Of a stretch of DNA of 64,000 nt, positions 1 to 64,000 are shown piece by piece. The position numbers were made by a program, and so were the translations under genes. The notes below the pieces were generated by a model. That model saw only the letters and a program-made list of their open reading frames with translations. It had not been told where the DNA came from and ran no database searches. The number at the start of each line of letters is the position of its first letter. Position 1 is the first letter of the stretch. Source of the DNA: a virus (taxonomy: Duplodnaviria > Caudoviricetes); IMG/VR virus record IMGVR_UViG_3300029288_000063, positions 160,001 through 224,000 of that record, one strand, 5' to 3'.

Positions 1-1
1 G

Positions 2-3000
2 TGGATTCGGCAGCACAGTGTTTGCAAAAAAGAGGGCGTGAAAGCAATCTACGGTGTCGAGGCGTATGTCAACGACTTCCGTGGTTCCGAGGAAGCGGAG
101 GACATCGAGGCGATGCGTGAAAAACTTCGTGGACTTGTCGCCTCAAAGAAGGAGCTGAAGGTTCCGAAATTTGAAAAGCCGGAAAAGGTCGTAAAAGCTG
201 CCAAACTCAAGGTCTCCAAGGAAGAAAAGGCGGCGATGTCGAAAGAGGAATATGCCGCCCGCAAAACCGTGGTGGAAGAGCACAATGCGCAGGTAGAAGC
301 GGAATATGCGTCGGCGTGCGCGGCTCGTGATGCAGTGCTGGAAGAACAGGCGAAGGCGAAGTTGTCGGCGAAAGAAAGCAAGGACGCGGTTGCCCAAGAA
401 GAATCGGAGCTTCGTGAACAGATTAAGCGTCGCGAAGAGGAACACAAGGCGACATTGCAGGCGAACAAGAAAAATAACCACCTCGTCCTGTTGGCGCGGA
501 CCGAAGAGGGGTTTTACAACATCATTAAGCTGTCCAATGACGCGTCTGTGAACGGGTTCTATTATCGCCCGCGTATGACCCACGAAGCGTTGAAGAAATG
601 GGGTAAGGGTATTATCGCTTCGTCAGCCTGCTATGCTGGTGAGATTCCCGCACTGTTGCTGGAAGGTAAGGATGAAGAGGCGAAAGCCCTGTATGAGTTC
701 TACAAGGGCTGTTTCGACGAGTTCTATATCGAATTGACCATGATTGAAATGTCTGACCAAGTGGAGCTGAATAAGAAGCTTCTCTTGTTTGCGAAGTCTG
801 TCGGTGCGAAAGTCATCCTGTCGTGCGACTCCCACTACCTTTTGCGGGAGCACGCAGACACGCATGACCTGTTGTTGCTTATCCGCGATGGTAAGACGAA
901 GAAAGACCTGTTGGAGCGTCCGGAGGAGGTGTGGCAGTTTGAGGCACGGAACCTGTTCCATAGGAATTATGAGGAAATGAAAGAGTTGTGGTCGGAAGGG
1001 TTCACCGATAAGTCGGGCGTCCATCACAGCTATAAGGATGATGTTTTTACCGAAGAGGTGTTTGAGGCGGCGTGCGCGAATACTCGCGAGATTGCTCTGT
1101 CGTGTTCGGACATCAAGCTTGATTCGACTCTGAAGCTTCCGGTTCTGTACGACGATGGTCCGGCTATGCTGAAGAAAAAGGTTCAGGATGGTTTCCGTGA
1201 GCGTGGGTTGCGTGGTAAGGGGTATGTGGACCGTTTGAACCATGAGCTTGATGTTATCATCAAAAAGGGCTATGCGGACTATTTCCTCACGATGGACAAG
1301 ATCATCCGTGACACGATTGAGCGTCATGGTGTGAATGCGATAGGTTGGGGTCGTGGTTCAGCATCGGGCAGTCTTGTGTCGTTCTGTTTGGGGCTGACGG
1401 ACTTGGACCCATTGAAATATGGATTGCTGTTCGAACGGTTTTTGGACGAGTCGCGTTCAGACCCGCCGGATATTGATACTGACTTTGACTCCCGTATTCG
1501 TGAGCAGGTGAAGGAACGTATCGTAGAAATGTTTGGAGAGGCGCATACGTGTTCTATCGGCACCTACCAGACCTATAAGACCCGTGCGGTCGTGATTGAT
1601 GTTGCGCGGGCGTTGGGTTTGGATGTTTGGGAGGCGATGGAGGTAACGAAGAAGATGGACGCGTTGGCAACATTCGATGTTGAGTCGGATGATGGCGACA
1701 CGGAGGAAATGTCAATCGACAGTATGTCGTTTGAGGAGATTTGCAAGCACTATCCTGATTTGGAACTGTATTTCGAGCGTTACCCGGAAGTATTGCAGCA
1801 TTCCGAGGTATTGCGCAATCAGGTGAAGAATATGGGGCAGCACGCCGGTGGCGTAATTATCTCCAACCTGAATCTGCAAGACAAGATTCCGGTCATCAAG
1901 ACAAAGCACGGTGTTGTGTCTACTTGGGTTGAGGGTCAGGCGACTCACGAGCTTTCGGAAGTTGGCTTGGTGAAGTTTGATATTCTTGGCTTGAATCACC
2001 TTCCGGTTATTGATGACACCCTGAAACTTCTCCGGGAGAATCGTGGTATTGACATGAACCGCCGGGACATACCGATTAACGACCACGAGGCAATCAAGGT
2101 TGGTTCGCATGACGACATGATTGGCATCTTCCAGTTGGATTCCCCGCAGACCAAGCCGGTGGCGGACGCGGTTGGTATGGACTCAATTTTTGACCTGTCT
2201 GCCGTCACGTCGTTGATTCGCCCCGGCCCGAAGGATATGGGTATGCACATGACGTATGCCAAGCGCAAGCATGGCGAGCCGTACGATATGCCCGATTTTC
2301 TGCGTGAGCAGTTGGCGGAGACGTATGGTGTCCTGACGTACCAAGAGGATGCGATGCGTACGTCGCAGGTGTTGTCGTATTTCACCCCGGCGGAGTCGAA
2401 CCTTCTCCGCAAGGCTATCGGCAAGAAGATTCCCGAGCTGATGGCGGAGATGAAGGCGAAGTTTATCGCCGGTGCGAAGCCACGTATCGACAGGGGAGAG
2501 ATTACAGAGGAAGAGGTTGTAAAGATTTTCGACCTGATTGAATCGTTCGCCGGGTACGGCTTCAACCGTGCGCACGCCATGTGTTACTCGGCTGTGTCGG
2601 CTGCCGAGTTCTGGTTGAAGTATAACTACCCGACCGAATACATGGTTGCACTGTTGAATAACACCAAGATGGGCAAGGTGACCCGTGATGGTCGTCAGTA
2701 CATCGTGGTTTACCTGAATTATGCCCGCAGGAAGGGAATCAAGGTTTATCCGGTTGACATCAACGCCAGCAAGGTTGGGTTTTCTATTGAGAAACGTTGT
2801 ATTCGCTTTTCGATGTCGCACGTCAAGCAGGTTGGTTCGGCGGCTGAGTTGGTTGTTGCCGGGCAGCCGTATAAGGACATGGAAGACTTTGTCAGTCGTG
2901 ATTTCAAGTCCAAGGTGAATAAGCGTGTTGTGGAGCATCTGATTTTTGCCGGTGCGTTTGATTCTTTCTATCCGATGCTTGATGATATCCCGTCGAAGCG

Positions 3001-3457
3001 CATGCAGGCGTTTGTTGATTATTTCCGCCTGTCCGGCGGGAAATACGACCCGCCAGCAATTGTGTCCGAGCGCGAGTGGGCGGATAAGGAAAAAGAGGTT
3101 ACTCTGTTTTCGTTGTCCTGCAAACCGCTTATTGACAAATATCGTGAAACCATCAATGAACGGAAGTGGAGTTCTATTGGTAACGAGGGGCGTCGAGAAA
3201 AGTGTTTCGTGTTCGGGCGGGTAGAGTCGATAACGCCGAGGACGTCAAAGTCGGGGAATCCGATGTTCATTGTGAAGTTGTCCGACGACATCGACGAGAT
3301 GGAGTTCTATGTCTTTGACCGGGCACGGAAACAATTCCAGCGTGACGCGAAGATGGGGTGCGTGGTCGCTATCCCTATGAATCGCTTCGAGGATGGTGGG
3401 AAGCGATTCTTTGATTCGTCCAAAGACATCGAGGTTTTGGAAAAGGTTGGTGGTTGA
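2..3457 (+). CDS. dnaE: DNA polymerase III alpha subunit, 5'-truncated (frame open from window start)
   Basis: PHP motifs (CKKEGVKAIYGVEAY, HLVLLA, CDSHY), GRGSASGSLV, FERFL, catalytic PPDIDTDF, HAGG, KFDILGL, YGFNRAHA, C-terminal OB fold. Confidence 0.96.
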   Translation, partial: WIRQHSVCKKEGVKAIYGVEAYVNDFRGSEEAEDIEAMREKLRGLVASKKELKVPKFEKPEKVVKAAKLKVSKEEKAAMSKEEYAARKTVVEEHNAQVEAEYASACAARDAVLEEQAKAKLSAKESKDAVAQEESELREQIKRREEEHKATLQANKKNNHLVLLARTEEGFYNIIKLSNDASVNGFYYRPRMTHEALKKWGKGIIASSACYAGEIPALLLEGKDEEAKALYEFYKGCFDEFYIELTMIEMSDQVELNKKLLLFAKSVGAKVILSCDSHYLLREHADTHDLLLLIRDGKTKKDLLERPEEVWQFEARNLFHRNYEEMKELWSEGFTDKSGVHHSYKDDVFTEEVFEAACANTREIALSCSDIKLDSTLKLPVLYDDGPAMLKKKVQDGFRERGLRGKGYVDRLNHELDVIIKKGYADYFLTMDKIIRDTIERHGVNAIGWGRGSASGSLVSFCLGLTDLDPLKYGLLFERFLDESRSDPPDIDTDFDSRIREQVKERIVEMFGEAHTCSIGTYQTYKTRAVVIDVARALGLDVWEAMEVTKKMDALATFDVESDDGDTEEMSIDSMSFEEICKHYPDLELYFERYPEVLQHSEVLRNQVKNMGQHAGGVIISNLNLQDKIPVIKTKHGVVSTWVEGQATHELSEVGLVKFDILGLNHLPVIDDTLKLLRENRGIDMNRRDIPINDHEAIKVGSHDDMIGIFQLDSPQTKPVADAVGMDSIFDLSAVTSLIRPGPKDMGMHMTYAKRKHGEPYDMPDFLREQLAETYGVLTYQEDAMRTSQVLSYFTPAESNLLRKAIGKKIPELMAEMKAKFIAGAKPRIDRGEITEEEVVKIFDLIESFAGYGFNRAHAMCYSAVSAAEFWLKYNYPTEYMVALLNNTKMGKVTRDGRQYIVVYLNYARRKGIKVYPVDINASKVGFSIEKRCIRFSMSHVKQVGSAAELVVAGQPYKDMEDFVSRDFKSKVNKRVVEHLIFAGAFDSFYPMLDDIPSKRMQAFVDYFRLSGGKYDPPAIVSEREWADKEKEVTLFSLSCKPLIDKYRETINERKWSSIGNEGRREKCFVFGRVESITPRTSKSGNPMFIVKLSDDIDEMEFYVFDRARKQFQRDAKMGCVVAIPMNRFEDGGKRFFDSSKDIEVLEKVGG

Positions 3458-3458
3458 T

Positions 3459-3851
3459 ATGAGCGTTCGTTTGGTTTGCATCGAGCGGGCGTGTCCGTCT
3501 GTTCCACCTGTATTGACGAATCCGTTTGTTGTGACGCCTGTGGTGGATGTTTGTATTCCGAATGGTATCCCGATCCCCGTGCGGACCGGGGTCCGGTTTC
3601 AGGTCACAAGTGGTTGGTTGATATCGGCGGAGTCGGTCAAGAATGGGCCGATTGTTTTTGGCGCGTCGTTGTATGAGGGTGAGTTGGTTGTGTTTTGTTC
3701 TGCCCCCATGAATAAGGTCAATTATCTGCACACGTCCGTCACACCGTTAGCACGAATCTTTCTTGGTGCAATATGTCCAGAGCATATTCGTTTTGTCGAT
3801 AACTCCTCAAAATACGTTAAAAAAGCGAGTGCCAACAGCAATCCACTTTGA
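3459..3851 (+). CDS. hypothetical protein, possibly a degenerate dUTPase-like fold
   Basis: IPNGIPIPVRTGVRFQV...YEGELVV pattern resembles dUTPase strands, but catalytic motifs are not recognisable. Confidence 0.35.
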   Translation: MSVRLVCIERACPSVPPVLTNPFVVTPVVDVCIPNGIPIPVRTGVRFQVTSGWLISAESVKNGPIVFGASLYEGELVVFCSAPMNKVNYLHTSVTPLARIFLGAICPEHIRFVDNSSKYVKKASANSNPL

Positions 3852-3859
3852 AAAACGTG

Positions 3860-3887
3860 TTGTTTTTTCAACAAAATCCTGTATAAT
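3860..3887 (+). promoter_or_regulatory. sigma70-like promoter
   Basis: TTGTTT-N16-TATAAT in the AT-rich gap before the nuclease/MTase pair. Confidence 0.4.
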
Positions 3888-3923
3888 AGTGTTGTTTAAG
3901 TTGTTTCCACGATAAAGGCTTAG

Positions 3924-4625
3924 GTGAAGATTTGTTTGGGAATGGTTTTTATGGTTTCGTATAATCCTTCGGATTGCCTTGATGGTCTATATTCTAGCTT
4001 TCCATTGGTCGATGTTAGTTGCTTTGTTGGCAGGTGTCGTGATTTCGCGGTATCGTGTTCAAACAATTATGGGTTAAGAAATCAGTCCAGTTTGTGTCGT
4101 ATTGAAGACCAAGTGTGCTTTGGAAAGCTTGGTGAATTTGTTGCGTATAAATCTTTGTGCGGATTCGTTAATGATTTGTCTGAACCGGACTTATCTGTTT
4201 TCGGTGTCAATGAAAAATCTTTCGAATGGGATTTATTTGGTGGTGGGTGTAATTTTGCAGTAAAATCGTTTGACGTTCAGTCTTCCAACCCGGTGTCGTG
4301 GACATTTCAGTATTCTGATATGGGTGGATTTGGTCGTGATGATGTTATTTTTGATACGGTTCACACTACTCACGACTACGTGGTCTTTGTTGTTTTGGGT
4401 TCAACGTTGAACAAAGGGAGGATTTGTTCTGTTGTCCCGTTACAGGTTATCGACAACATGACTGGATATGATTTTGTTTCCTCTCACGGATGGGATATAT
4501 TTGAACGTCCCAAGAAGGCAGATTTGATTGGTATTAAAAAATGCATTTACTGGAGAAGATTGATAGATTTGTGTTTGGTTCCCAGTCTATATAAGGGTTC
4601 TGATAAAATTTGTCGTGGCGCATAA
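3924..4625 (+). CDS. putative PD-(D/E)XK restriction-endonuclease-like protein (start uncertain, possibly 3951)
   Basis: GKLGEFVAY...EPD...WDL...AVKS pattern; AT-richer than flanks; overlaps the MTase start. Confidence 0.4.
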   Translation: MKICLGMVFMVSYNPSDCLDGLYSSFPLVDVSCFVGRCRDFAVSCSNNYGLRNQSSLCRIEDQVCFGKLGEFVAYKSLCGFVNDLSEPDLSVFGVNEKSFEWDLFGGGCNFAVKSFDVQSSNPVSWTFQYSDMGGFGRDDVIFDTVHTTHDYVVFVVLGSTLNKGRICSVVPLQVIDNMTGYDFVSSHGWDIFERPKKADLIGIKKCIYWRRLIDLCLVPSLYKGSDKICRGA

Positions 4626-5539
4626 AGGGGTCTGTTTTGGATATTGTTTCTGTTCCTGAGTGTGATGTCGTTCCTTTGTCTCAATCTGAAATAAAAAAAC
4701 TATCCACTCTTTCGTCTCCGTTTCGGTATCCGGGTGCGAAGACAAGGTTTTTGGGTAAGCTGTTGGCTTACCTTCGTCCTATGTTGACAGAGGAAGCTGT
4801 CTATGTGGAGCCGTTCATTGGTGGCGGGTCTGTGTTTTTGGGATTGGTCCAAAGTGGTGCCCCGTTCAAACGAGCTGTCTTAAACGATTTGGATTTTGCT
4901 GTTTCGGCGTTTTGGCGTTGTGTGTCCGATGAGTCGAAATCGGAAGAGTTGGTGGCTCGAATACTGTCTGTGGTGCCGTCTGTCGAAGAGCACGCGTCCC
5001 AGAATTCTCTCCTGTCGTCCGATGATATAGTAACGAGAGCGTTCGCTGCGTTATTTTTGAATCGGTGTAGTTTTTCCGGAATTCTGACTGCCGGTCCGAT
5101 TGGAGGGATTGAGCAAAAAAGCAAGTGGACGGTTGGGTGTCGGTATAATCCAGACCGATTGGCGAAGCAGGTTCGTACTATATCGAAGGCGATAGTTGGG
5201 CGTGTTGATGTTGTGAATGGGGATTTCGAGAATGTCATCCTTGATAACGACAAGGTCGGAACGGTTATATATTGCGATGCCCCGTATTACGTGAAGGGGA
5301 ATATGTTGTATCGCCACGGCATGTCCGAGAATGACCATGACCGATTGGCGTGTTGCCTGAAGGTTGTGAGGAATGCGCAGTTCGTTGCGAGTTATGACGC
5401 GGTTCCAGAGATTCTTGATAAGTTTTCGTGGGCGAAGGTTCGTACGATTTCCGTTCGCTATTCGATTTCCGGACAAAATCGGGAATCGTGGGAAGGGAAA
5501 AAGGAATTCATAATCTGTCGAGAGGGTGTCAATGGTTAA
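4610..5539 (+). CDS. D12-class N6-adenine DNA methyltransferase (Dam-like)
   Basis: FRYPGAKT, YVEPFIGGGSV, LND, motif IV variant CDAPYY, SYD. Confidence 0.85.
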   Translation: MSWRIKGSVLDIVSVPECDVVPLSQSEIKKLSTLSSPFRYPGAKTRFLGKLLAYLRPMLTEEAVYVEPFIGGGSVFLGLVQSGAPFKRAVLNDLDFAVSAFWRCVSDESKSEELVARILSVVPSVEEHASQNSLLSSDDIVTRAFAALFLNRCSFSGILTAGPIGGIEQKSKWTVGCRYNPDRLAKQVRTISKAIVGRVDVVNGDFENVILDNDKVGTVIYCDAPYYVKGNMLYRHGMSENDHDRLACCLKVVRNAQFVASYDAVPEILDKFSWAKVRTISVRYSISGQNRESWEGKKEFIICREGVNG

Positions 5540-7442
5540 TTATGATGAAAAGTCAATCAAGGTACTGAAGGGTTTGGATGGTGTCCGCAAGCGTCCGGCC
5601 ATGTATATTGGCGATACAGGTATTGACGGGTTCCATCACCTTGTGTGGGAAATCGTCGACAATGCAATCGACGAGGCTGTTGCGGGTCATTGCAACCACA
5701 TAACGGTGAAGTTCAATGACGATGGCTCTGTGACCGTTTCGGATAATGGTCGTGGTATCCCTGTCGGTAAACACCCGACCGAGGGCATCCCAACGGTTGA
5801 CGTCGTTATGACGGTGCTGCACGCCGGTGGTAAGTTTGGCGGTCCGGATTCGGCGTTCAAGACATCCGGCGGATTGCATGGTGTCGGGGCGTCGGTTGTG
5901 AATGCGCTGTCGGAGTGGATGACTGTTCAGGTTCGTCGCGATGGTGTTAAGTGGCTGCGCGAATACAAGAACGGCGTTCCGACTGCACCTGAGTTGTCGA
6001 AAGATGGAACGTGTGATAAGAAAGACACCGGAACCCTTGTTCGGTTTAAGCCGGACAAGAAGTATTTCCGCGACACCGAGTTTGATGATGCCCGTGTGCG
6101 TCGCCGGTTGCGGGAGCTGTCGTATCTGAATCCGGGTCTGAAAATTGACATGACGTGGATTGACGGCACCGTCGAGACCTTTCATTCGACCGGTGGGCTG
6201 AAGGAATATGTCGAACACCTTCTTGGTAAAAAGGCGAAGCTTTGCCAAACCATCTGCTTCGAAGAGAAAGTGGAAGGGTTTGAGGCGTCGTGCGCGTTTG
6301 TGTACGATTCCGGATTCGATGAGGCGACCCTGTCGTTTGCCAACAACATCAACACAATCGAGGGCGGCGTCCACATGAACGCGGCGTTGGATGCCCTGTG
6401 CAAGTCAATAACGGCTGTTGCAGATTCCGCCGGGCTGTTCAAGAACCTCGGTGAGTTGAAGCCGGTAAAGAGTGATGTGTGTGAGGGTTTGACCCTTGTC
6501 GTAAGTGTTCGGGTTCCAGACCCGTCGTTTGGCGGTCAGACGAAGACGAAGCTTGCGAATGACGAGTTGCGGAAGCCGATGGGTGATTGGTTTCTGGAGC
6601 AATTCGAAAAGGTGTTTGCCAAGGATAAGTCCGTGGCGAAAGCCATCGCGGGGAAGCTTGTCGACTCGATGAAAGCACGTGATGCAGCACGCAAGGCAAA
6701 AACCCTTTCTCGGAAGAAGTCTGTTTTGGAGAGTATGTCGTTGCCGGGCAAACTTTCCGACTGCTCCTCGAAAGACCCTGTTGCCAACGAGTTGTATATC
6801 GTAGAGGGTGACTCTGCCGGTGGCACGGCTATTATGGCACGGAACAGGACGTTCCAAGCTGTTTTGCCGTTGCGCGGCAAGGTGTTGAACGTCCAGAAGA
6901 CCACGTTGAACAAGGCGTTGGGCAACAACGAAATTGCCGCCCTGATTGCGGCGTTGGGTGTTGGTGTGACGGAGCGTGAGGCGTATATCGACGACCTTCG
7001 CTACCACAAGGTTATCATCGCGACAGACGCCGACCAAGACGGTGGTCACATTCTGTGCCTGTTGTTGTCGTTCTTCTTCCGGTTTATGAAGAAGATGATT
7101 GAGGAGGGGCACGTGTATATTTGTGAGCCGCCTCTGTATCGCGTGCGTATTGGTTCGGAATCGCGGTATCTGAAGAACGATGAGGCGTTAGAGGAGTTCC
7201 GCGAGAAGAATCCGGGTCGGAAAATCGAGGTGAGTCGTTTTAAGGGTCTTGGTGAAATGGATGTGTCCGAGTTTTCGGAGACCGCTATGGAACCGTCGTC
7301 GCGGACAATTCGCCGGGTATACATGGAAGACGATTGCTCTGTTGCGAAGACGCTTCACACCTTGATGGGTGATGGTCAGGACAATCTGGATGCGAGGAAA
7401 GAGTTCCTCTCGAAGAGGCTGAAGTTTGGAGACGCAGAATGA
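5532..7442 (+). CDS. gyrB: DNA gyrase subunit B
   Basis: VRKRPAMYIG, EIVDNAIDE, DNGRGIP, LHAGGKF, GGLHGVG, VEGDSAGG, PLRGK, DADQDG, RFKGLGEM. Confidence 0.95.
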   Translation: MVNYDEKSIKVLKGLDGVRKRPAMYIGDTGIDGFHHLVWEIVDNAIDEAVAGHCNHITVKFNDDGSVTVSDNGRGIPVGKHPTEGIPTVDVVMTVLHAGGKFGGPDSAFKTSGGLHGVGASVVNALSEWMTVQVRRDGVKWLREYKNGVPTAPELSKDGTCDKKDTGTLVRFKPDKKYFRDTEFDDARVRRRLRELSYLNPGLKIDMTWIDGTVETFHSTGGLKEYVEHLLGKKAKLCQTICFEEKVEGFEASCAFVYDSGFDEATLSFANNINTIEGGVHMNAALDALCKSITAVADSAGLFKNLGELKPVKSDVCEGLTLVVSVRVPDPSFGGQTKTKLANDELRKPMGDWFLEQFEKVFAKDKSVAKAIAGKLVDSMKARDAARKAKTLSRKKSVLESMSLPGKLSDCSSKDPVANELYIVEGDSAGGTAIMARNRTFQAVLPLRGKVLNVQKTTLNKALGNNEIAALIAALGVGVTEREAYIDDLRYHKVIIATDADQDGGHILCLLLSFFFRFMKKMIEEGHVYICEPPLYRVRIGSESRYLKNDEALEEFREKNPGRKIEVSRFKGLGEMDVSEFSETAMEPSSRTIRRVYMEDDCSVAKTLHTLMGDGQDNLDARKEFLSKRLKFGDAE

Positions 7443-9838
7443 GTGCCGAAACTACAGGTGTTGGCTTGGCGGAAATGTCGGACACACTGTCGTCCAACTT
7501 TCTTATCTATGCCGAATATGTTATCAAAGACCGTGCGATTCCTGATGTCCGTGACGGGTTAAAGCCGGGTCAGCGGCGCGTGCTGTGGTCGATGTGGGAC
7601 ATGGGTTGTAAGCCCAAAACACCGCATCGCAAGTCTGCGCGTATTGTCGGCGATACGATTGGGAAATACCATCCACACGGTGACAGTGCGGTATACGAGG
7701 CTATGGCGCGTATGGCGCAGCCGTTTGTCATGGCGAATCCGTTGGTTGACGGCAAGGGAAACTTTGGTTCGGTGGATGGTCATCCACCAGCCGCCATGCG
7801 GTACACGGAAGCCCGCCTGTCGGAGTTTGGGGCGCATGTCCTGTTCAGCGATATTGACTTTGACACGGTTGAGTTCGTTCCAAACTATGACGGTTCGGAA
7901 AAAGAGCCGACGGTTCTTCCTGCCCGCGTGCCGCTGATTTTGCTTGCCGCGCCGTCGGGTATTGCCGTGGCTATGGCGACGAATACGCCGCCGCACAATT
8001 TGAGCGAGGTGTGTAAGGGTGTTATCGCCACGGTTGAGCTTGGGGCACCGTTGCCGCCGGAACGTGTTGCCCGGTTGATTATCGGTCCGGATTTCCCGCT
8101 TGGCGGCATGTCACGCTGCACGAAATACACCGGAGCGAAGGAATCTATCCCGTATCGTTCTGTTGCGGACTTCGAGTCGGAGGGTTCGAGTAAGGCTATT
8201 ATTATTCGCTCGATTCCGTATCTAGCCAACAAGTCGGAACTCATTAAGTCGATGGCGGAGTTGGTTCGGGATGACAAGCTTGCAGGTATCTCGGAGATTC
8301 GCGATGAGTCGTCAGGTCAGGAGGTTCGTATTTGTGTTGAGTTGAAGCGTGATGCCGACCACCAGTCTGTGCTGAACGCCATCTATAACTCCACGAAGCT
8401 TCAGACATCGTTCCCAGTGAACATCACGGCTATCTCTGGAAGGAAGCCGCATCTGTTTGATGTTTCGTCGGTGCTGTGGGAGTTCGTTCGGTTCCGTCAG
8501 GAGGTTATCCGGCGGCGCACGGCGTCTCGGAAATCCAAGGCGGAACATCGCAAGAAGTTGACTGAGGCTGTTATCGCCGCGTGTAAGAATCCCGACAAGA
8601 CGGTTCGCCTCATTAAAAACAACGAGGAGCCTGTCGTTGCGTTGATGGATGAGTACAAGTTCGACAAGGAATGCGCCGAGTATGTTTTCAATATGCCGGT
8701 TCGTCGGTTCTCGAAGGTTGATGTCGGTAAGCTCGATGAGGAGTTGAAGGAGTTTGTTGCCGTCATTGTTGATGCCGAAGATATCCTGACGCGCCCGGAG
8801 CGACTCAATTCGATTATCATCGAGGAGACGAAGGAAGTTGACCACATGTTCGGTGGTGAGCGCAAAACGCTTATCGTTCCCGACTTCTCGTCCATCTCTG
8901 TCAAGGACTTGGTGAAGCAGCAGGATGTCGTGCTGTCGTTCATGTCTGACAAGACGGTGAAATCGACCCCGCTGGCTGACTACCGAGTGCAGAAGCGTCG
9001 TGGGGTTGGTGTGTCGGGGACGAAGATTCCTGATGGTGTCTACCCGACCTTCGCCGTTACAGTGAGTTCGCATGACGAGTTGATGTTTATCACCAACAAG
9101 GGGAATCGTTACCGCGTGCGTGTGTACGATATTCCGGCGATGAACAAGGGGAGGCTGCCGAAAAAGTTGTCGGAGTACATTTCCGGTATTGCCGAGGATG
9201 AGGTTGTTGTGGCGGTTTCCCCGATGGATATTGCTGATGGCGAGTGTCTTGTCATCCTTGGTGCCAACGGGTTGGTGAAGAAGTTGGCGGCGGATTCCGT
9301 TCGGCGTGCGAAGAACGGGACGACGATTATCTATGATGTTGCCCGTGGCGGCGCGGTTGTCGGTGCTGTGGTGTGCAAGGTCGATGACGACATCATGATT
9401 GCGACACAGGGCGGTCAGGTGTTGCGTACGAGCCTGTCTGATATTCGTGAGGTCAAGGGTCGTGAGGCTGCCGGTGTTGCTGCTATGAAGGTGGATGATG
9501 GTGACCGCCTGTTGGGTGTGACCCGCGTGTTGCCCGGTGGGAAGGTGTTGACGGTGAGCAAGAAAGGCTTTGCAAAGCTGTCTGAGGCTGATGAGTATAA
9601 CGCGAAGGGTCGCGGTGGAAAGGGCGTTTGCGGTGCGGTGTTGCAGGATGGCGATTCGCTTCTGTATGCGGGCGTTGTTGTCCCGGCAGAGGACGCGACG
9701 CTGTTCCTGCTTACGAACACGACGCAGAGTATTCGGATTTCCATGTCCGATGTTCCTGTACATGGGCGTTCGACGCGTGGTGTGCGGCTGAAGCGTTTGG
9801 ACGAGAAGGAAGAAGTCACGGTTGCAAGTCCGGAGTGA
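7439..9838 (+). CDS. gyrA: DNA gyrase subunit A
   Basis: DGLKPGQRR, KSARIVG, YHPHGD, AAMRYTEARL, GyrA-box-like QKRRGVG and C-terminal pinwheel repeats (GREAAGV, GRGGKGV, GRSTRGV). Confidence 0.93.
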   Translation: MSAETTGVGLAEMSDTLSSNFLIYAEYVIKDRAIPDVRDGLKPGQRRVLWSMWDMGCKPKTPHRKSARIVGDTIGKYHPHGDSAVYEAMARMAQPFVMANPLVDGKGNFGSVDGHPPAAMRYTEARLSEFGAHVLFSDIDFDTVEFVPNYDGSEKEPTVLPARVPLILLAAPSGIAVAMATNTPPHNLSEVCKGVIATVELGAPLPPERVARLIIGPDFPLGGMSRCTKYTGAKESIPYRSVADFESEGSSKAIIIRSIPYLANKSELIKSMAELVRDDKLAGISEIRDESSGQEVRICVELKRDADHQSVLNAIYNSTKLQTSFPVNITAISGRKPHLFDVSSVLWEFVRFRQEVIRRRTASRKSKAEHRKKLTEAVIAACKNPDKTVRLIKNNEEPVVALMDEYKFDKECAEYVFNMPVRRFSKVDVGKLDEELKEFVAVIVDAEDILTRPERLNSIIIEETKEVDHMFGGERKTLIVPDFSSISVKDLVKQQDVVLSFMSDKTVKSTPLADYRVQKRRGVGVSGTKIPDGVYPTFAVTVSSHDELMFITNKGNRYRVRVYDIPAMNKGRLPKKLSEYISGIAEDEVVVAVSPMDIADGECLVILGANGLVKKLAADSVRRAKNGTTIIYDVARGGAVVGAVVCKVDDDIMIATQGGQVLRTSLSDIREVKGREAAGVAAMKVDDGDRLLGVTRVLPGGKVLTVSKKGFAKLSEADEYNAKGRGGKGVCGAVLQDGDSLLYAGVVVPAEDATLFLLTNTTQSIRISMSDVPVHGRSTRGVRLKRLDEKEEVTVASPE

Positions 9839-9845
9839 GGAAAGA

Positions 9846-10595
9846 ATGGGTATAACGAAGACGGCGGTTCACCCGTCCGGTATCACAATCACGTTTACTG
9901 AGGAAGACCACAAGTATGTGGACTCCCGTGGCATGCCGTATAAGTCTGTGACGACGTTTATCCACGAGAATTTTCCCGTGTTCGATACCGAGGGTATTTC
10001 GGCAAAGTATGCTGCCAAGCGTGGATTGAATCAGGAAGACGTGAAGAGGGAATGGAAGGAAAATGGCGAGCGGGCGGCGGCGTATGGGACGCGTGTCCAT
10101 GCGTTTGCCGAGGCCAAATTGTGTGGGTATGAAATACCACAGCCAACCGACGAGATGGATTGTGCGTCGTTTGAGGCGGTTCGGGCGTATATCGAAAATG
10201 ACCTGTTGAAGCACAACACGTTTCTTGAATCTGAGAAAATCATTTTCAGCCCGAAGTTGTATCTCTCTGGAACCATCGACCTGCTCGTGAAAGACCGGAG
10301 TGGTCGGTTGTTCATTCTGGACTGGAAGACGAACAAAGAGCTGAAGCTCGGGAATGGGTATCAGTCGGGACTTGGGTGTTTGGAGCACTTGGATGACTGC
10401 AACTTCGTTCATTATAGCATCCAGTTGAACCTGTATCGTCGTCTGTTGGAGGACGAGGGGTACTTTCGTTCAGCCAAAGATGCCGGTATGGCGTTGTTGT
10501 TCGTTCGTCGTTCGCCGTCTTTCAAGGTAGAGGTCTATCCGGTAGACCGTATGGATGACGAGATAGATTGTTTGCTGGGAAGTATTTCCCGATAA
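9846..10595 (+). CDS. PD-(D/E)XK exonuclease (Cas4/RecB-like nuclease family)
   Basis: SVTT, GTRVH, E...SGTIDL...ILDWKT, YSIQLNLY. Confidence 0.75.
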   Translation: MGITKTAVHPSGITITFTEEDHKYVDSRGMPYKSVTTFIHENFPVFDTEGISAKYAAKRGLNQEDVKREWKENGERAAAYGTRVHAFAEAKLCGYEIPQPTDEMDCASFEAVRAYIENDLLKHNTFLESEKIIFSPKLYLSGTIDLLVKDRSGRLFILDWKTNKELKLGNGYQSGLGCLEHLDDCNFVHYSIQLNLYRRLLEDEGYFRSAKDAGMALLFVRRSPSFKVEVYPVDRMDDEIDCLLGSISR

Positions 10596-10601
10596 TTTTT
10601 C

Positions 10602-10628
10602 CCAGTTTTTCCTCGGTGGGTCGATGGT
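10602..10628 (+). promoter_or_regulatory. phage-type bipartite promoter motif, copy 1
   Basis: CCAGTTTT-N12-CGATGGT upstream of the 10673 gene. Confidence 0.7.
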
Positions 10629-10672
10629 GTGTTGTAGGGAATAAAACATAAACCCTTTCGAGGAGAAACGAG

Positions 10673-11107
10673 ATGGCGAAGAATCTGACTGCTGGTGCCG
10701 TGGTTGCCGTTGGTAAGGCTGTGAAGGATGCCGCCCTGAAGTCCGCCGCGTCCGAAATGAAGGCGGGCACCTACAACGTGGACGTGACCGTTCACGTAAC
10801 CGGCGAATATACCGTCGGTGAAGCCTATGAGCAGCGCGTGGTTGCCAAGGCGAAGCCGTGGACCCTGCTTGCCGTCGCCCTGAACGAGCTGAACAAGAAC
10901 CTGTCGGCTGCGGGCGAAGCCGGTCTGGACATGGAAAAGCTGATTACTATGGCGGAGAAGGTTGACCCGTCCCTCGCCGACAAAGCGGAGGCGGATGCCG
11001 CCGAAGCCATTCAGAAGGTCAAGGCACCAACCGTGCAGACCTGCAACGGAAAGATTACCACCAAGCTGGCGGTCGAGGTGGTGAATGAGTCCGTGACTAC
11101 AAAGTGA
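10673..11107 (+). CDS. hypothetical protein, probably highly expressed
   Basis: GAGGAG RBS, biased codons, own promoter motif and terminator. Confidence 0.8.
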   Translation: MAKNLTAGAVVAVGKAVKDAALKSAASEMKAGTYNVDVTVHVTGEYTVGEAYEQRVVAKAKPWTLLAVALNELNKNLSAAGEAGLDMEKLITMAEKVDPSLADKAEADAAEAIQKVKAPTVQTCNGKITTKLAVEVVNESVTTK

Positions 11108-11137
11108 GACTCCTTGGCGGCAACCTCTTGCCGTATA

Positions 11138-11172
11138 GAACCCCGACTCGTCGTCGGGGTTCAGTTTTTTTT
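11138..11172 (+). terminator. rho-independent terminator
   Basis: GAACCCCGAC-tcgtc-GTCGGGGTTC stem followed by a T tract. Confidence 0.85.
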
Positions 11173-11180
11173 GTTTTTCG

Positions 11181-11207
11181 CCAATTTTCCATTCCCCGAA
11201 CGATAGT
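11181..11207 (+). promoter_or_regulatory. bipartite promoter motif, copy 2
   Basis: CCAATTTT-N12-CGATAGT. Confidence 0.7.
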
Positions 11208-11252
11208 CTTGTGTGAAAAGAAGAAGAACCCAAAACAAAAAAGGATAAAATC

Positions 11253-11516
11253 ATGGCGAACGATACAGTCGAAGACACGGTGGTTTGCACAAACGGCGTC
11301 GAATACACGCGCACACAGCTTCTTGCGGCTTTCGAGAGAATCACCAACAAGGACAACTGGAAGCTGCCGCTGCACGGCACCATCAAAGAGAACGAGTTCG
11401 ACCTTGTCAACGATGCGGCGATTTTCTTCGCGGGTTCGCCCCTGAGCATCCTCAAGAGGGACGGGGACATGGTTGAGGTTCACGGGTTGGGTTACTACGC
11501 ATACATCGGAGCGTGA
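11253..11516 (+). CDS. hypothetical protein
   Basis: AAGGA RBS; C-terminal GYYAYIGA. Confidence 0.75.
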   Translation: MANDTVEDTVVCTNGVEYTRTQLLAAFERITNKDNWKLPLHGTIKENEFDLVNDAAIFFAGSPLSILKRDGDMVEVHGLGYYAYIGA

Positions 11517-11527
11517 AGGGAGAGACC

Positions 11528-11776
11528 ATGAGTATGCCACTGTTTCTGGTGATTTTCGGCGGGATGTTCACATTTGTTGGCGCGGTTGGCATGTTGGCGA
11601 TCATGTGGCAACTCGCACGCTCCTTCAAAGCAACCGAAGGGGTTCCCGTTCAGGAGTGCGGACACCTGTTCTTCGGAAAGCTCTCTGCGTATGCAGGTGC
11701 CATTACTATTTTCGGGTGCGGGTTGTTGCTCTTGATCACAGGGTTCCTGTGGCGCATTGTTCAGATGTGTTTTTGA
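11528..11776 (+). CDS. small membrane protein (2 TM segments)
   Basis: two hydrophobic stretches; GGGAGAG RBS. Confidence 0.7.
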   Translation: MSMPLFLVIFGGMFTFVGAVGMLAIMWQLARSFKATEGVPVQECGHLFFGKLSAYAGAITIFGCGLLLLITGFLWRIVQMCF

Positions 11777-11789
11777 ATGGAGGGCGAAC

Positions 11790-12362
11790 ATGGCAATCGA
11801 AGTCAAGGTGCCTGACGGACAGTCTGGCGTGTGGTCGGTAGAGACCTTCGTTGTTGACGAGGAAGGGGCGCGTCTGGCAAACCTGCGTGCCGCGTTCCGC
11901 AGTGGTCGGTATATCAATACGGGGACGTACAAGCGTCTCTGCCGTGGCTCGGTCATCGTGATGTCCAACACCCCCGCCGAGATTAGCGACCACCTCGGCT
12001 TCATTTGGAAAGCCCAAAAGGTCGAGAACGTCCTCATCAACGGTCTTGGTCTTGGTGTTGCCCTGTCGGAAATCCTCAAAAGCTCCGTTGTGAAGCGTGT
12101 CGATGTTGTTGAAATCTCCGAGGACGTCATCAAGCTGGTTGCGCCGACCTTCCAATCCGACAAGCGGGTCAATATCATCCATGCGGACGCGTTCGAGTAT
12201 AAGCCAGAAAGCGGCGTTCGGTATGGCGCGGTCTGGCACGATGTGTGGGACTATATCACTTGGGACAACCTCGAAGGGATGAAGAAGCTGCATCGCAAGT
12301 ATGGGCGGCGGTGTGACTGGCAGGGTTCGTGGTGCCGTGGTTTGTGTGAACGCGGTCGTTGA
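11790..12362 (+). CDS. SAM-dependent methyltransferase, spermidine-synthase-like
   Basis: VLINGLGLG, VDVVEISEDVI, HADAF, WHDVWD. Confidence 0.75.
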   Translation: MAIEVKVPDGQSGVWSVETFVVDEEGARLANLRAAFRSGRYINTGTYKRLCRGSVIVMSNTPAEISDHLGFIWKAQKVENVLINGLGLGVALSEILKSSVVKRVDVVEISEDVIKLVAPTFQSDKRVNIIHADAFEYKPESGVRYGAVWHDVWDYITWDNLEGMKKLHRKYGRRCDWQGSWCRGLCERGR

Positions 12363-12402
12363 TTTGTGTTCCTGACAACAAGATTCAGAGAGGAGAAAAC
12401 AG

Positions 12403-12621
12403 ATGGAGATTACTCGCAGAAGCCAGTTGACGGATGAACCTGATAATCGTGACGATGATTGCAAGCACGAGTGGGTAGTTGAGCCTATTCGGGATGCAAA
12501 CTTCGGCGTTACTTTCGGTAACATAAGAACGTGTTCTATTTGTGGCTTGCGCCAGCATGCTGACTCAACACAGGGGCGTTCTGGTGGTGACTGGGTCGTG
12601 ATGAAGGACAAGGAAATCTGA
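12403..12621 (+). CDS. hypothetical small Zn-ribbon-like protein
   Basis: CKHEW...CSICG; GAGGAG RBS. Confidence 0.6.
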   Translation: MEITRRSQLTDEPDNRDDDCKHEWVVEPIRDANFGVTFGNIRTCSICGLRQHADSTQGRSGGDWVVMKDKEI

Positions 12622-12623
12622 TT

Positions 12624-12830
12624 ATGGAAATCATTCGCAAGAGTCCGTTTTCCGGTGTGATTCACGCGATGGACTTGGACGTGACACAGGAACAACTCGA
12701 CCGATTCGATAATGGTCGTGGTGAGTTTGTTCAGGTTGTCTTTTCGCACCTGTCGCCGGGTGAGCGTGAGTTTATCAAAACCGGCATAACGCCTGAAGAG
12801 TGGGACGCGATGTTTGGCGACGAGGTGTAG
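12624..12830 (+). CDS. hypothetical phage protein
   Basis: LSPGEREFIKTGITPEEWD motif; AAGGA RBS. Confidence 0.7.
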   Translation: MEIIRKSPFSGVIHAMDLDVTQEQLDRFDNGRGEFVQVVFSHLSPGEREFIKTGITPEEWDAMFGDEV

Positions 12831-12847
12831 TTATTTGTTGAAAGCTC

Positions 12848-12874
12848 AGAGTTTTTTCTCTCTTGTGCGATGGT
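12848..12874 (+). promoter_or_regulatory. bipartite promoter motif, copy 3
   Basis: AGAGTTTT-N12-CGATGGT. Confidence 0.6.
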
Positions 12875-12893
12875 TCTCCAAAGGAGAATTATC

Positions 12894-13691
12894 GTGAAAC
12901 GATGCAATATCTGTATAGAAGAGGAATGTAAGGGCAAGCGTTGTTGCAACTGCGACACATGCGACAAGAAGGAACGTTGTGTCAAGGTGTTGCGTCCGAC
13001 CATTCGTATTACCACGAAGTGCACGCAAGCGTGTACCCATTGCTGCTTCGAATGTTCCCCGAAGAAAAACGACATGATGACCGTCGATATGGCTCGTCAG
13101 ATTGTAACGTTTTTCAAGTCGAATGATATTCGCATCATCTCAATCATGGGTGGCGAGGTTTGCTGCAATCCGGATTGGCGCGAAATCGTTTCGCTGCTTT
13201 TGGAAAACGTTGACTACTGCCGCTTGGTGACCAATAGCGACACCGTTGTGGAACGCGGCGCGGCGAAGTTTCTGTCGGGGTTCACCAACCTGAAAGTCTC
13301 CGTATCCAAGGACCGTTGGCACAATAACGAAAACGTGAAGAGGGCGGTTGCCGCCCTGCGTCGCCACAAGGTGCGGTTTGATGTTGCGACGCCAGAAAGA
13401 ACCACGGAAGAGTCCATTGTTCCGGTTGGTCGTGGCGAGCTGTTCCATAGTATGTATTCAATGTTTTCCTGTCACTGCATGAATCCGGATTATCGTTACG
13501 CGTTTCTCATCGACGAGATTGGTCGGATTTACAAGTGCGGGTTCGGCTCGTGGAACTATGCCGAAGTGTCTGAATATGTCGATGGTGGTTTCGATGAGCG
13601 TTTCAAGGAGTTCAATCAGGCGTTTTTCAAGGCGTTTGTTCCGAGTTGCTCGTCGTGTATCCGGGCGTGGGAAAGAAGGAAGCCGAGATGA
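12894..13691 (+). CDS. radical SAM protein with Cys-rich N-terminus
   Basis: CTQACTHC (CxxxCxxC), MGGE, VTN, C-terminal CSSC. Confidence 0.85.
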   Translation: MKRCNICIEEECKGKRCCNCDTCDKKERCVKVLRPTIRITTKCTQACTHCCFECSPKKNDMMTVDMARQIVTFFKSNDIRIISIMGGEVCCNPDWREIVSLLLENVDYCRLVTNSDTVVERGAAKFLSGFTNLKVSVSKDRWHNNENVKRAVAALRRHKVRFDVATPERTTEESIVPVGRGELFHSMYSMFSCHCMNPDYRYAFLIDEIGRIYKCGFGSWNYAEVSEYVDGGFDERFKEFNQAFFKAFVPSCSSCIRAWERRKPR

Positions 13692-14332
13692 ACATCGAAT
13701 CACTTGGCGCGATGCCACTTTGTGAAATCGAAAAACAGATATCCGAAGGCGGCGTGTTGCTTATGATGGGTGGCGATGACGAGTTGTCTGTTGCGTCTGT
13801 CAATCAGCAGCACGGCGTTCGTGCCGCTGCCATTGCTGTTATTGCCTATTGGTTTGTGGACCAGTATGGTGACCGTCTTGCCCTGCAAGCGTCTGTTGAC
13901 CTGTGGGAGAAAGCTGCAAAAAAGTCCAATATGAAGAAAGCGGCAGACAAGGTGGCTTTTTGTGCCCAAAGTCTGGACGAGTTGCTGGCGTGGGGTGGTT
14001 GTGCTGTGGAGGCTCCGTCTATAGAGTGTTCGGAGTCTCTTTCGCCGGACGAGCTGTTGTCTCTTGGGAACTTTTTGGCACTCGTTGCCTTGAAGCGTCA
14101 CGTTTTCGAAGATTGCACCACCTCTCAAAACCTCGCGTTTTTGTTTTTGCCGGGGGTGTTGCAGGATATCCTGTCGGGATTCCAAAAGTCGAAAAAAGGA
14201 AAAAATCCCGTAGTTCGTCCAGAAAATCTTCCGTTTGACGATACTCCTTCATACAAAGGAGGAATCGACAATGATTCAGAACGGAACGGTTACAATTCAG
14301 AATGTCAAAACCGGCGAACATCGTACGTTTAA
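13688..14332 (+). CDS. hypothetical protein (3' end runs through the next promoter and gene start)
   Basis: ATGA-coupled to the radical SAM gene. Confidence 0.55.
   Translation: MNIESLGAMPLCEIEKQISEGGVLLMMGGDDELSVASVNQQHGVRAAAIAVIAYWFVDQYGDRLALQASVDLWEKAAKKSNMKKAADKVAFCAQSLDELLAWGGCAVEAPSIECSESLSPDELLSLGNFLALVALKRHVFEDCTTSQNLAFLFLPGVLQDILSGFQKSKKGKNPVVRPENLPFDDTPSYKGGIDNDSERNGYNSECQNRRTSYV
14219..14245 (+). promoter_or_regulatory. bipartite promoter motif, copy 4
   Basis: CCAGAAAA-N12-CGATACT, same spacing as the other copies. Confidence 0.5.
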
Positions 14333-14708
14333 GATTGCCACGGTTCGTGAGGGCAATCTTGAGGGAAAGCGTATCGTGTCGCTGTTGACCGGTGCTGATA
14401 ACGAGAACAGCTACTCGGGTTTCGCGTTTGTGTCGGACGACGGTGAGATTGTCAATGTCTGGCGCAAGAAGGTGTCGCCGACGTTCAGTTTCTATGCGTC
14501 GATGATGGTTCAGGCGTTCCGTTCCCTTGAATCCGTCTTTGATGCCGAGGTGGAGACGGTTTCGGCTGTGTTCGTCATGTCGGGTCGTGAGTATTCGGTC
14601 ACGTTGGAAAAGCGTTGCCGTTGCTGCAACCGCAAACTGACGACCCCGGCGTCCCTGAAGGCAGGTTTTGGACCCGAGTGTGCAAAGCGTCTTGGTGTGG
14701 CGTGGTAA
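14271..14708 (+). CDS. DUF6011-like zinc-finger protein
   Basis: RCRCCNRKLTTPASLKAGFGPECAK; AGGAGG RBS. Confidence 0.75.
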   Translation: MIQNGTVTIQNVKTGEHRTFKIATVREGNLEGKRIVSLLTGADNENSYSGFAFVSDDGEIVNVWRKKVSPTFSFYASMMVQAFRSLESVFDAEVETVSAVFVMSGREYSVTLEKRCRCCNRKLTTPASLKAGFGPECAKRLGVAW

Positions 14709-14718
14709 GGAGGGAATC

Positions 14719-15045
14719 ATGGCTGGAACGTTCACGCCGGGCGAGTGGTTCGCAAAGCAGCGCAGGGTTGGCGAATATCTGTTCAACTGGCAGGTTGTCG
14801 TTCAAGGCGGGTATTTCAAGGAGAATGGCAAAAGAATCGCCGTGGCTGCCTTTGGTGGGTCCGACGCCGAAGCAAATGCTCGCCTGAGTGCCAAGTCGCC
14901 AGAGATGTATCGGCTGTTGCAGGACATTCGGCACCAGCTTGCGACGGACAGCGACTTGGAAGGGCTTGTTGGTGCGCCGAAGTATCAGGCGATTGTCGAC
15001 CTTATTGATAAGCTCGACGAAGAAGTGAAAAAGCGGGACGGATAA
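14719..15045 (+). CDS. hypothetical phage protein
   Basis: TPGEW...EANARL...P.M motif common in phage early genes. Confidence 0.7.
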   Translation: MAGTFTPGEWFAKQRRVGEYLFNWQVVVQGGYFKENGKRIAVAAFGGSDAEANARLSAKSPEMYRLLQDIRHQLATDSDLEGLVGAPKYQAIVDLIDKLDEEVKKRDG

Positions 15046-15060
15046 AAAGATTTTTCCCTC

Positions 15061-15087
15061 CGATTTTTTCCCTGTCTGAACGATGTT
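15061..15087 (+). promoter_or_regulatory. bipartite promoter motif, copy 5
   Basis: CGATTTTT-N12-CGATGTT; shares gaacgat..tcttgtgtgaaa with copy 2. Confidence 0.7.
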
Positions 15088-15131
15088 CTTGTGTGAAACA
15101 ACAACAAGGATAACGAAAGGGAGAACAGGAC

Positions 15132-15362
15132 ATGTCGAATTTTGTCGAGATAGCTGATTTCCTCGAAGTGAATCTGAAAGCCATGTGTGTCGAGCTTCGC
15201 GACATGCGTAAGACGGGCACCCTCAAAAACGAAGGATTGGTCATGCAACTGGCGCACATGTGTCAAAGCGACGAGATGAACGCTGACGATGCCATCTGGT
15301 GTGTCACATCGCTTGTTCGGGAGCTGGCGGTGGATTTCGTCGTCAATAACGCAAAAACCTGA
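15132..15362 (+). CDS. hypothetical protein
   Basis: RBS and upstream promoter motif. Confidence 0.65.
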   Translation: MSNFVEIADFLEVNLKAMCVELRDMRKTGTLKNEGLVMQLAHMCQSDEMNADDAIWCVTSLVRELAVDFVVNNAKT

Positions 15363-15374
15363 AGGAGAATACCG

Positions 15375-15560
15375 ATGAAGCGCATGGACCACAGAGCATA
15401 TCCGCTTTCGCTGCGCAAGAAGTCCGTGGAGCAGCTTCGGTTCATTATCAAGGACGCGGGCGATGCGATGCGGGCTATGCCGGATGGTGAGAACGCCGAT
15501 TACTATGCCGACGAAGTCAACTATGCGAGTATGGAGCTGCGTCTGCGAGGTGTCCGGTGA
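15375..15560 (+). CDS. hypothetical phage protein
   Basis: LRFIIKDA...YYADEV motif; AAGGAG RBS. Confidence 0.7.
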   Translation: MKRMDHRAYPLSLRKKSVEQLRFIIKDAGDAMRAMPDGENADYYADEVNYASMELRLRGVR

Positions 15561-16049
15561 GTATGGTAGATTTCCTCATGCAGAACGTCGAGGGTTGTCG
15601 TAGGCTCGACCTCTGTCATAAGGCATGTTTGTGGTGCTGATTTTGTTTTGAAAAACGGCATGCCATTCAGGTTTGAAAGCCTTCCGGTTCACGTCGCCCG
15701 TGGTGAGCCGCGTCAGTGTTTTTATAACGCCTTTGTGGCGATGATGGACAATGACGGTTTAACCTACTGTGAAGGCTTCGCGTGTGGTGATAGTGAGTTC
15801 GCCCACCTGCATGCGTGGTGTATTGATGAGGATGGTGTTGTGGTTGACCCAACTTGGGAGTCCGGAGTGGAATACGTTGGTGTTCCATTCTCGTCGTCCT
15901 TTGTCCTGAAGAGTGTTTTGAAGTCTGGTTGCAGTCTCATTGATGATTGGAAGAAGAAATGGCCGCTGCTTTCCGGTGCCGTGTCGGTAGAATCAGTGAT
16001 AAGTTGTGATTGGTTTGAATTGTGGGAAAAACGTCCAGTTTTGTGTTAA
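15557..16049 (+). pseudogene. hypothetical protein apparently split by a +1 frameshift near 15635
   Basis: coupled ORF 15557-15640 (MSMVDFLMQN...) stops where the +1 frame continues ADFVLKNG...CFYNA...HAWC...VDPTW with no RBS of its own. Confidence 0.5.
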
Positions 16050-16061
16050 ACCCCCGATGTT
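16035..16061 (+). promoter_or_regulatory. bipartite promoter motif, copy 6
   Basis: CCAGTTTT-N12-CGATGTT. Confidence 0.7.
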
Positions 16062-16076
16062 ATGTAAAGGAGGGGT

Positions 16077-16481
16077 ATGATGGAAATACATAACCGTCGT
16101 GAGCTTGCCGATAAGGTGTTGGCGTGTCTGCTTGATGCTTTGAAAAACATTAACGCCGACAAGGACGCGAGTGCTTCTGTTGGCTCGTATCAGAATGGTC
16201 GTGAGCAGGGTCACTCCCTGTTTGTCACCAACTATAGTGGGACAAAGTTCAAGTCTTTGTGGGTCGGTTTTGCGGAGCATCGTATTTCGGACGACATTGT
16301 TGTGTATTTCGACGACAACGACCCGATGCAGTCCATTACCAATTCCATGTATGATAACTCATACCACTTCGGTTGCGATGAGGTTGATGGTGCTGTGAAT
16401 TTTATCGTATCCATTGTTGACCGTGTTGTCGTGCAGGGTGGCAAGAAAAAGACTCACAAGAAGAAAGACAACAACGCATGA
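16077..16481 (+). CDS. hypothetical phage protein
   Basis: NGREQG...FAEHRISDDIVVY; AGGAGG RBS. Confidence 0.7.
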   Translation: MMEIHNRRELADKVLACLLDALKNINADKDASASVGSYQNGREQGHSLFVTNYSGTKFKSLWVGFAEHRISDDIVVYFDDNDPMQSITNSMYDNSYHFGCDEVDGAVNFIVSIVDRVVVQGGKKKTHKKKDNNA

Positions 16482-16939
16482 GAAACGAGTTTCCAGAAAA
16501 CACGGAAGAGCAAAACCGTATTCCCCGTGAGATGGTTGCCCTTGCCGAAGCTATTGCGAGAAAAGTCCATAATGGTCAGTTTCGTCGCTGTGGTTTGCCG
16601 TATATTGTTCACCCGGAGGATGTTGTTCGTCGGCTGCGGGAAACATACCCGGAAGATTTTTCCGTTCACTCTGTTGGTTGGTTGCATGATGTTCTTGAGG
16701 ACTCTGACATGCACCCGCAAGACCTGATTCGTGAAGGAATAACATGGGATGCCACATATGCCGTTTCCGTGATGACCAAGCACAAAGGGGAGAGGTACGA
16801 GGAATATCTCATTCGGGTCAAAGAAAACGATTTGGCGCGGCGCGTGAAGATTGCCGATATCCGTTCCAATCTTTCTGATGCACCAAAACCGGAAACAGCG
16901 GTAAAATATGAAAAGGCTTTGAAGTTTCTTGAAGGGTAA
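16478..16939 (+). CDS. HD-domain protein, small alarmone ((p)ppGpp) hydrolase / Mesh1-like
   Basis: HNGQFRRCGLPYIVHP, WLHDVLED, VKIADIRSNL. Confidence 0.8.
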   Translation: MRNEFPENTEEQNRIPREMVALAEAIARKVHNGQFRRCGLPYIVHPEDVVRRLRETYPEDFSVHSVGWLHDVLEDSDMHPQDLIREGITWDATYAVSVMTKHKGERYEEYLIRVKENDLARRVKIADIRSNLSDAPKPETAVKYEKALKFLEG

Positions 16940-16950
16940 TTTTTTGATAA

Positions 16951-18957
<2,007 letters not shown>

Positions 18958-18959
18958 TG

Positions 18960-19313
18960 ATGTCGCGAAATTATAATATGTATGTTGTGGTTCGCGGGTT
19001 CCGGAAGGAACGTATGCCGCAAATCGAAGAGGCGCTGTTGTCGGAGTGGGAGTTTGACGAAGATTGGATTGTGGATGAGAGCGATGCTTCTCGGTTGTCC
19101 ATATCCGGTGGCGGTGATGGGTGTCTGTGTGGTGGCGAATCGGAAGAAGAGTTTGCCGATAGTCTTGCGATGGCTGTAATGAAGGCGAACGGCGGAGCGT
19201 GTGAGGTTGGGGTTCGTGCGACATATTTGGAAGAGTTGCCGTTTGAGCGTTACATACGTGACGCTGATTGGTTTGAGGAAAACGTCCGTTCCTGCTTGGA
19301 GGTTGAGGGTTAA
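18960..19313 (+). CDS. hypothetical protein
   Basis: LCGGESEEEFA motif; operonic spacing. Confidence 0.65.
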   Translation: MSRNYNMYVVVRGFRKERMPQIEEALLSEWEFDEDWIVDESDASRLSISGGGDGCLCGGESEEEFADSLAMAVMKANGGACEVGVRATYLEELPFERYIRDADWFEENVRSCLEVEG

Positions 19314-19314
19314 A

Positions 19315-19719
19315 ATGTCGAAGATTGAACTTCAAGATACCACGAAGGATGTCGTCATGAAGATGACCGAGGGGAATCCCGGCGCACTTCAGGTGATTAT
19401 GGGTATCATTGAGTATGGTGGCAAGATTGACCCCGATGATGCGTTTGGTGGTTTTGGTTCCCTATTGCACCTCGACAACATCGGCGTGTATGGCTCGAAA
19501 ATCTGGATGCTGTTCAAATACATTTGTGGGTGCAACCTTTCCCACACCATCGCCATGATTCGCGCAGTACAGCTTGGCATTCTGCCGGAGAAGGAATTGC
19601 TGGATGCCCTGAGTCGCCCGTATGCAAACGGAATCTTTGATGTTCCGTCGTATGTCGCGAAGGTAAAGGAACGTCTGAAGGCGTTCCGTGATGTTGGCGA
19701 TGTTGCGGAATTGGTGTAG
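19315..19719 (+). CDS. hypothetical phage protein
   Basis: MTEGNPGAL...LDNIGVYGSKIWML. Confidence 0.7.
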   Translation: MSKIELQDTTKDVVMKMTEGNPGALQVIMGIIEYGGKIDPDDAFGGFGSLLHLDNIGVYGSKIWMLFKYICGCNLSHTIAMIRAVQLGILPEKELLDALSRPYANGIFDVPSYVAKVKERLKAFRDVGDVAELV

Positions 19720-19768
19720 TCTTGTAGGATCGTTGTGGGTCACACTTGATGCTTGAAGGAGAGGAATC

Positions 19769-20461
19769 GTGTCGCATTTCACCGTAATGGTTGTTACAGA
19801 TGAGCAGCCGACCAAAGAAATCCTCCACCGGATTCTGTTGCCGTGGCACGAATACGAATGCACAGGGTATGAGGACTTTGTCGAGTTCGTTCCCGCCGAG
19901 GAGTCCTTGGAGGAAATGCAAAAGAATTACGCCGAAAACGGACGCGAATCAACGTTTGAAGCGTTCGTCGGTGATTATTATGGATACCACAAAAACGAAG
20001 AGGGTGTTTTGGGTCGCAAGACGAATCCGAATGCGCGTTGGGATTGGTGGACTGTTGGCGGACGTTGGTCGAATTCCTTGATGAACAAAGAAGGTGTGTC
20101 CGGCGACTCGTTCAGGTTCGGTGATGTTGATTTTGATGGCATTCGGCGCAAGCGTGTTGAAAACGCCAACAGAGACTACGATGAAGCGTTCAAAAAGTAT
20201 CCGGAAGACGCCACCGCACGTTATTTCAACTTTGGTATCGAAGCTGGTGAAACGAAAGAGAAGTATGTGGCGCGTTTCGATGTCGCGTTTTCCGCTTTCG
20301 GCGTCGTGTTGGACGGCGAATGGATTGAGCGTGGGAAGATGGGGTGGTGGGCGTGTGTGTCCGACGAAAAGTCGACGGATGATTGGTCGAAGACGTGCGA
20401 AGTTGTTATGTCGAAGATTCGCCCCGACCAGTGGGTTACGATTGTTGATTGTCATATCTGA
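19769..20461 (+). CDS. hypothetical phage protein
   Basis: SHFTVMV...NPNARWDWWTVGGRW...GKMGWW...VDCHI. Confidence 0.75.
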   Translation: MSHFTVMVVTDEQPTKEILHRILLPWHEYECTGYEDFVEFVPAEESLEEMQKNYAENGRESTFEAFVGDYYGYHKNEEGVLGRKTNPNARWDWWTVGGRWSNSLMNKEGVSGDSFRFGDVDFDGIRRKRVENANRDYDEAFKKYPEDATARYFNFGIEAGETKEKYVARFDVAFSAFGVVLDGEWIERGKMGWWACVSDEKSTDDWSKTCEVVMSKIRPDQWVTIVDCHI

Positions 20462-20472
20462 AAGGTTTTCTC

Positions 20473-20982
20473 ATGGGTGATTTTCTTGATGCGGCAAAAA
20501 AGACACGTGAATATCTCGACTACCTTGAGACGCATTATCGTTGTGTTCAGGAAGCCGTTGATATTGTGTCTCAGTCAATGCTTCTGTCGGTAAACAGCTC
20601 GCTGTTGCAGCTTTTGCGCAAAGAGGTCGAACAGCATGACATGAGTAAGTTTTCCGAAGCCGAATTTGTTCAGTATCGTCGGAAGTTTTTCCCGACAGAT
20701 GCCGATAAGCTGGTGCCCGAAGAGGTGAAGTCCGGGTTTGATTCCGCGTGGGAACACCACAAGGAGAACAATCCGCACCACTTCGAGCGCCGGATGTTCG
20801 AAACGAACGGCGTTATGGGTGAGGTTAACGGTATGCACATGATTTGTGATTGGGTCGCCATGTCGCTTGCGAAAGGCGAAAAGTCGCCGAGGAAGTATTT
20901 CGAGTCAAAGCGTGAGGAGATGAAGCTTCCCCAGTGGCTTGAGGCGTGTGTATATACCGTTTGTAATTACATGGAGAGCTAG
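20473..20982 (+). CDS. HD-superfamily protein (DUF5662-like)
   Basis: HDMSKF, HHKENNPHH, MICDWVAM. Confidence 0.7.
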   Translation: MGDFLDAAKKTREYLDYLETHYRCVQEAVDIVSQSMLLSVNSSLLQLLRKEVEQHDMSKFSEAEFVQYRRKFFPTDADKLVPEEVKSGFDSAWEHHKENNPHHFERRMFETNGVMGEVNGMHMICDWVAMSLAKGEKSPRKYFESKREEMKLPQWLEACVYTVCNYMES

Positions 20983-21018
20983 GCTTCAATCCGTATTTGT
21001 GTTGTAAGGGGGTGCGCT

Positions 21019-21786
21019 ATGAAGATTCTTGTTACAAGTGGCGGAACGAGGATTCCGATTGACCGGGTCCGGCATATCGCAAACATGTCGCAGGGGACGT
21101 TTGGTGCTGAAATTGCGAAAGAGTTTCTCCTACATGGTCACAATGTTGAATTTCTTCGTGCCGAACGGTCGAAGTCGCCGTTTCAGTTGACGCTTGATTT
21201 CAACAAGAGTTCGGCTGTGGAAGCCGTGCGTGATTTTGCCGATATGGCTTCTTTTTCCAGTGGGAGTCTTGCAAAATATCACGAAACCACGTATAAAACG
21301 TTTGACGATTATGCCCGTGAGCTGAAGGCGTTGGTGTGCCCCGAATACCCGGCAGAAAAGCCAGACGTTGTTTTTCTTGCCGCAGCCGTGTCTGATTATG
21401 GAACGAAGCCGCTGAAAGGCAAGGTGCGTTCCAGTGCGGCTGATATGTCCATCCACCTTCATAAGCTGCCGAAGCTTATCCGGATGGTGAAGCGGTGGAA
21501 TCCGGAAGTGTTTCTTGTTGGGTTCAAATTGTTGGTCGATTCGACTCCCGACGAACTGGAGATGGCTGCCAGAAAGACCATGAAGGCGAACAAGTGCGAT
21601 ATGGTTATCGCTAATGACCTTCGTGACATTCAAAACAACGACCACACCCTGAGGGTTTTTGTTCCCGGCAGCGATGTTGTTGTGATGAGGAAGTCCGAAG
21701 GTTCGTTGGCGTCTCGCGTTGCGAGTATGTCCGTCTCGCGTTGTAAGGAGATGTGGCATCCTAAACAAAAAAGGAAATCAAAGTGA
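21019..21786 (+). CDS. coaB: phosphopantothenate-cysteine ligase
   Basis: ILVTSGGT, IDRVRHIANMSQGTFG, AAAVSDY, LVGFKL, VIANDL. Confidence 0.9.
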   Translation: MKILVTSGGTRIPIDRVRHIANMSQGTFGAEIAKEFLLHGHNVEFLRAERSKSPFQLTLDFNKSSAVEAVRDFADMASFSSGSLAKYHETTYKTFDDYARELKALVCPEYPAEKPDVVFLAAAVSDYGTKPLKGKVRSSAADMSIHLHKLPKLIRMVKRWNPEVFLVGFKLLVDSTPDELEMAARKTMKANKCDMVIANDLRDIQNNDHTLRVFVPGSDVVVMRKSEGSLASRVASMSVSRCKEMWHPKQKRKSK

Positions 21787-22901
21787 AGATTCTGCTTGGG
21801 GTAACTGGTTCCGTTGCGGCCACCCTTACACCGAAGATGGTGAAAGCCCTTTCTGCAATTGGTGAAGTCGCTGTCGTCTGTACTGAAAACTCGAAATACT
21901 TCTTCAACCCGTCAGAGCTTGGTGTCCCGGTTTATTCCGACCGTGACGAGTGGTATGACGCGAATGGAGAAAAGATTTGGAAGAAAAAGGGTGACCCGGT
22001 TCGTCATATCGACCTTCGGAAAGAATATGGGGTGTTGGTTGTTGCACCTCTGTCCGCCAATACTGCCGCGAAGTTTGCCAACGGTATTGCCGACAACCTA
22101 TTGACAAGTCTTTTCCTTGCGTGGGACAACGTGAAGACACGTGTTGCGGCACCCTCCATGAACACCTTGATGTTCGAAAACCCGAAAACAAGGTTGAATC
22201 TTATGAGCGTCGGACAATATGCGATCATTGTTCCACCAATATCGAAAGTGTTGGCGTGCAACGAAGAGGGTGTTGGTGCGATGGCACTCATCGACGACAT
22301 TGTTGCTCGGGTGAAGACCGTTACGAGGTGGGTGTTTCCACTCGAAGATGTTTGTCCGGGCATTCCTGTTGGCGTGCATCCGGGTGCCTTTGGGGCGCAG
22401 CGTCGCCGTTCGTTCCACACGGGTGTTGACCTGTATTGCCCGGAAGGCTCGGTTGTGAGAGCGGTTGAGTCGGGTAGGGTTGTTGGTGTTGAACGTTTCA
22501 CGGGTGAGTCTGTTGGTTCCCCGTGGTGGAACGAGACTGACGCCCTGTTGATTGAAGGTTCGTCCGGCGTTGTGTGTTATGGCGAAATCAAGGTGTCGGA
22601 CGACATCTCCGTCGGTGATGTTGTTTTTGATGGGGGAAAAGTTGGACATGTTGTTCCGGTTGTCAAGGAAGGTCGGGAGCGTCCTGATGTTCCGGGGCAT
22701 TCGCGTTCGATGCTTCACCTTGAGCTGTATTGCAACGGGCGTACAAGTGTGTCGTCCCATTGGGGTTTGGATTCTGAAAAACACGACTATATGTTGGACC
22801 CGACAAAGATGATTCTGGAATCGGAAAATTGCCCGCCGGTGAGTTTCGATATGCCGTCGTGGCCGGATGAAATCGCGAAGGTCCGTGAAAATGTGGGGTA
22901 G
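21783..22901 (+). CDS. coaC: phosphopantothenoylcysteine decarboxylase (HFCD flavoprotein) fused to an M23-like domain
   Basis: N-half: ILLGVTGSVA, HIDL, APLSANT, GIADNL, PSMN, LACNEEGVGAM; C-half: HTGVDL, VRAVESGRV, YGEI, LHLEL. Confidence 0.85.
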   Translation: MKILLGVTGSVAATLTPKMVKALSAIGEVAVVCTENSKYFFNPSELGVPVYSDRDEWYDANGEKIWKKKGDPVRHIDLRKEYGVLVVAPLSANTAAKFANGIADNLLTSLFLAWDNVKTRVAAPSMNTLMFENPKTRLNLMSVGQYAIIVPPISKVLACNEEGVGAMALIDDIVARVKTVTRWVFPLEDVCPGIPVGVHPGAFGAQRRRSFHTGVDLYCPEGSVVRAVESGRVVGVERFTGESVGSPWWNETDALLIEGSSGVVCYGEIKVSDDISVGDVVFDGGKVGHVVPVVKEGRERPDVPGHSRSMLHLELYCNGRTSVSSHWGLDSEKHDYMLDPTKMILESENCPPVSFDMPSWPDEIAKVRENVG

Positions 22902-23184
22902 CAAGAACGAGAATTGTCTTGCCGGTATGGCCTGCCCGAGTTGTGGTTCGGAAGGTCCGTTTAGTATTGTCTCGACGTGTATTGCCGAGTGGACTGACGA
23001 CGGGACGGAGGAAGCAAGCGATTTGGAGTTTGACGATGATTCACACTGTCGTTGTATGGCGTGTGATTTTTGTGAGGTGGTAGACAAGTTCAGGAAACCA
23101 CAAATGCCCGGTGCGTTATTGGTTGTTTTGGCGGACAAAGAGGAGTTTGCCGATGTGGAAGGAAAACATCCGGAAGAACATTAA
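22891..23184 (+). CDS. hypothetical Zn-ribbon protein
   Basis: CPSCG...CMACD. Confidence 0.6.
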   Translation: MWGSKNENCLAGMACPSCGSEGPFSIVSTCIAEWTDDGTEEASDLEFDDDSHCRCMACDFCEVVDKFRKPQMPGALLVVLADKEEFADVEGKHPEEH

Positions 23185-23197
23185 GGCTCTTGGTCAT

Positions 23198-23467
23198 ATG
23201 TATTTAAAGGGTGGAATCGTTCTGAATGTCGTTCGCCTTCGTCTTGGTGAGCGATATATTGTTTTTGGTCGTGAGGTTCGTTTTATCAAGGTCACCCCGA
23301 AAGGGTATAATTTCCTTGACGAGTCGACCAACTGTTGTGTGCTTCGTCGTCATGTGTACGAAACGAAGAAAAGTATCTCTCAGCGAGAAAATGGCTCGCA
23401 CACCGATGGTACGGTAAAGGTTCGCGTCGCGAGCCTGATGCGTATATCGGAGTGTTGTGCGGGTTGA
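23198..23467 (+). CDS. hypothetical protein
   Basis: FIKVTPKGYNFL motif; start uncertain. Confidence 0.5.
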   Translation: MYLKGGIVLNVVRLRLGERYIVFGREVRFIKVTPKGYNFLDESTNCCVLRRHVYETKKSISQRENGSHTDGTVKVRVASLMRISECCAG

Positions 23468-23480
23468 TGTGGAGAAAAAG

Positions 23481-23783
23481 ATGTCGATGTGTTGTCCCGG
23501 TGCTGCGTCTCCCGTTGTGGTTCCTGATACATCCAGTGAGACGCGTTTGTGTCCGCAGTATCATGTGATGCTTCACAACGACGACGTAAATGATATGTGG
23601 CACGTCTGTCGGAGTTTAATGAGCATTCTTAGTCACAATGAAGAGGATGCTATCGAGATAATGCTGAAGGCGCACAATGAAGGCGTTGCGGTGGCGAAAA
23701 CGGAATCGAAGGAACATGCCGAGTTTCATCAGGAACAGCTTCAGGCTGTTTCCCTGACCGTTACTATTGAACCGGCAGAATAA
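23481..23783 (+). CDS. clpS: ClpS-like N-degron adaptor
   Basis: YHVMLHNDDVNDM, IMLKAHNEGVAV, KEHAE, LTVTIEP. Confidence 0.85.
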   Translation: MSMCCPGAASPVVVPDTSSETRLCPQYHVMLHNDDVNDMWHVCRSLMSILSHNEEDAIEIMLKAHNEGVAVAKTESKEHAEFHQEQLQAVSLTVTIEPAE

Positions 23784-23796
23784 AAATAATTTTTAT

Positions 23797-23823
23797 CCTG
23801 TTTTCCTTTCCGGTTCGATTGGT
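23797..23823 (+). promoter_or_regulatory. variant of the bipartite motif (spacer 1 nt shorter)
   Basis: CCTGTTTT-N11-CGATTGGT. Confidence 0.35.
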
Positions 23824-23892
23824 ATCATGATGTGATGCTTCCCCGTGTGTGGGGTCAACTAACAGTCCGAGTGTGGACAAAGGAGGAATGTG

Positions 23893-24684
23893 ATGAAGTA
23901 CGAAGCGGTGTGGGATATTGTTGTTGGTTTGTTTGACAGTCTCGACAGAAGCGTGAAAAGGGCGAAGGGGAAGCTGTTGGAAGGTCTGTTGATGGCGTAC
24001 AATGACCTTTCCAACGACATTGACAGAGCGCGCCTTCTTATCGACATCGAGAAGAAATTCGGGGTGGAGTATTCATTCCTCCTTATGATGATGTCTGTCG
24101 GGTTCCCGGTCAAGTTCGTTCTTGAAGAGCAACGGGTAGTTGGTGTCCTCAAGAAGGCTTCGAGGTATGTCGTTAAGAAAGGCGTTTTGAAGCAGATTCT
24201 GGAACTCAACAGCGATTCGGATTGGCCGTCCGCAACGCTCGTCAAGGGTGTGTCGGTTCTCGAAGTGTTCTGGCTCGTGTACAAGTACAAGCTGGTTGTT
24301 CTCGGGGAAAACGACGTTTACGCCGACAAGACGTCTCGATGGCTGAAGGTCGTCCGCCTTTTGGGTGGCATTAACGGCGGCAACCACACCGGCGTCAACC
24401 TCGAACTTTGCAATCCGAAAATCGAAGAGCGCTCGAATTGTGGGTGCTCGAAGTCCGGACCCACGTTGGCGGTGACGATGGAGTGGCGCAATCACCCCAC
24501 CCGTTCACACCCGTTCATTCCCTATGTCGACGTCATGAAGGCTGGTTTGGGTGCTCTGTGCGGTGACGACTCGCACGCTGTGGTTGTTGAATTTGTCGGC
24601 ATCCTGAACGACCTGAAGCGCAAGAATCCGGAGTGTTCGGCGTTGTTCATGGCGATTGCAAAGGCTGTGAACAGCAAGAAGTAA
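23893..24684 (+). CDS. hypothetical protein
   Basis: AGGAGG RBS; long ORF. Confidence 0.7.
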   Translation: MKYEAVWDIVVGLFDSLDRSVKRAKGKLLEGLLMAYNDLSNDIDRARLLIDIEKKFGVEYSFLLMMMSVGFPVKFVLEEQRVVGVLKKASRYVVKKGVLKQILELNSDSDWPSATLVKGVSVLEVFWLVYKYKLVVLGENDVYADKTSRWLKVVRLLGGINGGNHTGVNLELCNPKIEERSNCGCSKSGPTLAVTMEWRNHPTRSHPFIPYVDVMKAGLGALCGDDSHAVVVEFVGILNDLKRKNPECSALFMAIAKAVNSKK

Positions 24685-24694
24685 TTCATGGCGG

Positions 24695-24723
24695 TTGACA
24701 GTTCGTGTGTTTTTCATAAAAAT
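24695..24723 (+). promoter_or_regulatory. sigma70-like promoter
   Basis: perfect TTGACA followed after 16 nt by TAAAAAT. Confidence 0.55.
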
Positions 24724-24746
24724 CATTCCAAAGAAGGAATCATATC

Positions 24747-26033
24747 ATGTCGCGTAGGTACAAAAAGACAAAAAAGTCCGCCTTGAAGATTGCAACAAAG
24801 TCCGTTGCCCCAAAGGTGCAGCCAGATATCAAGGATATGCTTGTCCGCACTCTGCGGAGGAACGGCGCAACGGAAGCAGAAATCGAAGCAATTTTTTCTC
24901 CGGAAAATGTTTTCGGTATGCTTCCGAAGCAGGAGATGATTGCCGCCAAAAACCTCTGTGTTGTGAACCCCGAACAGTTTTTCGACTTTTCCGACTCCGA
25001 CAAGCAAAAGGTTCTCGAAAACACCAAGTCGGATGTCCCTGTGATTCACAGTGTCAGCGTTGTGAAGAGGAAACACATTTTCAAGGTACACAAGCAGATT
25101 TTCTTGGAAGATGATGGGCGCATGTATTCCCCCATCCATGCATGTCGGTACAGGGGCGTAGTCCACATTTCGAGTGGTCGCAATCGTCTGATTGGGTTTA
25201 TCCTCACCGGCGTTGTCACCGCTGAGACGCTGGTTCCCGTCTTGGTTTACGATGTTGACAGTAAAGCCAAGATTAGCCGTTTGGTTGTGGAAGCCAACGA
25301 CTGTCGTTCGTCTGGTACACAAGAACGGTCGGTCGCGAACGTGTCTTGGTATTGTGAGCGTAGTCGGAAAGAAAGGCCGGAAGAGTGCGAGGACGGAATA
25401 ATTCCCATGTTTGGTCTTACGCCGTCAAAGTGGCTTAGATTGTCGGTCACTTCTCGGTTTTCAGCGATCTCGATGGATGCATGCAACCTTCCTCAAGTTA
25501 CTTTTCCATTTCGCATAGACGATGGTTTCCAATATACGGCTAACCTCGTGAGCTTCAGGAATCTCAATCCTTCTGGTATAATCTTTTGTTCGTGGGTACT
25601 TAAACACAAGAGTCGTGCCGGAGAGGTGTTGGAGCGTTCTGCAATCCCGCAGTTTGTGACGTTTATTTCTGGTCTGTATGAAAAATCCAAGGCGCTTGGG
25701 AAAGAAACACAGTTCTTCGAACTCGTTCGTGCTGGAAATAACGAAGGACTCAAGATTATCAGCGCGATTGTGTCCAACTTGCTGTATGGTGAAGGTATCG
25801 AATACTCCGAGGTGGATTTTCAGGAGCGTGTGAATCCCATCGTCGACAACATCCTGACGCTTCTCGGTGATGGCTCCTGTACCTCCGGAGAGGTCATGCG
25901 TGCAAAACTCGCTCTGCTGTTGACGGATAATGTTGAGGCGGCGGAAAAACTGTTGCTCGACATCTTCATGCCGGAGACAGCTGCAAAAGCGTTGGCCGAA
26001 ATGAAAAATGTCACAGTGAAAAAGGTTGCATAG
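24747..26033 (+). CDS. hypothetical protein with a possible ParB/Srx-like domain
   Basis: SPIHAC...HISSGRNRL resembles the ParB GxxR motif. Confidence 0.5.
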   Translation: MSRRYKKTKKSALKIATKSVAPKVQPDIKDMLVRTLRRNGATEAEIEAIFSPENVFGMLPKQEMIAAKNLCVVNPEQFFDFSDSDKQKVLENTKSDVPVIHSVSVVKRKHIFKVHKQIFLEDDGRMYSPIHACRYRGVVHISSGRNRLIGFILTGVVTAETLVPVLVYDVDSKAKISRLVVEANDCRSSGTQERSVANVSWYCERSRKERPEECEDGIIPMFGLTPSKWLRLSVTSRFSAISMDACNLPQVTFPFRIDDGFQYTANLVSFRNLNPSGIIFCSWVLKHKSRAGEVLERSAIPQFVTFISGLYEKSKALGKETQFFELVRAGNNEGLKIISAIVSNLLYGEGIEYSEVDFQERVNPIVDNILTLLGDGSCTSGEVMRAKLALLLTDNVEAAEKLLLDIFMPETAAKALAEMKNVTVKKVA

Positions 26034-26061
26034 CAAAACTTGTCCGTTTGCTGTGTATAAT

Positions 26062-26099
26062 CAGGGGTTCGGGGATTGTCCTCGAATCCCTGTTTTTTT
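26062..26099 (+). terminator. rho-independent terminator
   Basis: CAGGGGTTCGGGGA-ttg-TCCTCGAATCCCTG followed by T7. Confidence 0.8.
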
Positions 26100-26110
26100 G
26101 GAGTGCCGTC

Positions 26111-27457
26111 GTGCTGAAATCCATTGAAATTGTAAACTTCGAAAGTCACGCCCACACCATTATGGAAGACTTTTCGCCGGGGTTCAACCTGATTCGTGGA
26201 CCATCAAACTTCGGGAAAACGTCTATCATCCGCGCCTTGCGTTTGGTTTGCTTCAACGAGTTTAATCCGGAATCCGTTCGTATTGGAACCAAGTTTTGCG
26301 AGGTGACGCTGACCACTGACCGTGGCGTCGTGAAGGTTCGTCGTGGTGAGAAGGTCAACAAGTGGGAGGTCACCCCTAAAGGAGAACAGACCAAACACTT
26401 TGAGAAAATCGGTACAGAGCTGTTGCCGGATGTTATCGAGGTCACTGGGATGCAGCCGGTTTCGTTGGGCAACGTCGCGTTCAATGCCAACATTATGGAC
26501 CAGCTCGAAGGTCATTTCCTCATTGACGAGTTGGATGGCAAAAGCGCGTCCGGTTCTATGCGTGCGCAGATTGTCGACGAGATTTCCGGGCTGTCGGGTA
26601 TCGAGGGGTTGATTCGTGAGGTTTCACTGGATAACCTCCGCAACGGCAAGGACGTCAAGCGTCTGGAGGAAGAAGCGAAAGAGTTGGTTTCCGGGATGTA
26701 CGATAAAGACTCCTTGGTTTCCGAAGAGGGGAAGCTTGATCAAGCCAGCAAGCTTCTCGCAATGTCCGAAGGGAAGCGGTCGCAAGCCAACGACATAGAT
26801 GAGGCTGCCGTTGATATTGGGAAGGCGCAGAAATCCGTTCAGGGTGCCCGTGGCGCGTTGGACGCCCTGCCGGATATAGAGAAGGCGCTTAAGAGGCTCA
26901 AAAGTGCGGACAAGTCCGCCTCGGACTTTTCCTCGATGTCGTCGTTTCTGTCGGCACACGTTAAAACAGAAGCCACGGCAACAGGTGTCCGGTTTGAGCT
27001 GATGTCGATTCCTGACTCGGATGGTGCGAAGGACTTGCTTATCCGTTCCGGCGAGATGATTGGTGATGTTTCGGAAGCGGTAGAGGTGCTGTCGTCTATC
27101 GGGAAAACAACGTCTACGATAGATGGGCTAAAGAAAGAACTTGAAGGGATTCCTGACGTTGTTGCTGTTTCGAAGGTTGCGAAGCGGTTGGACGGGTTGG
27201 TTGTCGATTTGGGTGGTATGGTGGAAATGATGGCTGCCCTCGGCAAAGCACAATCATCGTCCTCGTTGGCGCGTTGCGAGTTGGAGATTGCGTCTGAACA
27301 ATATGCTGCCGCCTGTACTGAGGTTGATGCCGTTTTAGCTGAAGTTTCAATTTGTCCGTTCTGTCAGAAGCCGATTGACGGTAAAGTTCATAAGCATGTG
27401 GAGCCTGTGGCAATTCAGGAACCTCCGGTTCGCCGGGCGCGAGTGAAAAAATCTTAG
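26111..27457 (+). CDS. SbcC/Rad50-like ATPase, N-terminal half
   Basis: IEIVNFESH, Walker A GPSNFGKTS, Q-loop, coiled coil ending in a CPFC zinc hook; no Walker B. Confidence 0.8.
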   Translation: MLKSIEIVNFESHAHTIMEDFSPGFNLIRGPSNFGKTSIIRALRLVCFNEFNPESVRIGTKFCEVTLTTDRGVVKVRRGEKVNKWEVTPKGEQTKHFEKIGTELLPDVIEVTGMQPVSLGNVAFNANIMDQLEGHFLIDELDGKSASGSMRAQIVDEISGLSGIEGLIREVSLDNLRNGKDVKRLEEEAKELVSGMYDKDSLVSEEGKLDQASKLLAMSEGKRSQANDIDEAAVDIGKAQKSVQGARGALDALPDIEKALKRLKSADKSASDFSSMSSFLSAHVKTEATATGVRFELMSIPDSDGAKDLLIRSGEMIGDVSEAVEVLSSIGKTTSTIDGLKKELEGIPDVVAVSKVAKRLDGLVVDLGGMVEMMAALGKAQSSSSLARCELEIASEQYAAACTEVDAVLAEVSICPFCQKPIDGKVHKHVEPVAIQEPPVRRARVKKS

Positions 27458-27467
27458 GGAGACGGTT

Positions 27468-27848
27468 ATGGTTGGTCGATTGGTGAAGGTCAATGTGAAC
27501 GGTGTTGGAATGGTGAGCGGCGTGCTGCTGCGTGACACCAAGGAGTTGATGATTATCCGTGGTGAAGACGGCATAGTAACCACGGTTGTCAAGAAGTGGG
27601 TGACGATGTTCCGGGTTGCAGATACCGAGCAGCGTCCGTGCATTTATGTTTATGGTGTTAAAGACGGTGATGGGAAGGATTCCGGCGTACGATTCTTCCG
27701 TGTGGGTGAACCGTCCGAAAACGATGGGAAGATTCTGCTTGGTGCCGTGTCTGTCAAAGGGAAGCCCTTCCTGCTGGGTGAAATCAGCGAGCTTTCCGAA
27801 GAAGAGCTGAAAAAATCATTGGATGGTACAATAACGGGTGATAACTGA
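27468..27848 (+). CDS. hypothetical protein
   Basis: GGGAG RBS; operonic. Confidence 0.65.
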   Translation: MVGRLVKVNVNGVGMVSGVLLRDTKELMIIRGEDGIVTTVVKKWVTMFRVADTEQRPCIYVYGVKDGDGKDSGVRFFRVGEPSENDGKILLGAVSVKGKPFLLGEISELSEEELKKSLDGTITGDN

Positions 27849-27859
27849 GGGAGTGTGGC

Positions 27860-28120
27860 ATGCCGAAAGTTTTTGACACAGAAGGCTTGATGGAGAGAAT
27901 GCGTCAGGCCAGAGAGCGTGCGGATGAGCTGAGTGCAACCAAAAGTCGGTTGACCGGCGAGTTGGCGACCCATGAAAAGCGTTTGAAAGAGCTTGCGGAT
28001 GACTGCGAGAGACGCTTTGGGGTGACGGTTGAAGAATTGCCGGACAAGGTTTCCGCCCTGTATGCGGAGGCCGAAAAATTGGTGTTGGATGCCGAAAATA
28101 TTCTCGGTGAGGAGGAATGA
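27860..28120 (+). CDS. small coiled-coil protein
   Basis: heptad-like pattern; GAGGGAG RBS. Confidence 0.65.
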   Translation: MPKVFDTEGLMERMRQARERADELSATKSRLTGELATHEKRLKELADDCERRFGVTVEELPDKVSALYAEAEKLVLDAENILGEEE

Positions 28121-28692
28121 TGTCGAATTTGTTTGTTGGTCTTGACCTGTCGCTGACGTCGTCGGGTATGTGTTTGAAATCTGACGGGAAGGTTGTTGTC
28201 ATCGAGTCGGTGAAGACGGTTCCGAATTACTTCACGTGTGACCTTGAGCGGTATGCGCATATCGTCGATAAGGTTCTTGCGTTCATCCCGGAAGATGTGG
28301 CGTTGGTTGTGGTCGAGGACTTCTTCACACCCACCAACTCCGCCCAAATCGGTTCGGCGATGAAGTTGATTGGTTTGGGTCATCTCGTTCGGATGCGCAT
28401 GTACCAAAAGAAGATTCCGTTTGTCGTGCCCGCGCCGACCCAGTTGAAGAAGTTTGTGTCCGGGAAAGGCACCTGCCCGAAGGACATGATTTGCAAGGAA
28501 GTTTGGAAGAAGTGGGCCGTCGACACAAGTGATGATGACCAAGCGGATGCCGTGGTTGGTGCTAATCTTGCGGAAACGTTGGCGTGTAAGATGCGTGGCG
28601 GGGATGTGACTGAACTCCCGAAGTATCAATTGGAAGTCGTTTCGGCGGTTCTGCAAGACCGTCCGTTCTACAACCGCGAGAGCTTCAAGTAA
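28117..28692 (+). CDS. RuvC-like Holliday junction resolvase
   Basis: VGLDLSLTSSG, VVVED, PTQLKKFVSGKG, DDQADA. Confidence 0.85.
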   Translation: MMSNLFVGLDLSLTSSGMCLKSDGKVVVIESVKTVPNYFTCDLERYAHIVDKVLAFIPEDVALVVVEDFFTPTNSAQIGSAMKLIGLGHLVRMRMYQKKIPFVVPAPTQLKKFVSGKGTCPKDMICKEVWKKWAVDTSDDDQADAVVGANLAETLACKMRGGDVTELPKYQLEVVSAVLQDRPFYNRESFK

Positions 28693-28720
28693 ACACCCAA
28701 CGACCTGCAATATTTTTTAT

Positions 28721-28752
28721 ATCCGTCCCGTGGTATGGGACGGATTTTTTTT
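28721..28752 (+). terminator. rho-independent terminator
   Basis: ATCCGTCCCG-tggta-TGGGACGGAT followed by a T tract. Confidence 0.75.
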
Positions 28753-28762
28753 GGAGACAAAA

Positions 28763-29074
28763 ATGTATAGATTGGTCGTTGCGAAAGAATTGGTTGCCAT
28801 CTCCAAGACGTTGGTAGGTACAACTATTCGCGAGAAACTGAAACAGTATCCTGTGCGTTCGCGTGTGTGGCGGTTGACACGTGAGCATGGTCGGGATGTT
28901 TTTGTTGCGGAAGCCTCCGATTTTGGTTCGTCTGTCATTGTTGACCCGTGGGGTCGCAAAATCGACATGCGCCACATGAAGGAAGATATTGCCGCCGAGG
29001 ATGAGATTGTTGGATGGAGTGGTCGCACCACGGTTGATGGTATTCCGGTTGACCTCTACATCATCAATGACTAA
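28763..29074 (+). CDS. hypothetical protein with N-terminal helical tag
   Basis: MYRLVVAKELVAISKTLVG; GGAG RBS. Confidence 0.75.
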   Translation: MYRLVVAKELVAISKTLVGTTIREKLKQYPVRSRVWRLTREHGRDVFVAEASDFGSSVIVDPWGRKIDMRHMKEDIAAEDEIVGWSGRTTVDGIPVDLYIIND

Positions 29075-29083
29075 GGAGTAGCG

Positions 29084-29479
29084 ATGAGTATTTGGGAACT
29101 CTACAAGTCCATTTTCAGCCTGAAGGCGGATGACTTTGTTTTGGAAGGCGTGAAGCGTTCCGGTGGCGGCGTAAACCGCTCGAAGGATAAGACCTATCGG
29201 TTTACGGTTGTCCTGTCTGCCCCTGCCCCGGTTCAGTCGTTGGAAATCAGCGAGTCGGTTCAGGTTGTCCTGATAAACCGTGCCCGGCGGTTGCTGAAGA
29301 AGTTGGCAGGTCCGGATTTGGTTGTGCCGGTTAAGTGGGAGGTTGCCACGAAAGACGGTGGGACGAAGAAGAAGACATTCAACTTCGCGGGCAGCATTAC
29401 ACCTCTAACTGTTCTCGGATTCGAGATTTATGACGGGAAGTTTTTTGTGAAAGCCGAAATGCACGGCGTGTTTTATTGA
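29084..29479 (+). CDS. hypothetical protein
   Basis: AAGGAG RBS. Confidence 0.7.
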   Translation: MSIWELYKSIFSLKADDFVLEGVKRSGGGVNRSKDKTYRFTVVLSAPAPVQSLEISESVQVVLINRARRLLKKLAGPDLVVPVKWEVATKDGGTKKKTFNFAGSITPLTVLGFEIYDGKFFVKAEMHGVFY

Positions 29480-30442
29480 TTATTTCCCGTCGTTTGCGTT
29501 TTCTGTCAGGATTTTGCGAAGTGGAAAAACGGGCGCAGTCGTCCGTTTTTTCATTTTGAAGTGGATGAGTCCGTCTCGAACCTCTGTTCCGGTAACCCAA
29601 GGGATTTGTCCGGCTGCCTCGCAGACCCGTGCGGCGAACCTGTGGGGGTTTGTGTCGTCGCTGCCAAGTTGTTGTGCCATCTTCTCGACTCCTATCGCGT
29701 AACGGCGGCGGTTCGGGAGAAAGCTGAGGAGCCAGCGCAGGAAAACCGTCAAAGATCCGCTTCCTTGTCCCTCCTTGTAGTGAATAAACCAAGGGTTTGT
29801 GATAAGTTGTTCGATGTATCCGGGTTGCAGGTGGTATTCTATTCCCGTTTGCCCGGCGTAGTGCCCGCTGACGATGGCGGCGTGTTCCAATGTTATGGCG
29901 GCGTTTTGGAGTCCTGCCTTGAGTGCGGTGCCGTTCTGTTTGTCGGCTATGCGAGCGAAGTCGCTGTATTCGATGGTCAGGATTCTATCCCGCATCCGCC
30001 CGCAAACGATATGGTTTCCGATGCAAAGCATGGTCTGAAAAGCCAGCAGTCCGATATGTCCGTGCTTTGCCCGGCGCGGGGCGAAACGTGGCAATGGCGT
30101 TCGTGGGGCGGCGAGCCAGAGGGTTCTATCAACGGTTGTCGTGTCGATGCTGAGCTGACGTCGTCCGGGATGGCTTGCAGCGTGGCATCGGTCGCAAAGG
30201 GTTGCCGCGCTGACAAGGTCGGATTGATGCCGGATAAGGACGTGGTTATAAGCCTCGTCCCAATCGCCGTAGAATTTGTGGTGGTCCGCGATGCTGTGAT
30301 AAAGACTTTCGATATGGTGGAGGGTTACATTCTCTGTGCTTCCACAGCGAATACAGGCGGCTGCCCGGTTTCTGTCGACCCATTCCGAGTATATTTTGGA
30401 TGCCCGGATGCGTCTGATAATTTCCTGCGCGTTGTTCTTCAT
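29480..30442 (-). CDS. HNH domain fused to a TrfA/Rep-like winged-helix region
   Basis: CIRCG...LHHI...LCDRCHAASH, then ILTIEYSDFAR...NG...LQNAAITL and GVEKMAQQLGSDDT...RFAARVCEA. Confidence 0.6.
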   Translation of the reverse strand: MKNNAQEIIRRIRASKIYSEWVDRNRAAACIRCGSTENVTLHHIESLYHSIADHHKFYGDWDEAYNHVLIRHQSDLVSAATLCDRCHAASHPGRRQLSIDTTTVDRTLWLAAPRTPLPRFAPRRAKHGHIGLLAFQTMLCIGNHIVCGRMRDRILTIEYSDFARIADKQNGTALKAGLQNAAITLEHAAIVSGHYAGQTGIEYHLQPGYIEQLITNPWFIHYKEGQGSGSLTVFLRWLLSFLPNRRRYAIGVEKMAQQLGSDDTNPHRFAARVCEAAGQIPWVTGTEVRDGLIHFKMKKRTTAPVFPLRKILTENANDGK

Positions 30443-30740
30443 GCCCAAATTATATTGTTTTCTTCGGAGATGTTGGTAAAAAAACCCGGAGTTGTTGGTA
30501 GATTGTCACTTTTTGCCCTATGTCTGACACGTTTTATAAAGCCATGTACTGTCTGGGTTTATGCGGTCGTTTTTGCCCGTTTGGCTCTTCGTTTCTTCCG
30601 GATAATAACTATAATAGAGTATGATTGTCCACCCTCTTTGGATACCCGGAATGCTCTTGGGGGTGCCTTATTGGGTTGTTGTTAATTATTCTTTTATTAG
30701 TTGCCAAAGTAAGAGGTTAATATCTGAAAGGAGTAGGAAA

Positions 30741-31085
30741 ATGTCGTCAAGTCGGATTGCGAAGGAACTGTGTGTGATTGCCCGTGAGTTGGTTGGTGCG
30801 TCTGATATTGAGACGAAGGCGAAGGGTATTGCGGACAAGATCAATCGTTCGTCGAAAGTTCTTGAGGTGAAGTATGAGGTTGAGGAGAAGCGTCCGGGTA
30901 CGGTGGTGGTCTATTTTCGTGTGGAGTTGAAAGCGGACCCGTATGTGAATCCCGAGGGTGGTGTTTCTGTGTCGAACAAGTTCCGCAACGAGATGGAAGC
31001 TGCGTGCAAGAATGCGTTCGGTGAGGAGATTGACTGGAACAACACTGGAACGACTGGTTGGGTGTATATCCGCGAGCAGGCGTGA
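30741..31085 (+). CDS. hypothetical protein with N-terminal helical tag
   Basis: MSSSRIAKELCVIARELVG; AAGGAG RBS. Confidence 0.75.
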   Translation: MSSSRIAKELCVIARELVGASDIETKAKGIADKINRSSKVLEVKYEVEEKRPGTVVVYFRVELKADPYVNPEGGVSVSNKFRNEMEAACKNAFGEEIDWNNTGTTGWVYIREQA

Positions 31086-31097
31086 GGTTTATCCACA

Positions 31098-31481
31098 ATG
31101 GGTCACAACTCGTCTGTAGCGCGTTCTTTGTTGCGTATAGCCCGTCTTATGCTCTCGGGTAAAGAAAAGCCGTCCACGGCGTTTGAGGCGGCTTTTTGGG
31201 ATGTTCGTGAGAAGCTTCGTGCGGTAAAGGATGAGTTATCGGGGCGTGCGCGTGCGGGTTTGGAGTCGCGTCTGGTGGGTGATTTGCGTGGGCGTGGGTA
31301 TGAGGTGTTGGGTTGTGAGGTGAAGCTTGGGAAGTTTCGCGGGTCGTATTTTGTGACGTCGTGTCCGTTGCAGGTGCGAGGTGAGGCGAAGGGTTTGGAG
31401 GGGTATTTGGTTCAGACCTATAGTCCGAAGTTTCGGTTGAAGTCGTTTGAGGGTGGTATTTCCGTGTTTAACGTTCGGTGA
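31098..31481 (+). CDS. hypothetical protein with N-terminal helical tag
   Basis: SSVARSLLRIARLMLSG. Confidence 0.7.
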   Translation: MGHNSSVARSLLRIARLMLSGKEKPSTAFEAAFWDVREKLRAVKDELSGRARAGLESRLVGDLRGRGYEVLGCEVKLGKFRGSYFVTSCPLQVRGEAKGLEGYLVQTYSPKFRLKSFEGGISVFNVR

Positions 31482-31491
31482 GGGTAGTTTT

Positions 31492-32314
31492 ATGGAAGCG
31501 ATTTCGTTGACGCGTAAGGAACATGACAAGTTTATGCCGCTGGGTGACGCCGATGCGAAGGTGCTTCAGGGCATCAAGTCGAAGTGGAGTTTGGGCGGCG
31601 TGGTGTATATGCCGAGGAACGATAGGGAATTGGCGTTTTTGAAGCGTGTGTTCAAGAAAGCGATGGATAAGCAGAAGCTTGCTGGTGATTGCGAAGGGGC
31701 TTCTTGGCTTTGGCGGCAAGCTTGTTGGCAAGGAGTTTCGTTTGACGTGGGGGAACCTTGGGCTGGAGCTTCAAGAGCTTCATGCGCCGGGTTTGAAGCG
31801 GCTTCGTTTGTTTCATGCGAACGTGTGGGGTGGTGGGAATTTCCGTATCCTGAATGTTGAAAACTTCGTGGACAAGGTTGCGCCGGGCATGAGTTATGAG
31901 CAGGCGAAGATGTCCATCCAGAAGCAAATCGACGAGATGAAGGTGCTTGAGGTAAAGAAGTATGGCACCGACCCGAAGCATATGCAGTATGCGGTAAACA
32001 CGAATGAGGAGATGCTGAGTGCGCTGAAGGTTGAGCCGGAGGGCATGGATGCCATTTCGGTGGAGGCGAAGGGGTTCACGATTGAGTCGAAGTGGGCGAG
32101 TTTCAAGGCGTATAGCCCTGAAAGTGACATGGGGACGTCTGGCGACCCGTCGTATGCGGTTATTGAATCGAAGAGCGCGGGTGCGGCGCGGAAGCTTTAT
32201 AAGCTGCTGCGTCAGAATCCTGATGCTTTGAAGGGTGTTTCATGGGACGCGTTTTCGTCGTGGCTTGATCGGAACGGCGTGGCGTATGAGTATCACTTCA
32301 GCCAATGGCATTGA
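31492..32314 (+). pseudogene. tagged hypothetical protein apparently split by a frameshift at about 31645-31690
   Basis: frame A MEAISLTR...MDKQKLAG overlaps the +1 frame B SLLVIAKGLLG...HFSQWH, which has no RBS. Confidence 0.5.
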
Positions 32315-32327
32315 GAGGAGAGTTATC

Positions 32328-33377
32328 ATGGGTGGTTCATATACTCCGGTTCAGGGGTGGTTTTCTTTTTGGGGCAAGGGTGTGTTCAATGTTGACTTCG
32401 TGAATGACCTGAACAGGGTGATGGTGAAGTCGAAGGAGTTGGGCGAAGATGTGTTTTTGAAGTTTGATATGGGGAACAAGACATCTGCCGGTATTTCGAA
32501 TCGTGGTCGTGAGTTGAAGGGTGAGTATCCCGAGACGGTGATTTTGTGTACGTATCCCAAGGGTGTGACGGAAGCGGAGTTATTGAAGGTTGTGAAACCG
32601 GTGGCGCAGTCGCACAAGTTGAATGTGGAGTTTTTGGGGAAGACGAAGAAGAAGCCGGAGTTCCGTAAGGCGGGCGAGAGGGTTGCGTGGGAGCGTTGGG
32701 ATGAGGCGTCTGTGTTGCAGATGTTGAAAGACGAGCCGAGGCGGATTGAGTATTACAACGAGTGGCTGTCCCGAGGCGACCCGATTGACGAGGATGATGG
32801 GTTGTTGGATTCCCTTGATTCGCTTTTGAAGAAAAAGAAGATTCGGGTGAATGGTCATCGTGTTGTGATTGCGTCCGGTTTGAACCGGAAGAAGGCTATT
32901 GACCTGATCAATTCGTTCAACAACGCCAAGTTCATTGATATCCGTACTGCCCCGAAGAAGGGTGCCGGTTCGATGTATGTGTTTAGGGCGTCGAAGTTTG
33001 CGGCGGATGGAATTTTGAAGGCATGGCGTCGTGCGTATCCGCAGAACGAGGTTGAGTTGAAGTATATGGGTCCGGTTGGTGGAGAGGTGTTGTTGTGGGG
33101 TATTTTCATCATTATGGAGCCTGTCAAGGCGTCTGTGCAGGACATTGTGGCTTCTTGCGTTCGTGAGGCTATGATGAACGTCTCCAAGGACGCTGAGATG
33201 GCTGAAGACATTCTGAAAGACCTGAAGCGGCTTCAGGGGTATTTGACGAAAGCTGTTGTCGAGTTGGAGAAGGTGAAGGGTGGTGGCGAGAGTCCGTTGA
33301 ATTCCACCTCGCAGGTTGTTGCCATGCTTCGTGATGGCAAGCATTTCTCCAAAGCTGTTGAGTATTTCTTTGCGTGA
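32328..33377 (+). CDS. hypothetical multi-module late protein
   Basis: GAGGAG RBS; modules joined by RKAG, VIAS and VKAS linkers. Confidence 0.7.
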   Translation: MGGSYTPVQGWFSFWGKGVFNVDFVNDLNRVMVKSKELGEDVFLKFDMGNKTSAGISNRGRELKGEYPETVILCTYPKGVTEAELLKVVKPVAQSHKLNVEFLGKTKKKPEFRKAGERVAWERWDEASVLQMLKDEPRRIEYYNEWLSRGDPIDEDDGLLDSLDSLLKKKKIRVNGHRVVIASGLNRKKAIDLINSFNNAKFIDIRTAPKKGAGSMYVFRASKFAADGILKAWRRAYPQNEVELKYMGPVGGEVLLWGIFIIMEPVKASVQDIVASCVREAMMNVSKDAEMAEDILKDLKRLQGYLTKAVVELEKVKGGGESPLNSTSQVVAMLRDGKHFSKAVEYFFA

Positions 33378-33388
33378 GGGGGTGGGGA

Positions 33389-35086
33389 ATGCCATACGAT
33401 AGCGTGCAGGACGCTGTGAAGCGTCATCCGAATTTGGGGAAGTATAGTGCGAAGGCGCAGCGCGCTTTTGTGTCGGCGTTCAATAGTGCCTTTGAGTCGG
33501 GGAAGGACGAGGGTACTTGTTTTGCGATAGCGTATGCGGCGGCGAACAAGGTGGATGGGAAGACGTCAGCGGAGCATGAATGGTTTGATGACCGTTCGCA
33601 GCATGACATTCTGCACCAACTGGATGATGAGCCGTCGTGGGTTGAGGTGACGGAGCATAGAGACCCGTGGAAGTCGGTGAAGTGGGCGGCGGCGGTTGAG
33701 TTGGTTCGTGTGGCGAACATTTTGTCGTATGTGCAAGAGGGGAAATTCAAGGAGCGTCGTGAGGTTGAGTCGGCGGCGCGGTTGATGAAGCTGGTGATGC
33801 GCAAGATGGAGATGCCGGAGGCGGCGTCTGCCATGAATGACATTGGGGTTTTGGCGCATGGTCGTGGTGATGTGCGTGATTTGCCGGATATTGTTTTGAA
33901 GAACTTCAACGGGTTTCGTGGTTGGGGTGCGGGTGATTTTGCCGTGTTGTATTCGGAGTTGACGAAAGCCCGTGTGGTTCGTGAGATGGCGTTATCGGCG
34001 GCTGTTTCTGATGTTGTGAAGCGGATTAACGAGTCACCGCTTTCGCCGCAAGACAAGAGCGAGATGTTACGGCGTCCGGACAAGTTGAGTTTACCTGAGA
34101 GTGGTCGTTTATATCGCCGGGTGAATTTTGACCGTGAGGAGCAGATGTTCCCCGGTCGTCGTTGTCGTGTTGACTGGAAAAACCATGCGAAGTATCGTGC
34201 GGAGTTGCGTGGGATAGACCCGGACGAGATGTCGCATGAGGTTTGTGATTATATTCGTGAGCGTCATTTTGATAAGACGAATCCGAAAATTGAGCCGCCC
34301 AAACCGGACAATACCCGCGTAAAGGTTCCCGAAGGTGTTGCGGTGGTTGAGTATGATGCGAGGAAAGACCCGGTTCCGGTGGATGTGATTACCACGTGGG
34401 CGTCTGTTGGACGTATTGCTGCGAATTTGTCGGCAAGGTTAAAAAAGCTGATAGAGGATATCGTTGACGATTTTATTGATTTCAATCGGTCGAACGGTAC
34501 TCGAAGACAGGCGTTGGATACGCTTAAGTCGATGATGATGCGTGGTTTATATGGTTTGGAGGCGAAAGAGGAGTATTTTCGAGGTATGCCTGATTTTCGT
34601 AGGGCGTTAGAATATACTCTTTTGCGTCGTCTGCGTTTGAATGAGGTTGTTGCTTCGTCTGGCGTGTCTGGTTTTGAGGGTTTGTTTCGTCATATATTGG
34701 ATGATGAGGATTATGTCCAGACCTCTGATGTTGAAATAGACTACACGGTAGAGCCAGCGCAACATGGTGGCAGGTGGGACGAATCATATGGGGCGTATGT
34801 TGACGAGGTTAATATTGCCGGTATGGTTTGGTTGAAAATAAAGCTATCTCGGCTTGGTTTGTCTGTTGGTGATTTGTCTGAATCCGTTAGTGATTTGTTG
34901 TCCAGAAAAAAACGTTTTGAGTTTTCCGTGGAAAGTGATTTTGGTGATATCAATGTTGTCGGGGTGTTGGTTCGGGTAAAACCTTCAGGTTCGGATGTGC
35001 TGTTTGGTTTTGAAAAGCTTACGGTTGCGGATAAGAGTCTTAAACTGTTAAAAAAGAAGATTCAAAGATCGGAGGAAGAAAGATGA
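33389..35086 (+). CDS. ChaB-domain multi-module protein with an internal tag
   Basis: MPYDS...AQRAFVSAFNSA...FAIAYAA (ChaB-like); internal AAVELVRVANILS. Confidence 0.7.
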   Translation: MPYDSVQDAVKRHPNLGKYSAKAQRAFVSAFNSAFESGKDEGTCFAIAYAAANKVDGKTSAEHEWFDDRSQHDILHQLDDEPSWVEVTEHRDPWKSVKWAAAVELVRVANILSYVQEGKFKERREVESAARLMKLVMRKMEMPEAASAMNDIGVLAHGRGDVRDLPDIVLKNFNGFRGWGAGDFAVLYSELTKARVVREMALSAAVSDVVKRINESPLSPQDKSEMLRRPDKLSLPESGRLYRRVNFDREEQMFPGRRCRVDWKNHAKYRAELRGIDPDEMSHEVCDYIRERHFDKTNPKIEPPKPDNTRVKVPEGVAVVEYDARKDPVPVDVITTWASVGRIAANLSARLKKLIEDIVDDFIDFNRSNGTRRQALDTLKSMMMRGLYGLEAKEEYFRGMPDFRRALEYTLLRRLRLNEVVASSGVSGFEGLFRHILDDEDYVQTSDVEIDYTVEPAQHGGRWDESYGAYVDEVNIAGMVWLKIKLSRLGLSVGDLSESVSDLLSRKKRFEFSVESDFGDINVVGVLVRVKPSGSDVLFGFEKLTVADKSLKLLKKKIQRSEEER

Positions 35087-35829
35087 TTGGGAATCGTGAA
35101 TTATCCGCCGAACTGGTTTTGGTGGCGTCGTTGTTGGATGAAAAACAGTTTGGCTGCCGAACTGTTGTTGCGGCTGTGAAGGATATCCTTGGTACGTCTG
35201 ATGATGGTCTCGTTGACCGTGTTGCATCGTCGGTTCGTTGTGCCGCGCCTGATGAGAAGGCGCATGCGCTTGAGGGAATTCAGTATAACCTTCGGATGAT
35301 GACGTCCTTTGCCAGCAATGGTGATGGTTTTAACGTGGAAGGTTTTATGAGGAGTCTGAACGCTCTTATGAAGGATGTCAAGGAATATCAGAGGGCTGAA
35401 AAGTCCGTATCCGTTGCGAGGGGTCCGGTGCAGGATGCGATTGAGGCGTATGGTGACATTCACAAGCTCAAGACGAGGAACCTGAGTTGGCGTGGTCAAT
35501 TTGTCAGTTCGGCCGAGGTTCAAAAGGTGATGCAGGTGTCGGTGCCGGATGGATATAACGGTTTTAATGCGAAAAAGGTATCGGGTGCCGTTGCGAAGTT
35601 TTCGGCGTACAAGTGGGCGTTTGCCCGTGAGGGTAGTCCGGCGTTGTACTGCAAGGGCATCAAGACGAAAGACGAGGTTTTGAAGCTGTTTAGTGAGTTT
35701 GAAGATGTTGATGCCGACGAGCTTCATGTTATCTGGAAGGGGAAGTATTATTCCCGGTTATCGCGTAATAACATGAGTGAATTGCCTGAAGACCTGAGTG
35801 GTGCCCTGTGTCGGTTTTGGTGGGACTGA
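35083..35829 (+). CDS. hypothetical protein with N-terminal tag
   Basis: RELSAELVLVASLLD; AREGSPALY...ADE...RFWWD domain. Confidence 0.7.
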   Translation: MIGNRELSAELVLVASLLDEKQFGCRTVVAAVKDILGTSDDGLVDRVASSVRCAAPDEKAHALEGIQYNLRMMTSFASNGDGFNVEGFMRSLNALMKDVKEYQRAEKSVSVARGPVQDAIEAYGDIHKLKTRNLSWRGQFVSSAEVQKVMQVSVPDGYNGFNAKKVSGAVAKFSAYKWAFAREGSPALYCKGIKTKDEVLKLFSEFEDVDADELHVIWKGKYYSRLSRNNMSELPEDLSGALCRFWWD

Positions 35830-35957
35830 GTCAGATTTTGTTGCATGATTTGTTTTGAGGGTAATTTTTGTAAAGATTTAACAGCAAAACCTCAATGAGG
35901 TTTTGCTATTTTTTTTATTATCGTGAATGTATGGATAACTGTTTGGAGGAAAACATT

Positions 35958-36920
35958 ATGTGGGATTTCATAATTTATCTTATTCGTCGTTTTTTTGGTT
36001 TGTGTGCAGGGGATGTTCAGGTTGCAACCTCATCTGTAAGTGTTACAGAGCAGACAACTTATGGAGATAATGCCATGACAAACAATCGTTATGCCCTTTT
36101 AGTTGGCATCAATAAGTACACGTCGATGCAAGGTGCGGATTTGAACGGTTGTGTGAATGATGTGAATGATATGTACTATCGCTTGACGAAACATTATGGA
36201 TTCCCCGAGGACAACATTCGTGTTCTGTGTGATGCTCGTGCGACACAACAGAACATTTTGGAGCGTTTGGAATGGCTGGTATCGTCCGCGAAGCCGGGCG
36301 ACCAGTTGGTTTTCCACTATAGTGGGCATGGTTCGTCGATTCGTTGCCGTGTTGACGACAAATTGGAAGACGAAGAGTGTCAGATTTTGTGTCCGACGGA
36401 TATGGATTGGGATAACCCGTTGACTGATAAGATGTTGGCTCAGTTTTTCAAGCGCATCCCTGCGGGTGCGTTTTTGACGTTTATCTGTGATTCGTGCCAC
36501 AGTGGGACTATGGATCGTGGTGCGTTCCCTATTGGGAATCCACATGAGACAAAAATTCGCTTTATGCCGCCGCCCTTTGATATTTCGGTTCGTTCGCGTT
36601 CGGTGTTGCCGGTGAATCGCGTTGGTTGGAAAGATCTGAATGGTCCAAAAAACGGGAACATTGCGTTTTTTGATACTCGGCATTTATTGTTGTCGGGTTG
36701 CCGTGATAATCAGACTTCTGCGGACGCGTTTATTGGTGGGCAATATAATGGCGCGATGACGGCGGCGTTAAAAAAGGCGTTGGATAGCAATTTGGATGCG
36801 GATTGGTTTACTGTTCACACTGAGATGCTTAAATATCTAACATCGGAAAAATTCACTCAGGTTCCGCAGTTGAGTGGTCCTGAAAAGGTGCTGAAACAGT
36901 CGGTTTTTCGTGGGCTGTGA
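35958..36920 (+). CDS. caspase-family peptidase C14 (metacaspase-like)
   Basis: YALLVGINKY, LNGCVND, HYSGHG, DSCHSG dyad, SGCRDNQTSAD, QVPQL. Confidence 0.92.
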   Translation: MWDFIIYLIRRFFGLCAGDVQVATSSVSVTEQTTYGDNAMTNNRYALLVGINKYTSMQGADLNGCVNDVNDMYYRLTKHYGFPEDNIRVLCDARATQQNILERLEWLVSSAKPGDQLVFHYSGHGSSIRCRVDDKLEDEECQILCPTDMDWDNPLTDKMLAQFFKRIPAGAFLTFICDSCHSGTMDRGAFPIGNPHETKIRFMPPPFDISVRSRSVLPVNRVGWKDLNGPKNGNIAFFDTRHLLLSGCRDNQTSADAFIGGQYNGAMTAALKKALDSNLDADWFTVHTEMLKYLTSEKFTQVPQLSGPEKVLKQSVFRGL

Positions 36921-36990
36921 TTTTTTTTTTGATGCTTGTCGTTAAATGATACTGACGTGCATCGTTTTACATATGGACAGAGCTGGAGGA

Positions 36991-37237
36991 ACGAAATGAG
37001 GAGGTGGCAGGCTAATCGTTCGTTTTTCATGTCGGACATCATCAACCACTTGAAGCCCGATTCTGATTTTGAAAAAATTGCCCGTGTAAAGCAGGGTGAT
37101 TTTATTTATGAATCGGTGAACGCAGAACGTATTGTTGTAAACGGACGTTCGGTTTTGGGTGATTTTAGTACGGGTGGTTGGAAGGGGTATTGCACCTATA
37201 TTGGTGATATTGCCGAGAATGAAATAGGCGATACAGG
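36991..37237 (+). repeat. direct repeat copy 1 (shared fibre N-terminal module)
   Basis: colinear with 39328-39574; 56 bp identical core at 37038-37093. Confidence 0.95.
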
Positions 37238-37754
37238 CACGGGTAGTGGGGGTGCTGATGGTGCTGCCGGATATCTTTATCAGTACACGGCACAAGCTCT
37301 TGAAAGCCCTTTTGATGCTGATTGGGCTGTAAATAGCAATGCCGCGATAAGTGCCGATGCTTCAAATGCTGGTATTGTTGTCAGGCTTTTTGGTGATTCT
37401 GCCGAAAGCGGAGCCGGAACCCAATCAGTTGTGGTTCCGGACAACGTAACAGATATGATTATCTCCCTGCATTGGCGGGCTGTAACGGCCCCCGGTGGTA
37501 CGGTTGGTTGTGTTTGGAAACTGTATCATCGCAGCGAAAACAACACAGTAAGCGCATGGTCGAATCAGGTCTTGAATACGGCAAGCATCTCTAATGCCGA
37601 ATGGAAATCAACAAGCCAAACAATCAGCCTTTCGACGCTTGGTATTACAGCGGGCGACAAGAGGCAATTTGAGATTACGAGAGTACCCACGGAAGCGGAA
37701 GACACTCTTGCGGGGAATGCGGCTTTGGAATCTATTGTTTTGGAGTTTGTCTAA
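36996..37754 (+). CDS. putative virion fibre/appendage protein
   Basis: GGAGGA RBS; first ~80 aa shared with the large collagen fibre; beta-sandwich-like C-terminus. Confidence 0.65.
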   Translation: MRRWQANRSFFMSDIINHLKPDSDFEKIARVKQGDFIYESVNAERIVVNGRSVLGDFSTGGWKGYCTYIGDIAENEIGDTGTGSGGADGAAGYLYQYTAQALESPFDADWAVNSNAAISADASNAGIVVRLFGDSAESGAGTQSVVVPDNVTDMIISLHWRAVTAPGGTVGCVWKLYHRSENNTVSAWSNQVLNTASISNAEWKSTSQTISLSTLGITAGDKRQFEITRVPTEAEDTLAGNAALESIVLEFV

Positions 37755-37755
37755 A

Positions 37756-38436
37756 ATGGCGGTGACAGGATCAATCGCTCTGAACTTTGGTCTGCAAGAC
37801 CAATACAGGATTACGGATAGCATCACGCTGTGTTGTTGGGCAAACCTTTCATCGTCGTCAACATTTCCGTGCCTGATTTCAAGGGGAATCCTTAACGCTG
37901 GTGATAGTTATTGTCTTTACCAAAATAACAGCAACCAGTTGTGTTTTGGTTTTTGTTATGGTGCCGCAAGTGGCTCCAGATACATTATTGTATACACGCC
38001 AACCATACATGGTGTACTGCATCATTTCGCGGGTGTAAGGGACAGGGCGGCTGGAAAAATGTATATATATGTCGATGGAGTTCCAGTAGTCGACACCAAC
38101 GTATCATCAACGCTGTATATCTATAACGGAACAGTACCATTGTATGTCGGAAATAATAGCAGACCCTTGTCTGGAATAATTTTCGATGCAAGGGTCTACA
38201 ATAGGGCATTGTCGGCGGCTGAGATTGCCGGTATATGCGGGGCAAGAGGGTGTGATAATGTTTTAGATTCATCGCTTGTTTTGCGGACATGCATTAACAA
38301 CGGATATGCTTGGAATAGTCTTACTGGACAAACTGTCTATGACCACAGTACATTCAAGAACCAAGCAGCAGGATCTGGATCAATGTCAGTAGCGGAAGAC
38401 CCATATGGCACGGTAAAGTCTCCGTTGATTCTCTAA
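37756..38436 (+). CDS. LamG/concanavalin-A-like domain protein
   Basis: HHFAGV...IYVDG...DARVYNRALSAAEI. Confidence 0.85.
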   Translation: MAVTGSIALNFGLQDQYRITDSITLCCWANLSSSSTFPCLISRGILNAGDSYCLYQNNSNQLCFGFCYGAASGSRYIIVYTPTIHGVLHHFAGVRDRAAGKMYIYVDGVPVVDTNVSSTLYIYNGTVPLYVGNNSRPLSGIIFDARVYNRALSAAEIAGICGARGCDNVLDSSLVLRTCINNGYAWNSLTGQTVYDHSTFKNQAAGSGSMSVAEDPYGTVKSPLIL

Positions 38437-38453
38437 CATCAGGAGGTAAAAAG

Positions 38454-38819
38454 ATGTCAGTATATGCAAGTAATGACATTCCAGCCAAGACAAGCAAGGT
38501 CCAAAAAGACGGATTTGAACTTGTAACGGCTGTGGCGAACTGTAACCCAATGTATTGGGTGCGTGAAGGTGAGGTTATCCGGGAAATGACAGAGACGGAA
38601 AAACTGTCTGCTTATCCGGTAACCCAGCCGACAGATCAGGAAAATGCACTTTCCGAAATATCACAAAGGGATGATCTCGGTACTGACATCAGGATGCTGG
38701 AAGATGTTGTTGGTTGTCTTGTTTCCAAGGGTGTTATTACTCTTGAGGACTTGCCGGAAGCGGCACAGGTAAGGATTTTGGCTCGTCAATCAATCAGGAC
38801 ACGAATCAGGGGTGAATAA
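38454..38819 (+). CDS. hypothetical protein (fibre-assembly-like)
   Basis: IRMLEDVV..L..KGVI.LEDLPEAAQ; AGGAGG RBS. Confidence 0.6.
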   Translation: MSVYASNDIPAKTSKVQKDGFELVTAVANCNPMYWVREGEVIREMTETEKLSAYPVTQPTDQENALSEISQRDDLGTDIRMLEDVVGCLVSKGVITLEDLPEAAQVRILARQSIRTRIRGE

Positions 38820-38824
38820 ATATC

Positions 38825-38871
38825 TTTAGAAAAGAAACAACAAAATGAGAAAATTGCAGGCACGTATCTGA
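38825..38871 (+). repeat. degenerate third copy of the fibre gene 5' end
   Basis: tttagaaaagaaacaacaaaATGagaaaattgcaggc vs tttggaaaaggaaaaaacgaaATGagaaaatggcaggc; reads MRKLQARI*. Confidence 0.6.
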
Positions 38872-38942
38872 GCAACATTCGAATTGTCAATCGTGTGTTG
38901 GATGTTTCAATAGCATTTTCTCCGATTCGTTGAGGGGTTTTT

Positions 38943-39281
38943 ATGTTTTGGCCGAAATGTATGACGTATGGCAACTGGGGTGGTCCGGGTTGGTGTGGTG
39001 GTCGGTATTTGTCGTCTGAAGAAAGAATGAGGATGACGGAAGAAGAGTATGCGGAATTATGGACTGTTCCGGCGCAAGACGAGATAGATGCATGTTTCAA
39101 ACGGCATGATTGGGAATATCAACACGGTTTTGATCGCGGTTTTGCCGATTTGAATTTGGTAAATAGTCTTGAATTGATAAATCCTGTTGGTTTGTGGTCA
39201 AACGTTTATTGGTATGCAGCTATTGTCGTTTTTAGTCTTACTGGTTGTATTCGCAGGATTCGTTCTATTTTTAATAAATAA
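38943..39281 (+). CDS. phospholipase A2-like protein
   Basis: YGNWGGPG loop and DEIDACFKRHDWEY (HDxxY) motif; hydrophobic C-terminus. Confidence 0.75.
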   Translation: MFWPKCMTYGNWGGPGWCGGRYLSSEERMRMTEEEYAELWTVPAQDEIDACFKRHDWEYQHGFDRGFADLNLVNSLELINPVGLWSNVYWYAAIVVFSLTGCIRRIRSIFNK

Positions 39282-39293
39282 ATTATTTTATAA

Positions 39294-45103
<5,810 letters not shown>

Positions 45104-45140
45104 ACTCCGTTAAACGGAAAATATTGATAGGAGAAAAAGA

Positions 45141-47375
45141 ATGAGATTTCATTTGCTTGGTCTGGCGCATCTTCCAACCCATAAAAAGTTTTCCCAGTGT
45201 GCCTATACGAACAAGATAGTGCGGCTATCCAAGATGCTTCGTGCGAAGGGTCACACTGTTATTTTTTATGGTGTGGAAGGGTCCGAAGTAGAGTGTGATG
45301 AGTTTGTTCAGGTGCTGTCCGAGAAAGAACGTGTCGCGTGTTATGGCGAATATGACATGAAGAAGGAATTCTTCAAGCTGGATGGTGGAGACGCGGCATA
45401 TACGACTTTTAATCTGAACACTATTGAAGAGATCAATAAACGCAAGGTTGAGAGGGACGTACTTTTGTGTTCGATGGGGTGTTGGCATCAACCCGTCGCA
45501 AAAGGTACTGGCGTTTTGGCAGTCGAGTCAGGCATTGGTTATGAAGGTGTTTTTTCTCATTTCAAGGTTTTCGAGTCATATGCATGGATGCATTGGATTT
45601 ATGGGAAGCGCAACATCGTAAACGGTGTATGGTTTGATTCCGTCATTCCGAATTATTTTGATCTTGAGTCTTTCCCATTCCAAGAGAAAAAGGGTGATTA
45701 TGCTCTTTTTGTTGGACGACTTGTGCATCGGAAAGGTATAGATGTGGCGGTTGAGGTAACGCGGCGCTTGGGAATGGAATTGATTGTCGCCGGTCAGGGT
45801 TCGTTGGTGAATCCACGGGAAAAACTTAACATAACGTCGTCCCATGTCAAACATGTTGGGTGTGTTGGTCCTGAAGAACGTGCGCAGTTGATGGGTGGTG
45901 CGCGGGTTTGCTTTGCCCCGACGTATTATATTGAGCCGTTTGGTGGCGTTGCTGTTGAGGCTCAATTGTGCGTTCTTCCAAAGACAAATCTAGGACTGTC
46001 AAATAAATATTTTGAGGACGCAAAAATAGGGGATTCTATAGAATCGGAGGTTGGAGTTGTAAAAGTTGTAGATACCATGAAGCGTGATTATTGCGGAGAT
46101 GTATTTACAATTAAAGGATTGTCAATGTTGCCATTCACTGTAACTCGTGGACATCAAGTTAAAACAGCGAAGGTGGAAAGAACATATAATCCAGAATTTA
46201 GGAAACAGGGGAAAATGTGCTACGTTCGTTCTGTTAAAGATGTTGCATGGAAGAACGTGGAGGATGTAAGTGATGAAGATTATTTAGTTATTCCTAAGAG
46301 TTCTATTGAAATAAAAAAAGAAGGTTTTGTGTTAGAATCAAAGACATATACGCAAAAAGAAAAAAAATACAAAGATGTATTTTTACCTATCAATGAAGAC
46401 ACGATGAGGTTATTTGGTTATTATGTTGCAGAGGGTGGAAGCGCAGAAAATGCTGCCAAAATTTATTTTGGTTCTCATGAGCCAGATTTGGTGTCTGATG
46501 TTATTGACATCATTGAAAGATATACTCCATATAAAGTAACAGTTAAAGAACTTGGAAGTGTGTTTCATATTTCTTTTGGGGGGAATGTGATAGCGAGATT
46601 TTTAAGAGAAAACTTTGGAAAAATATCCACGGAAAAAATGATTCCAGATTGGATTTTATATGCGCCTTTAGACTTGTTGGAATCATTTTTAAGAGCTTAT
46701 ATTGATGGGGATGGCTGTTATACAGGAAGGGCTTTGTCAATTTCAACATCTTCTAAACTATTGGCTATGCAACTTCAAAAAGCATTTTTGAGGTTTGGAG
46801 TCTTGGTTTCAATAACGATAGATAATAGAGAAGGTGAAGTTAATATATGTGGAAGAACTTGTCATCAAAATGTTCGGTATCTTATTCGTTCAAAAACAAA
46901 CAATCTTTTTAATAATATTGAAAAAGGAAACAGACTTTGTTCTCGCTTCTTAGAAGATGATAAGGCTTTTTATGTTCCTGTTTCTTCTATTATTAAAGAT
47001 AGTTATTCTGGTGAGGTTTACAACGTAACAACCGAAGATAGTACATATTGCTTGGGAAATGTTTTGGTTCATAATTGCGGGACTCCGGTGTTGACGTCGG
47101 ATTTTGGGGCGTTCACGGAGACGATTCAGCACGGGAAGACTGGCTTCCGTTGCCGCACGATTGAGGAGTTTGTTTGGGCTGCAAAGAACGCAGATAAACT
47201 GAAGCCAGAAGACTGCCGTGAGTGGGCAGCGGCGAATTATAGCATGGAACGTGTTTCGGATATGTATGAAGAATACTTTCACAGGATTGCCTCTTTATGG
47301 GGTGAGGGTTGGTATGCCGAAAATGAAGCGAGGATAGATTTGAACTGGCTTCGTAAGCACTACATAAATGATTAG
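45141..47375 (+). CDS. GT4-family glycosyltransferase containing an intein
   Basis: FVGRLVHRKG, EPFGGVAVEAQL|...|CGTPVLTSDFGAFTE, TGF. Confidence 0.9.
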   Translation: MRFHLLGLAHLPTHKKFSQCAYTNKIVRLSKMLRAKGHTVIFYGVEGSEVECDEFVQVLSEKERVACYGEYDMKKEFFKLDGGDAAYTTFNLNTIEEINKRKVERDVLLCSMGCWHQPVAKGTGVLAVESGIGYEGVFSHFKVFESYAWMHWIYGKRNIVNGVWFDSVIPNYFDLESFPFQEKKGDYALFVGRLVHRKGIDVAVEVTRRLGMELIVAGQGSLVNPREKLNITSSHVKHVGCVGPEERAQLMGGARVCFAPTYYIEPFGGVAVEAQLCVLPKTNLGLSNKYFEDAKIGDSIESEVGVVKVVDTMKRDYCGDVFTIKGLSMLPFTVTRGHQVKTAKVERTYNPEFRKQGKMCYVRSVKDVAWKNVEDVSDEDYLVIPKSSIEIKKEGFVLESKTYTQKEKKYKDVFLPINEDTMRLFGYYVAEGGSAENAAKIYFGSHEPDLVSDVIDIIERYTPYKVTVKELGSVFHISFGGNVIARFLRENFGKISTEKMIPDWILYAPLDLLESFLRAYIDGDGCYTGRALSISTSSKLLAMQLQKAFLRFGVLVSITIDNREGEVNICGRTCHQNVRYLIRSKTNNLFNNIEKGNRLCSRFLEDDKAFYVPVSSIIKDSYSGEVYNVTTEDSTYCLGNVLVHNCGTPVLTSDFGAFTETIQHGKTGFRCRTIEEFVWAAKNADKLKPEDCREWAAANYSMERVSDMYEEYFHRIASLWGEGWYAENEARIDLNWLRKHYIND
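45969..47075 (+). mobile_element. intein with LAGLIDADG homing endonuclease (369 aa)
   Basis: starts CVLPKT, block B VTRGH, LFGYYVAEG, FLRAYIDGDG, ends VYNV...LVHN before +1 Cys; markedly AT-rich. Confidence 0.93.
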
Positions 47376-47460
47376 CTCTCAAACGGGGAGGTGTGTCGTG
47401 GGGTTGTTGATGTTGGTTACCGTTCTGTATTTTTGTTATGTTTTTGTTGTTCTGAGGTAA
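47368..47460 (+). CDS. possible small single-TM peptide
   Basis: VVGLLMLVTVLYFCYVFVVLR; GGGGAGG upstream of alternative GTG 47398. Confidence 0.35.
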   Translation: MISSQTGRCVVGLLMLVTVLYFCYVFVVLR

Positions 47461-47568
47461 ATACAAATTCTTCTAAAATAATTTTATAAGCACCTAAGAG
47501 TGTGGGTGTGCCTTTGGATGTTCATGAAGGTACACCGTGGTTCTTTTTTTGGAAAAAGGAGGTGTGCT

Positions 47569-48192
47569 ATGGCCGGAACGACTAAGGCTAACTGGCAGCA
47601 GTATTCGCGGTGGGGCTGGGTTATTGCTCGTACGATGAGGATTAACCAGCCGGATCAGGTGAGAAAGTCCTATGAATACAACATTGTTGGAGTTGATGGT
47701 GGGGCGTTTCTCATTGAGGGGAATCACACTCTTGAATTGATGTCTGGTGATACTTTCGTCGTGAAAGATTCGACTGGAAACGACGGAACGTATACTGTTG
47801 ACGAATCTGCGAGTTACGACGAACCTACTAACCGCACAACAGTTCTTGCAACTGAAGAAGCGCCGGATGAAACCGTAGATGGCGTTCTGGAAGTATCCAA
47901 TATGGAAGAGACTGTCGTTCGTCGCTTTGTTAAGTATATTTGGGACACGGCGACTCATACCGGTTCTCGCCCGTGGTTGGATTGGAAGTTCGTTGGTGAT
48001 GGTACGCAGGGTGCCGGTTACAATCCGGGCGACAGCGCGAACGAACCCGTTCACGTTCTCGTGAAGTTGCTTCAGCACTCTGTTCGTGACCTGAAGAAAA
48101 CCCCGTTGACCGAAGCGGAGCGTCCGCTTGTTGAAGCATTGTTTGCTGGAACGGGCAACCGTCGTTTTGGCGATATGGGGAATCTGGTCTAA
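47569..48192 (+). CDS. hypothetical structural-region protein
   Basis: AAGGAGG RBS; GDTFVV...GNDGTYTV beta domain. Confidence 0.7.
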   Translation: MAGTTKANWQQYSRWGWVIARTMRINQPDQVRKSYEYNIVGVDGGAFLIEGNHTLELMSGDTFVVKDSTGNDGTYTVDESASYDEPTNRTTVLATEEAPDETVDGVLEVSNMEETVVRRFVKYIWDTATHTGSRPWLDWKFVGDGTQGAGYNPGDSANEPVHVLVKLLQHSVRDLKKTPLTEAERPLVEALFAGTGNRRFGDMGNLV

Positions 48193-48244
48193 AAGAAAAA
48201 AGTCGGCCGCATAGGGTGGTCGAAAAATATGAAGGAGATGTGTT

Positions 48245-48994
48245 ATGGCGAATAAGAGTGAACCTGTTGTATCGAATGGAAAGGTTGAGAAGTGGGTGAT
48301 CTGCCGGACCGTTCATCTTGGCATCACACGCGATTCGTTTTCTCCGGGAACTGTTATCGAGCATTATCCGGAAGAGATGTCCGTTGTCATCGAAGGGAAG
48401 CGTTACGACAGCGACAGGGATTTGCTGGCATTGAGGAAGCTTGAGGAGAAGACGGGTCAGCAGTGGATTGTTCCGTTTTCCGCAAAGGCTGTTGCCGAAG
48501 CCCGCAAGGTTCCCGGTGTATTGGCGAAGGATAAGCCGCCTATGCCGGGAGAGGGTCATGATAAGATGCCTGTCGTGAAATGTGACAGCGACGAATTGGG
48601 AGAAATTGACATCAGTGCAACCAAGCAGCGTCCGCACACGCAAAAGGACACCGGGAAGAAGATGGAAGTCATTCGTGGTGACGAGTCGGCAGAAGATAGG
48701 ATTGCTCGTTTGCAGAATGAAATCCCGAAGATGCAGGTTGTTCGCGATGACTCCCTTGGTGATATTTCCGGTCCGAGTCTGAACATCGGTGGTGTAAAAA
48801 CTCCGCCTCCCGGTAAAGAAGCTCAGATTCATGCTCCGAAAACTGTTACTTCGTCGGTTGACACTGAAGTTTTGCCGAGTGATGTCGAGGTTGCCAAGAC
48901 GCCGTCTATTTCAAAAACAGAGCCAGTGAAGCGTGGTCCGGGTCGCCCGCGTAAGGCGAAGCAGGTTGTGGGGGGCAAAGATGGCTCTGTTTGA
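48245..48994 (+). CDS. hypothetical protein with C-terminal AT-hook
   Basis: KRGPGRPRK; three KM.V[VI]..D repeats. Confidence 0.65.
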   Translation: MANKSEPVVSNGKVEKWVICRTVHLGITRDSFSPGTVIEHYPEEMSVVIEGKRYDSDRDLLALRKLEEKTGQQWIVPFSAKAVAEARKVPGVLAKDKPPMPGEGHDKMPVVKCDSDELGEIDISATKQRPHTQKDTGKKMEVIRGDESAEDRIARLQNEIPKMQVVRDDSLGDISGPSLNIGGVKTPPPGKEAQIHAPKTVTSSVDTEVLPSDVEVAKTPSISKTEPVKRGPGRPRKAKQVVGGKDGSV

Positions 48995-49244
48995 CTATAA
49001 GTGTGAATCCTGCGGGGAAGTCCTTGAAAGGGACTTCCCTGTGGGTAAAGCTCCTCAAACTATTAAGTGCTCCTGTGGTGAGTCTGCCGGTCGTTTTTAT
49101 GGGAGTGTGAGTTTTGTGCTAAAGGGCAGTGGTTGGCCATCGCAGACACATCGCCGGAAGGCGGAGGGTCTTGCGGCGAATGAAGCTGCCGGTCGTCGGA
49201 TGCGCAAATCTCATTCGTCTCCTAAATTGATTGATCAGCGGTAG
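48981..49244 (+). CDS. FmdB-family zinc-ribbon protein
   Basis: FDYKCESCG...KCSCG...FVLKGSGW. Confidence 0.85.
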   Translation: MALFDYKCESCGEVLERDFPVGKAPQTIKCSCGESAGRFYGSVSFVLKGSGWPSQTHRRKAEGLAANEAAGRRMRKSHSSPKLIDQR

Positions 49245-49261
49245 CCAAGGGGGTATCAGGA

Positions 49262-49540
49262 ATGAACCCTATGTTTAACGCAGACGATCAGGAAGAAGTT
49301 GTTCTTTATAGAACATCGGATATTCATTTCGCGAGTTTTCTTGGCGCGTTGGATGTTCCGTTGGTTAACACCGAGAGGGAAGAATCCGGCGATGGACGCA
49401 CGAAGGTAATGTTTGTGTTTCGGGTTCCGTCGAGTTCGCTGCGTCAGTTGAAGGCGCAGTATTTTGGTGGAACGGGTACGGTGAAGGTTCAGAAGTTTGT
49501 GCAGCAGTTGCGCAGCTTGAAATCTATGTGTTTTACGTAG
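49262..49540 (+). CDS. DUF5659-like protein
   Basis: YRTSDIHFASFL...KVMFVF. Confidence 0.65.
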   Translation: MNPMFNADDQEEVVLYRTSDIHFASFLGALDVPLVNTEREESGDGRTKVMFVFRVPSSSLRQLKAQYFGGTGTVKVQKFVQQLRSLKSMCFT

Positions 49541-49607
49541 GCTGTTGTCCTGTAAGGACAAAAGGCAATCGGTTCGCCGGATAGACTTCACTTGATGAGG
49601 TAAGAAT

Positions 49608-50363
49608 ATGCCCGTATTTCCCGGAACATTCATCAACACCGAGGCGGTTGGTATCGTGCGCTATGATAACATCATAGACAACCTACTTACGCCTCGTTTG
49701 ATTGCGTTTCGTGAGGTCAAGGTATATGACGAGGTAAGCACCTTGTTATCGGATGGTTTGACTTGGCGTCAGACGTACGGCAACTGGAACTCGACGTTTC
49801 CCTTTACTTTTGTGAAAAATGGTGCCGAGGTTGTCACTCCTTTGGTTGTTGATTATGTTGCCGGGAGTTTTCAGTCCGGGTCGGTATCGGCGGGTGACAG
49901 TTTTCGCAGTTCGTATTGCTTTGATTATTTCCCTGCCCCGGTGTTAAAGGGATATCTCGATACTGTTGTTGATATTGTCAATACGGGCGCATATGGTCCT
50001 CCTACCGGTTATTCTATCGAAACGATGCCTCCTTGGTGGGATGGTGTTGTTGTAGACCTTGTTGTAGCCATGTGTATGGAACGGTTGATTACCGACTACA
50101 CAATGTGGCGTGGTCGCTTGATTTTTGCAATTTCTGGCAATCAACTTGAGGATGGTGGAGGAGACATCGTTGGACAGCTTGAGACAATCAAGCGGAACGC
50201 TGAAGAGCGTGCGTACAAGACGATGGAAAATGAGAAATTCAAGAGTGGGAACTATTTGGCTCCTCCAACATCTATTTATTACAATGCGATTCGTGGTACG
50301 GGTCGTGGTGGAATGCATAGTTATGGAAGAACAAGGGGATGGCGTCCGAATCGTTGGATATAA
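49608..50363 (+). CDS. putative head-tail connector/neck protein
   Basis: helical C-terminal domain and position in the morphogenesis cluster (inference). Confidence 0.45.
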   Translation: MPVFPGTFINTEAVGIVRYDNIIDNLLTPRLIAFREVKVYDEVSTLLSDGLTWRQTYGNWNSTFPFTFVKNGAEVVTPLVVDYVAGSFQSGSVSAGDSFRSSYCFDYFPAPVLKGYLDTVVDIVNTGAYGPPTGYSIETMPPWWDGVVVDLVVAMCMERLITDYTMWRGRLIFAISGNQLEDGGGDIVGQLETIKRNAEERAYKTMENEKFKSGNYLAPPTSIYYNAIRGTGRGGMHSYGRTRGWRPNRWI

Positions 50364-50397
50364 ATTTTATATCTGACGTTTGTTGAAAGGAAAAATC

Positions 50398-50826
50398 ATG
50401 AATCGTGTTTTGATTGCGAAAGAAATAATGGCAATTGCCCGTATCCTTACGAGCACGGAGTTTGACTCTCAGGAGGCTATGAATAAATATTTGAGAGAGC
50501 ACCCTGATGCCGACCGCTCAAAGCATTCTGTCAAGAAGCCTGCCGGTGGCGGTTCCGGGGGTTCGGGCGGCCCGGGCGGTAAGAAGGTGAAGCCGCACAA
50601 GTCTTTGGGAGAACTGCTTGGTCAGTGGCATTCCTCTGGGAGCGACCCTATTTATCAGGTGTCGTCCCATGCGTCGGGAGGTCACGAGGTTGACCATGAT
50701 GTTGCAGTGAAAGCCCTGTCCCGTGTCAATCAGTTGTTGGAACGTGACGATGTGAAGAGTAACAAATCGGATGCCGCTCAGCTTGGAAAAGCAAAGAAGC
50801 TTTTGGAGCAGGCGGTTGGGAAATAG
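50398..50826 (+). CDS. hypothetical protein with N-terminal tag
   Basis: MNRVLIAKEIMAIARILTS; KYLREHPDADRSKH motif. Confidence 0.75.
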   Translation: MNRVLIAKEIMAIARILTSTEFDSQEAMNKYLREHPDADRSKHSVKKPAGGGSGGSGGPGGKKVKPHKSLGELLGQWHSSGSDPIYQVSSHASGGHEVDHDVAVKALSRVNQLLERDDVKSNKSDAAQLGKAKKLLEQAVGK

Positions 50827-50849
50827 GTTTTATACGAACGGGAATCGTT

Positions 50850-51176
50850 ATGGGTATTGATGTCGGACAAGAACTCAAAGAGATTCGGAACCTTATCGGT
50901 TCGGCCTGCATCATGGAGTCTGTGCGCCAAGAGGTTCGTGCGGCACTCCAAGATGGCAAAGCGATGATTCTTGACGGCGAACATGCCCAGTCGAGGGTTT
51001 CTGGTTCTTCGGGGTTTGATGTGGTTGTGATAGTATCGTCGATAAATGATGATGTGGTTGAATCTTTGGCTAGACGTTTACGTGCACGTATTCCAGATGC
51101 CGAAATCAAACGTATTGGTGTAGATGGCGTGCTTGGGGTTCGCGGTTCGCGTCGCGGTTCGAGGGGCACAAAATGA
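50850..51176 (+). CDS. hypothetical protein with weak tag
   Basis: DVGQELKEIRNLIG. Confidence 0.6.
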   Translation: MGIDVGQELKEIRNLIGSACIMESVRQEVRAALQDGKAMILDGEHAQSRVSGSSGFDVVVIVSSINDDVVESLARRLRARIPDAEIKRIGVDGVLGVRGSRRGSRGTK

Positions 51177-51796
51177 ACAAAACTATGATTGCGTCTGAGA
51201 TTCTGCGCTGTGCTAAGATGCTTGTTGGATGGGGGAAGCCGATGCCCCGGTCGTTCCATATTCCGAAAGACGCCCAGCCGACGAAAGATGTTGGTGGGAC
51301 GGATTTGGAAATCTGGACGTACGAGGGTGTGAATCCACGCGGACCGTATTTCGGTGGGATTGCGTTTGCCGGTAAGGCGCAGAAGCCGTTGTGGCATTAC
51401 ACGTTCCAGTCCGAGGACAAGCGTAGCGACTACATCAAGAAGACGATTGACCAGCGGAAGATGATTATGGATGTCAAAAACAAAGAGCGCGAGGAGCGTC
51501 GTAACTTCAAGCACTCGCTGAATGTTGGCGATATCCTGTATGACACGTGGGGTTATGACCAGACGAACGTGGACTTCTATCAGGTTGTCGCCGTTGGTGA
51601 GAAGTCTGTCAAGATTCGTCCTATTTCCAGCAGGAATACGGATGATAGTCACGTTGTTCCGCTCCCGGATAAGTTTACAGGTCCGGCTGAACTAAAAGTT
51701 GTTGGTCGTGGCAATCATGTTCGTGTTCATTCGGGTGCGGCTGGTCCGTGGGAAGGTCGTCCCGTGTATGAGACTCCATTTGGCATGGGTCACTGA
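51173..51796 (+). CDS. hypothetical protein with N-terminal tag
   Basis: MIASEILRCAKMLVG; VGDILYDTWGYDQTNVDFYQVV domain. Confidence 0.75.
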   Translation: MNKTMIASEILRCAKMLVGWGKPMPRSFHIPKDAQPTKDVGGTDLEIWTYEGVNPRGPYFGGIAFAGKAQKPLWHYTFQSEDKRSDYIKKTIDQRKMIMDVKNKEREERRNFKHSLNVGDILYDTWGYDQTNVDFYQVVAVGEKSVKIRPISSRNTDDSHVVPLPDKFTGPAELKVVGRGNHVRVHSGAAGPWEGRPVYETPFGMGH

Positions 51797-51813
51797 TGAG
51801 TAGGGGATAGTGG

Positions 51814-52302
51814 ATGCCGGATATTTCGAGCACGACAGGGAGGGAATTTTATAGTGGGTCATGGGAGGATATCCGTGACCTTTGTCGTGTTTTGAATATC
51901 GGAGAAGGTAAGCTTGCCACCATTACCCAGCAGACCGTAAACAAGTTTCAAGAGATGGTTGATAGAGAGATTGATGGCATTCTTGAGGATATGTATTGGG
52001 TTCCTCTTATTCAGATAAATCAGTATCAACCTGATGGAACCACAAAGTTGATCTTTCCCGGTTCGTTGAGACGTCTTGCGCGTTATTGGTCTGCCGGTTT
52101 GTTGTTGCAGGTTCAGTTTCAGGGTGTTGACCCGAACATAAACGAATCGGCGAGTGCGTTTATCGAGGATAGTCGAAAAGAGGTCTTCAAGCTTCGTCGC
52201 ATGACGAATAGATTGCCCGGTCAGCGGTTTAAATCTGCCCACATGGGGCATACGATGCCGCCGACAATGATGCCGCCGGTTATCCCGGAACAAGATTGGT
52301 AA
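51814..52302 (+). CDS. putative head-tail adaptor (Mu gp36-like)
   Basis: DREIDGIL...Y.VPL...P..LRRLA pattern. Confidence 0.5.
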   Translation: MPDISSTTGREFYSGSWEDIRDLCRVLNIGEGKLATITQQTVNKFQEMVDREIDGILEDMYWVPLIQINQYQPDGTTKLIFPGSLRRLARYWSAGLLLQVQFQGVDPNINESASAFIEDSRKEVFKLRRMTNRLPGQRFKSAHMGHTMPPTMMPPVIPEQDW

Positions 52303-52313
52303 GGGGGGTTGTA

Positions 52314-52670
52314 ATGGCACAGTTTGTTGACCCGAAGGCAGTTTTGAAGACTGATTTCACGGATATTCGTGCCTTGGAGCGTGCGGTTCGTCAGGCGTTG
52401 GCGGCTGAAGAGGAAGCTGTGTCGTTGTACGAGACGATTGCCGACTCCACAGATGTTGACATCGCAAAGAAGGTTTTGCAGGACATCGCCGACGAGGAGA
52501 AGGTCCACGCCGGAGAGCTGTATCGCCTGTTGGAAATTCTTACGGATGGTGAAGAGTCTGATTTCTTCCAAGAGGGTGTTGACGAGGTCGATGAGGGCAA
52601 AGTTGCGTCGATTGCCGGGCGTGTTGCGCACTCTATGATGCCGCGTTATCTCGGAGGAAAGGACAAATGA
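52314..52670 (+). CDS. ferritin-like (rubrerythrin/Flp-type) protein
   Basis: AVRQALAAEEEAVSLY...DIADEEKVHAGEL di-iron motifs. Confidence 0.85.
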   Translation: MAQFVDPKAVLKTDFTDIRALERAVRQALAAEEEAVSLYETIADSTDVDIAKKVLQDIADEEKVHAGELYRLLEILTDGEESDFFQEGVDEVDEGKVASIAGRVAHSMMPRYLGGKDK

Positions 52671-53146
52671 GGGGACGTCGGGCGATTCCGTGGCTTGTCA
52701 ATGTCGACTGTTGTGGGCATCGGGTCAATTTTGACCAAGAGCTTGAGAAGTATGGTACGGGTGTTTTGAATCCGAAATACGAGAAGGCGCTGGAACGGTT
52801 TTTCAAGACCAAAGACAAGAAGGTAATGTTGCAAAAAGCACTTCGTGCTGATAGGGTTCCTGTGTGGTGCGAAAAATGTCGCACCATAGAAGTTGTGGAT
52901 GTGGATTCTGGTGATTGTGTCAGTGGTTGTTCTATAAGGAGAGGTTCGATGTCGAATATTAACCAACGTGTCGCCGAAGAATTGATTGGTTTGGCGAAAT
53001 TGTTGTTGTCTGATGGTGTTCAGGTTAGTCGTGGTCGTGGTCTTGGTCGTGGTATGCGTTGCGGGCCACAAAATGGTTTGGGTTTCCGTTCCGGTCCTCA
53101 GGATGGTTCTGGAAACAACCCAAACTGTCCTATTAACAAGGATTGA
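52667..53146 (+). CDS. Cys-containing hypothetical protein, in frame with an internal tagged gene starting at 52949
   Basis: internal AAGGAGAGG RBS before MSNINQRVAEELIGLAKLLLS. Confidence 0.6.
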   Translation: MRGRRAIPWLVNVDCCGHRVNFDQELEKYGTGVLNPKYEKALERFFKTKDKKVMLQKALRADRVPVWCEKCRTIEVVDVDSGDCVSGCSIRRGSMSNINQRVAEELIGLAKLLLSDGVQVSRGRGLGRGMRCGPQNGLGFRSGPQDGSGNNPNCPINKD

Positions 53147-53208
53147 ATATACTTATGCGGTTGTTATGTTTTGGGGAAAACCATCAGCAATATCAAAGGA
53201 GTAGTTTC

Positions 53209-53871
53209 ATGTCTGACGTTAGGATGCGCATTGCGAAAGAGTTGTTGTTTGTAGCGAAAGAGCTTGCAGCGTTCTGGGATTTGAACATTGTTCCACCGAC
53301 GCGTTCTGACATTGAGAAATCGAAGAGTGTTGTGAAGTCCGCCCTTCAGAAGAAGGGAATGCGTTGCGACAAGCTCGAATTCCAGCGGTATATGGTCTAC
53401 CAAGAGAACAAAGATTGTTCCGGTCAGGAGTGTCAGCGGAACTCGAACAAGCACCTGTGTGTGTTTGGGTACAGCGATAAGAACGGTCAGTTCGGCGGCG
53501 GTGTTGCCGGTGGTCGTATTGGCGAGAACAATCAGCCGAAGCTGTATCAGGATTGGGGTATCGTTGGTGAGGGTGCGGATGGTGAGCGTCGTATTCGTGC
53601 GTTGATTGATGCGTATATCCGCAAGAAGACGACCCAGAGCGATGGGTACTCCGAGGTCAAGGTTGCGTCGGTTGCAGTGTCGGCTGACAACAAAGCTGAC
53701 GTCGAATACAAAATGAAACAGCAAGCGATAAAGAAGTCGTTGGAGTTTCTTGAAAAAAAACTTCGTGAGCACGCCGCTCATCAGTCTAAAGGCTACACTG
53801 ATTGGGGTTATGTTGGTGATTTGGAAAAGGTTCTTGGAAACCTTAACGAGATTAACAGGTTTTTGGGCTAA
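53209..53871 (+). CDS. tagged protein with a WGR-like domain
   Basis: RIAKELLFVAKELAA; NSNK...GRIG...KK...GYSEV; C-terminal DWGYVGDL module. Confidence 0.65.
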   Translation: MSDVRMRIAKELLFVAKELAAFWDLNIVPPTRSDIEKSKSVVKSALQKKGMRCDKLEFQRYMVYQENKDCSGQECQRNSNKHLCVFGYSDKNGQFGGGVAGGRIGENNQPKLYQDWGIVGEGADGERRIRALIDAYIRKKTTQSDGYSEVKVASVAVSADNKADVEYKMKQQAIKKSLEFLEKKLREHAAHQSKGYTDWGYVGDLEKVLGNLNEINRFLG

Positions 53872-54465
53872 ATGTACACGAATCCATCTAATCTGATAAA
53901 GACCCTGATTCGAATGCTGGAGTCAAACGCTGAGACAATCAATCGTGTGATTCAGGTTTATGAGCCGAATAAGGGTTTGACGGTTTTGGAGGGCATGCGC
54001 CGGACGCTTCCGGTGGATGCCTTTCCGTGTTTGGAGATTGAGCCTACTACAGGGGCGAACGAGTGGGCTGTCACGCGTGCCCAGCGTCCACGGTATAGCT
54101 TTCAGTGCACGCTGACGGTGAGGAATGATAACGAGTTGTTTGGTGTTGAGTACATTGCGACGATTGTGACAATTCTTACGGAGCTTATGACTGACCCGCA
54201 AAACCTCCAAATGCGTATATTGAACGAGTCCAAATGGGACCCGAATGCCGGTCTTGTTGCGACCTACATAATGGATAGTTTGGTTGAGAGCGTGACCTAT
54301 AATGCCAACAAAGAAGGTACAATTCGAACGGCTGAGTTTGATTGGTTTGCGCTGATTCACGAGCCGTTCCCGGATAGCAAATTCAGGATTGGCGGCGGGG
54401 ATGTTGAGATTGCCGGTAGTTTGGTGCAGCCGGTCGTTGTAAGGCCGTTTTCGTCCAACCCGTAG
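53872..54465 (+). CDS. putative tail completion/terminator protein
   Basis: FPCLEIEP motif and position before tube genes (inference). Confidence 0.5.
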   Translation: MYTNPSNLIKTLIRMLESNAETINRVIQVYEPNKGLTVLEGMRRTLPVDAFPCLEIEPTTGANEWAVTRAQRPRYSFQCTLTVRNDNELFGVEYIATIVTILTELMTDPQNLQMRILNESKWDPNAGLVATYIMDSLVESVTYNANKEGTIRTAEFDWFALIHEPFPDSKFRIGGGDVEIAGSLVQPVVVRPFSSNP

Positions 54466-54529
54466 GGAATAGTTTTTTTATGAGTTTCCTTAGGGTAGTT
54501 CTTGCTTTTGTTTGAAAGTTGAGGCGTCT

Positions 54530-54986
54530 ATGTCCTGCGAAGATAATCTTGCCCGAATAATCGCGGATTCAATGCGTGCGGCGGAAGCCGTTTATTCTGC
54601 CAACAAAGAGGCGAAGATTCATTTCATTGTTCGGGATGATGCCGAGGCGGGGCTTGATGTTGTTGATGATATGTTGATGGGTTTGTCCGCTTGGGAAGCC
54701 GATGTTCGGAGATTGAAAGATGCGGCGTGGTCGTGTGGCAAAAAAATGTCCTGAGTATATGCGTCTCAATATCCTGCAAGACCTGAAGGATACTGCGGCC
54801 CAATATGCCTATGTGCGTATGCACATGGAAAGGATGAAACACATCGACGCAGAGGTTAACCCGGAAAAGGCGCATGGTCACGCGATGGCTATTTTTGTCC
54901 GTTCTCAATATCTGTTGGAGTTGATTGTTGAGATGAAGCGGAAGTTAGTTGGGTTCAAAAACAAGGCGAAAACACAATGCCTCTGA
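54530..54986 (+). pseudogene. helical protein split at an A7 run (54740-54746)
   Basis: removing one A joins ...WSCGKK to CPEYMRLN... in one reading frame. Confidence 0.55.
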
Positions 54987-55762
54987 TTGAAAAAAGCGTG
55001 CTGTTGGGTATTGCGGATAGGGTTGCCGCCCAATATGAGATTCTGTTGGACGCGTTTGGTGCCGTTTCTCAGACCGGTGGTGGTTTGTATTACGAACGTG
55101 TCAATGCAACCGGCGATGTCGATGTTCAGTTGCCTCTATTGCAGCCATATTATACGGTTGATAGGGGTTTTGTTGTTAATCGCTGGATTCAGTTAGCTGG
55201 AAACCTCCCCATTGTTATTACTTCGATGGAAAACCACTTCAACAATATGGGTTCGGTTGGTGGGTGGGATGGATATTTTGCTACTCAATCATGTCGTGTA
55301 AGTGATTATTTTAACCAAGTTTACAAAGTTGCGAAAGCCACCCCGTTATTGGCGACGAATGTGTTTTGTGAGTCGTCCGTGTTGTTTGGAACTGCGGAGG
55401 TTGCGTCAGGCCCGGCTATAGACTTTGTGGATGGTGATGATTTTGGTCCGGGTATGAATCCGAACTTGCGTGCCGATGGTGGAAATTTTGCCGCGTCCCA
55501 GTTGCAGGTCGTTGCGGCGTCTGTTATTGGTGCGTCTGATTTGGACCTTACGGTGACAATGAAGAATTGGGCGGGTGACATTGTCGAGATGGATGTCACG
55601 ATTCCAGCCGGTTCAGGTGTTGGTGTTTCTGTTGCCATCGGTGACTCCACAAACAGGTTCATGGATGTGGTTGGTATTGGGTTTAAGTCCGGTGGTTCGG
55701 CCGGGTCTGTTGGTGATAAGGTTGAGATTTATAACATCAAAGAGCGGGTTGTTGTGTTGTAG
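54977..55762 (+). CDS. putative virion structural protein
   Basis: long ORF in the tail cluster; beta-rich C-terminus. Confidence 0.6.
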   Translation: MPLIEKSVLLGIADRVAAQYEILLDAFGAVSQTGGGLYYERVNATGDVDVQLPLLQPYYTVDRGFVVNRWIQLAGNLPIVITSMENHFNNMGSVGGWDGYFATQSCRVSDYFNQVYKVAKATPLLATNVFCESSVLFGTAEVASGPAIDFVDGDDFGPGMNPNLRADGGNFAASQLQVVAASVIGASDLDLTVTMKNWAGDIVEMDVTIPAGSGVGVSVAIGDSTNRFMDVVGIGFKSGGSAGSVGDKVEIYNIKERVVVL

Positions 55763-55856
55763 CCTCGTATGTTTTTTTAATCATTTGCGTTAGTTAGGAG
55801 CGAAAGAAATCCGTTTTTGACGAACACTTTCGGATGAAATAGGAGGGTATTTTACC

Positions 55857-56978
55857 ATGTCTATGGGCTATATGGGTTTTATCAAGGTGTACCGAACGCT
55901 TGGTACGCCGTTCGCGGGGACGCCAGTTCCGCCGAGTGACCCCGTCTTGCTGTTGGCAACGGGTGGCTCGGTGAACCTGACGTTGGAGCCGCTGTATTCC
56001 AGTGCGGTTTGGGGTGCCGGGTGGTTTAATGCACCAGAGGCGGCGCACTATGCTGACGGTGCCTTGCGTTACGAAGGATCTGTAAGTGTTGAGTGGCAGG
56101 GTAACGCAAACCTGTGGGAAACAATTCGCCAGTGGGCTGTTTACAACCGTGCGTATGCCCGTTCGTGCGATATCTCGACAGACGGCAACCGTGTGTACCA
56201 GTATTGGGCGACCGGTGGTACACCTCAGGCGTTTGATAACCGTGGTGCGTTCTGCTCCTCTGTTTCGATGAGTACCTCTCCCAGTAGCTTGGTAACGGGT
56301 GATGTTGGTATTGTCGCTCTGACCCGTGTTGAGAACATCGCGGCAGGTAAGCCGTACATCGAACAGGATACGGGTGTGACGACGTGCGCGGAGTTAGCGG
56401 AGACGTATCCACTAAACCCGTCTGGTCGTAACACGGACCCGATTCCGTTCTGGCGGACAAATGCCCAGTTGCTCAAGGGCTTCACCTCGACGTATGAGCC
56501 GTTTACAGGCGGAACATCTATTCAGTCCGACCTGAGCGTTATGGATTGGTCGATTGAGCGTAACAACAACCACTATGTTATGTATACGTGTGGTGGTTCC
56601 CGTGAGGCAAAGGCTGTTCTGATGGGTGCGATCAATGCGACTGGTAATGTGACGCTGTTTCATCCGACAGGTGTTCTTGACCCGATCATTGGACCGAACC
56701 CACCCGGCACGGGTACTCCATCTTCTCCGTATTTGTATGCTCAGGATACGGTATTCCGTGTTGCGATTCAGGGCGTGCAGTCTGACGGTGTGACGCCGAA
56801 CATGTATTATGTCGAGTTGCCCGCTGTTGTGGTTGAGACGGAAGACTTTGGTTTGAAGGGTCAGTCCGAGCCGACCACGCGTGCCTTCACTATGAAGGGT
56901 CTTGGTGGTCGCTGTACGACGTCTGGTGGTGTGCTGATGCCGCCGCACATCATGAGTGACCCGGACGTTGTTTACTAA
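55857..56978 (+). CDS. putative tail tube/major tail protein, paralog 1
   Basis: AGGAGG RBS, downstream terminator, motifs shared with 57042 and 59175. Confidence 0.6.
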   Translation: MSMGYMGFIKVYRTLGTPFAGTPVPPSDPVLLLATGGSVNLTLEPLYSSAVWGAGWFNAPEAAHYADGALRYEGSVSVEWQGNANLWETIRQWAVYNRAYARSCDISTDGNRVYQYWATGGTPQAFDNRGAFCSSVSMSTSPSSLVTGDVGIVALTRVENIAAGKPYIEQDTGVTTCAELAETYPLNPSGRNTDPIPFWRTNAQLLKGFTSTYEPFTGGTSIQSDLSVMDWSIERNNNHYVMYTCGGSREAKAVLMGAINATGNVTLFHPTGVLDPIIGPNPPGTGTPSSPYLYAQDTVFRVAIQGVQSDGVTPNMYYVELPAVVVETEDFGLKGQSEPTTRAFTMKGLGGRCTTSGGVLMPPHIMSDPDVVY

Positions 56979-56982
56979 AATC

Positions 56983-57023
56983 AACAGCATGGTTGGGTAT
57001 GTAAATCCCAACCATGCTGTTTG
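56983..57023 (+). terminator. 15-bp perfect hairpin, probable terminator
   Basis: AACAGCATGGTTGGG-N9-CCCAACCATGCTGTT. Confidence 0.8.
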
Positions 57024-57041
57024 TGATATCATGGAGTGTCG

Positions 57042-57857
57042 ATGCTTGGTTATTTCGGTTCTGCTCAGATAGGTGGTACGACCTTCCTGTTTACCGGTGG
57101 CGGAATCAACCTTACGCGAAACCGGATGGATTCATCGGCTTCGTTTGGTGGTCAGACCGCGACGGCGGGTTCGGTTGGTCTTGGTGTTCCTCATCAATAC
57201 GATTACCAGAGCTATGAAGGTTCGTTGGAGTTTGAGCTGGATGATGCTGGAACGTTGTTAGGGATGTTTCAAACGTGGATAACCCAGAGGAATCAGGCGA
57301 GAACTATTGTTATTCGACCGAATGGTTCGTCTACAAATTCGTTTAGTGGGTATTGGAACAGTATGTCTTTTTCCGGGTCGACAAGTTCGTTGGTGACCGG
57401 GTCTGTTGGGTTTGTTGCATTGACAGCCACGATGTCAGCGGGAGAGACGTACCCCACACCACCAGCAGCGGGTGGTATTGTAACGCCTGTTGTGTTTACA
57501 CTGAAGCCTTTGGCGTATTGGCAAACAAAAGTTAATATTGGTGGTGATTTGGACTGTATTTCGTGGACGTTGAATTTTAATCAGGATGTGGTGAAGTTTT
57601 TCACCTGTCAGGGTCAAAGTTCGGCGCAGGCTCCGAAGTATGTTGCGGTTGGTCCGTTGAATGGTGATTTCCAATGTGAGGTCTTGTTGACGGCAGGTAT
57701 TCCGACGGATACGGCGTCGCCTGTTTTGACCTTGGCTTCGCATTCGTTTACGTTTACTGACTCGGAATTGAACAACACGGGTCAATCGTTGAAATCGGGA
57801 AGTGACGTTTTGAGTTTCCCGATGCAGTATCAGTTGTATGGGTATACGTACGCCTGA
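57042..57857 (+). CDS. tail tube-like protein, paralog 2
   Basis: LGYFG, YEGSLEFE, SSLVTGSVGFVAL, PLAYWQT. Confidence 0.55.
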   Translation: MLGYFGSAQIGGTTFLFTGGGINLTRNRMDSSASFGGQTATAGSVGLGVPHQYDYQSYEGSLEFELDDAGTLLGMFQTWITQRNQARTIVIRPNGSSTNSFSGYWNSMSFSGSTSSLVTGSVGFVALTATMSAGETYPTPPAAGGIVTPVVFTLKPLAYWQTKVNIGGDLDCISWTLNFNQDVVKFFTCQGQSSAQAPKYVAVGPLNGDFQCEVLLTAGIPTDTASPVLTLASHSFTFTDSELNNTGQSLKSGSDVLSFPMQYQLYGYTYA

Positions 57858-57985
57858 GTGCTGTTTGTGGTTCATCGCGCATAGCGCGGCATTATTATAT
57901 TCAAATACGATGAACCTAATTCGGCACAGCGGAACCCATTGAGTTGGGAGCTGTGCCGTTTGTTTGGAATGATGAGGGAAATAGA

Positions 57986-58495
57986 ATGGTCAAGATAACG
58001 TCAGCGAAAGAGGAGCAGAAACAACCGGAAAACGGTGGCTCCGCGTTTAACACTGTGGGTGAGCGTGTTGACGAGCGTCTGTCCGGTCCGGGGAAATATG
58101 TAGTTACGAAGGAAAATATGTTTCGGGTTCGGTTTAATCTCTTGAATCGCAATGACCGGTGGGTGATTGTGAATCCGGGGACGGATGATTCCGAGGAGCA
58201 TTGGGTTGAGTTTCGGATGTGGACGTTTAACGAGGAGGTCGAGTTGCGCAAGATGTCGACGCAGTTTGACCCGTTGAAGAAGATTCATATTATTGATAAC
58301 GACCTTCTGAACCGTTTGAAAATTCAGCGTCTTCTGAAAGCGTGGTCGTTTGAAGAACAGAACCCGAAGCTGAAGTTGTTGCATGTGAATGGGGTATTGT
58401 CTGATGAGGGGTGGAAGGCGTTTATAAGCCTGTTTCCGAATATTGTTCGGTTTGTTTTGGAGTCGATGAATGCAGTCCTTGAATATGGTGAGTGA
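57986..58495 (+). CDS. putative tail assembly chaperone, paralog 1
   Basis: NRLKIQRLLKAWSF; lies between tube and tape measure genes. Confidence 0.55.
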   Translation: MVKITSAKEEQKQPENGGSAFNTVGERVDERLSGPGKYVVTKENMFRVRFNLLNRNDRWVIVNPGTDDSEEHWVEFRMWTFNEEVELRKMSTQFDPLKKIHIIDNDLLNRLKIQRLLKAWSFEEQNPKLKLLHVNGVLSDEGWKAFISLFPNIVRFVLESMNAVLEYGE

Positions 58496-59171
58496 GGCTG
58501 CGGAAAGGGAATGGCGTGCCCTGTCCGGCTCCGAGCTTGTAACGATTAAGGTACAAGCCACAAAGCATGGTGATATATGTTTGCCGTGCGGTAATGGTGA
58601 GTTGGATGTATGGGCGAAGTTTGCTCGGATGTCGTGTGGTGATTATTGGGATTTGGAAAGTGAAGTGTCCGTGCGTGTTGAGCTTGGTGGCGGGCGAGAC
58701 TTTACGACATATGTGGATATGTATGAATTGCGTCGTCAGTTTGTGCGCCGGTTTCTGAGGGAATGGAATCTTGATGTTCCCCTTGAGTTTGATAAGGAAA
58801 CGGGGTGGTTGACAAAGGAGTGTTTTGACCGTGTTGGTGCGTTACCCGGGCCGTTGTTAATGTTTATGGCCACAAAATATGAGGAAGATGTTTTTCCGGG
58901 TGAGGCGGAGCAACTGGAGATTGACAAACAGTGTGCGTTGCTGTTTTCAGAGCGTTCTGTTGGTGTTGCGGAGCCGTGTGAGACGGTTGCACTATATTGT
59001 GTTACGACGAACTTTTGGGACAAATTCGGACTTAACAGACAGGATTTGAGAAATTTGTCGTATCGTGATTTTATCAGGCTTCGGTTGATGGTCCACCGAG
59101 AGAATTCAGCGTTGTCTGTTCGACACAGGTCGAAAGAGAAAAAGAATTCGTCGAAAACAAATCTTAGGTGA
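58485..59171 (+). CDS. putative tail assembly chaperone, paralog 2
   Basis: ELRRQFVRRFLREWNL; C-terminal FGL...DLRNLSYRDF. Confidence 0.55.
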   Translation: MVSEAAEREWRALSGSELVTIKVQATKHGDICLPCGNGELDVWAKFARMSCGDYWDLESEVSVRVELGGGRDFTTYVDMYELRRQFVRRFLREWNLDVPLEFDKETGWLTKECFDRVGALPGPLLMFMATKYEEDVFPGEAEQLEIDKQCALLFSERSVGVAEPCETVALYCVTTNFWDKFGLNRQDLRNLSYRDFIRLRLMVHRENSALSVRHRSKEKKNSSKTNLR

Positions 59172-59174
59172 TTT

Positions 59175-60008
59175 ATGGCTGACATAAAGAAACTTGGGTT
59201 TGAAGGTGCGGTTCGAATCTCCTTGGATGGTGGTTCGGCGGCCCAGCTTTTGGCTACGTCGGGTGCGTTGCAGGGTGAGTCGTCGAAACCAACGTTTATT
59301 GGGGTGGATATGCCGCCACCTCCGTCGGACGGTACTGCCGGTGACAATCGCTCCAAGTTTGTGTACTCCGAAGGAACACTCGTTGTTACCGGTTCCGTGA
59401 GTTTTGATTGTACCGAGGAAGTGTTGCCTATTGTTGCCGCGTTGTGTACCGGGCGCGGACAAAGGTTTACGGTTGGTATTGCGGGTGGTGAGGTTGGTAG
59501 GAGATTGCAAAGATGTTACATGACCACGTTGACGTTGTCGGGTGCCACGAATGGTCTTGTAACAGCGTCGCTGTCGTTTGTTTCGGCGTCCGATTTGGAA
59601 GTTGGTGCTGGGTTTACCCCTGTTAAGCGCGACCCGTCGTCCTCGACGTATCAAGAGCCTCTGGCTTATTGGTATACGGGTGGACCTACTGCATCGACAG
59701 ACATAAAGGATTGGTCCCTGTCCGTATCACAAAATGCGACACCTGTATTTGGGAATGTAGCCGGGGTGTCGCCTCTTTATATTCGAATTGGTGTTATGGA
59801 TGCGTCGTTGACGGTGAATACTTATTTGGAGCTTCAGGAAATAGACGAGGTGTCTATCGCGACACAAACGGTGACGATTGTTGCGGGTTATGAGAAGTCG
59901 AGGGAGTTTACGTTATCTCCCTCTGATTTGGAAACGTTTACCTATACGTTCGAGTCGATGTTGGACCCTGCCGGGGGTTCGTCCGGCGATATTATTACCT
60001 TTGAGTAG
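59175..60008 (+). CDS. tail tube-like protein, paralog 3
   Basis: LGFEG, LLATSG, VTGSVSFD, GLVTASLSFV, PLAYWYT, DWSL. Confidence 0.55.
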   Translation: MADIKKLGFEGAVRISLDGGSAAQLLATSGALQGESSKPTFIGVDMPPPPSDGTAGDNRSKFVYSEGTLVVTGSVSFDCTEEVLPIVAALCTGRGQRFTVGIAGGEVGRRLQRCYMTTLTLSGATNGLVTASLSFVSASDLEVGAGFTPVKRDPSSSTYQEPLAYWYTGGPTASTDIKDWSLSVSQNATPVFGNVAGVSPLYIRIGVMDASLTVNTYLELQEIDEVSIATQTVTIVAGYEKSREFTLSPSDLETFTYTFESMLDPAGGSSGDIITFE

Positions 60009-60018
60009 GAGATGTGTC

Positions 60019-60633
60019 ATGTCTGATGAAAGCGTAGCTAAGCCTGAGGTAACGAATGTGTCGCTTCCAGAGCCTGCTGGAACGGTTGCCGAGAGGATGA
60101 CGGGGAACAAGGTGCAGGCGAACAACATTATTGGCGTGGTTTCTGCCCGACGAGAGGCGGAAGCTGATGAGTCGAAGGAAGTTGCGATGCCGAAATTTTT
60201 CATTTCGGCAGATGACCGTGTTCGTGTTGAGGTTGTGGTTCTGTTCAACAAGAAGTCCGGGGAGCTTCTCAATATCGCCCTGCGTGAGTTCAATATCGAC
60301 TTCTCGAAGTTGACGTTTTTGGGCAGCTCATTTGAGTCGTTTGAGTTCTCCCGTCCGACATATGACGAGTTGTCTTCATATCGCCAGAAGTCGATGATGT
60401 TCGACCGCCAGATTGGGAAGATGTTGGTTGACCCGGTGCGTTTGCGCAATTTCCTTATTGTTTTCCATCTTAAGGGGTGGAGCCTTCGTGACAACGAGGG
60501 GAATCCGCTTCCGCTTGGTTTCAATGAAGCCGGTGCCCTTGATGCATCAACGCTGAAAGTGATTGATGCGCTGCACCCGACGATGTTTGATGTTGTTATG
60601 TCGAAGTTTGAGACTGAGATTCTTCTCCAGTAG
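60019..60633 (+). CDS. putative tail assembly chaperone, paralog 3
   Basis: RLRNFLIVFHLKGWSL. Confidence 0.55.
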   Translation: MSDESVAKPEVTNVSLPEPAGTVAERMTGNKVQANNIIGVVSARREAEADESKEVAMPKFFISADDRVRVEVVVLFNKKSGELLNIALREFNIDFSKLTFLGSSFESFEFSRPTYDELSSYRQKSMMFDRQIGKMLVDPVRLRNFLIVFHLKGWSLRDNEGNPLPLGFNEAGALDASTLKVIDALHPTMFDVVMSKFETEILLQ

Positions 60634-60643
60634 GTAAAAGCCG

Positions 60644-63600
60644 ATGCCAAAAGACATAAACGAAGCCATTGAGAAAGACGCAGTACGTATAGCCTCTGCA
60701 TCCAAGGCCATATCGGAGCAGATGCAGGGTACGGTGTCTGCCATCGAAGTTTCGGAGCAATATACAAAGGTGATTTTGGCGCACGCTGCGGCTGAGAAAG
60801 CCTATCTTAAGGCGTTGAACGACAAAGAGGGAAAAGAAAAAGCGGAGCAGAAGCGAAAAGAAGCCTTGATTGCCGTTCTTATTTCTGAAGAGCAGAAACT
60901 CGAAGCATCGAAGAGGTCTATGGAGGCGTTCTCTGACGCAATAAGCCGTGGTCTTGATGAGACCACGGCTATTTCAGAAGCCCAGTCGTCATACAACGAT
61001 ATAATAGACGACTTCATTGCTGGTTCTGAGGCGATGAAAGATCAAATCGACGAAGTAGTCGATGAGATGGAGTCGTATTCAAGGGAGGTCAATGAGGCTG
61101 CCATTGGAACCTCGTTCCTTGCCCAGAAACAGCATGAGGCGAAAGAGGAGGCGGAAGATTTTGCCGGTGGCTTGGGGAAAAGTGCCACGGGTGCGATGGC
61201 TGTTGGGGTCGCTATGGTGTTTGCGGCGACGAAGATTTCCGAACTTAGTGATAGTTTTTCCGATACCGCAAAAGAATTTGCAAAGTTCAACATCGAGGCA
61301 CGCACGCTTTCGAAGTCGTCTCTGATTGCTCCGGGTGGGTTCGAGCAGATTGAGGCGATGCGTGCAGAGTTAGCACTGACGAGAGACGAGAGTTTAGCGT
61401 TTTTCGAAGTATTGCAGGATGGAACATCGTCCGGTGTTGATTCCGTAATGGGGTTGGCTGAAGCCGCCGAACATCTGCATGATGCATTTGGTGAAGACCC
61501 GACGAGTCGCCTGCAAAACTATATCGACCTGTTGAAGGAAATACCGACTCTCGATATGGATCTTTCGATTACAGCCTCGATGGATGACCAGACGGCGGCG
61601 TGGTTTGCGTTGGCTGAAAAGGGGAAGGTTTCGCAGGCGATTGAGCTTCAGATTGCCGGTCTGATGGGTGGGAACAAGGACGAGCTAGACAAGACGATTC
61701 CTCAGGGAGAGCGTGAAATTATTCAGCGCTTGGACCGTGCGGAAAAAATAGAGGATGATATTTACAAGGAGTTGTCGTTAGCGTTCCCGCCGATCCTTCT
61801 TCAAGGTGGGAAGCTGGTTGGTACGGCGATATCCATTGCAGCCGGAGTTACCGGGGTGTATGTATCGGCTGTTGCCACGAAAAGAATCCTCGGAAATGTT
61901 CTTAAAGAAAGCGAGAAGACGGTAGACCTTCTTGGTGAAATATCACGTGGTCAGTTGTTAAGTTCCGGGAACAGGTCGTCTGTTGACACGCTGTCTGGGC
62001 GGGGTATTTCGCGAACAATCCGTGGCAGTATAGTTGAAGCGTTCCGCGAATCGAAAGGTGTGTTTAAAGACGCACTAAAGATGCGTGGGATGGTGTCGGA
62101 GACGGGTGGTACTATTGGTCGTTTTGCGGCAACGCGTCTCGGTGTAACTGCCGCAGGGAAGGCTGCCGCCGGTTCGCTGGCGTCGTCTGCTATGGCGTCG
62201 GGCGGTGGTGTGTCCAAGTTGGGTTTGGCGGGTTTGTCCGGCGCGTTGAAGGCGTTGACGACCCAAGTCGGATTGTCACAAGGTGCGTTGGGTGGATTAA
62301 CGACAGCGGCGACATCCGGTGCGGCGGGGATGTCCGGGGCTGCGGCCGTTGCCGGTACAGCGGCGAGCGTATTTGCGGTGGCTGTTGGTGGTATTGCTGC
62401 CGCTGTACTGCCGATTTATGCAGCCGGGAAATATGGTGAACTTGCTGGTGACATGATGCTTGATGCATCTAAGTCTCTGTCCGATACTAGGATTGGGAAA
62501 GCATTTGATGGACTTCTTACCGCAATCAATCCTGTTAGTGCGTCGTTGTATGTCTTGTCGGGTGGGACGCATTCGTTTTCCGACTCAATGAAGGGTGCTG
62601 GTAAGCAGCTTAAGCTGATTGGTAGCTATTGGGCTGAGGCTGGAAACTCCATTTTGGATTGGCTTAGTTACGACGAGAAAGCCGAAAACCTTCGCAAGAA
62701 GGAACAGGCTGAAGCCCTTCGTGTCTATCGTGCGAATAGCGATGTTGTTAAGTCGTTGCAAAAGACGCAACAATCCGCCTTGCATCTCGAAAAAGCTTTG
62801 AAAAAGATAGACAGTGCGGCGAACACTGATGCTGTAGCCTTGTCGAAGATGAATATGGAAATTTCTTCGATGAAATTGGAGGAACTATCGCAGATTGGCG
62901 GCTCCGTGGCTGATTTTGGAATCGCCGTTCGAGATGGCGCGGATGCTGTTACACGTGGTTATAGTCAACAGATGCGTGCTCTGAAACGTGCGCGTGATAC
63001 GATTGAGAATGATGCGAAGTTGCAGCCAGCAATGCGTGCGGCTGCACTTGCGAAATTGCATAAGGCTGAGATGGAAGCAGCGGCATCCTTTATTGACGGC
63101 ATGATGAGGATGACTGGAAACTTTAAGAATATTCCGAGTGTTGCCAAAAAAGAGCTTCAGATTGGTATCCGTAACGCTCTTGTTGACGTGTCAGCCTCTA
63201 TAGGTAGTGGTTTGTCTGGGTCGAGTTATGACAAGGTTTCTGCCAACTTTAAGGATTCACTTTCTGCATCGGCAGATGTTGCGGATCAGATGGCTGCGGA
63301 CCTTAGCCGTGCCAGAGAGAAGGTGTTAAAGGCTCGGGAAAACGCACCTAATGTAGCCGGTCAGGTAAAGACCGATTTGAAGTTGGCATCGGATTATCTG
63401 GAAAAATCGAGTCCAGAAGAGGCTGCTTTGTCCGCGAAACTGAAAGGTTCGTTGGACATAGGAACAGATGTGAAGTTCAAAAAAGGCATGGAACACGTTG
63501 GAGAGGAAATCGCCAACGAGGCTCAGACAATGATTGATAAGTTGTCAAAGGACCTTGGTGATGTGAATCCGATGGAGTTGGTAACAGATTACGAATCACT

Positions 63601-64000
63601 GTCAAAGGCGGCAGCAGAACTCGGAAAAGCCAAGGCTGAACAGGCGAGACGTGTTAATGAGTTGTTTAACGCGGGTATGAATGCGGATGCGTATGCGGCA
63701 CAAGACAAACTCAAGGCAGACAATATTGCCTATAAAGAAGCCCAAGAGGCTGTTGCTGAAAAACAGAAAGAGATTCTTAAGCTTGTTGAAAATATGGGTG
63801 GTTCAGCGGCTTTGGAATTAGCTCGTCATCGAGAACTCAAAACCTCGGAAGAGAAGTTGGTTGAAATATCGAAAAAGCATCTGTCGTCTCTTGCGTCGGA
63901 GCGTCAATCCGTTGAAAAGCGCATTGCGGGGTTGAAGCTCTTGAAGGATTCGTCAGAAAAAGCCGCGAATATGCAGAAGGCCCAGAACGACCTTTTGATG
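60644..64000 (+). CDS. tape measure protein, 3'-truncated by the window (absent from the ORF track)
   Basis: MPKDINEAIEK... frame appears open to the window end; Ala/Gly-rich helical sequence with hydrophobic stretches; follows the chaperone genes. Confidence 0.8.
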   Translation, partial: MPKDINEAIEKDAVRIASASKAISEQMQGTVSAIEVSEQYTKVILAHAAAEKAYLKALNDKEGKEKAEQKRKEALIAVLISEEQKLEASKRSMEAFSDAISRGLDETTAISEAQSSYNDIIDDFIAGSEAMKDQIDEVVDEMESYSREVNEAAIGTSFLAQKQHEAKEEAEDFAGGLGKSATGAMAVGVAMVFAATKISELSDSFSDTAKEFAKFNIEARTLSKSSLIAPGGFEQIEAMRAELALTRDESLAFFEVLQDGTSSGVDSVMGLAEAAEHLHDAFGEDPTSRLQNYIDLLKEIPTLDMDLSITASMDDQTAAWFALAEKGKVSQAIELQIAGLMGGNKDELDKTIPQGEREIIQRLDRAEKIEDDIYKELSLAFPPILLQGGKLVGTAISIAAGVTGVYVSAVATKRILGNVLKESEKTVDLLGEISRGQLLSSGNRSSVDTLSGRGISRTIRGSIVEAFRESKGVFKDALKMRGMVSETGGTIGRFAATRLGVTAAGKAAAGSLASSAMASGGGVSKLGLAGLSGALKALTTQVGLSQGALGGLTTAATSGAAGMSGAAAVAGTAASVFAVAVGGIAAAVLPIYAAGKYGELAGDMMLDASKSLSDTRIGKAFDGLLTAINPVSASLYVLSGGTHSFSDSMKGAGKQLKLIGSYWAEAGNSILDWLSYDEKAENLRKKEQAEALRVYRANSDVVKSLQKTQQSALHLEKALKKIDSAANTDAVALSKMNMEISSMKLEELSQIGGSVADFGIAVRDGADAVTRGYSQQMRALKRARDTIENDAKLQPAMRAAALAKLHKAEMEAAASFIDGMMRMTGNFKNIPSVAKKELQIGIRNALVDVSASIGSGLSGSSYDKVSANFKDSLSASADVADQMAADLSRAREKVLKARENAPNVAGQVKTDLKLASDYLEKSSPEEAALSAKLKGSLDIGTDVKFKKGMEHVGEEIANEAQTMIDKLSKDLGDVNPMELVTDYESLSKAAAELGKAKAEQARRVNELFNAGMNADAYAAQDKLKADNIAYKEAQEAVAEKQKEILKLVENMGGSAALELARHRELKTSEEKLVEISKKHLSSLASERQSVEKRIAGLKLLKDSSEKAANMQKAQNDLLM

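What the first reader, a model, noticed from the sequence alone, without database searches (positions are those of the whole stretch)
28763..53871. Portable helical tag on about 10 unrelated late proteins: candidate capsid-targeting/cargo-loading system
Seen: nearly the same 14-residue segment starts many small genes with no other similarity. Examples: 28763 VAKELVAISKTLVG; 30741 IAKELCVIARELVG; 31098 VARSLLRIARLMLSG; ~31670 ISRSLLVIAKGLLG; ~33690 (internal) AAVELVRVANILS; 35083 LSAELVLVASLLD; 50398 IAKEIMAIARILTS; 51173 IASEILRCAKMLVG; 52949 VAEELIGLAKLLLS; 53209 IAKELLFVAKELAA; weaker 50850 VGQELKEIRNLIG. The consensus is [IV]A[KRSE]E[LI]xx[IVL]A[KR]xL, an amphipathic helix ending in a small residue. 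It occurs only in two late-region clusters (28.7-35.8 kb and 50.4-53.9 kb, the second among neck/tail-completion genes), and I did not see it in the early genes. Established: T4 internal proteins carry an N-terminal capsid-targeting sequence removed by the prohead protease, and encapsulin cargo uses short targeting peptides. Inference: this is an address label that loads diverse effectors into the head for ejection at infection, and new cargo can be recruited by acquiring the tag.
Basis: partly seen in the sequence, partly recalled or inferred. Interest (0 to 1): 0.9.

Follow-up and report, generated by a model that had tools for sequence, protein, structure and literature searches.

The report
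Portable helix tag on phage proteins
An uncultured 253-kb phage and its close relatives attach the same 14-residue helix to dozens of otherwise unrelated proteins, probably as an address label that loads them into the assembling virus head, though no packaging has been shown.

Summary
A profile of the motif finds 10 copies in the window and 30 in the whole 253-kb genome. All lie in coding frames of the gene strand. Two tag-free giant relatives (779 kb together) give only noise.

The tag acts at protein level: synonymous codons vary, and it persists in relatives with 37-64% GC. It is portable. It sits 3-8 residues after the start Met in most carriers, at the extreme C-terminus in four, and in front of the catalytic domain in two enzymes. 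Carrier bodies share no similarity. Orthologues gain and lose the tag.

The link to the head is indirect:
- A small scaffold paralogue beside the protease and capsid genes ends in the tag in about half of the relatives.
- Tagged genes cluster around head and virion modules.
- A ferritin of the encapsulin-cargo type lies in the window and carries the tag in a relative.

Best reading: a capsid-targeting, cargo-loading label (about 0.55), analogous to the T4 capsid targeting sequence but different in sequence and placement. Cleavage, ejection and "effector" roles are untested.

This scan had already noted the same tag on other windows of this genome, and the same or similar tags in other genomes.

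The parts
28763..29074 (+). Carrier 1, 103 aa. Tag core at 28778-28819 (residues 6-19). The body is an orphan.
   Evidence: Profile score 19.2 bits. ATG start with the tag 5 residues after Met. No Pfam or PHROG match.
30741..31085 (+). Carrier 2, 114 aa. Tag core at 30756-30797. The body is related only to the tagged gene at genome 104038.
   Evidence: Score 23.2 bits, AGGAG-like ribosome-binding site. The only body-to-body BLASTP match among carriers. No homologue besides itself among 5.8 billion proteins.
31098..31481 (+). Carrier 3, 127 aa. Tag core at 31116-31157.
   Evidence: Score 16.8 bits. Orthologues occur in six relatives. The tag is canonical in G004, degenerate in L011, L021 and G002, and absent in G005.
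31646..32314 (+). Carrier 4, 222 aa. Tag core at 31667-31708. The start is uncertain: GTG, a weak ribosome-binding site, and overlap with ORF 31447-31860.
   Evidence: Score 14.0 bits. Start-codon context.
33389..35086 (+). Carrier 5, about 565 aa. A weak ChaB-like N-terminal domain is followed by an internal tag core at 33689-33730 and a long orphan C-terminal part.
   Evidence: Score 15.0 bits. ChaB E = 2.7e-4, below the Pfam cut-off. ATG at 33389 with a GAGGGGG-type ribosome-binding site.
35083..35829 (+). Carrier 6, 248 aa. Degenerate tag core at 35101-35142. This is a borderline call.
   Evidence: Score 8.3 bits, just above the noise ceiling of 6.7. It sits at the N-terminus and next to the cluster.
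28721..28745 (+). Strong terminator-like hairpin just upstream of the first tagged gene. With the hairpin at 35883-35907 it brackets cluster 1.
   Evidence: An 11-bp stem followed by a T-run. The second hairpin at 35883-35907 also has an 11-bp stem and a T-run. These are consensus matches only.
50398..50826 (+). Carrier 7, 142 aa. Tag core at 50413-50454, followed directly by a conserved EF-(P/D)-(T/S)-Q...KYL-x-EHPDAD-x-SKH module.
   Evidence: Score 16.4 bits. In relatives the tag-plus-module unit recurs upstream of the capsid gene, and in L073 it is fused in frame to the tag-ended scaffold paralogue. Hints of a scaffold are weak only: phrog_206 E = 0.021 and Atlas row 5, TM 0.47.
51173..51796 (+). 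Carrier 8, 207 aa. Tag core at 51188-51229. The body belongs to a widespread family (phrog_37844).
   Evidence: Score 22.0 bits. AlphaFold2 with 50 homologues: helix 3-19, loop 20-25, then a beta-rich body, mean pLDDT 94. Of the 120 listed homologues (191 significant), 14 carry the canonical tag and many start directly at the body. No clear fold match.
52296..52670 (+). Ferritin-like protein of the encapsulin-cargo (EncFtn) type. It is untagged here and N-terminally tagged in the relative L011.
   Evidence: Pfam Rubrerythrin 2.7e-8 and EncFtn-like 0.009. The best solved-structure sequence matches are 5n5e, 7s8t EncC, 2e0z and 7s5c EncB. L011:16882-17223 is 48% identical and carries the canonical tag.
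52667..53146 (+). Carrier 9. Tag core at 52970-53011. It is either a 159-aa protein (conserved N-domain, then tag, then a Gly/Arg-rich tail) or a 65-aa product from the internal ATG at 52949.
   Evidence: Score 16.9 bits. Strong AAGGAG sequence before 52949. Residues 1-95 are conserved in L015, L043 and G002. In G002 a degenerate tag follows in the same frame.
53209..53871 (+). Carrier 10, 220 aa. Tag core at 53230-53271.
   Evidence: Score 18.9 bits, AGGAG-type ribosome-binding site. No family match.
50850..51176 (+). Not part of the system.
   Evidence: It is absent from the profile hit list down to 2.6 bits. It is a conserved untagged gene with an orthologue in G002.

Best explanation
**What it is.** The segment is a portable, protein-level docking helix with consensus [IV]-A-x-E-L-[VL]-x-[VIL]-A-[KR]-x-L-[VLM]-[GSA]. 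One face is a broad hydrophobic stripe, with two near-invariant alanines seven residues apart. A small-residue cap and a polar or acidic linker follow, and then a variable body.

**Most likely function.** It is an address label that recruits proteins into the assembling procapsid. It would do so by binding a head-assembly component: the capsid shell interior, the main scaffold, or a clade-specific small scaffold paralogue. The phage would then carry a variable set of internal proteins, and in this genome perhaps a type IB topoisomerase and a tRNA nucleotidyltransferase.

**Shown here**
- The tag exists and is far above chance.
- Selection acts on the protein, not the DNA.
- The tag is modular in placement.
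- Orthologues gain and lose it.
- It is restricted to one clade.
- It is physically and evolutionarily tied to scaffold-like head genes.

**Inferred only**
- Binding to the procapsid, the identity of the receptor, actual packaging, any later cleavage, and delivery into the host.
For: **Specificity**
- Thirty copies in the own genome, all in coding frames of the gene strand.
- None in Tunturi_5, and none that are real in the complete 470-kb G006.
- Clade relatives: 27 in the 140-kb record G002, 12 in the 66-kb G008, 10 in the 44-kb G010.

**Protein-level selection**
- Conserved Ala and Leu positions use three to four different codons each.
- The tag persists in relatives with 37-64% GC.

**Portability**
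- About 20 of 30 copies are N-terminal, four are at the extreme C-terminus, and some are internal.
- Bodies are unrelated and include topoisomerase IB, a CCA-adding enzyme, an EncFtn-like ferritin, a 2H phosphoesterase, a WGR domain and zinc ribbons.
- Topoisomerase IB is tagged here and in L021 but not in G002, G003 or G004. The CCA enzyme has a tag-like helix in G002 and G005 (both below the profile threshold) and none in G003. The ferritin is tagged in L011 but not here. In the 51173 family, 14 of 120 listed homologues are tagged.
- The AlphaFold2 model of the 51173 protein places the tag as helix 3-19, followed by a loop. Most structure alignments cover residues 26-102 and 113-193, and almost none reach the tag.

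**Link to the head**
- A 100-120-residue paralogue of the main scaffold shares its N-terminal M-x-RER-[LIM]-T motif. It lies between the protease and the scaffold, and it ends in W-P-x-S-E... followed by the tag. This holds in 9 of 20 non-redundant relatives. The own-genome version carries two tags.
- Scaffold paralogues A and B are absent from both tag-free genomes, which do keep the protease, the decoration-like protein and the capsid protein.
- In G002 an array of about 20 back-to-back tagged genes lies between the head module and the block orthologous to window 47.5-70 kb.
- Known EncFtn ferritins are obligate cargo of HK97-fold shells, and here one carries the tag.
- Eighteen of 29 carriers have pI of 9 or more, and none has a membrane segment.

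**Precedent**
Against: - No virion proteome exists. All tag-bearing phages are uncultured, and the cultured relative Tunturi_5 lacks the tag.
- No complex could be modelled, so no receptor is identified.
- The tag-ended scaffold paralogue is missing near the capsid gene in about half of the relatives, including the tag-rich L011. It therefore cannot be an obligatory adaptor.
- Neither PHROGs nor Pfam names the small paralogues or the 381-residue acidic protein as scaffolds. Their identity rests on position, composition and conserved termini.
- Some carriers, such as the CCA-adding enzyme, have no obvious reason to be packaged.
- The cluster at 59.9-67.3 kb lies among RNA-metabolism genes, not head genes.
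- No protease-site pattern was established next to the tags.
Confidence: 0.55

Rival explanations
1. The tag is a general docking helix for a hub that is not the capsid. Candidates are a phage chaperone, a replication or RNA-processing factory, another phage-built compartment, or a host protein. It would gather diverse phage proteins at one place without packaging them.
For: - Nucleic-acid enzymes carry it: topoisomerase IB and the CCA-adding enzyme.
- One tag cluster (59.9-67.3 kb) lies among RNA-related genes.
- Window cluster 1 follows the exonuclease and RuvC genes.
- The conserved Ala-x6-Ala face fits specific helix-helix packing with any partner.
Against: - The tag ends a scaffold paralogue inside the head module in many relatives.
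- The densest arrays flank head and virion modules.
- A tagged EncFtn-type ferritin points to a shell interior.
- No candidate hub outside the head module was found to co-occur with the tag.
Confidence: 0.2
2. The tag is a recognition element for timed proteolysis or turnover. It would be a degron or protease-docking helix read by the prohead protease or a host AAA+ protease, rather than a loading signal.
For: - Its terminal position at either end resembles degrons.
- It sits on a scaffold-like protein that must be removed during maturation.
- The genome encodes a prohead protease and, next to cluster 1, a caspase-family protease.
Against: - Internal tags in front of enzyme domains do not fit a terminal degron.
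- Conservation of a whole amphipathic face is unusual for degrons.
- A degron does not explain the expansion on dozens of orphan genes beside head genes.
Confidence: 0.08
3. The tag is a membrane-binding amphipathic helix, like the terminal helices of MinD or FtsA. It would place phage proteins on the inner membrane.
For: - It is amphipathic, with a mean hydrophobic moment of about 0.48 and a slightly positive net charge.
- It is terminal and followed by a linker.
Against: - Membrane helices tolerate wide sequence drift. Here two alanines seven residues apart, plus Glu and Leu positions, are near-invariant across genomes.
- Each genome keeps its own dialect, which suggests a co-evolving protein partner.
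- A scaffold paralogue carrying a membrane anchor is unexpected.
Confidence: 0.07
4. The carriers are one fast-diverging paralogous family, and the helix is simply their best-conserved structural element, for example an oligomerisation helix.
For: - G002 has an array of about 20 adjacent small tagged genes that look like tandem duplicates.
- One pair of bodies in this genome is still detectably related.
- The heptad-like pattern could drive self-association.
Against: - The tag sits on proteins of demonstrably different folds and at either end.
- Orthologous enzymes exist with and without it.
- With the tag masked, 28 of 29 bodies show no similarity to one another.
Confidence: 0.05
5. It is a nucleotide-level signal (promoter, translation leader or recombination site) or a chance helix motif.
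For: The tag lies right after start codons in most carriers.
Against: - Synonymous codons vary at the conserved residues. Two copies with the same residue share the codon in 40% of cases.
- The motif persists from 37% to 64% GC.
- C-terminal and internal copies exist.
- Hits on the opposite strand: none in the own genome, in the eight relatives' records scanned whole, or at 12 bits or more in the relatives' loci. Two of 8-12 bits occur in 842 kb of loci, and one of 11.3 bits in the record G001 is a likely false hit.
- The 779 kb of control genomes give no real hit.
Confidence: 0.01

Closest known systems
Capsid targeting sequence (CTS) of T4-type internal proteins (IPI, IPII, IPIII, Alt)
   Same: - A short leader is shared by otherwise unrelated, fast-changing proteins.
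- The genes form arrays near head genes.
- The proposed role is loading into the scaffold core of the prohead. [quoted passage not shown]
   Different: - There is no resemblance to the T4 leader as I recall it; no alignment was run.
- Here the tag is a 14-residue amphipathic helix that also works at C-termini and internally.
- About 30 carriers per genome, including enzymes.
- The capsid protein is of the phage G type, not T4-like.
- Cleavage after assembly is not shown.
Coat-binding C-terminal helices of phage scaffolding proteins (P22 gp8 type), and engineered cargo loading by fusion to a scaffold fragment (P22 nanocages, PMC9962691)
   Same: - A terminal helix on a scaffold-family protein is the likely source or model of the tag.
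- Fusing such an element to foreign proteins loads them into the shell, which is what the engineered P22 system does.
   Different: - Here nature would have spread the element over dozens of genes.
- The main scaffold of this clade ends in a different conserved motif...I-W-x-S-A-P-D-V-S-x-V-F.
- Only the small paralogue carries the tag.
Encapsulin cargo-loading peptides
   Same: - Short terminal peptides direct cargo to the interior of an HK97-fold shell.
- An EncFtn-type ferritin, the classic encapsulin cargo, is present and is tagged in a relative.
   Different: - Encapsulin peptides are mostly C-terminal, extended and Gly/Ser/Leu-rich, not helical. This is from my own knowledge.
- The shell here belongs to a real phage with terminase, portal and tail genes.
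Encapsulation peptides of bacterial microcompartment enzymes
   Same: An amphipathic helix of about 15-18 residues at either terminus, separated from the enzyme by a poorly conserved linker, and portable between proteins.
   Different: - No microcompartment shell gene is present in this genome.
- The sequence pattern differs.
N-terminally processed head proteins of phiKZ/SPN3US-type giant phages and the P1 Dar proteins
   Same: Many internal or ejected proteins are incorporated through the head-assembly pathway (PMC5694885, PMC7411985 and PMC9024508 appear in the search results; I did not read them).
   Different: - Those systems are defined by protease processing and paralogue families, not by one short conserved helix.
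- They have no sequence or capsid-type relation to this clade.

Membership tests
T4-type capsid targeting sequence (CTS) | A short N-terminal leader shared by otherwise unrelated internal proteins | tested here: met
   Most carriers have the tag 3-8 residues after Met, and the bodies are unrelated. C-terminal and internal copies also exist, which the T4 CTS does not have.
T4-type capsid targeting sequence (CTS) | Sequence homology to the T4 leader, in a T4-like head gene set (gp23-type capsid) | tested here: not met
   The capsid protein is of the phage G type (NF042927, 155 bits). No carrier matched any T4 internal-protein family in PHROGs. Dissimilarity of the leader itself is from recall of the T4 sequence, not from an alignment.
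T4-type capsid targeting sequence (CTS) | Removal by the prohead protease at a defined site after assembly | not testable with these tools
   A protease homologue exists (genome 96332-97345, 37% identical to Tunturi_5 gp331). Its specificity is unknown and no consistent site next to the tags was established.
T4-type capsid targeting sequence (CTS) | Demonstrated packaging of tagged proteins into heads | not testable with these tools
   All tag-bearing phages are uncultured. The cultured relative lacks the tag.
Encapsulin cargo-loading peptide | Terminal peptide on cargo of an HK97-fold shell that lacks portal and terminase | tested here: not met
   The genome encodes a large terminase, a portal and tail fibres, so the shell is a phage head.
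Encapsulin cargo-loading peptide | Cargo of the EncFtn ferritin type carrying the targeting peptide | tested here: met
   The window protein 52296-52670 best matches EncFtn, EncC and EncB chains. Its L011 orthologue carries the tag at the N-terminus. The peptide itself is unlike encapsulin peptides.
Bacterial microcompartment encapsulation peptide | Co-occurrence with BMC-domain shell proteins | tested here: not met
   PF00936 has no match in the 253-kb genome, while the control genomes do match.
Phage scaffolding protein terminal coat-binding element | Located at the end of a scaffold-family protein encoded between the protease and the capsid gene | tested here: met
   Paralogue A shares the N-terminal motif of the main scaffold. 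It lies between the protease and the scaffold and ends in the tag in 9 of 20 relatives. The scaffold identity itself is inferred, because Pfam and PHROGs find nothing.
Phage scaffolding protein terminal coat-binding element | Direct binding to the capsid protein | not testable with these tools

The most novel reading that the evidence does not exclude
The head of this phage clade works as a programmable container, loaded the way encapsulins are. On this reading the 14-residue helix binds the interior of the HK97-fold shell, or a scaffold paralogue bound there. Any protein that acquires the helix at either end is then packaged. The tagged EncFtn-type ferritin would mark a living link between phage capsids and encapsulin nanocompartments. 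Similar but non-homologous tags noted in other huge phages would then make cargo addressing a general and so far undescribed feature of large phage heads.
Probability: 0.2. Interest if true: 0.9.

Novelty: new variant of a known kind. Interest (0 to 1): 0.75.

Why it matters
- **Scale.** If the tag is a loading signal, this clade carries the largest natural set of capsid-addressed proteins described from sequence: about 30 per genome, and 10% or more of the genes in some fragments.
- **A simple rule.** The signal is short, helical and independent of position, so it could be tested directly and reused for protein encapsulation.
- **What giant phages bring into the cell.** It would give a sequence handle for predicting the internal and possibly ejected proteins of uncultured giant phages. 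It would also explain how new cargo is recruited, by gain of a 14-residue module.
- **Origin of encapsulin loading.** The tagged encapsulin-type ferritin bears on how cargo loading in HK97-fold shells arose.
- **If the partner is not the capsid.** The tag would still define a large, unexplained interaction network in these phages.

Tried and rejected
- **Carrier bodies.** Pfam and PHROGs on the ten window carriers gave nothing apart from phrog_37844 for 51173 and weak hits. PHROGs and Pfam on the scaffold paralogues, the main scaffold and relatives' tag-module proteins gave nothing usable.
- **Known phages.** Megablast of 24.9 kb of the window against known phages found no match. A tblastn with the wrong capsid candidate (the 381-residue acidic protein) found no match. 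The capsid gene was then located with NF042927.
- **Short-profile genome search.** The genome search with the 17-column tag alignment on Tunturi_5 returned nothing because the first look cannot seed on so short a profile. I replaced it with a local six-frame hmmsearch on the fetched genomes.
- **Portal query.** A search of viral contigs with the portal found only one distant locus.
- **Fold of 51173.** Foldseek against the PDB gave no hit at E of 0.001 or better. VIA-align gave a best Z of 6.9, within the stated noise range.
- **Tag versus paralogue B.** hhalign of the tag profile against the conserved C-terminal helix-turn-helix of paralogue B showed no similarity, so B does not carry a cryptic tag.
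- **Mini-protein at genome 156.5 kb.** It has a C-terminal tag and matches the capsid protein only over 12 residues of the N-arm region. I did not pursue this.
- **Literature.** Four searches and two papers consulted by term search found no description of this tag or of phage-borne EncFtn.
- **Protein atlas for 50398.** Only weak structural neighbours appeared.
- I therefore could not check whether other N-terminal helices seen in the 51173 family are tags of other phage clades.
- **Unused resources.** The second structure-prediction job and the representative-protein search were not used. The tool reports no inter-residue contacts, and a 17-column profile cannot reach significance against 1.8 billion proteins.

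Full report
**Setting**

The window is bases 160001-224000 of a single 253,102-bp IMG/VR virus record (GC 49%, CheckV completeness about 75%) in which almost every gene is on the plus strand. The genome encodes:
- DNA polymerase, topoisomerase II subunits, NAD-dependent ligase and an SbcC-like exonuclease
- a large terminase and a portal
- a prohead protease
- a major capsid protein of the phage G type at genome 100501-101361 (NF042927, 155 bits)

The nearest deposited phages by capsid protein are an uncultured 485-kb phage (70% identity), Tunturiibacter phage Tunturi_5 (48%) and Bacillus phage G (36%). IMG/VR holds 273 contigs with a related capsid protein, most of them 86-93% identical.

ORF listing and a regular-expression scan recovered the motif at the stated places. 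I built a 17-column profile from the hits and iterated it on the six-frame translation of the whole genome.
- The scores are bimodal. There are 31 hits of 8.3 bits or more. Thirty lie in coding frames of the gene strand and one is a probable false hit in a 32-residue arginine-rich segment. Everything else scores 6.7 bits or less, and nothing on the minus strand exceeds 6.7.
- Ten hits are in the window.
- Two giant relatives serve as negative controls. The cultured Tunturi_5 (309 kb) has no hit above 6.7 bits. The complete 470-kb genome G006 (capsid protein 70% identical) has a single 8.9-bit hit, in a 21-residue non-coding segment.
- In 842 kb around the capsid gene of the close relatives there are 62 hits of 12 bits or more on the gene strand and none on the other strand.
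- Whole records of close relatives give 27 tags in 140 kb (G002), 12 in 66 kb (G008), 10 in 44 kb (G010), and fewer in G004, G005, G003 and G001.

**Protein signal or DNA signal?**

The conserved Ala and Leu columns use three or four synonymous codons each. Two copies with the same residue share the codon in only 40% of cases. The tag is kept in relatives whose GC content ranges from 37% to 64%. C-terminal and internal copies exist. A nucleotide-level signal is excluded.

**Anatomy**

The consensus is [IV]-A-x-E-L-[VL]-x-[VIL]-A-[KR]-x-L-[VLM]-[GSA].
- On a helical wheel, residues 1, 5, 8 and 12 form a hydrophobic ridge. It is flanked by the two near-invariant alanines (2 and 9, seven apart) and by residues 6 and 13. 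The other face is charged.
- The helix ends in Gly, Ser or Ala and is followed by polar or acidic linker residues.
- In seven window carriers an ATG lies 3-8 residues before the core, most with a Shine-Dalgarno-like sequence.
- Genome-wide, about 20 of 30 copies are N-terminal in this sense. Four lie at or near the C-terminus (genome 60476, 61126, 93869, 156688). The rest are internal.
- Each genome has its own dialect: I-A-R-E-L-V-A-V-A-R-E-L-T-A in G002, V-A-S-E-L-L-K-L-A-K-S-L-V-A in L011, and a looser V-A-K-E-L-V-R-V-A-R-x-L-V-G here.

**Portability**

- With the tag masked, all-against-all BLASTP of 29 carriers finds one related pair, window 30741 and genome 104038.
- The 30741 body has no homologue among 5.8 billion proteins.
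- Pfam on 91 tagged proteins from this genome and its relatives finds few domains, and they are diverse: zinc ribbons, a 2H phosphoesterase, a WGR domain, several DUFs and a rubrerythrin/EncFtn-like ferritin.
- In this genome a type IB topoisomerase (catalytic core from residue 107, tag at 85-98) and a tRNA nucleotidyltransferase (domain from residue 105, tag at 69-82) carry the tag. In each it lies between a small N-terminal extension and the enzyme.

Orthologues differ in tag status:

| Protein | Tagged | Degenerate or sub-threshold | Untagged |
|---|---|---|---|
| Topoisomerase IB | own genome, L021 | - | G002, G003, G004 |
| CCA-adding enzyme | own genome | G002, G005 | G003 |
| Window 31098 protein | own genome, G004 | L011, L021, G002 | G005 |
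| 51173 family | 14 of the 120 listed homologues (191 significant) | other N-terminal helices in some | many start at the body |

An AlphaFold2 model of the 51173 protein with 50 homologues (mean pLDDT 94) has the tag as helix 3-19, a loop at 20-25, and then a beta-rich body. Most structure alignments cover residues 26-102 and 113-193, and almost none reach the tag helix.

**Link to the head**

The gene order around the capsid gene is:
1. protease (96332-97345)
2. a 212-residue acidic protein (97349-97987)
3. a 185-residue protein (98079-98636)
4. a 381-residue very acidic repeat protein (98677-99822)
5. a decoration-like protein
6. the capsid protein

- **Main scaffold.** The 381-residue protein ends in ...I-W-x-x-x-P-D-V-S-x-V-F. 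This motif is conserved in 52 relatives, including the tag-free 70% clade. I take this protein to be the main scaffold.
- **Paralogues A and B.** The two smaller proteins start with the same M-x-RER-[LIM]-T / ...E-I-x-x-L-E motif.
- **Paralogue A.** It ends in N-W-P-x-S-E..., followed by the tag at the extreme C-terminus, in 9 of 20 non-redundant relatives with enough upstream sequence. The own-genome copy has two tags and an acidic tail.
- **Paralogue B.** It ends in a highly conserved helix-turn-helix, A-R-L-x-x-A-S-x-R-L-D-R-V-A-x-Y-L-E-K-x-G...L-A-x-R-I-D-x-I-A-D-A-I-D. This shows no profile similarity to the tag.
- **Co-occurrence.** Neither A nor B is found in the two tag-free genomes, which keep the protease, the decoration-like protein and the capsid protein. 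The tag system therefore co-occurs with clade-specific scaffold paralogues.
- **Limit.** A is missing near the capsid gene of tag-rich L011, so it cannot be an obligatory adaptor.

**The two window clusters**

Cluster 1 (28763-35829):
- It follows the exonuclease and RuvC genes and precedes a caspase-family protease and tail-fibre genes.
- It is bracketed by two strong terminator-like hairpins at 28721-28745 and 35883-35907.
- In G002 the RuvC orthologue is also followed by a tagged gene.

Cluster 2 (50398-53871):
- It is interleaved with conserved untagged genes (49608, 50850, 51814, 53872, 54977 and onward). In G002 these form a block directly downstream of the head module, after an array of about 20 back-to-back tagged genes.
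- Pfam and PHROGs name only minor-tail-like proteins further downstream. 'Neck/tail completion' is therefore plausible from synteny but unproven.
- The 50398 protein is the tag followed by a conserved EF-P-T-Q...KYL-K-EHPDAD-K-SKH module. In relatives this unit recurs upstream of the capsid gene, and in L073 it is fused in frame to paralogue A.
- The 52667-53146 ORF has a conserved N-domain followed by an internal Met and the tag. The tag may be internal there, or a 65-residue product may start at 52949.

**The ferritin**

The gene at 52296-52670, inside cluster 2, is a short di-iron ferritin-like protein. Its best matches among solved structures are encapsulin cargo proteins: Pyrococcus EncFtn 5n5e, Myxococcus EncC 7s8t and EncB 7s5c, and the Pyrococcus shell fusion 2e0z. 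It has no canonical tag here. Its orthologue in L011 (48% identical) starts with a canonical tag. Known EncFtn proteins work inside HK97-fold shells. This is an independent hint, by analogy only, that the tag addresses the interior of such a shell.

**Interpretation**

- That the tag is a portable docking helix under protein-level selection is well supported (about 0.9).
- That its target is the assembling head is the best-supported reading (about 0.55). It rests on the tag-ended scaffold paralogue, the placement of tagged arrays, co-occurrence with clade-specific scaffold paralogues, the tagged ferritin, the basic character of most carriers (18 of 29 with pI of 9 or more), and the T4 precedent.
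- Not shown: binding, packaging, cleavage, ejection, or any effector role. The receptor is unknown. Candidates are the shell interior, the main scaffold and paralogue B. Pairing between tags is also possible given the heptad-like Ala-x6-Ala pattern.
- Rivals: a non-capsid hub, a turnover signal, a membrane helix and a divergent paralogue family. All are weighed in the Rival explanations section.

**Novelty**

I found no description of this tag in four literature searches or in the two papers I consulted by term search. The concept of a capsid targeting sequence is known from T4. If the function holds, this is a new variant of a known kind, with a different sequence, shape, placement rules and scale.

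Other notes of this scan report the same tag on other windows of this genome, the same M-N-K-I-A-x-E-L-x-R-I-A-K motif in another genome, and analogous tags in several other large phages. These are unchecked AI notes. I tested their claims only where stated.

**Limits**

- All tag-bearing genomes are metagenomic fragments.
- Gene starts are my own calls.
- Scaffold identities are inferred.

Noticed in passing
window 52296-52670: A short ferritin-like protein whose best solved-structure sequence matches are encapsulin cargo ferritins (EncFtn 5n5e, EncC 7s8t, EncB 7s5c). A homologue in the tag-free 470-kb relative G006 carries a roughly 190-residue C-terminal extension instead of a tag.
   Followed up: partly
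L003:6677-7822 (genome 98677-99822) and 52 relatives' loci: The acidic repeat protein upstream of the capsid gene ends in a very conserved G-G-Q-P-[KR]-V-A-S...I-W-x-S-A-P-D-V-S-x-V-F. The motif is also kept in the 70%-identity clade. It is the likely coat-binding end of the main scaffold, and the V-A-S may be a protease site.
   Followed up: partly
L003:6079-6636 (genome 98079-98636): A small scaffold paralogue (B) with a near-invariant C-terminal helix-turn-helix. It is present in 51 relatives' loci and absent from both tag-free genomes. It is a candidate receptor or second scaffold.
   Followed up: partly
P0018, P0024, P0030, P0038, P0049 and others (homologues of window 51173): In other huge-phage contigs (up to 450 kb) the same body family starts with different short helices (R-V-A-x-R-[FY]-L-E-A type, or M-D-K-I-A-S-P-x-E-L type). 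These may be tag dialects of other clades.
   Followed up: no
G002:C1:72000-88000 (L110, L111): An array of about 20 back-to-back small genes, each starting M-[DN]-x-Q-x-I-A-R-E-L-V-A-V-A-[RK]. It lies between the head module and the virion block.
   Followed up: partly
window 31447-32314: ORF 31447-31860 and the tagged ORF 31646-32314 overlap in different frames. The tagged ORF has only a GTG start with a weak ribosome-binding site. An assembly frameshift or an unusual start is possible.
   Followed up: no
window 35895-36920: A caspase-family protease (Peptidase_C14, E = 6e-29) lies immediately after cluster 1. Its first possible start overlaps the terminator-like hairpin at 35883-35907.
   Followed up: no
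L006:16523-16744 (genome 156523-156744): A mini-protein that ends in a canonical tag and contains a 12-residue stretch 75% identical to the N-arm region of the capsid protein (Q-P-L-R-x-R-R-D-Y).
   Followed up: partly
loci L009-L076 and records G001-G005, G008, G010: The capsid protein stays 86-93% identical across phages whose genomes range from 37% to 64% GC, while other shared proteins are only 30-60% identical. This points to unusually strong constraint on the shell protein.
   Followed up: no
whole genome G000: In my codon-usage-based gene call, 314 of 316 genes of the 253-kb record lie on one strand.
   Followed up: no
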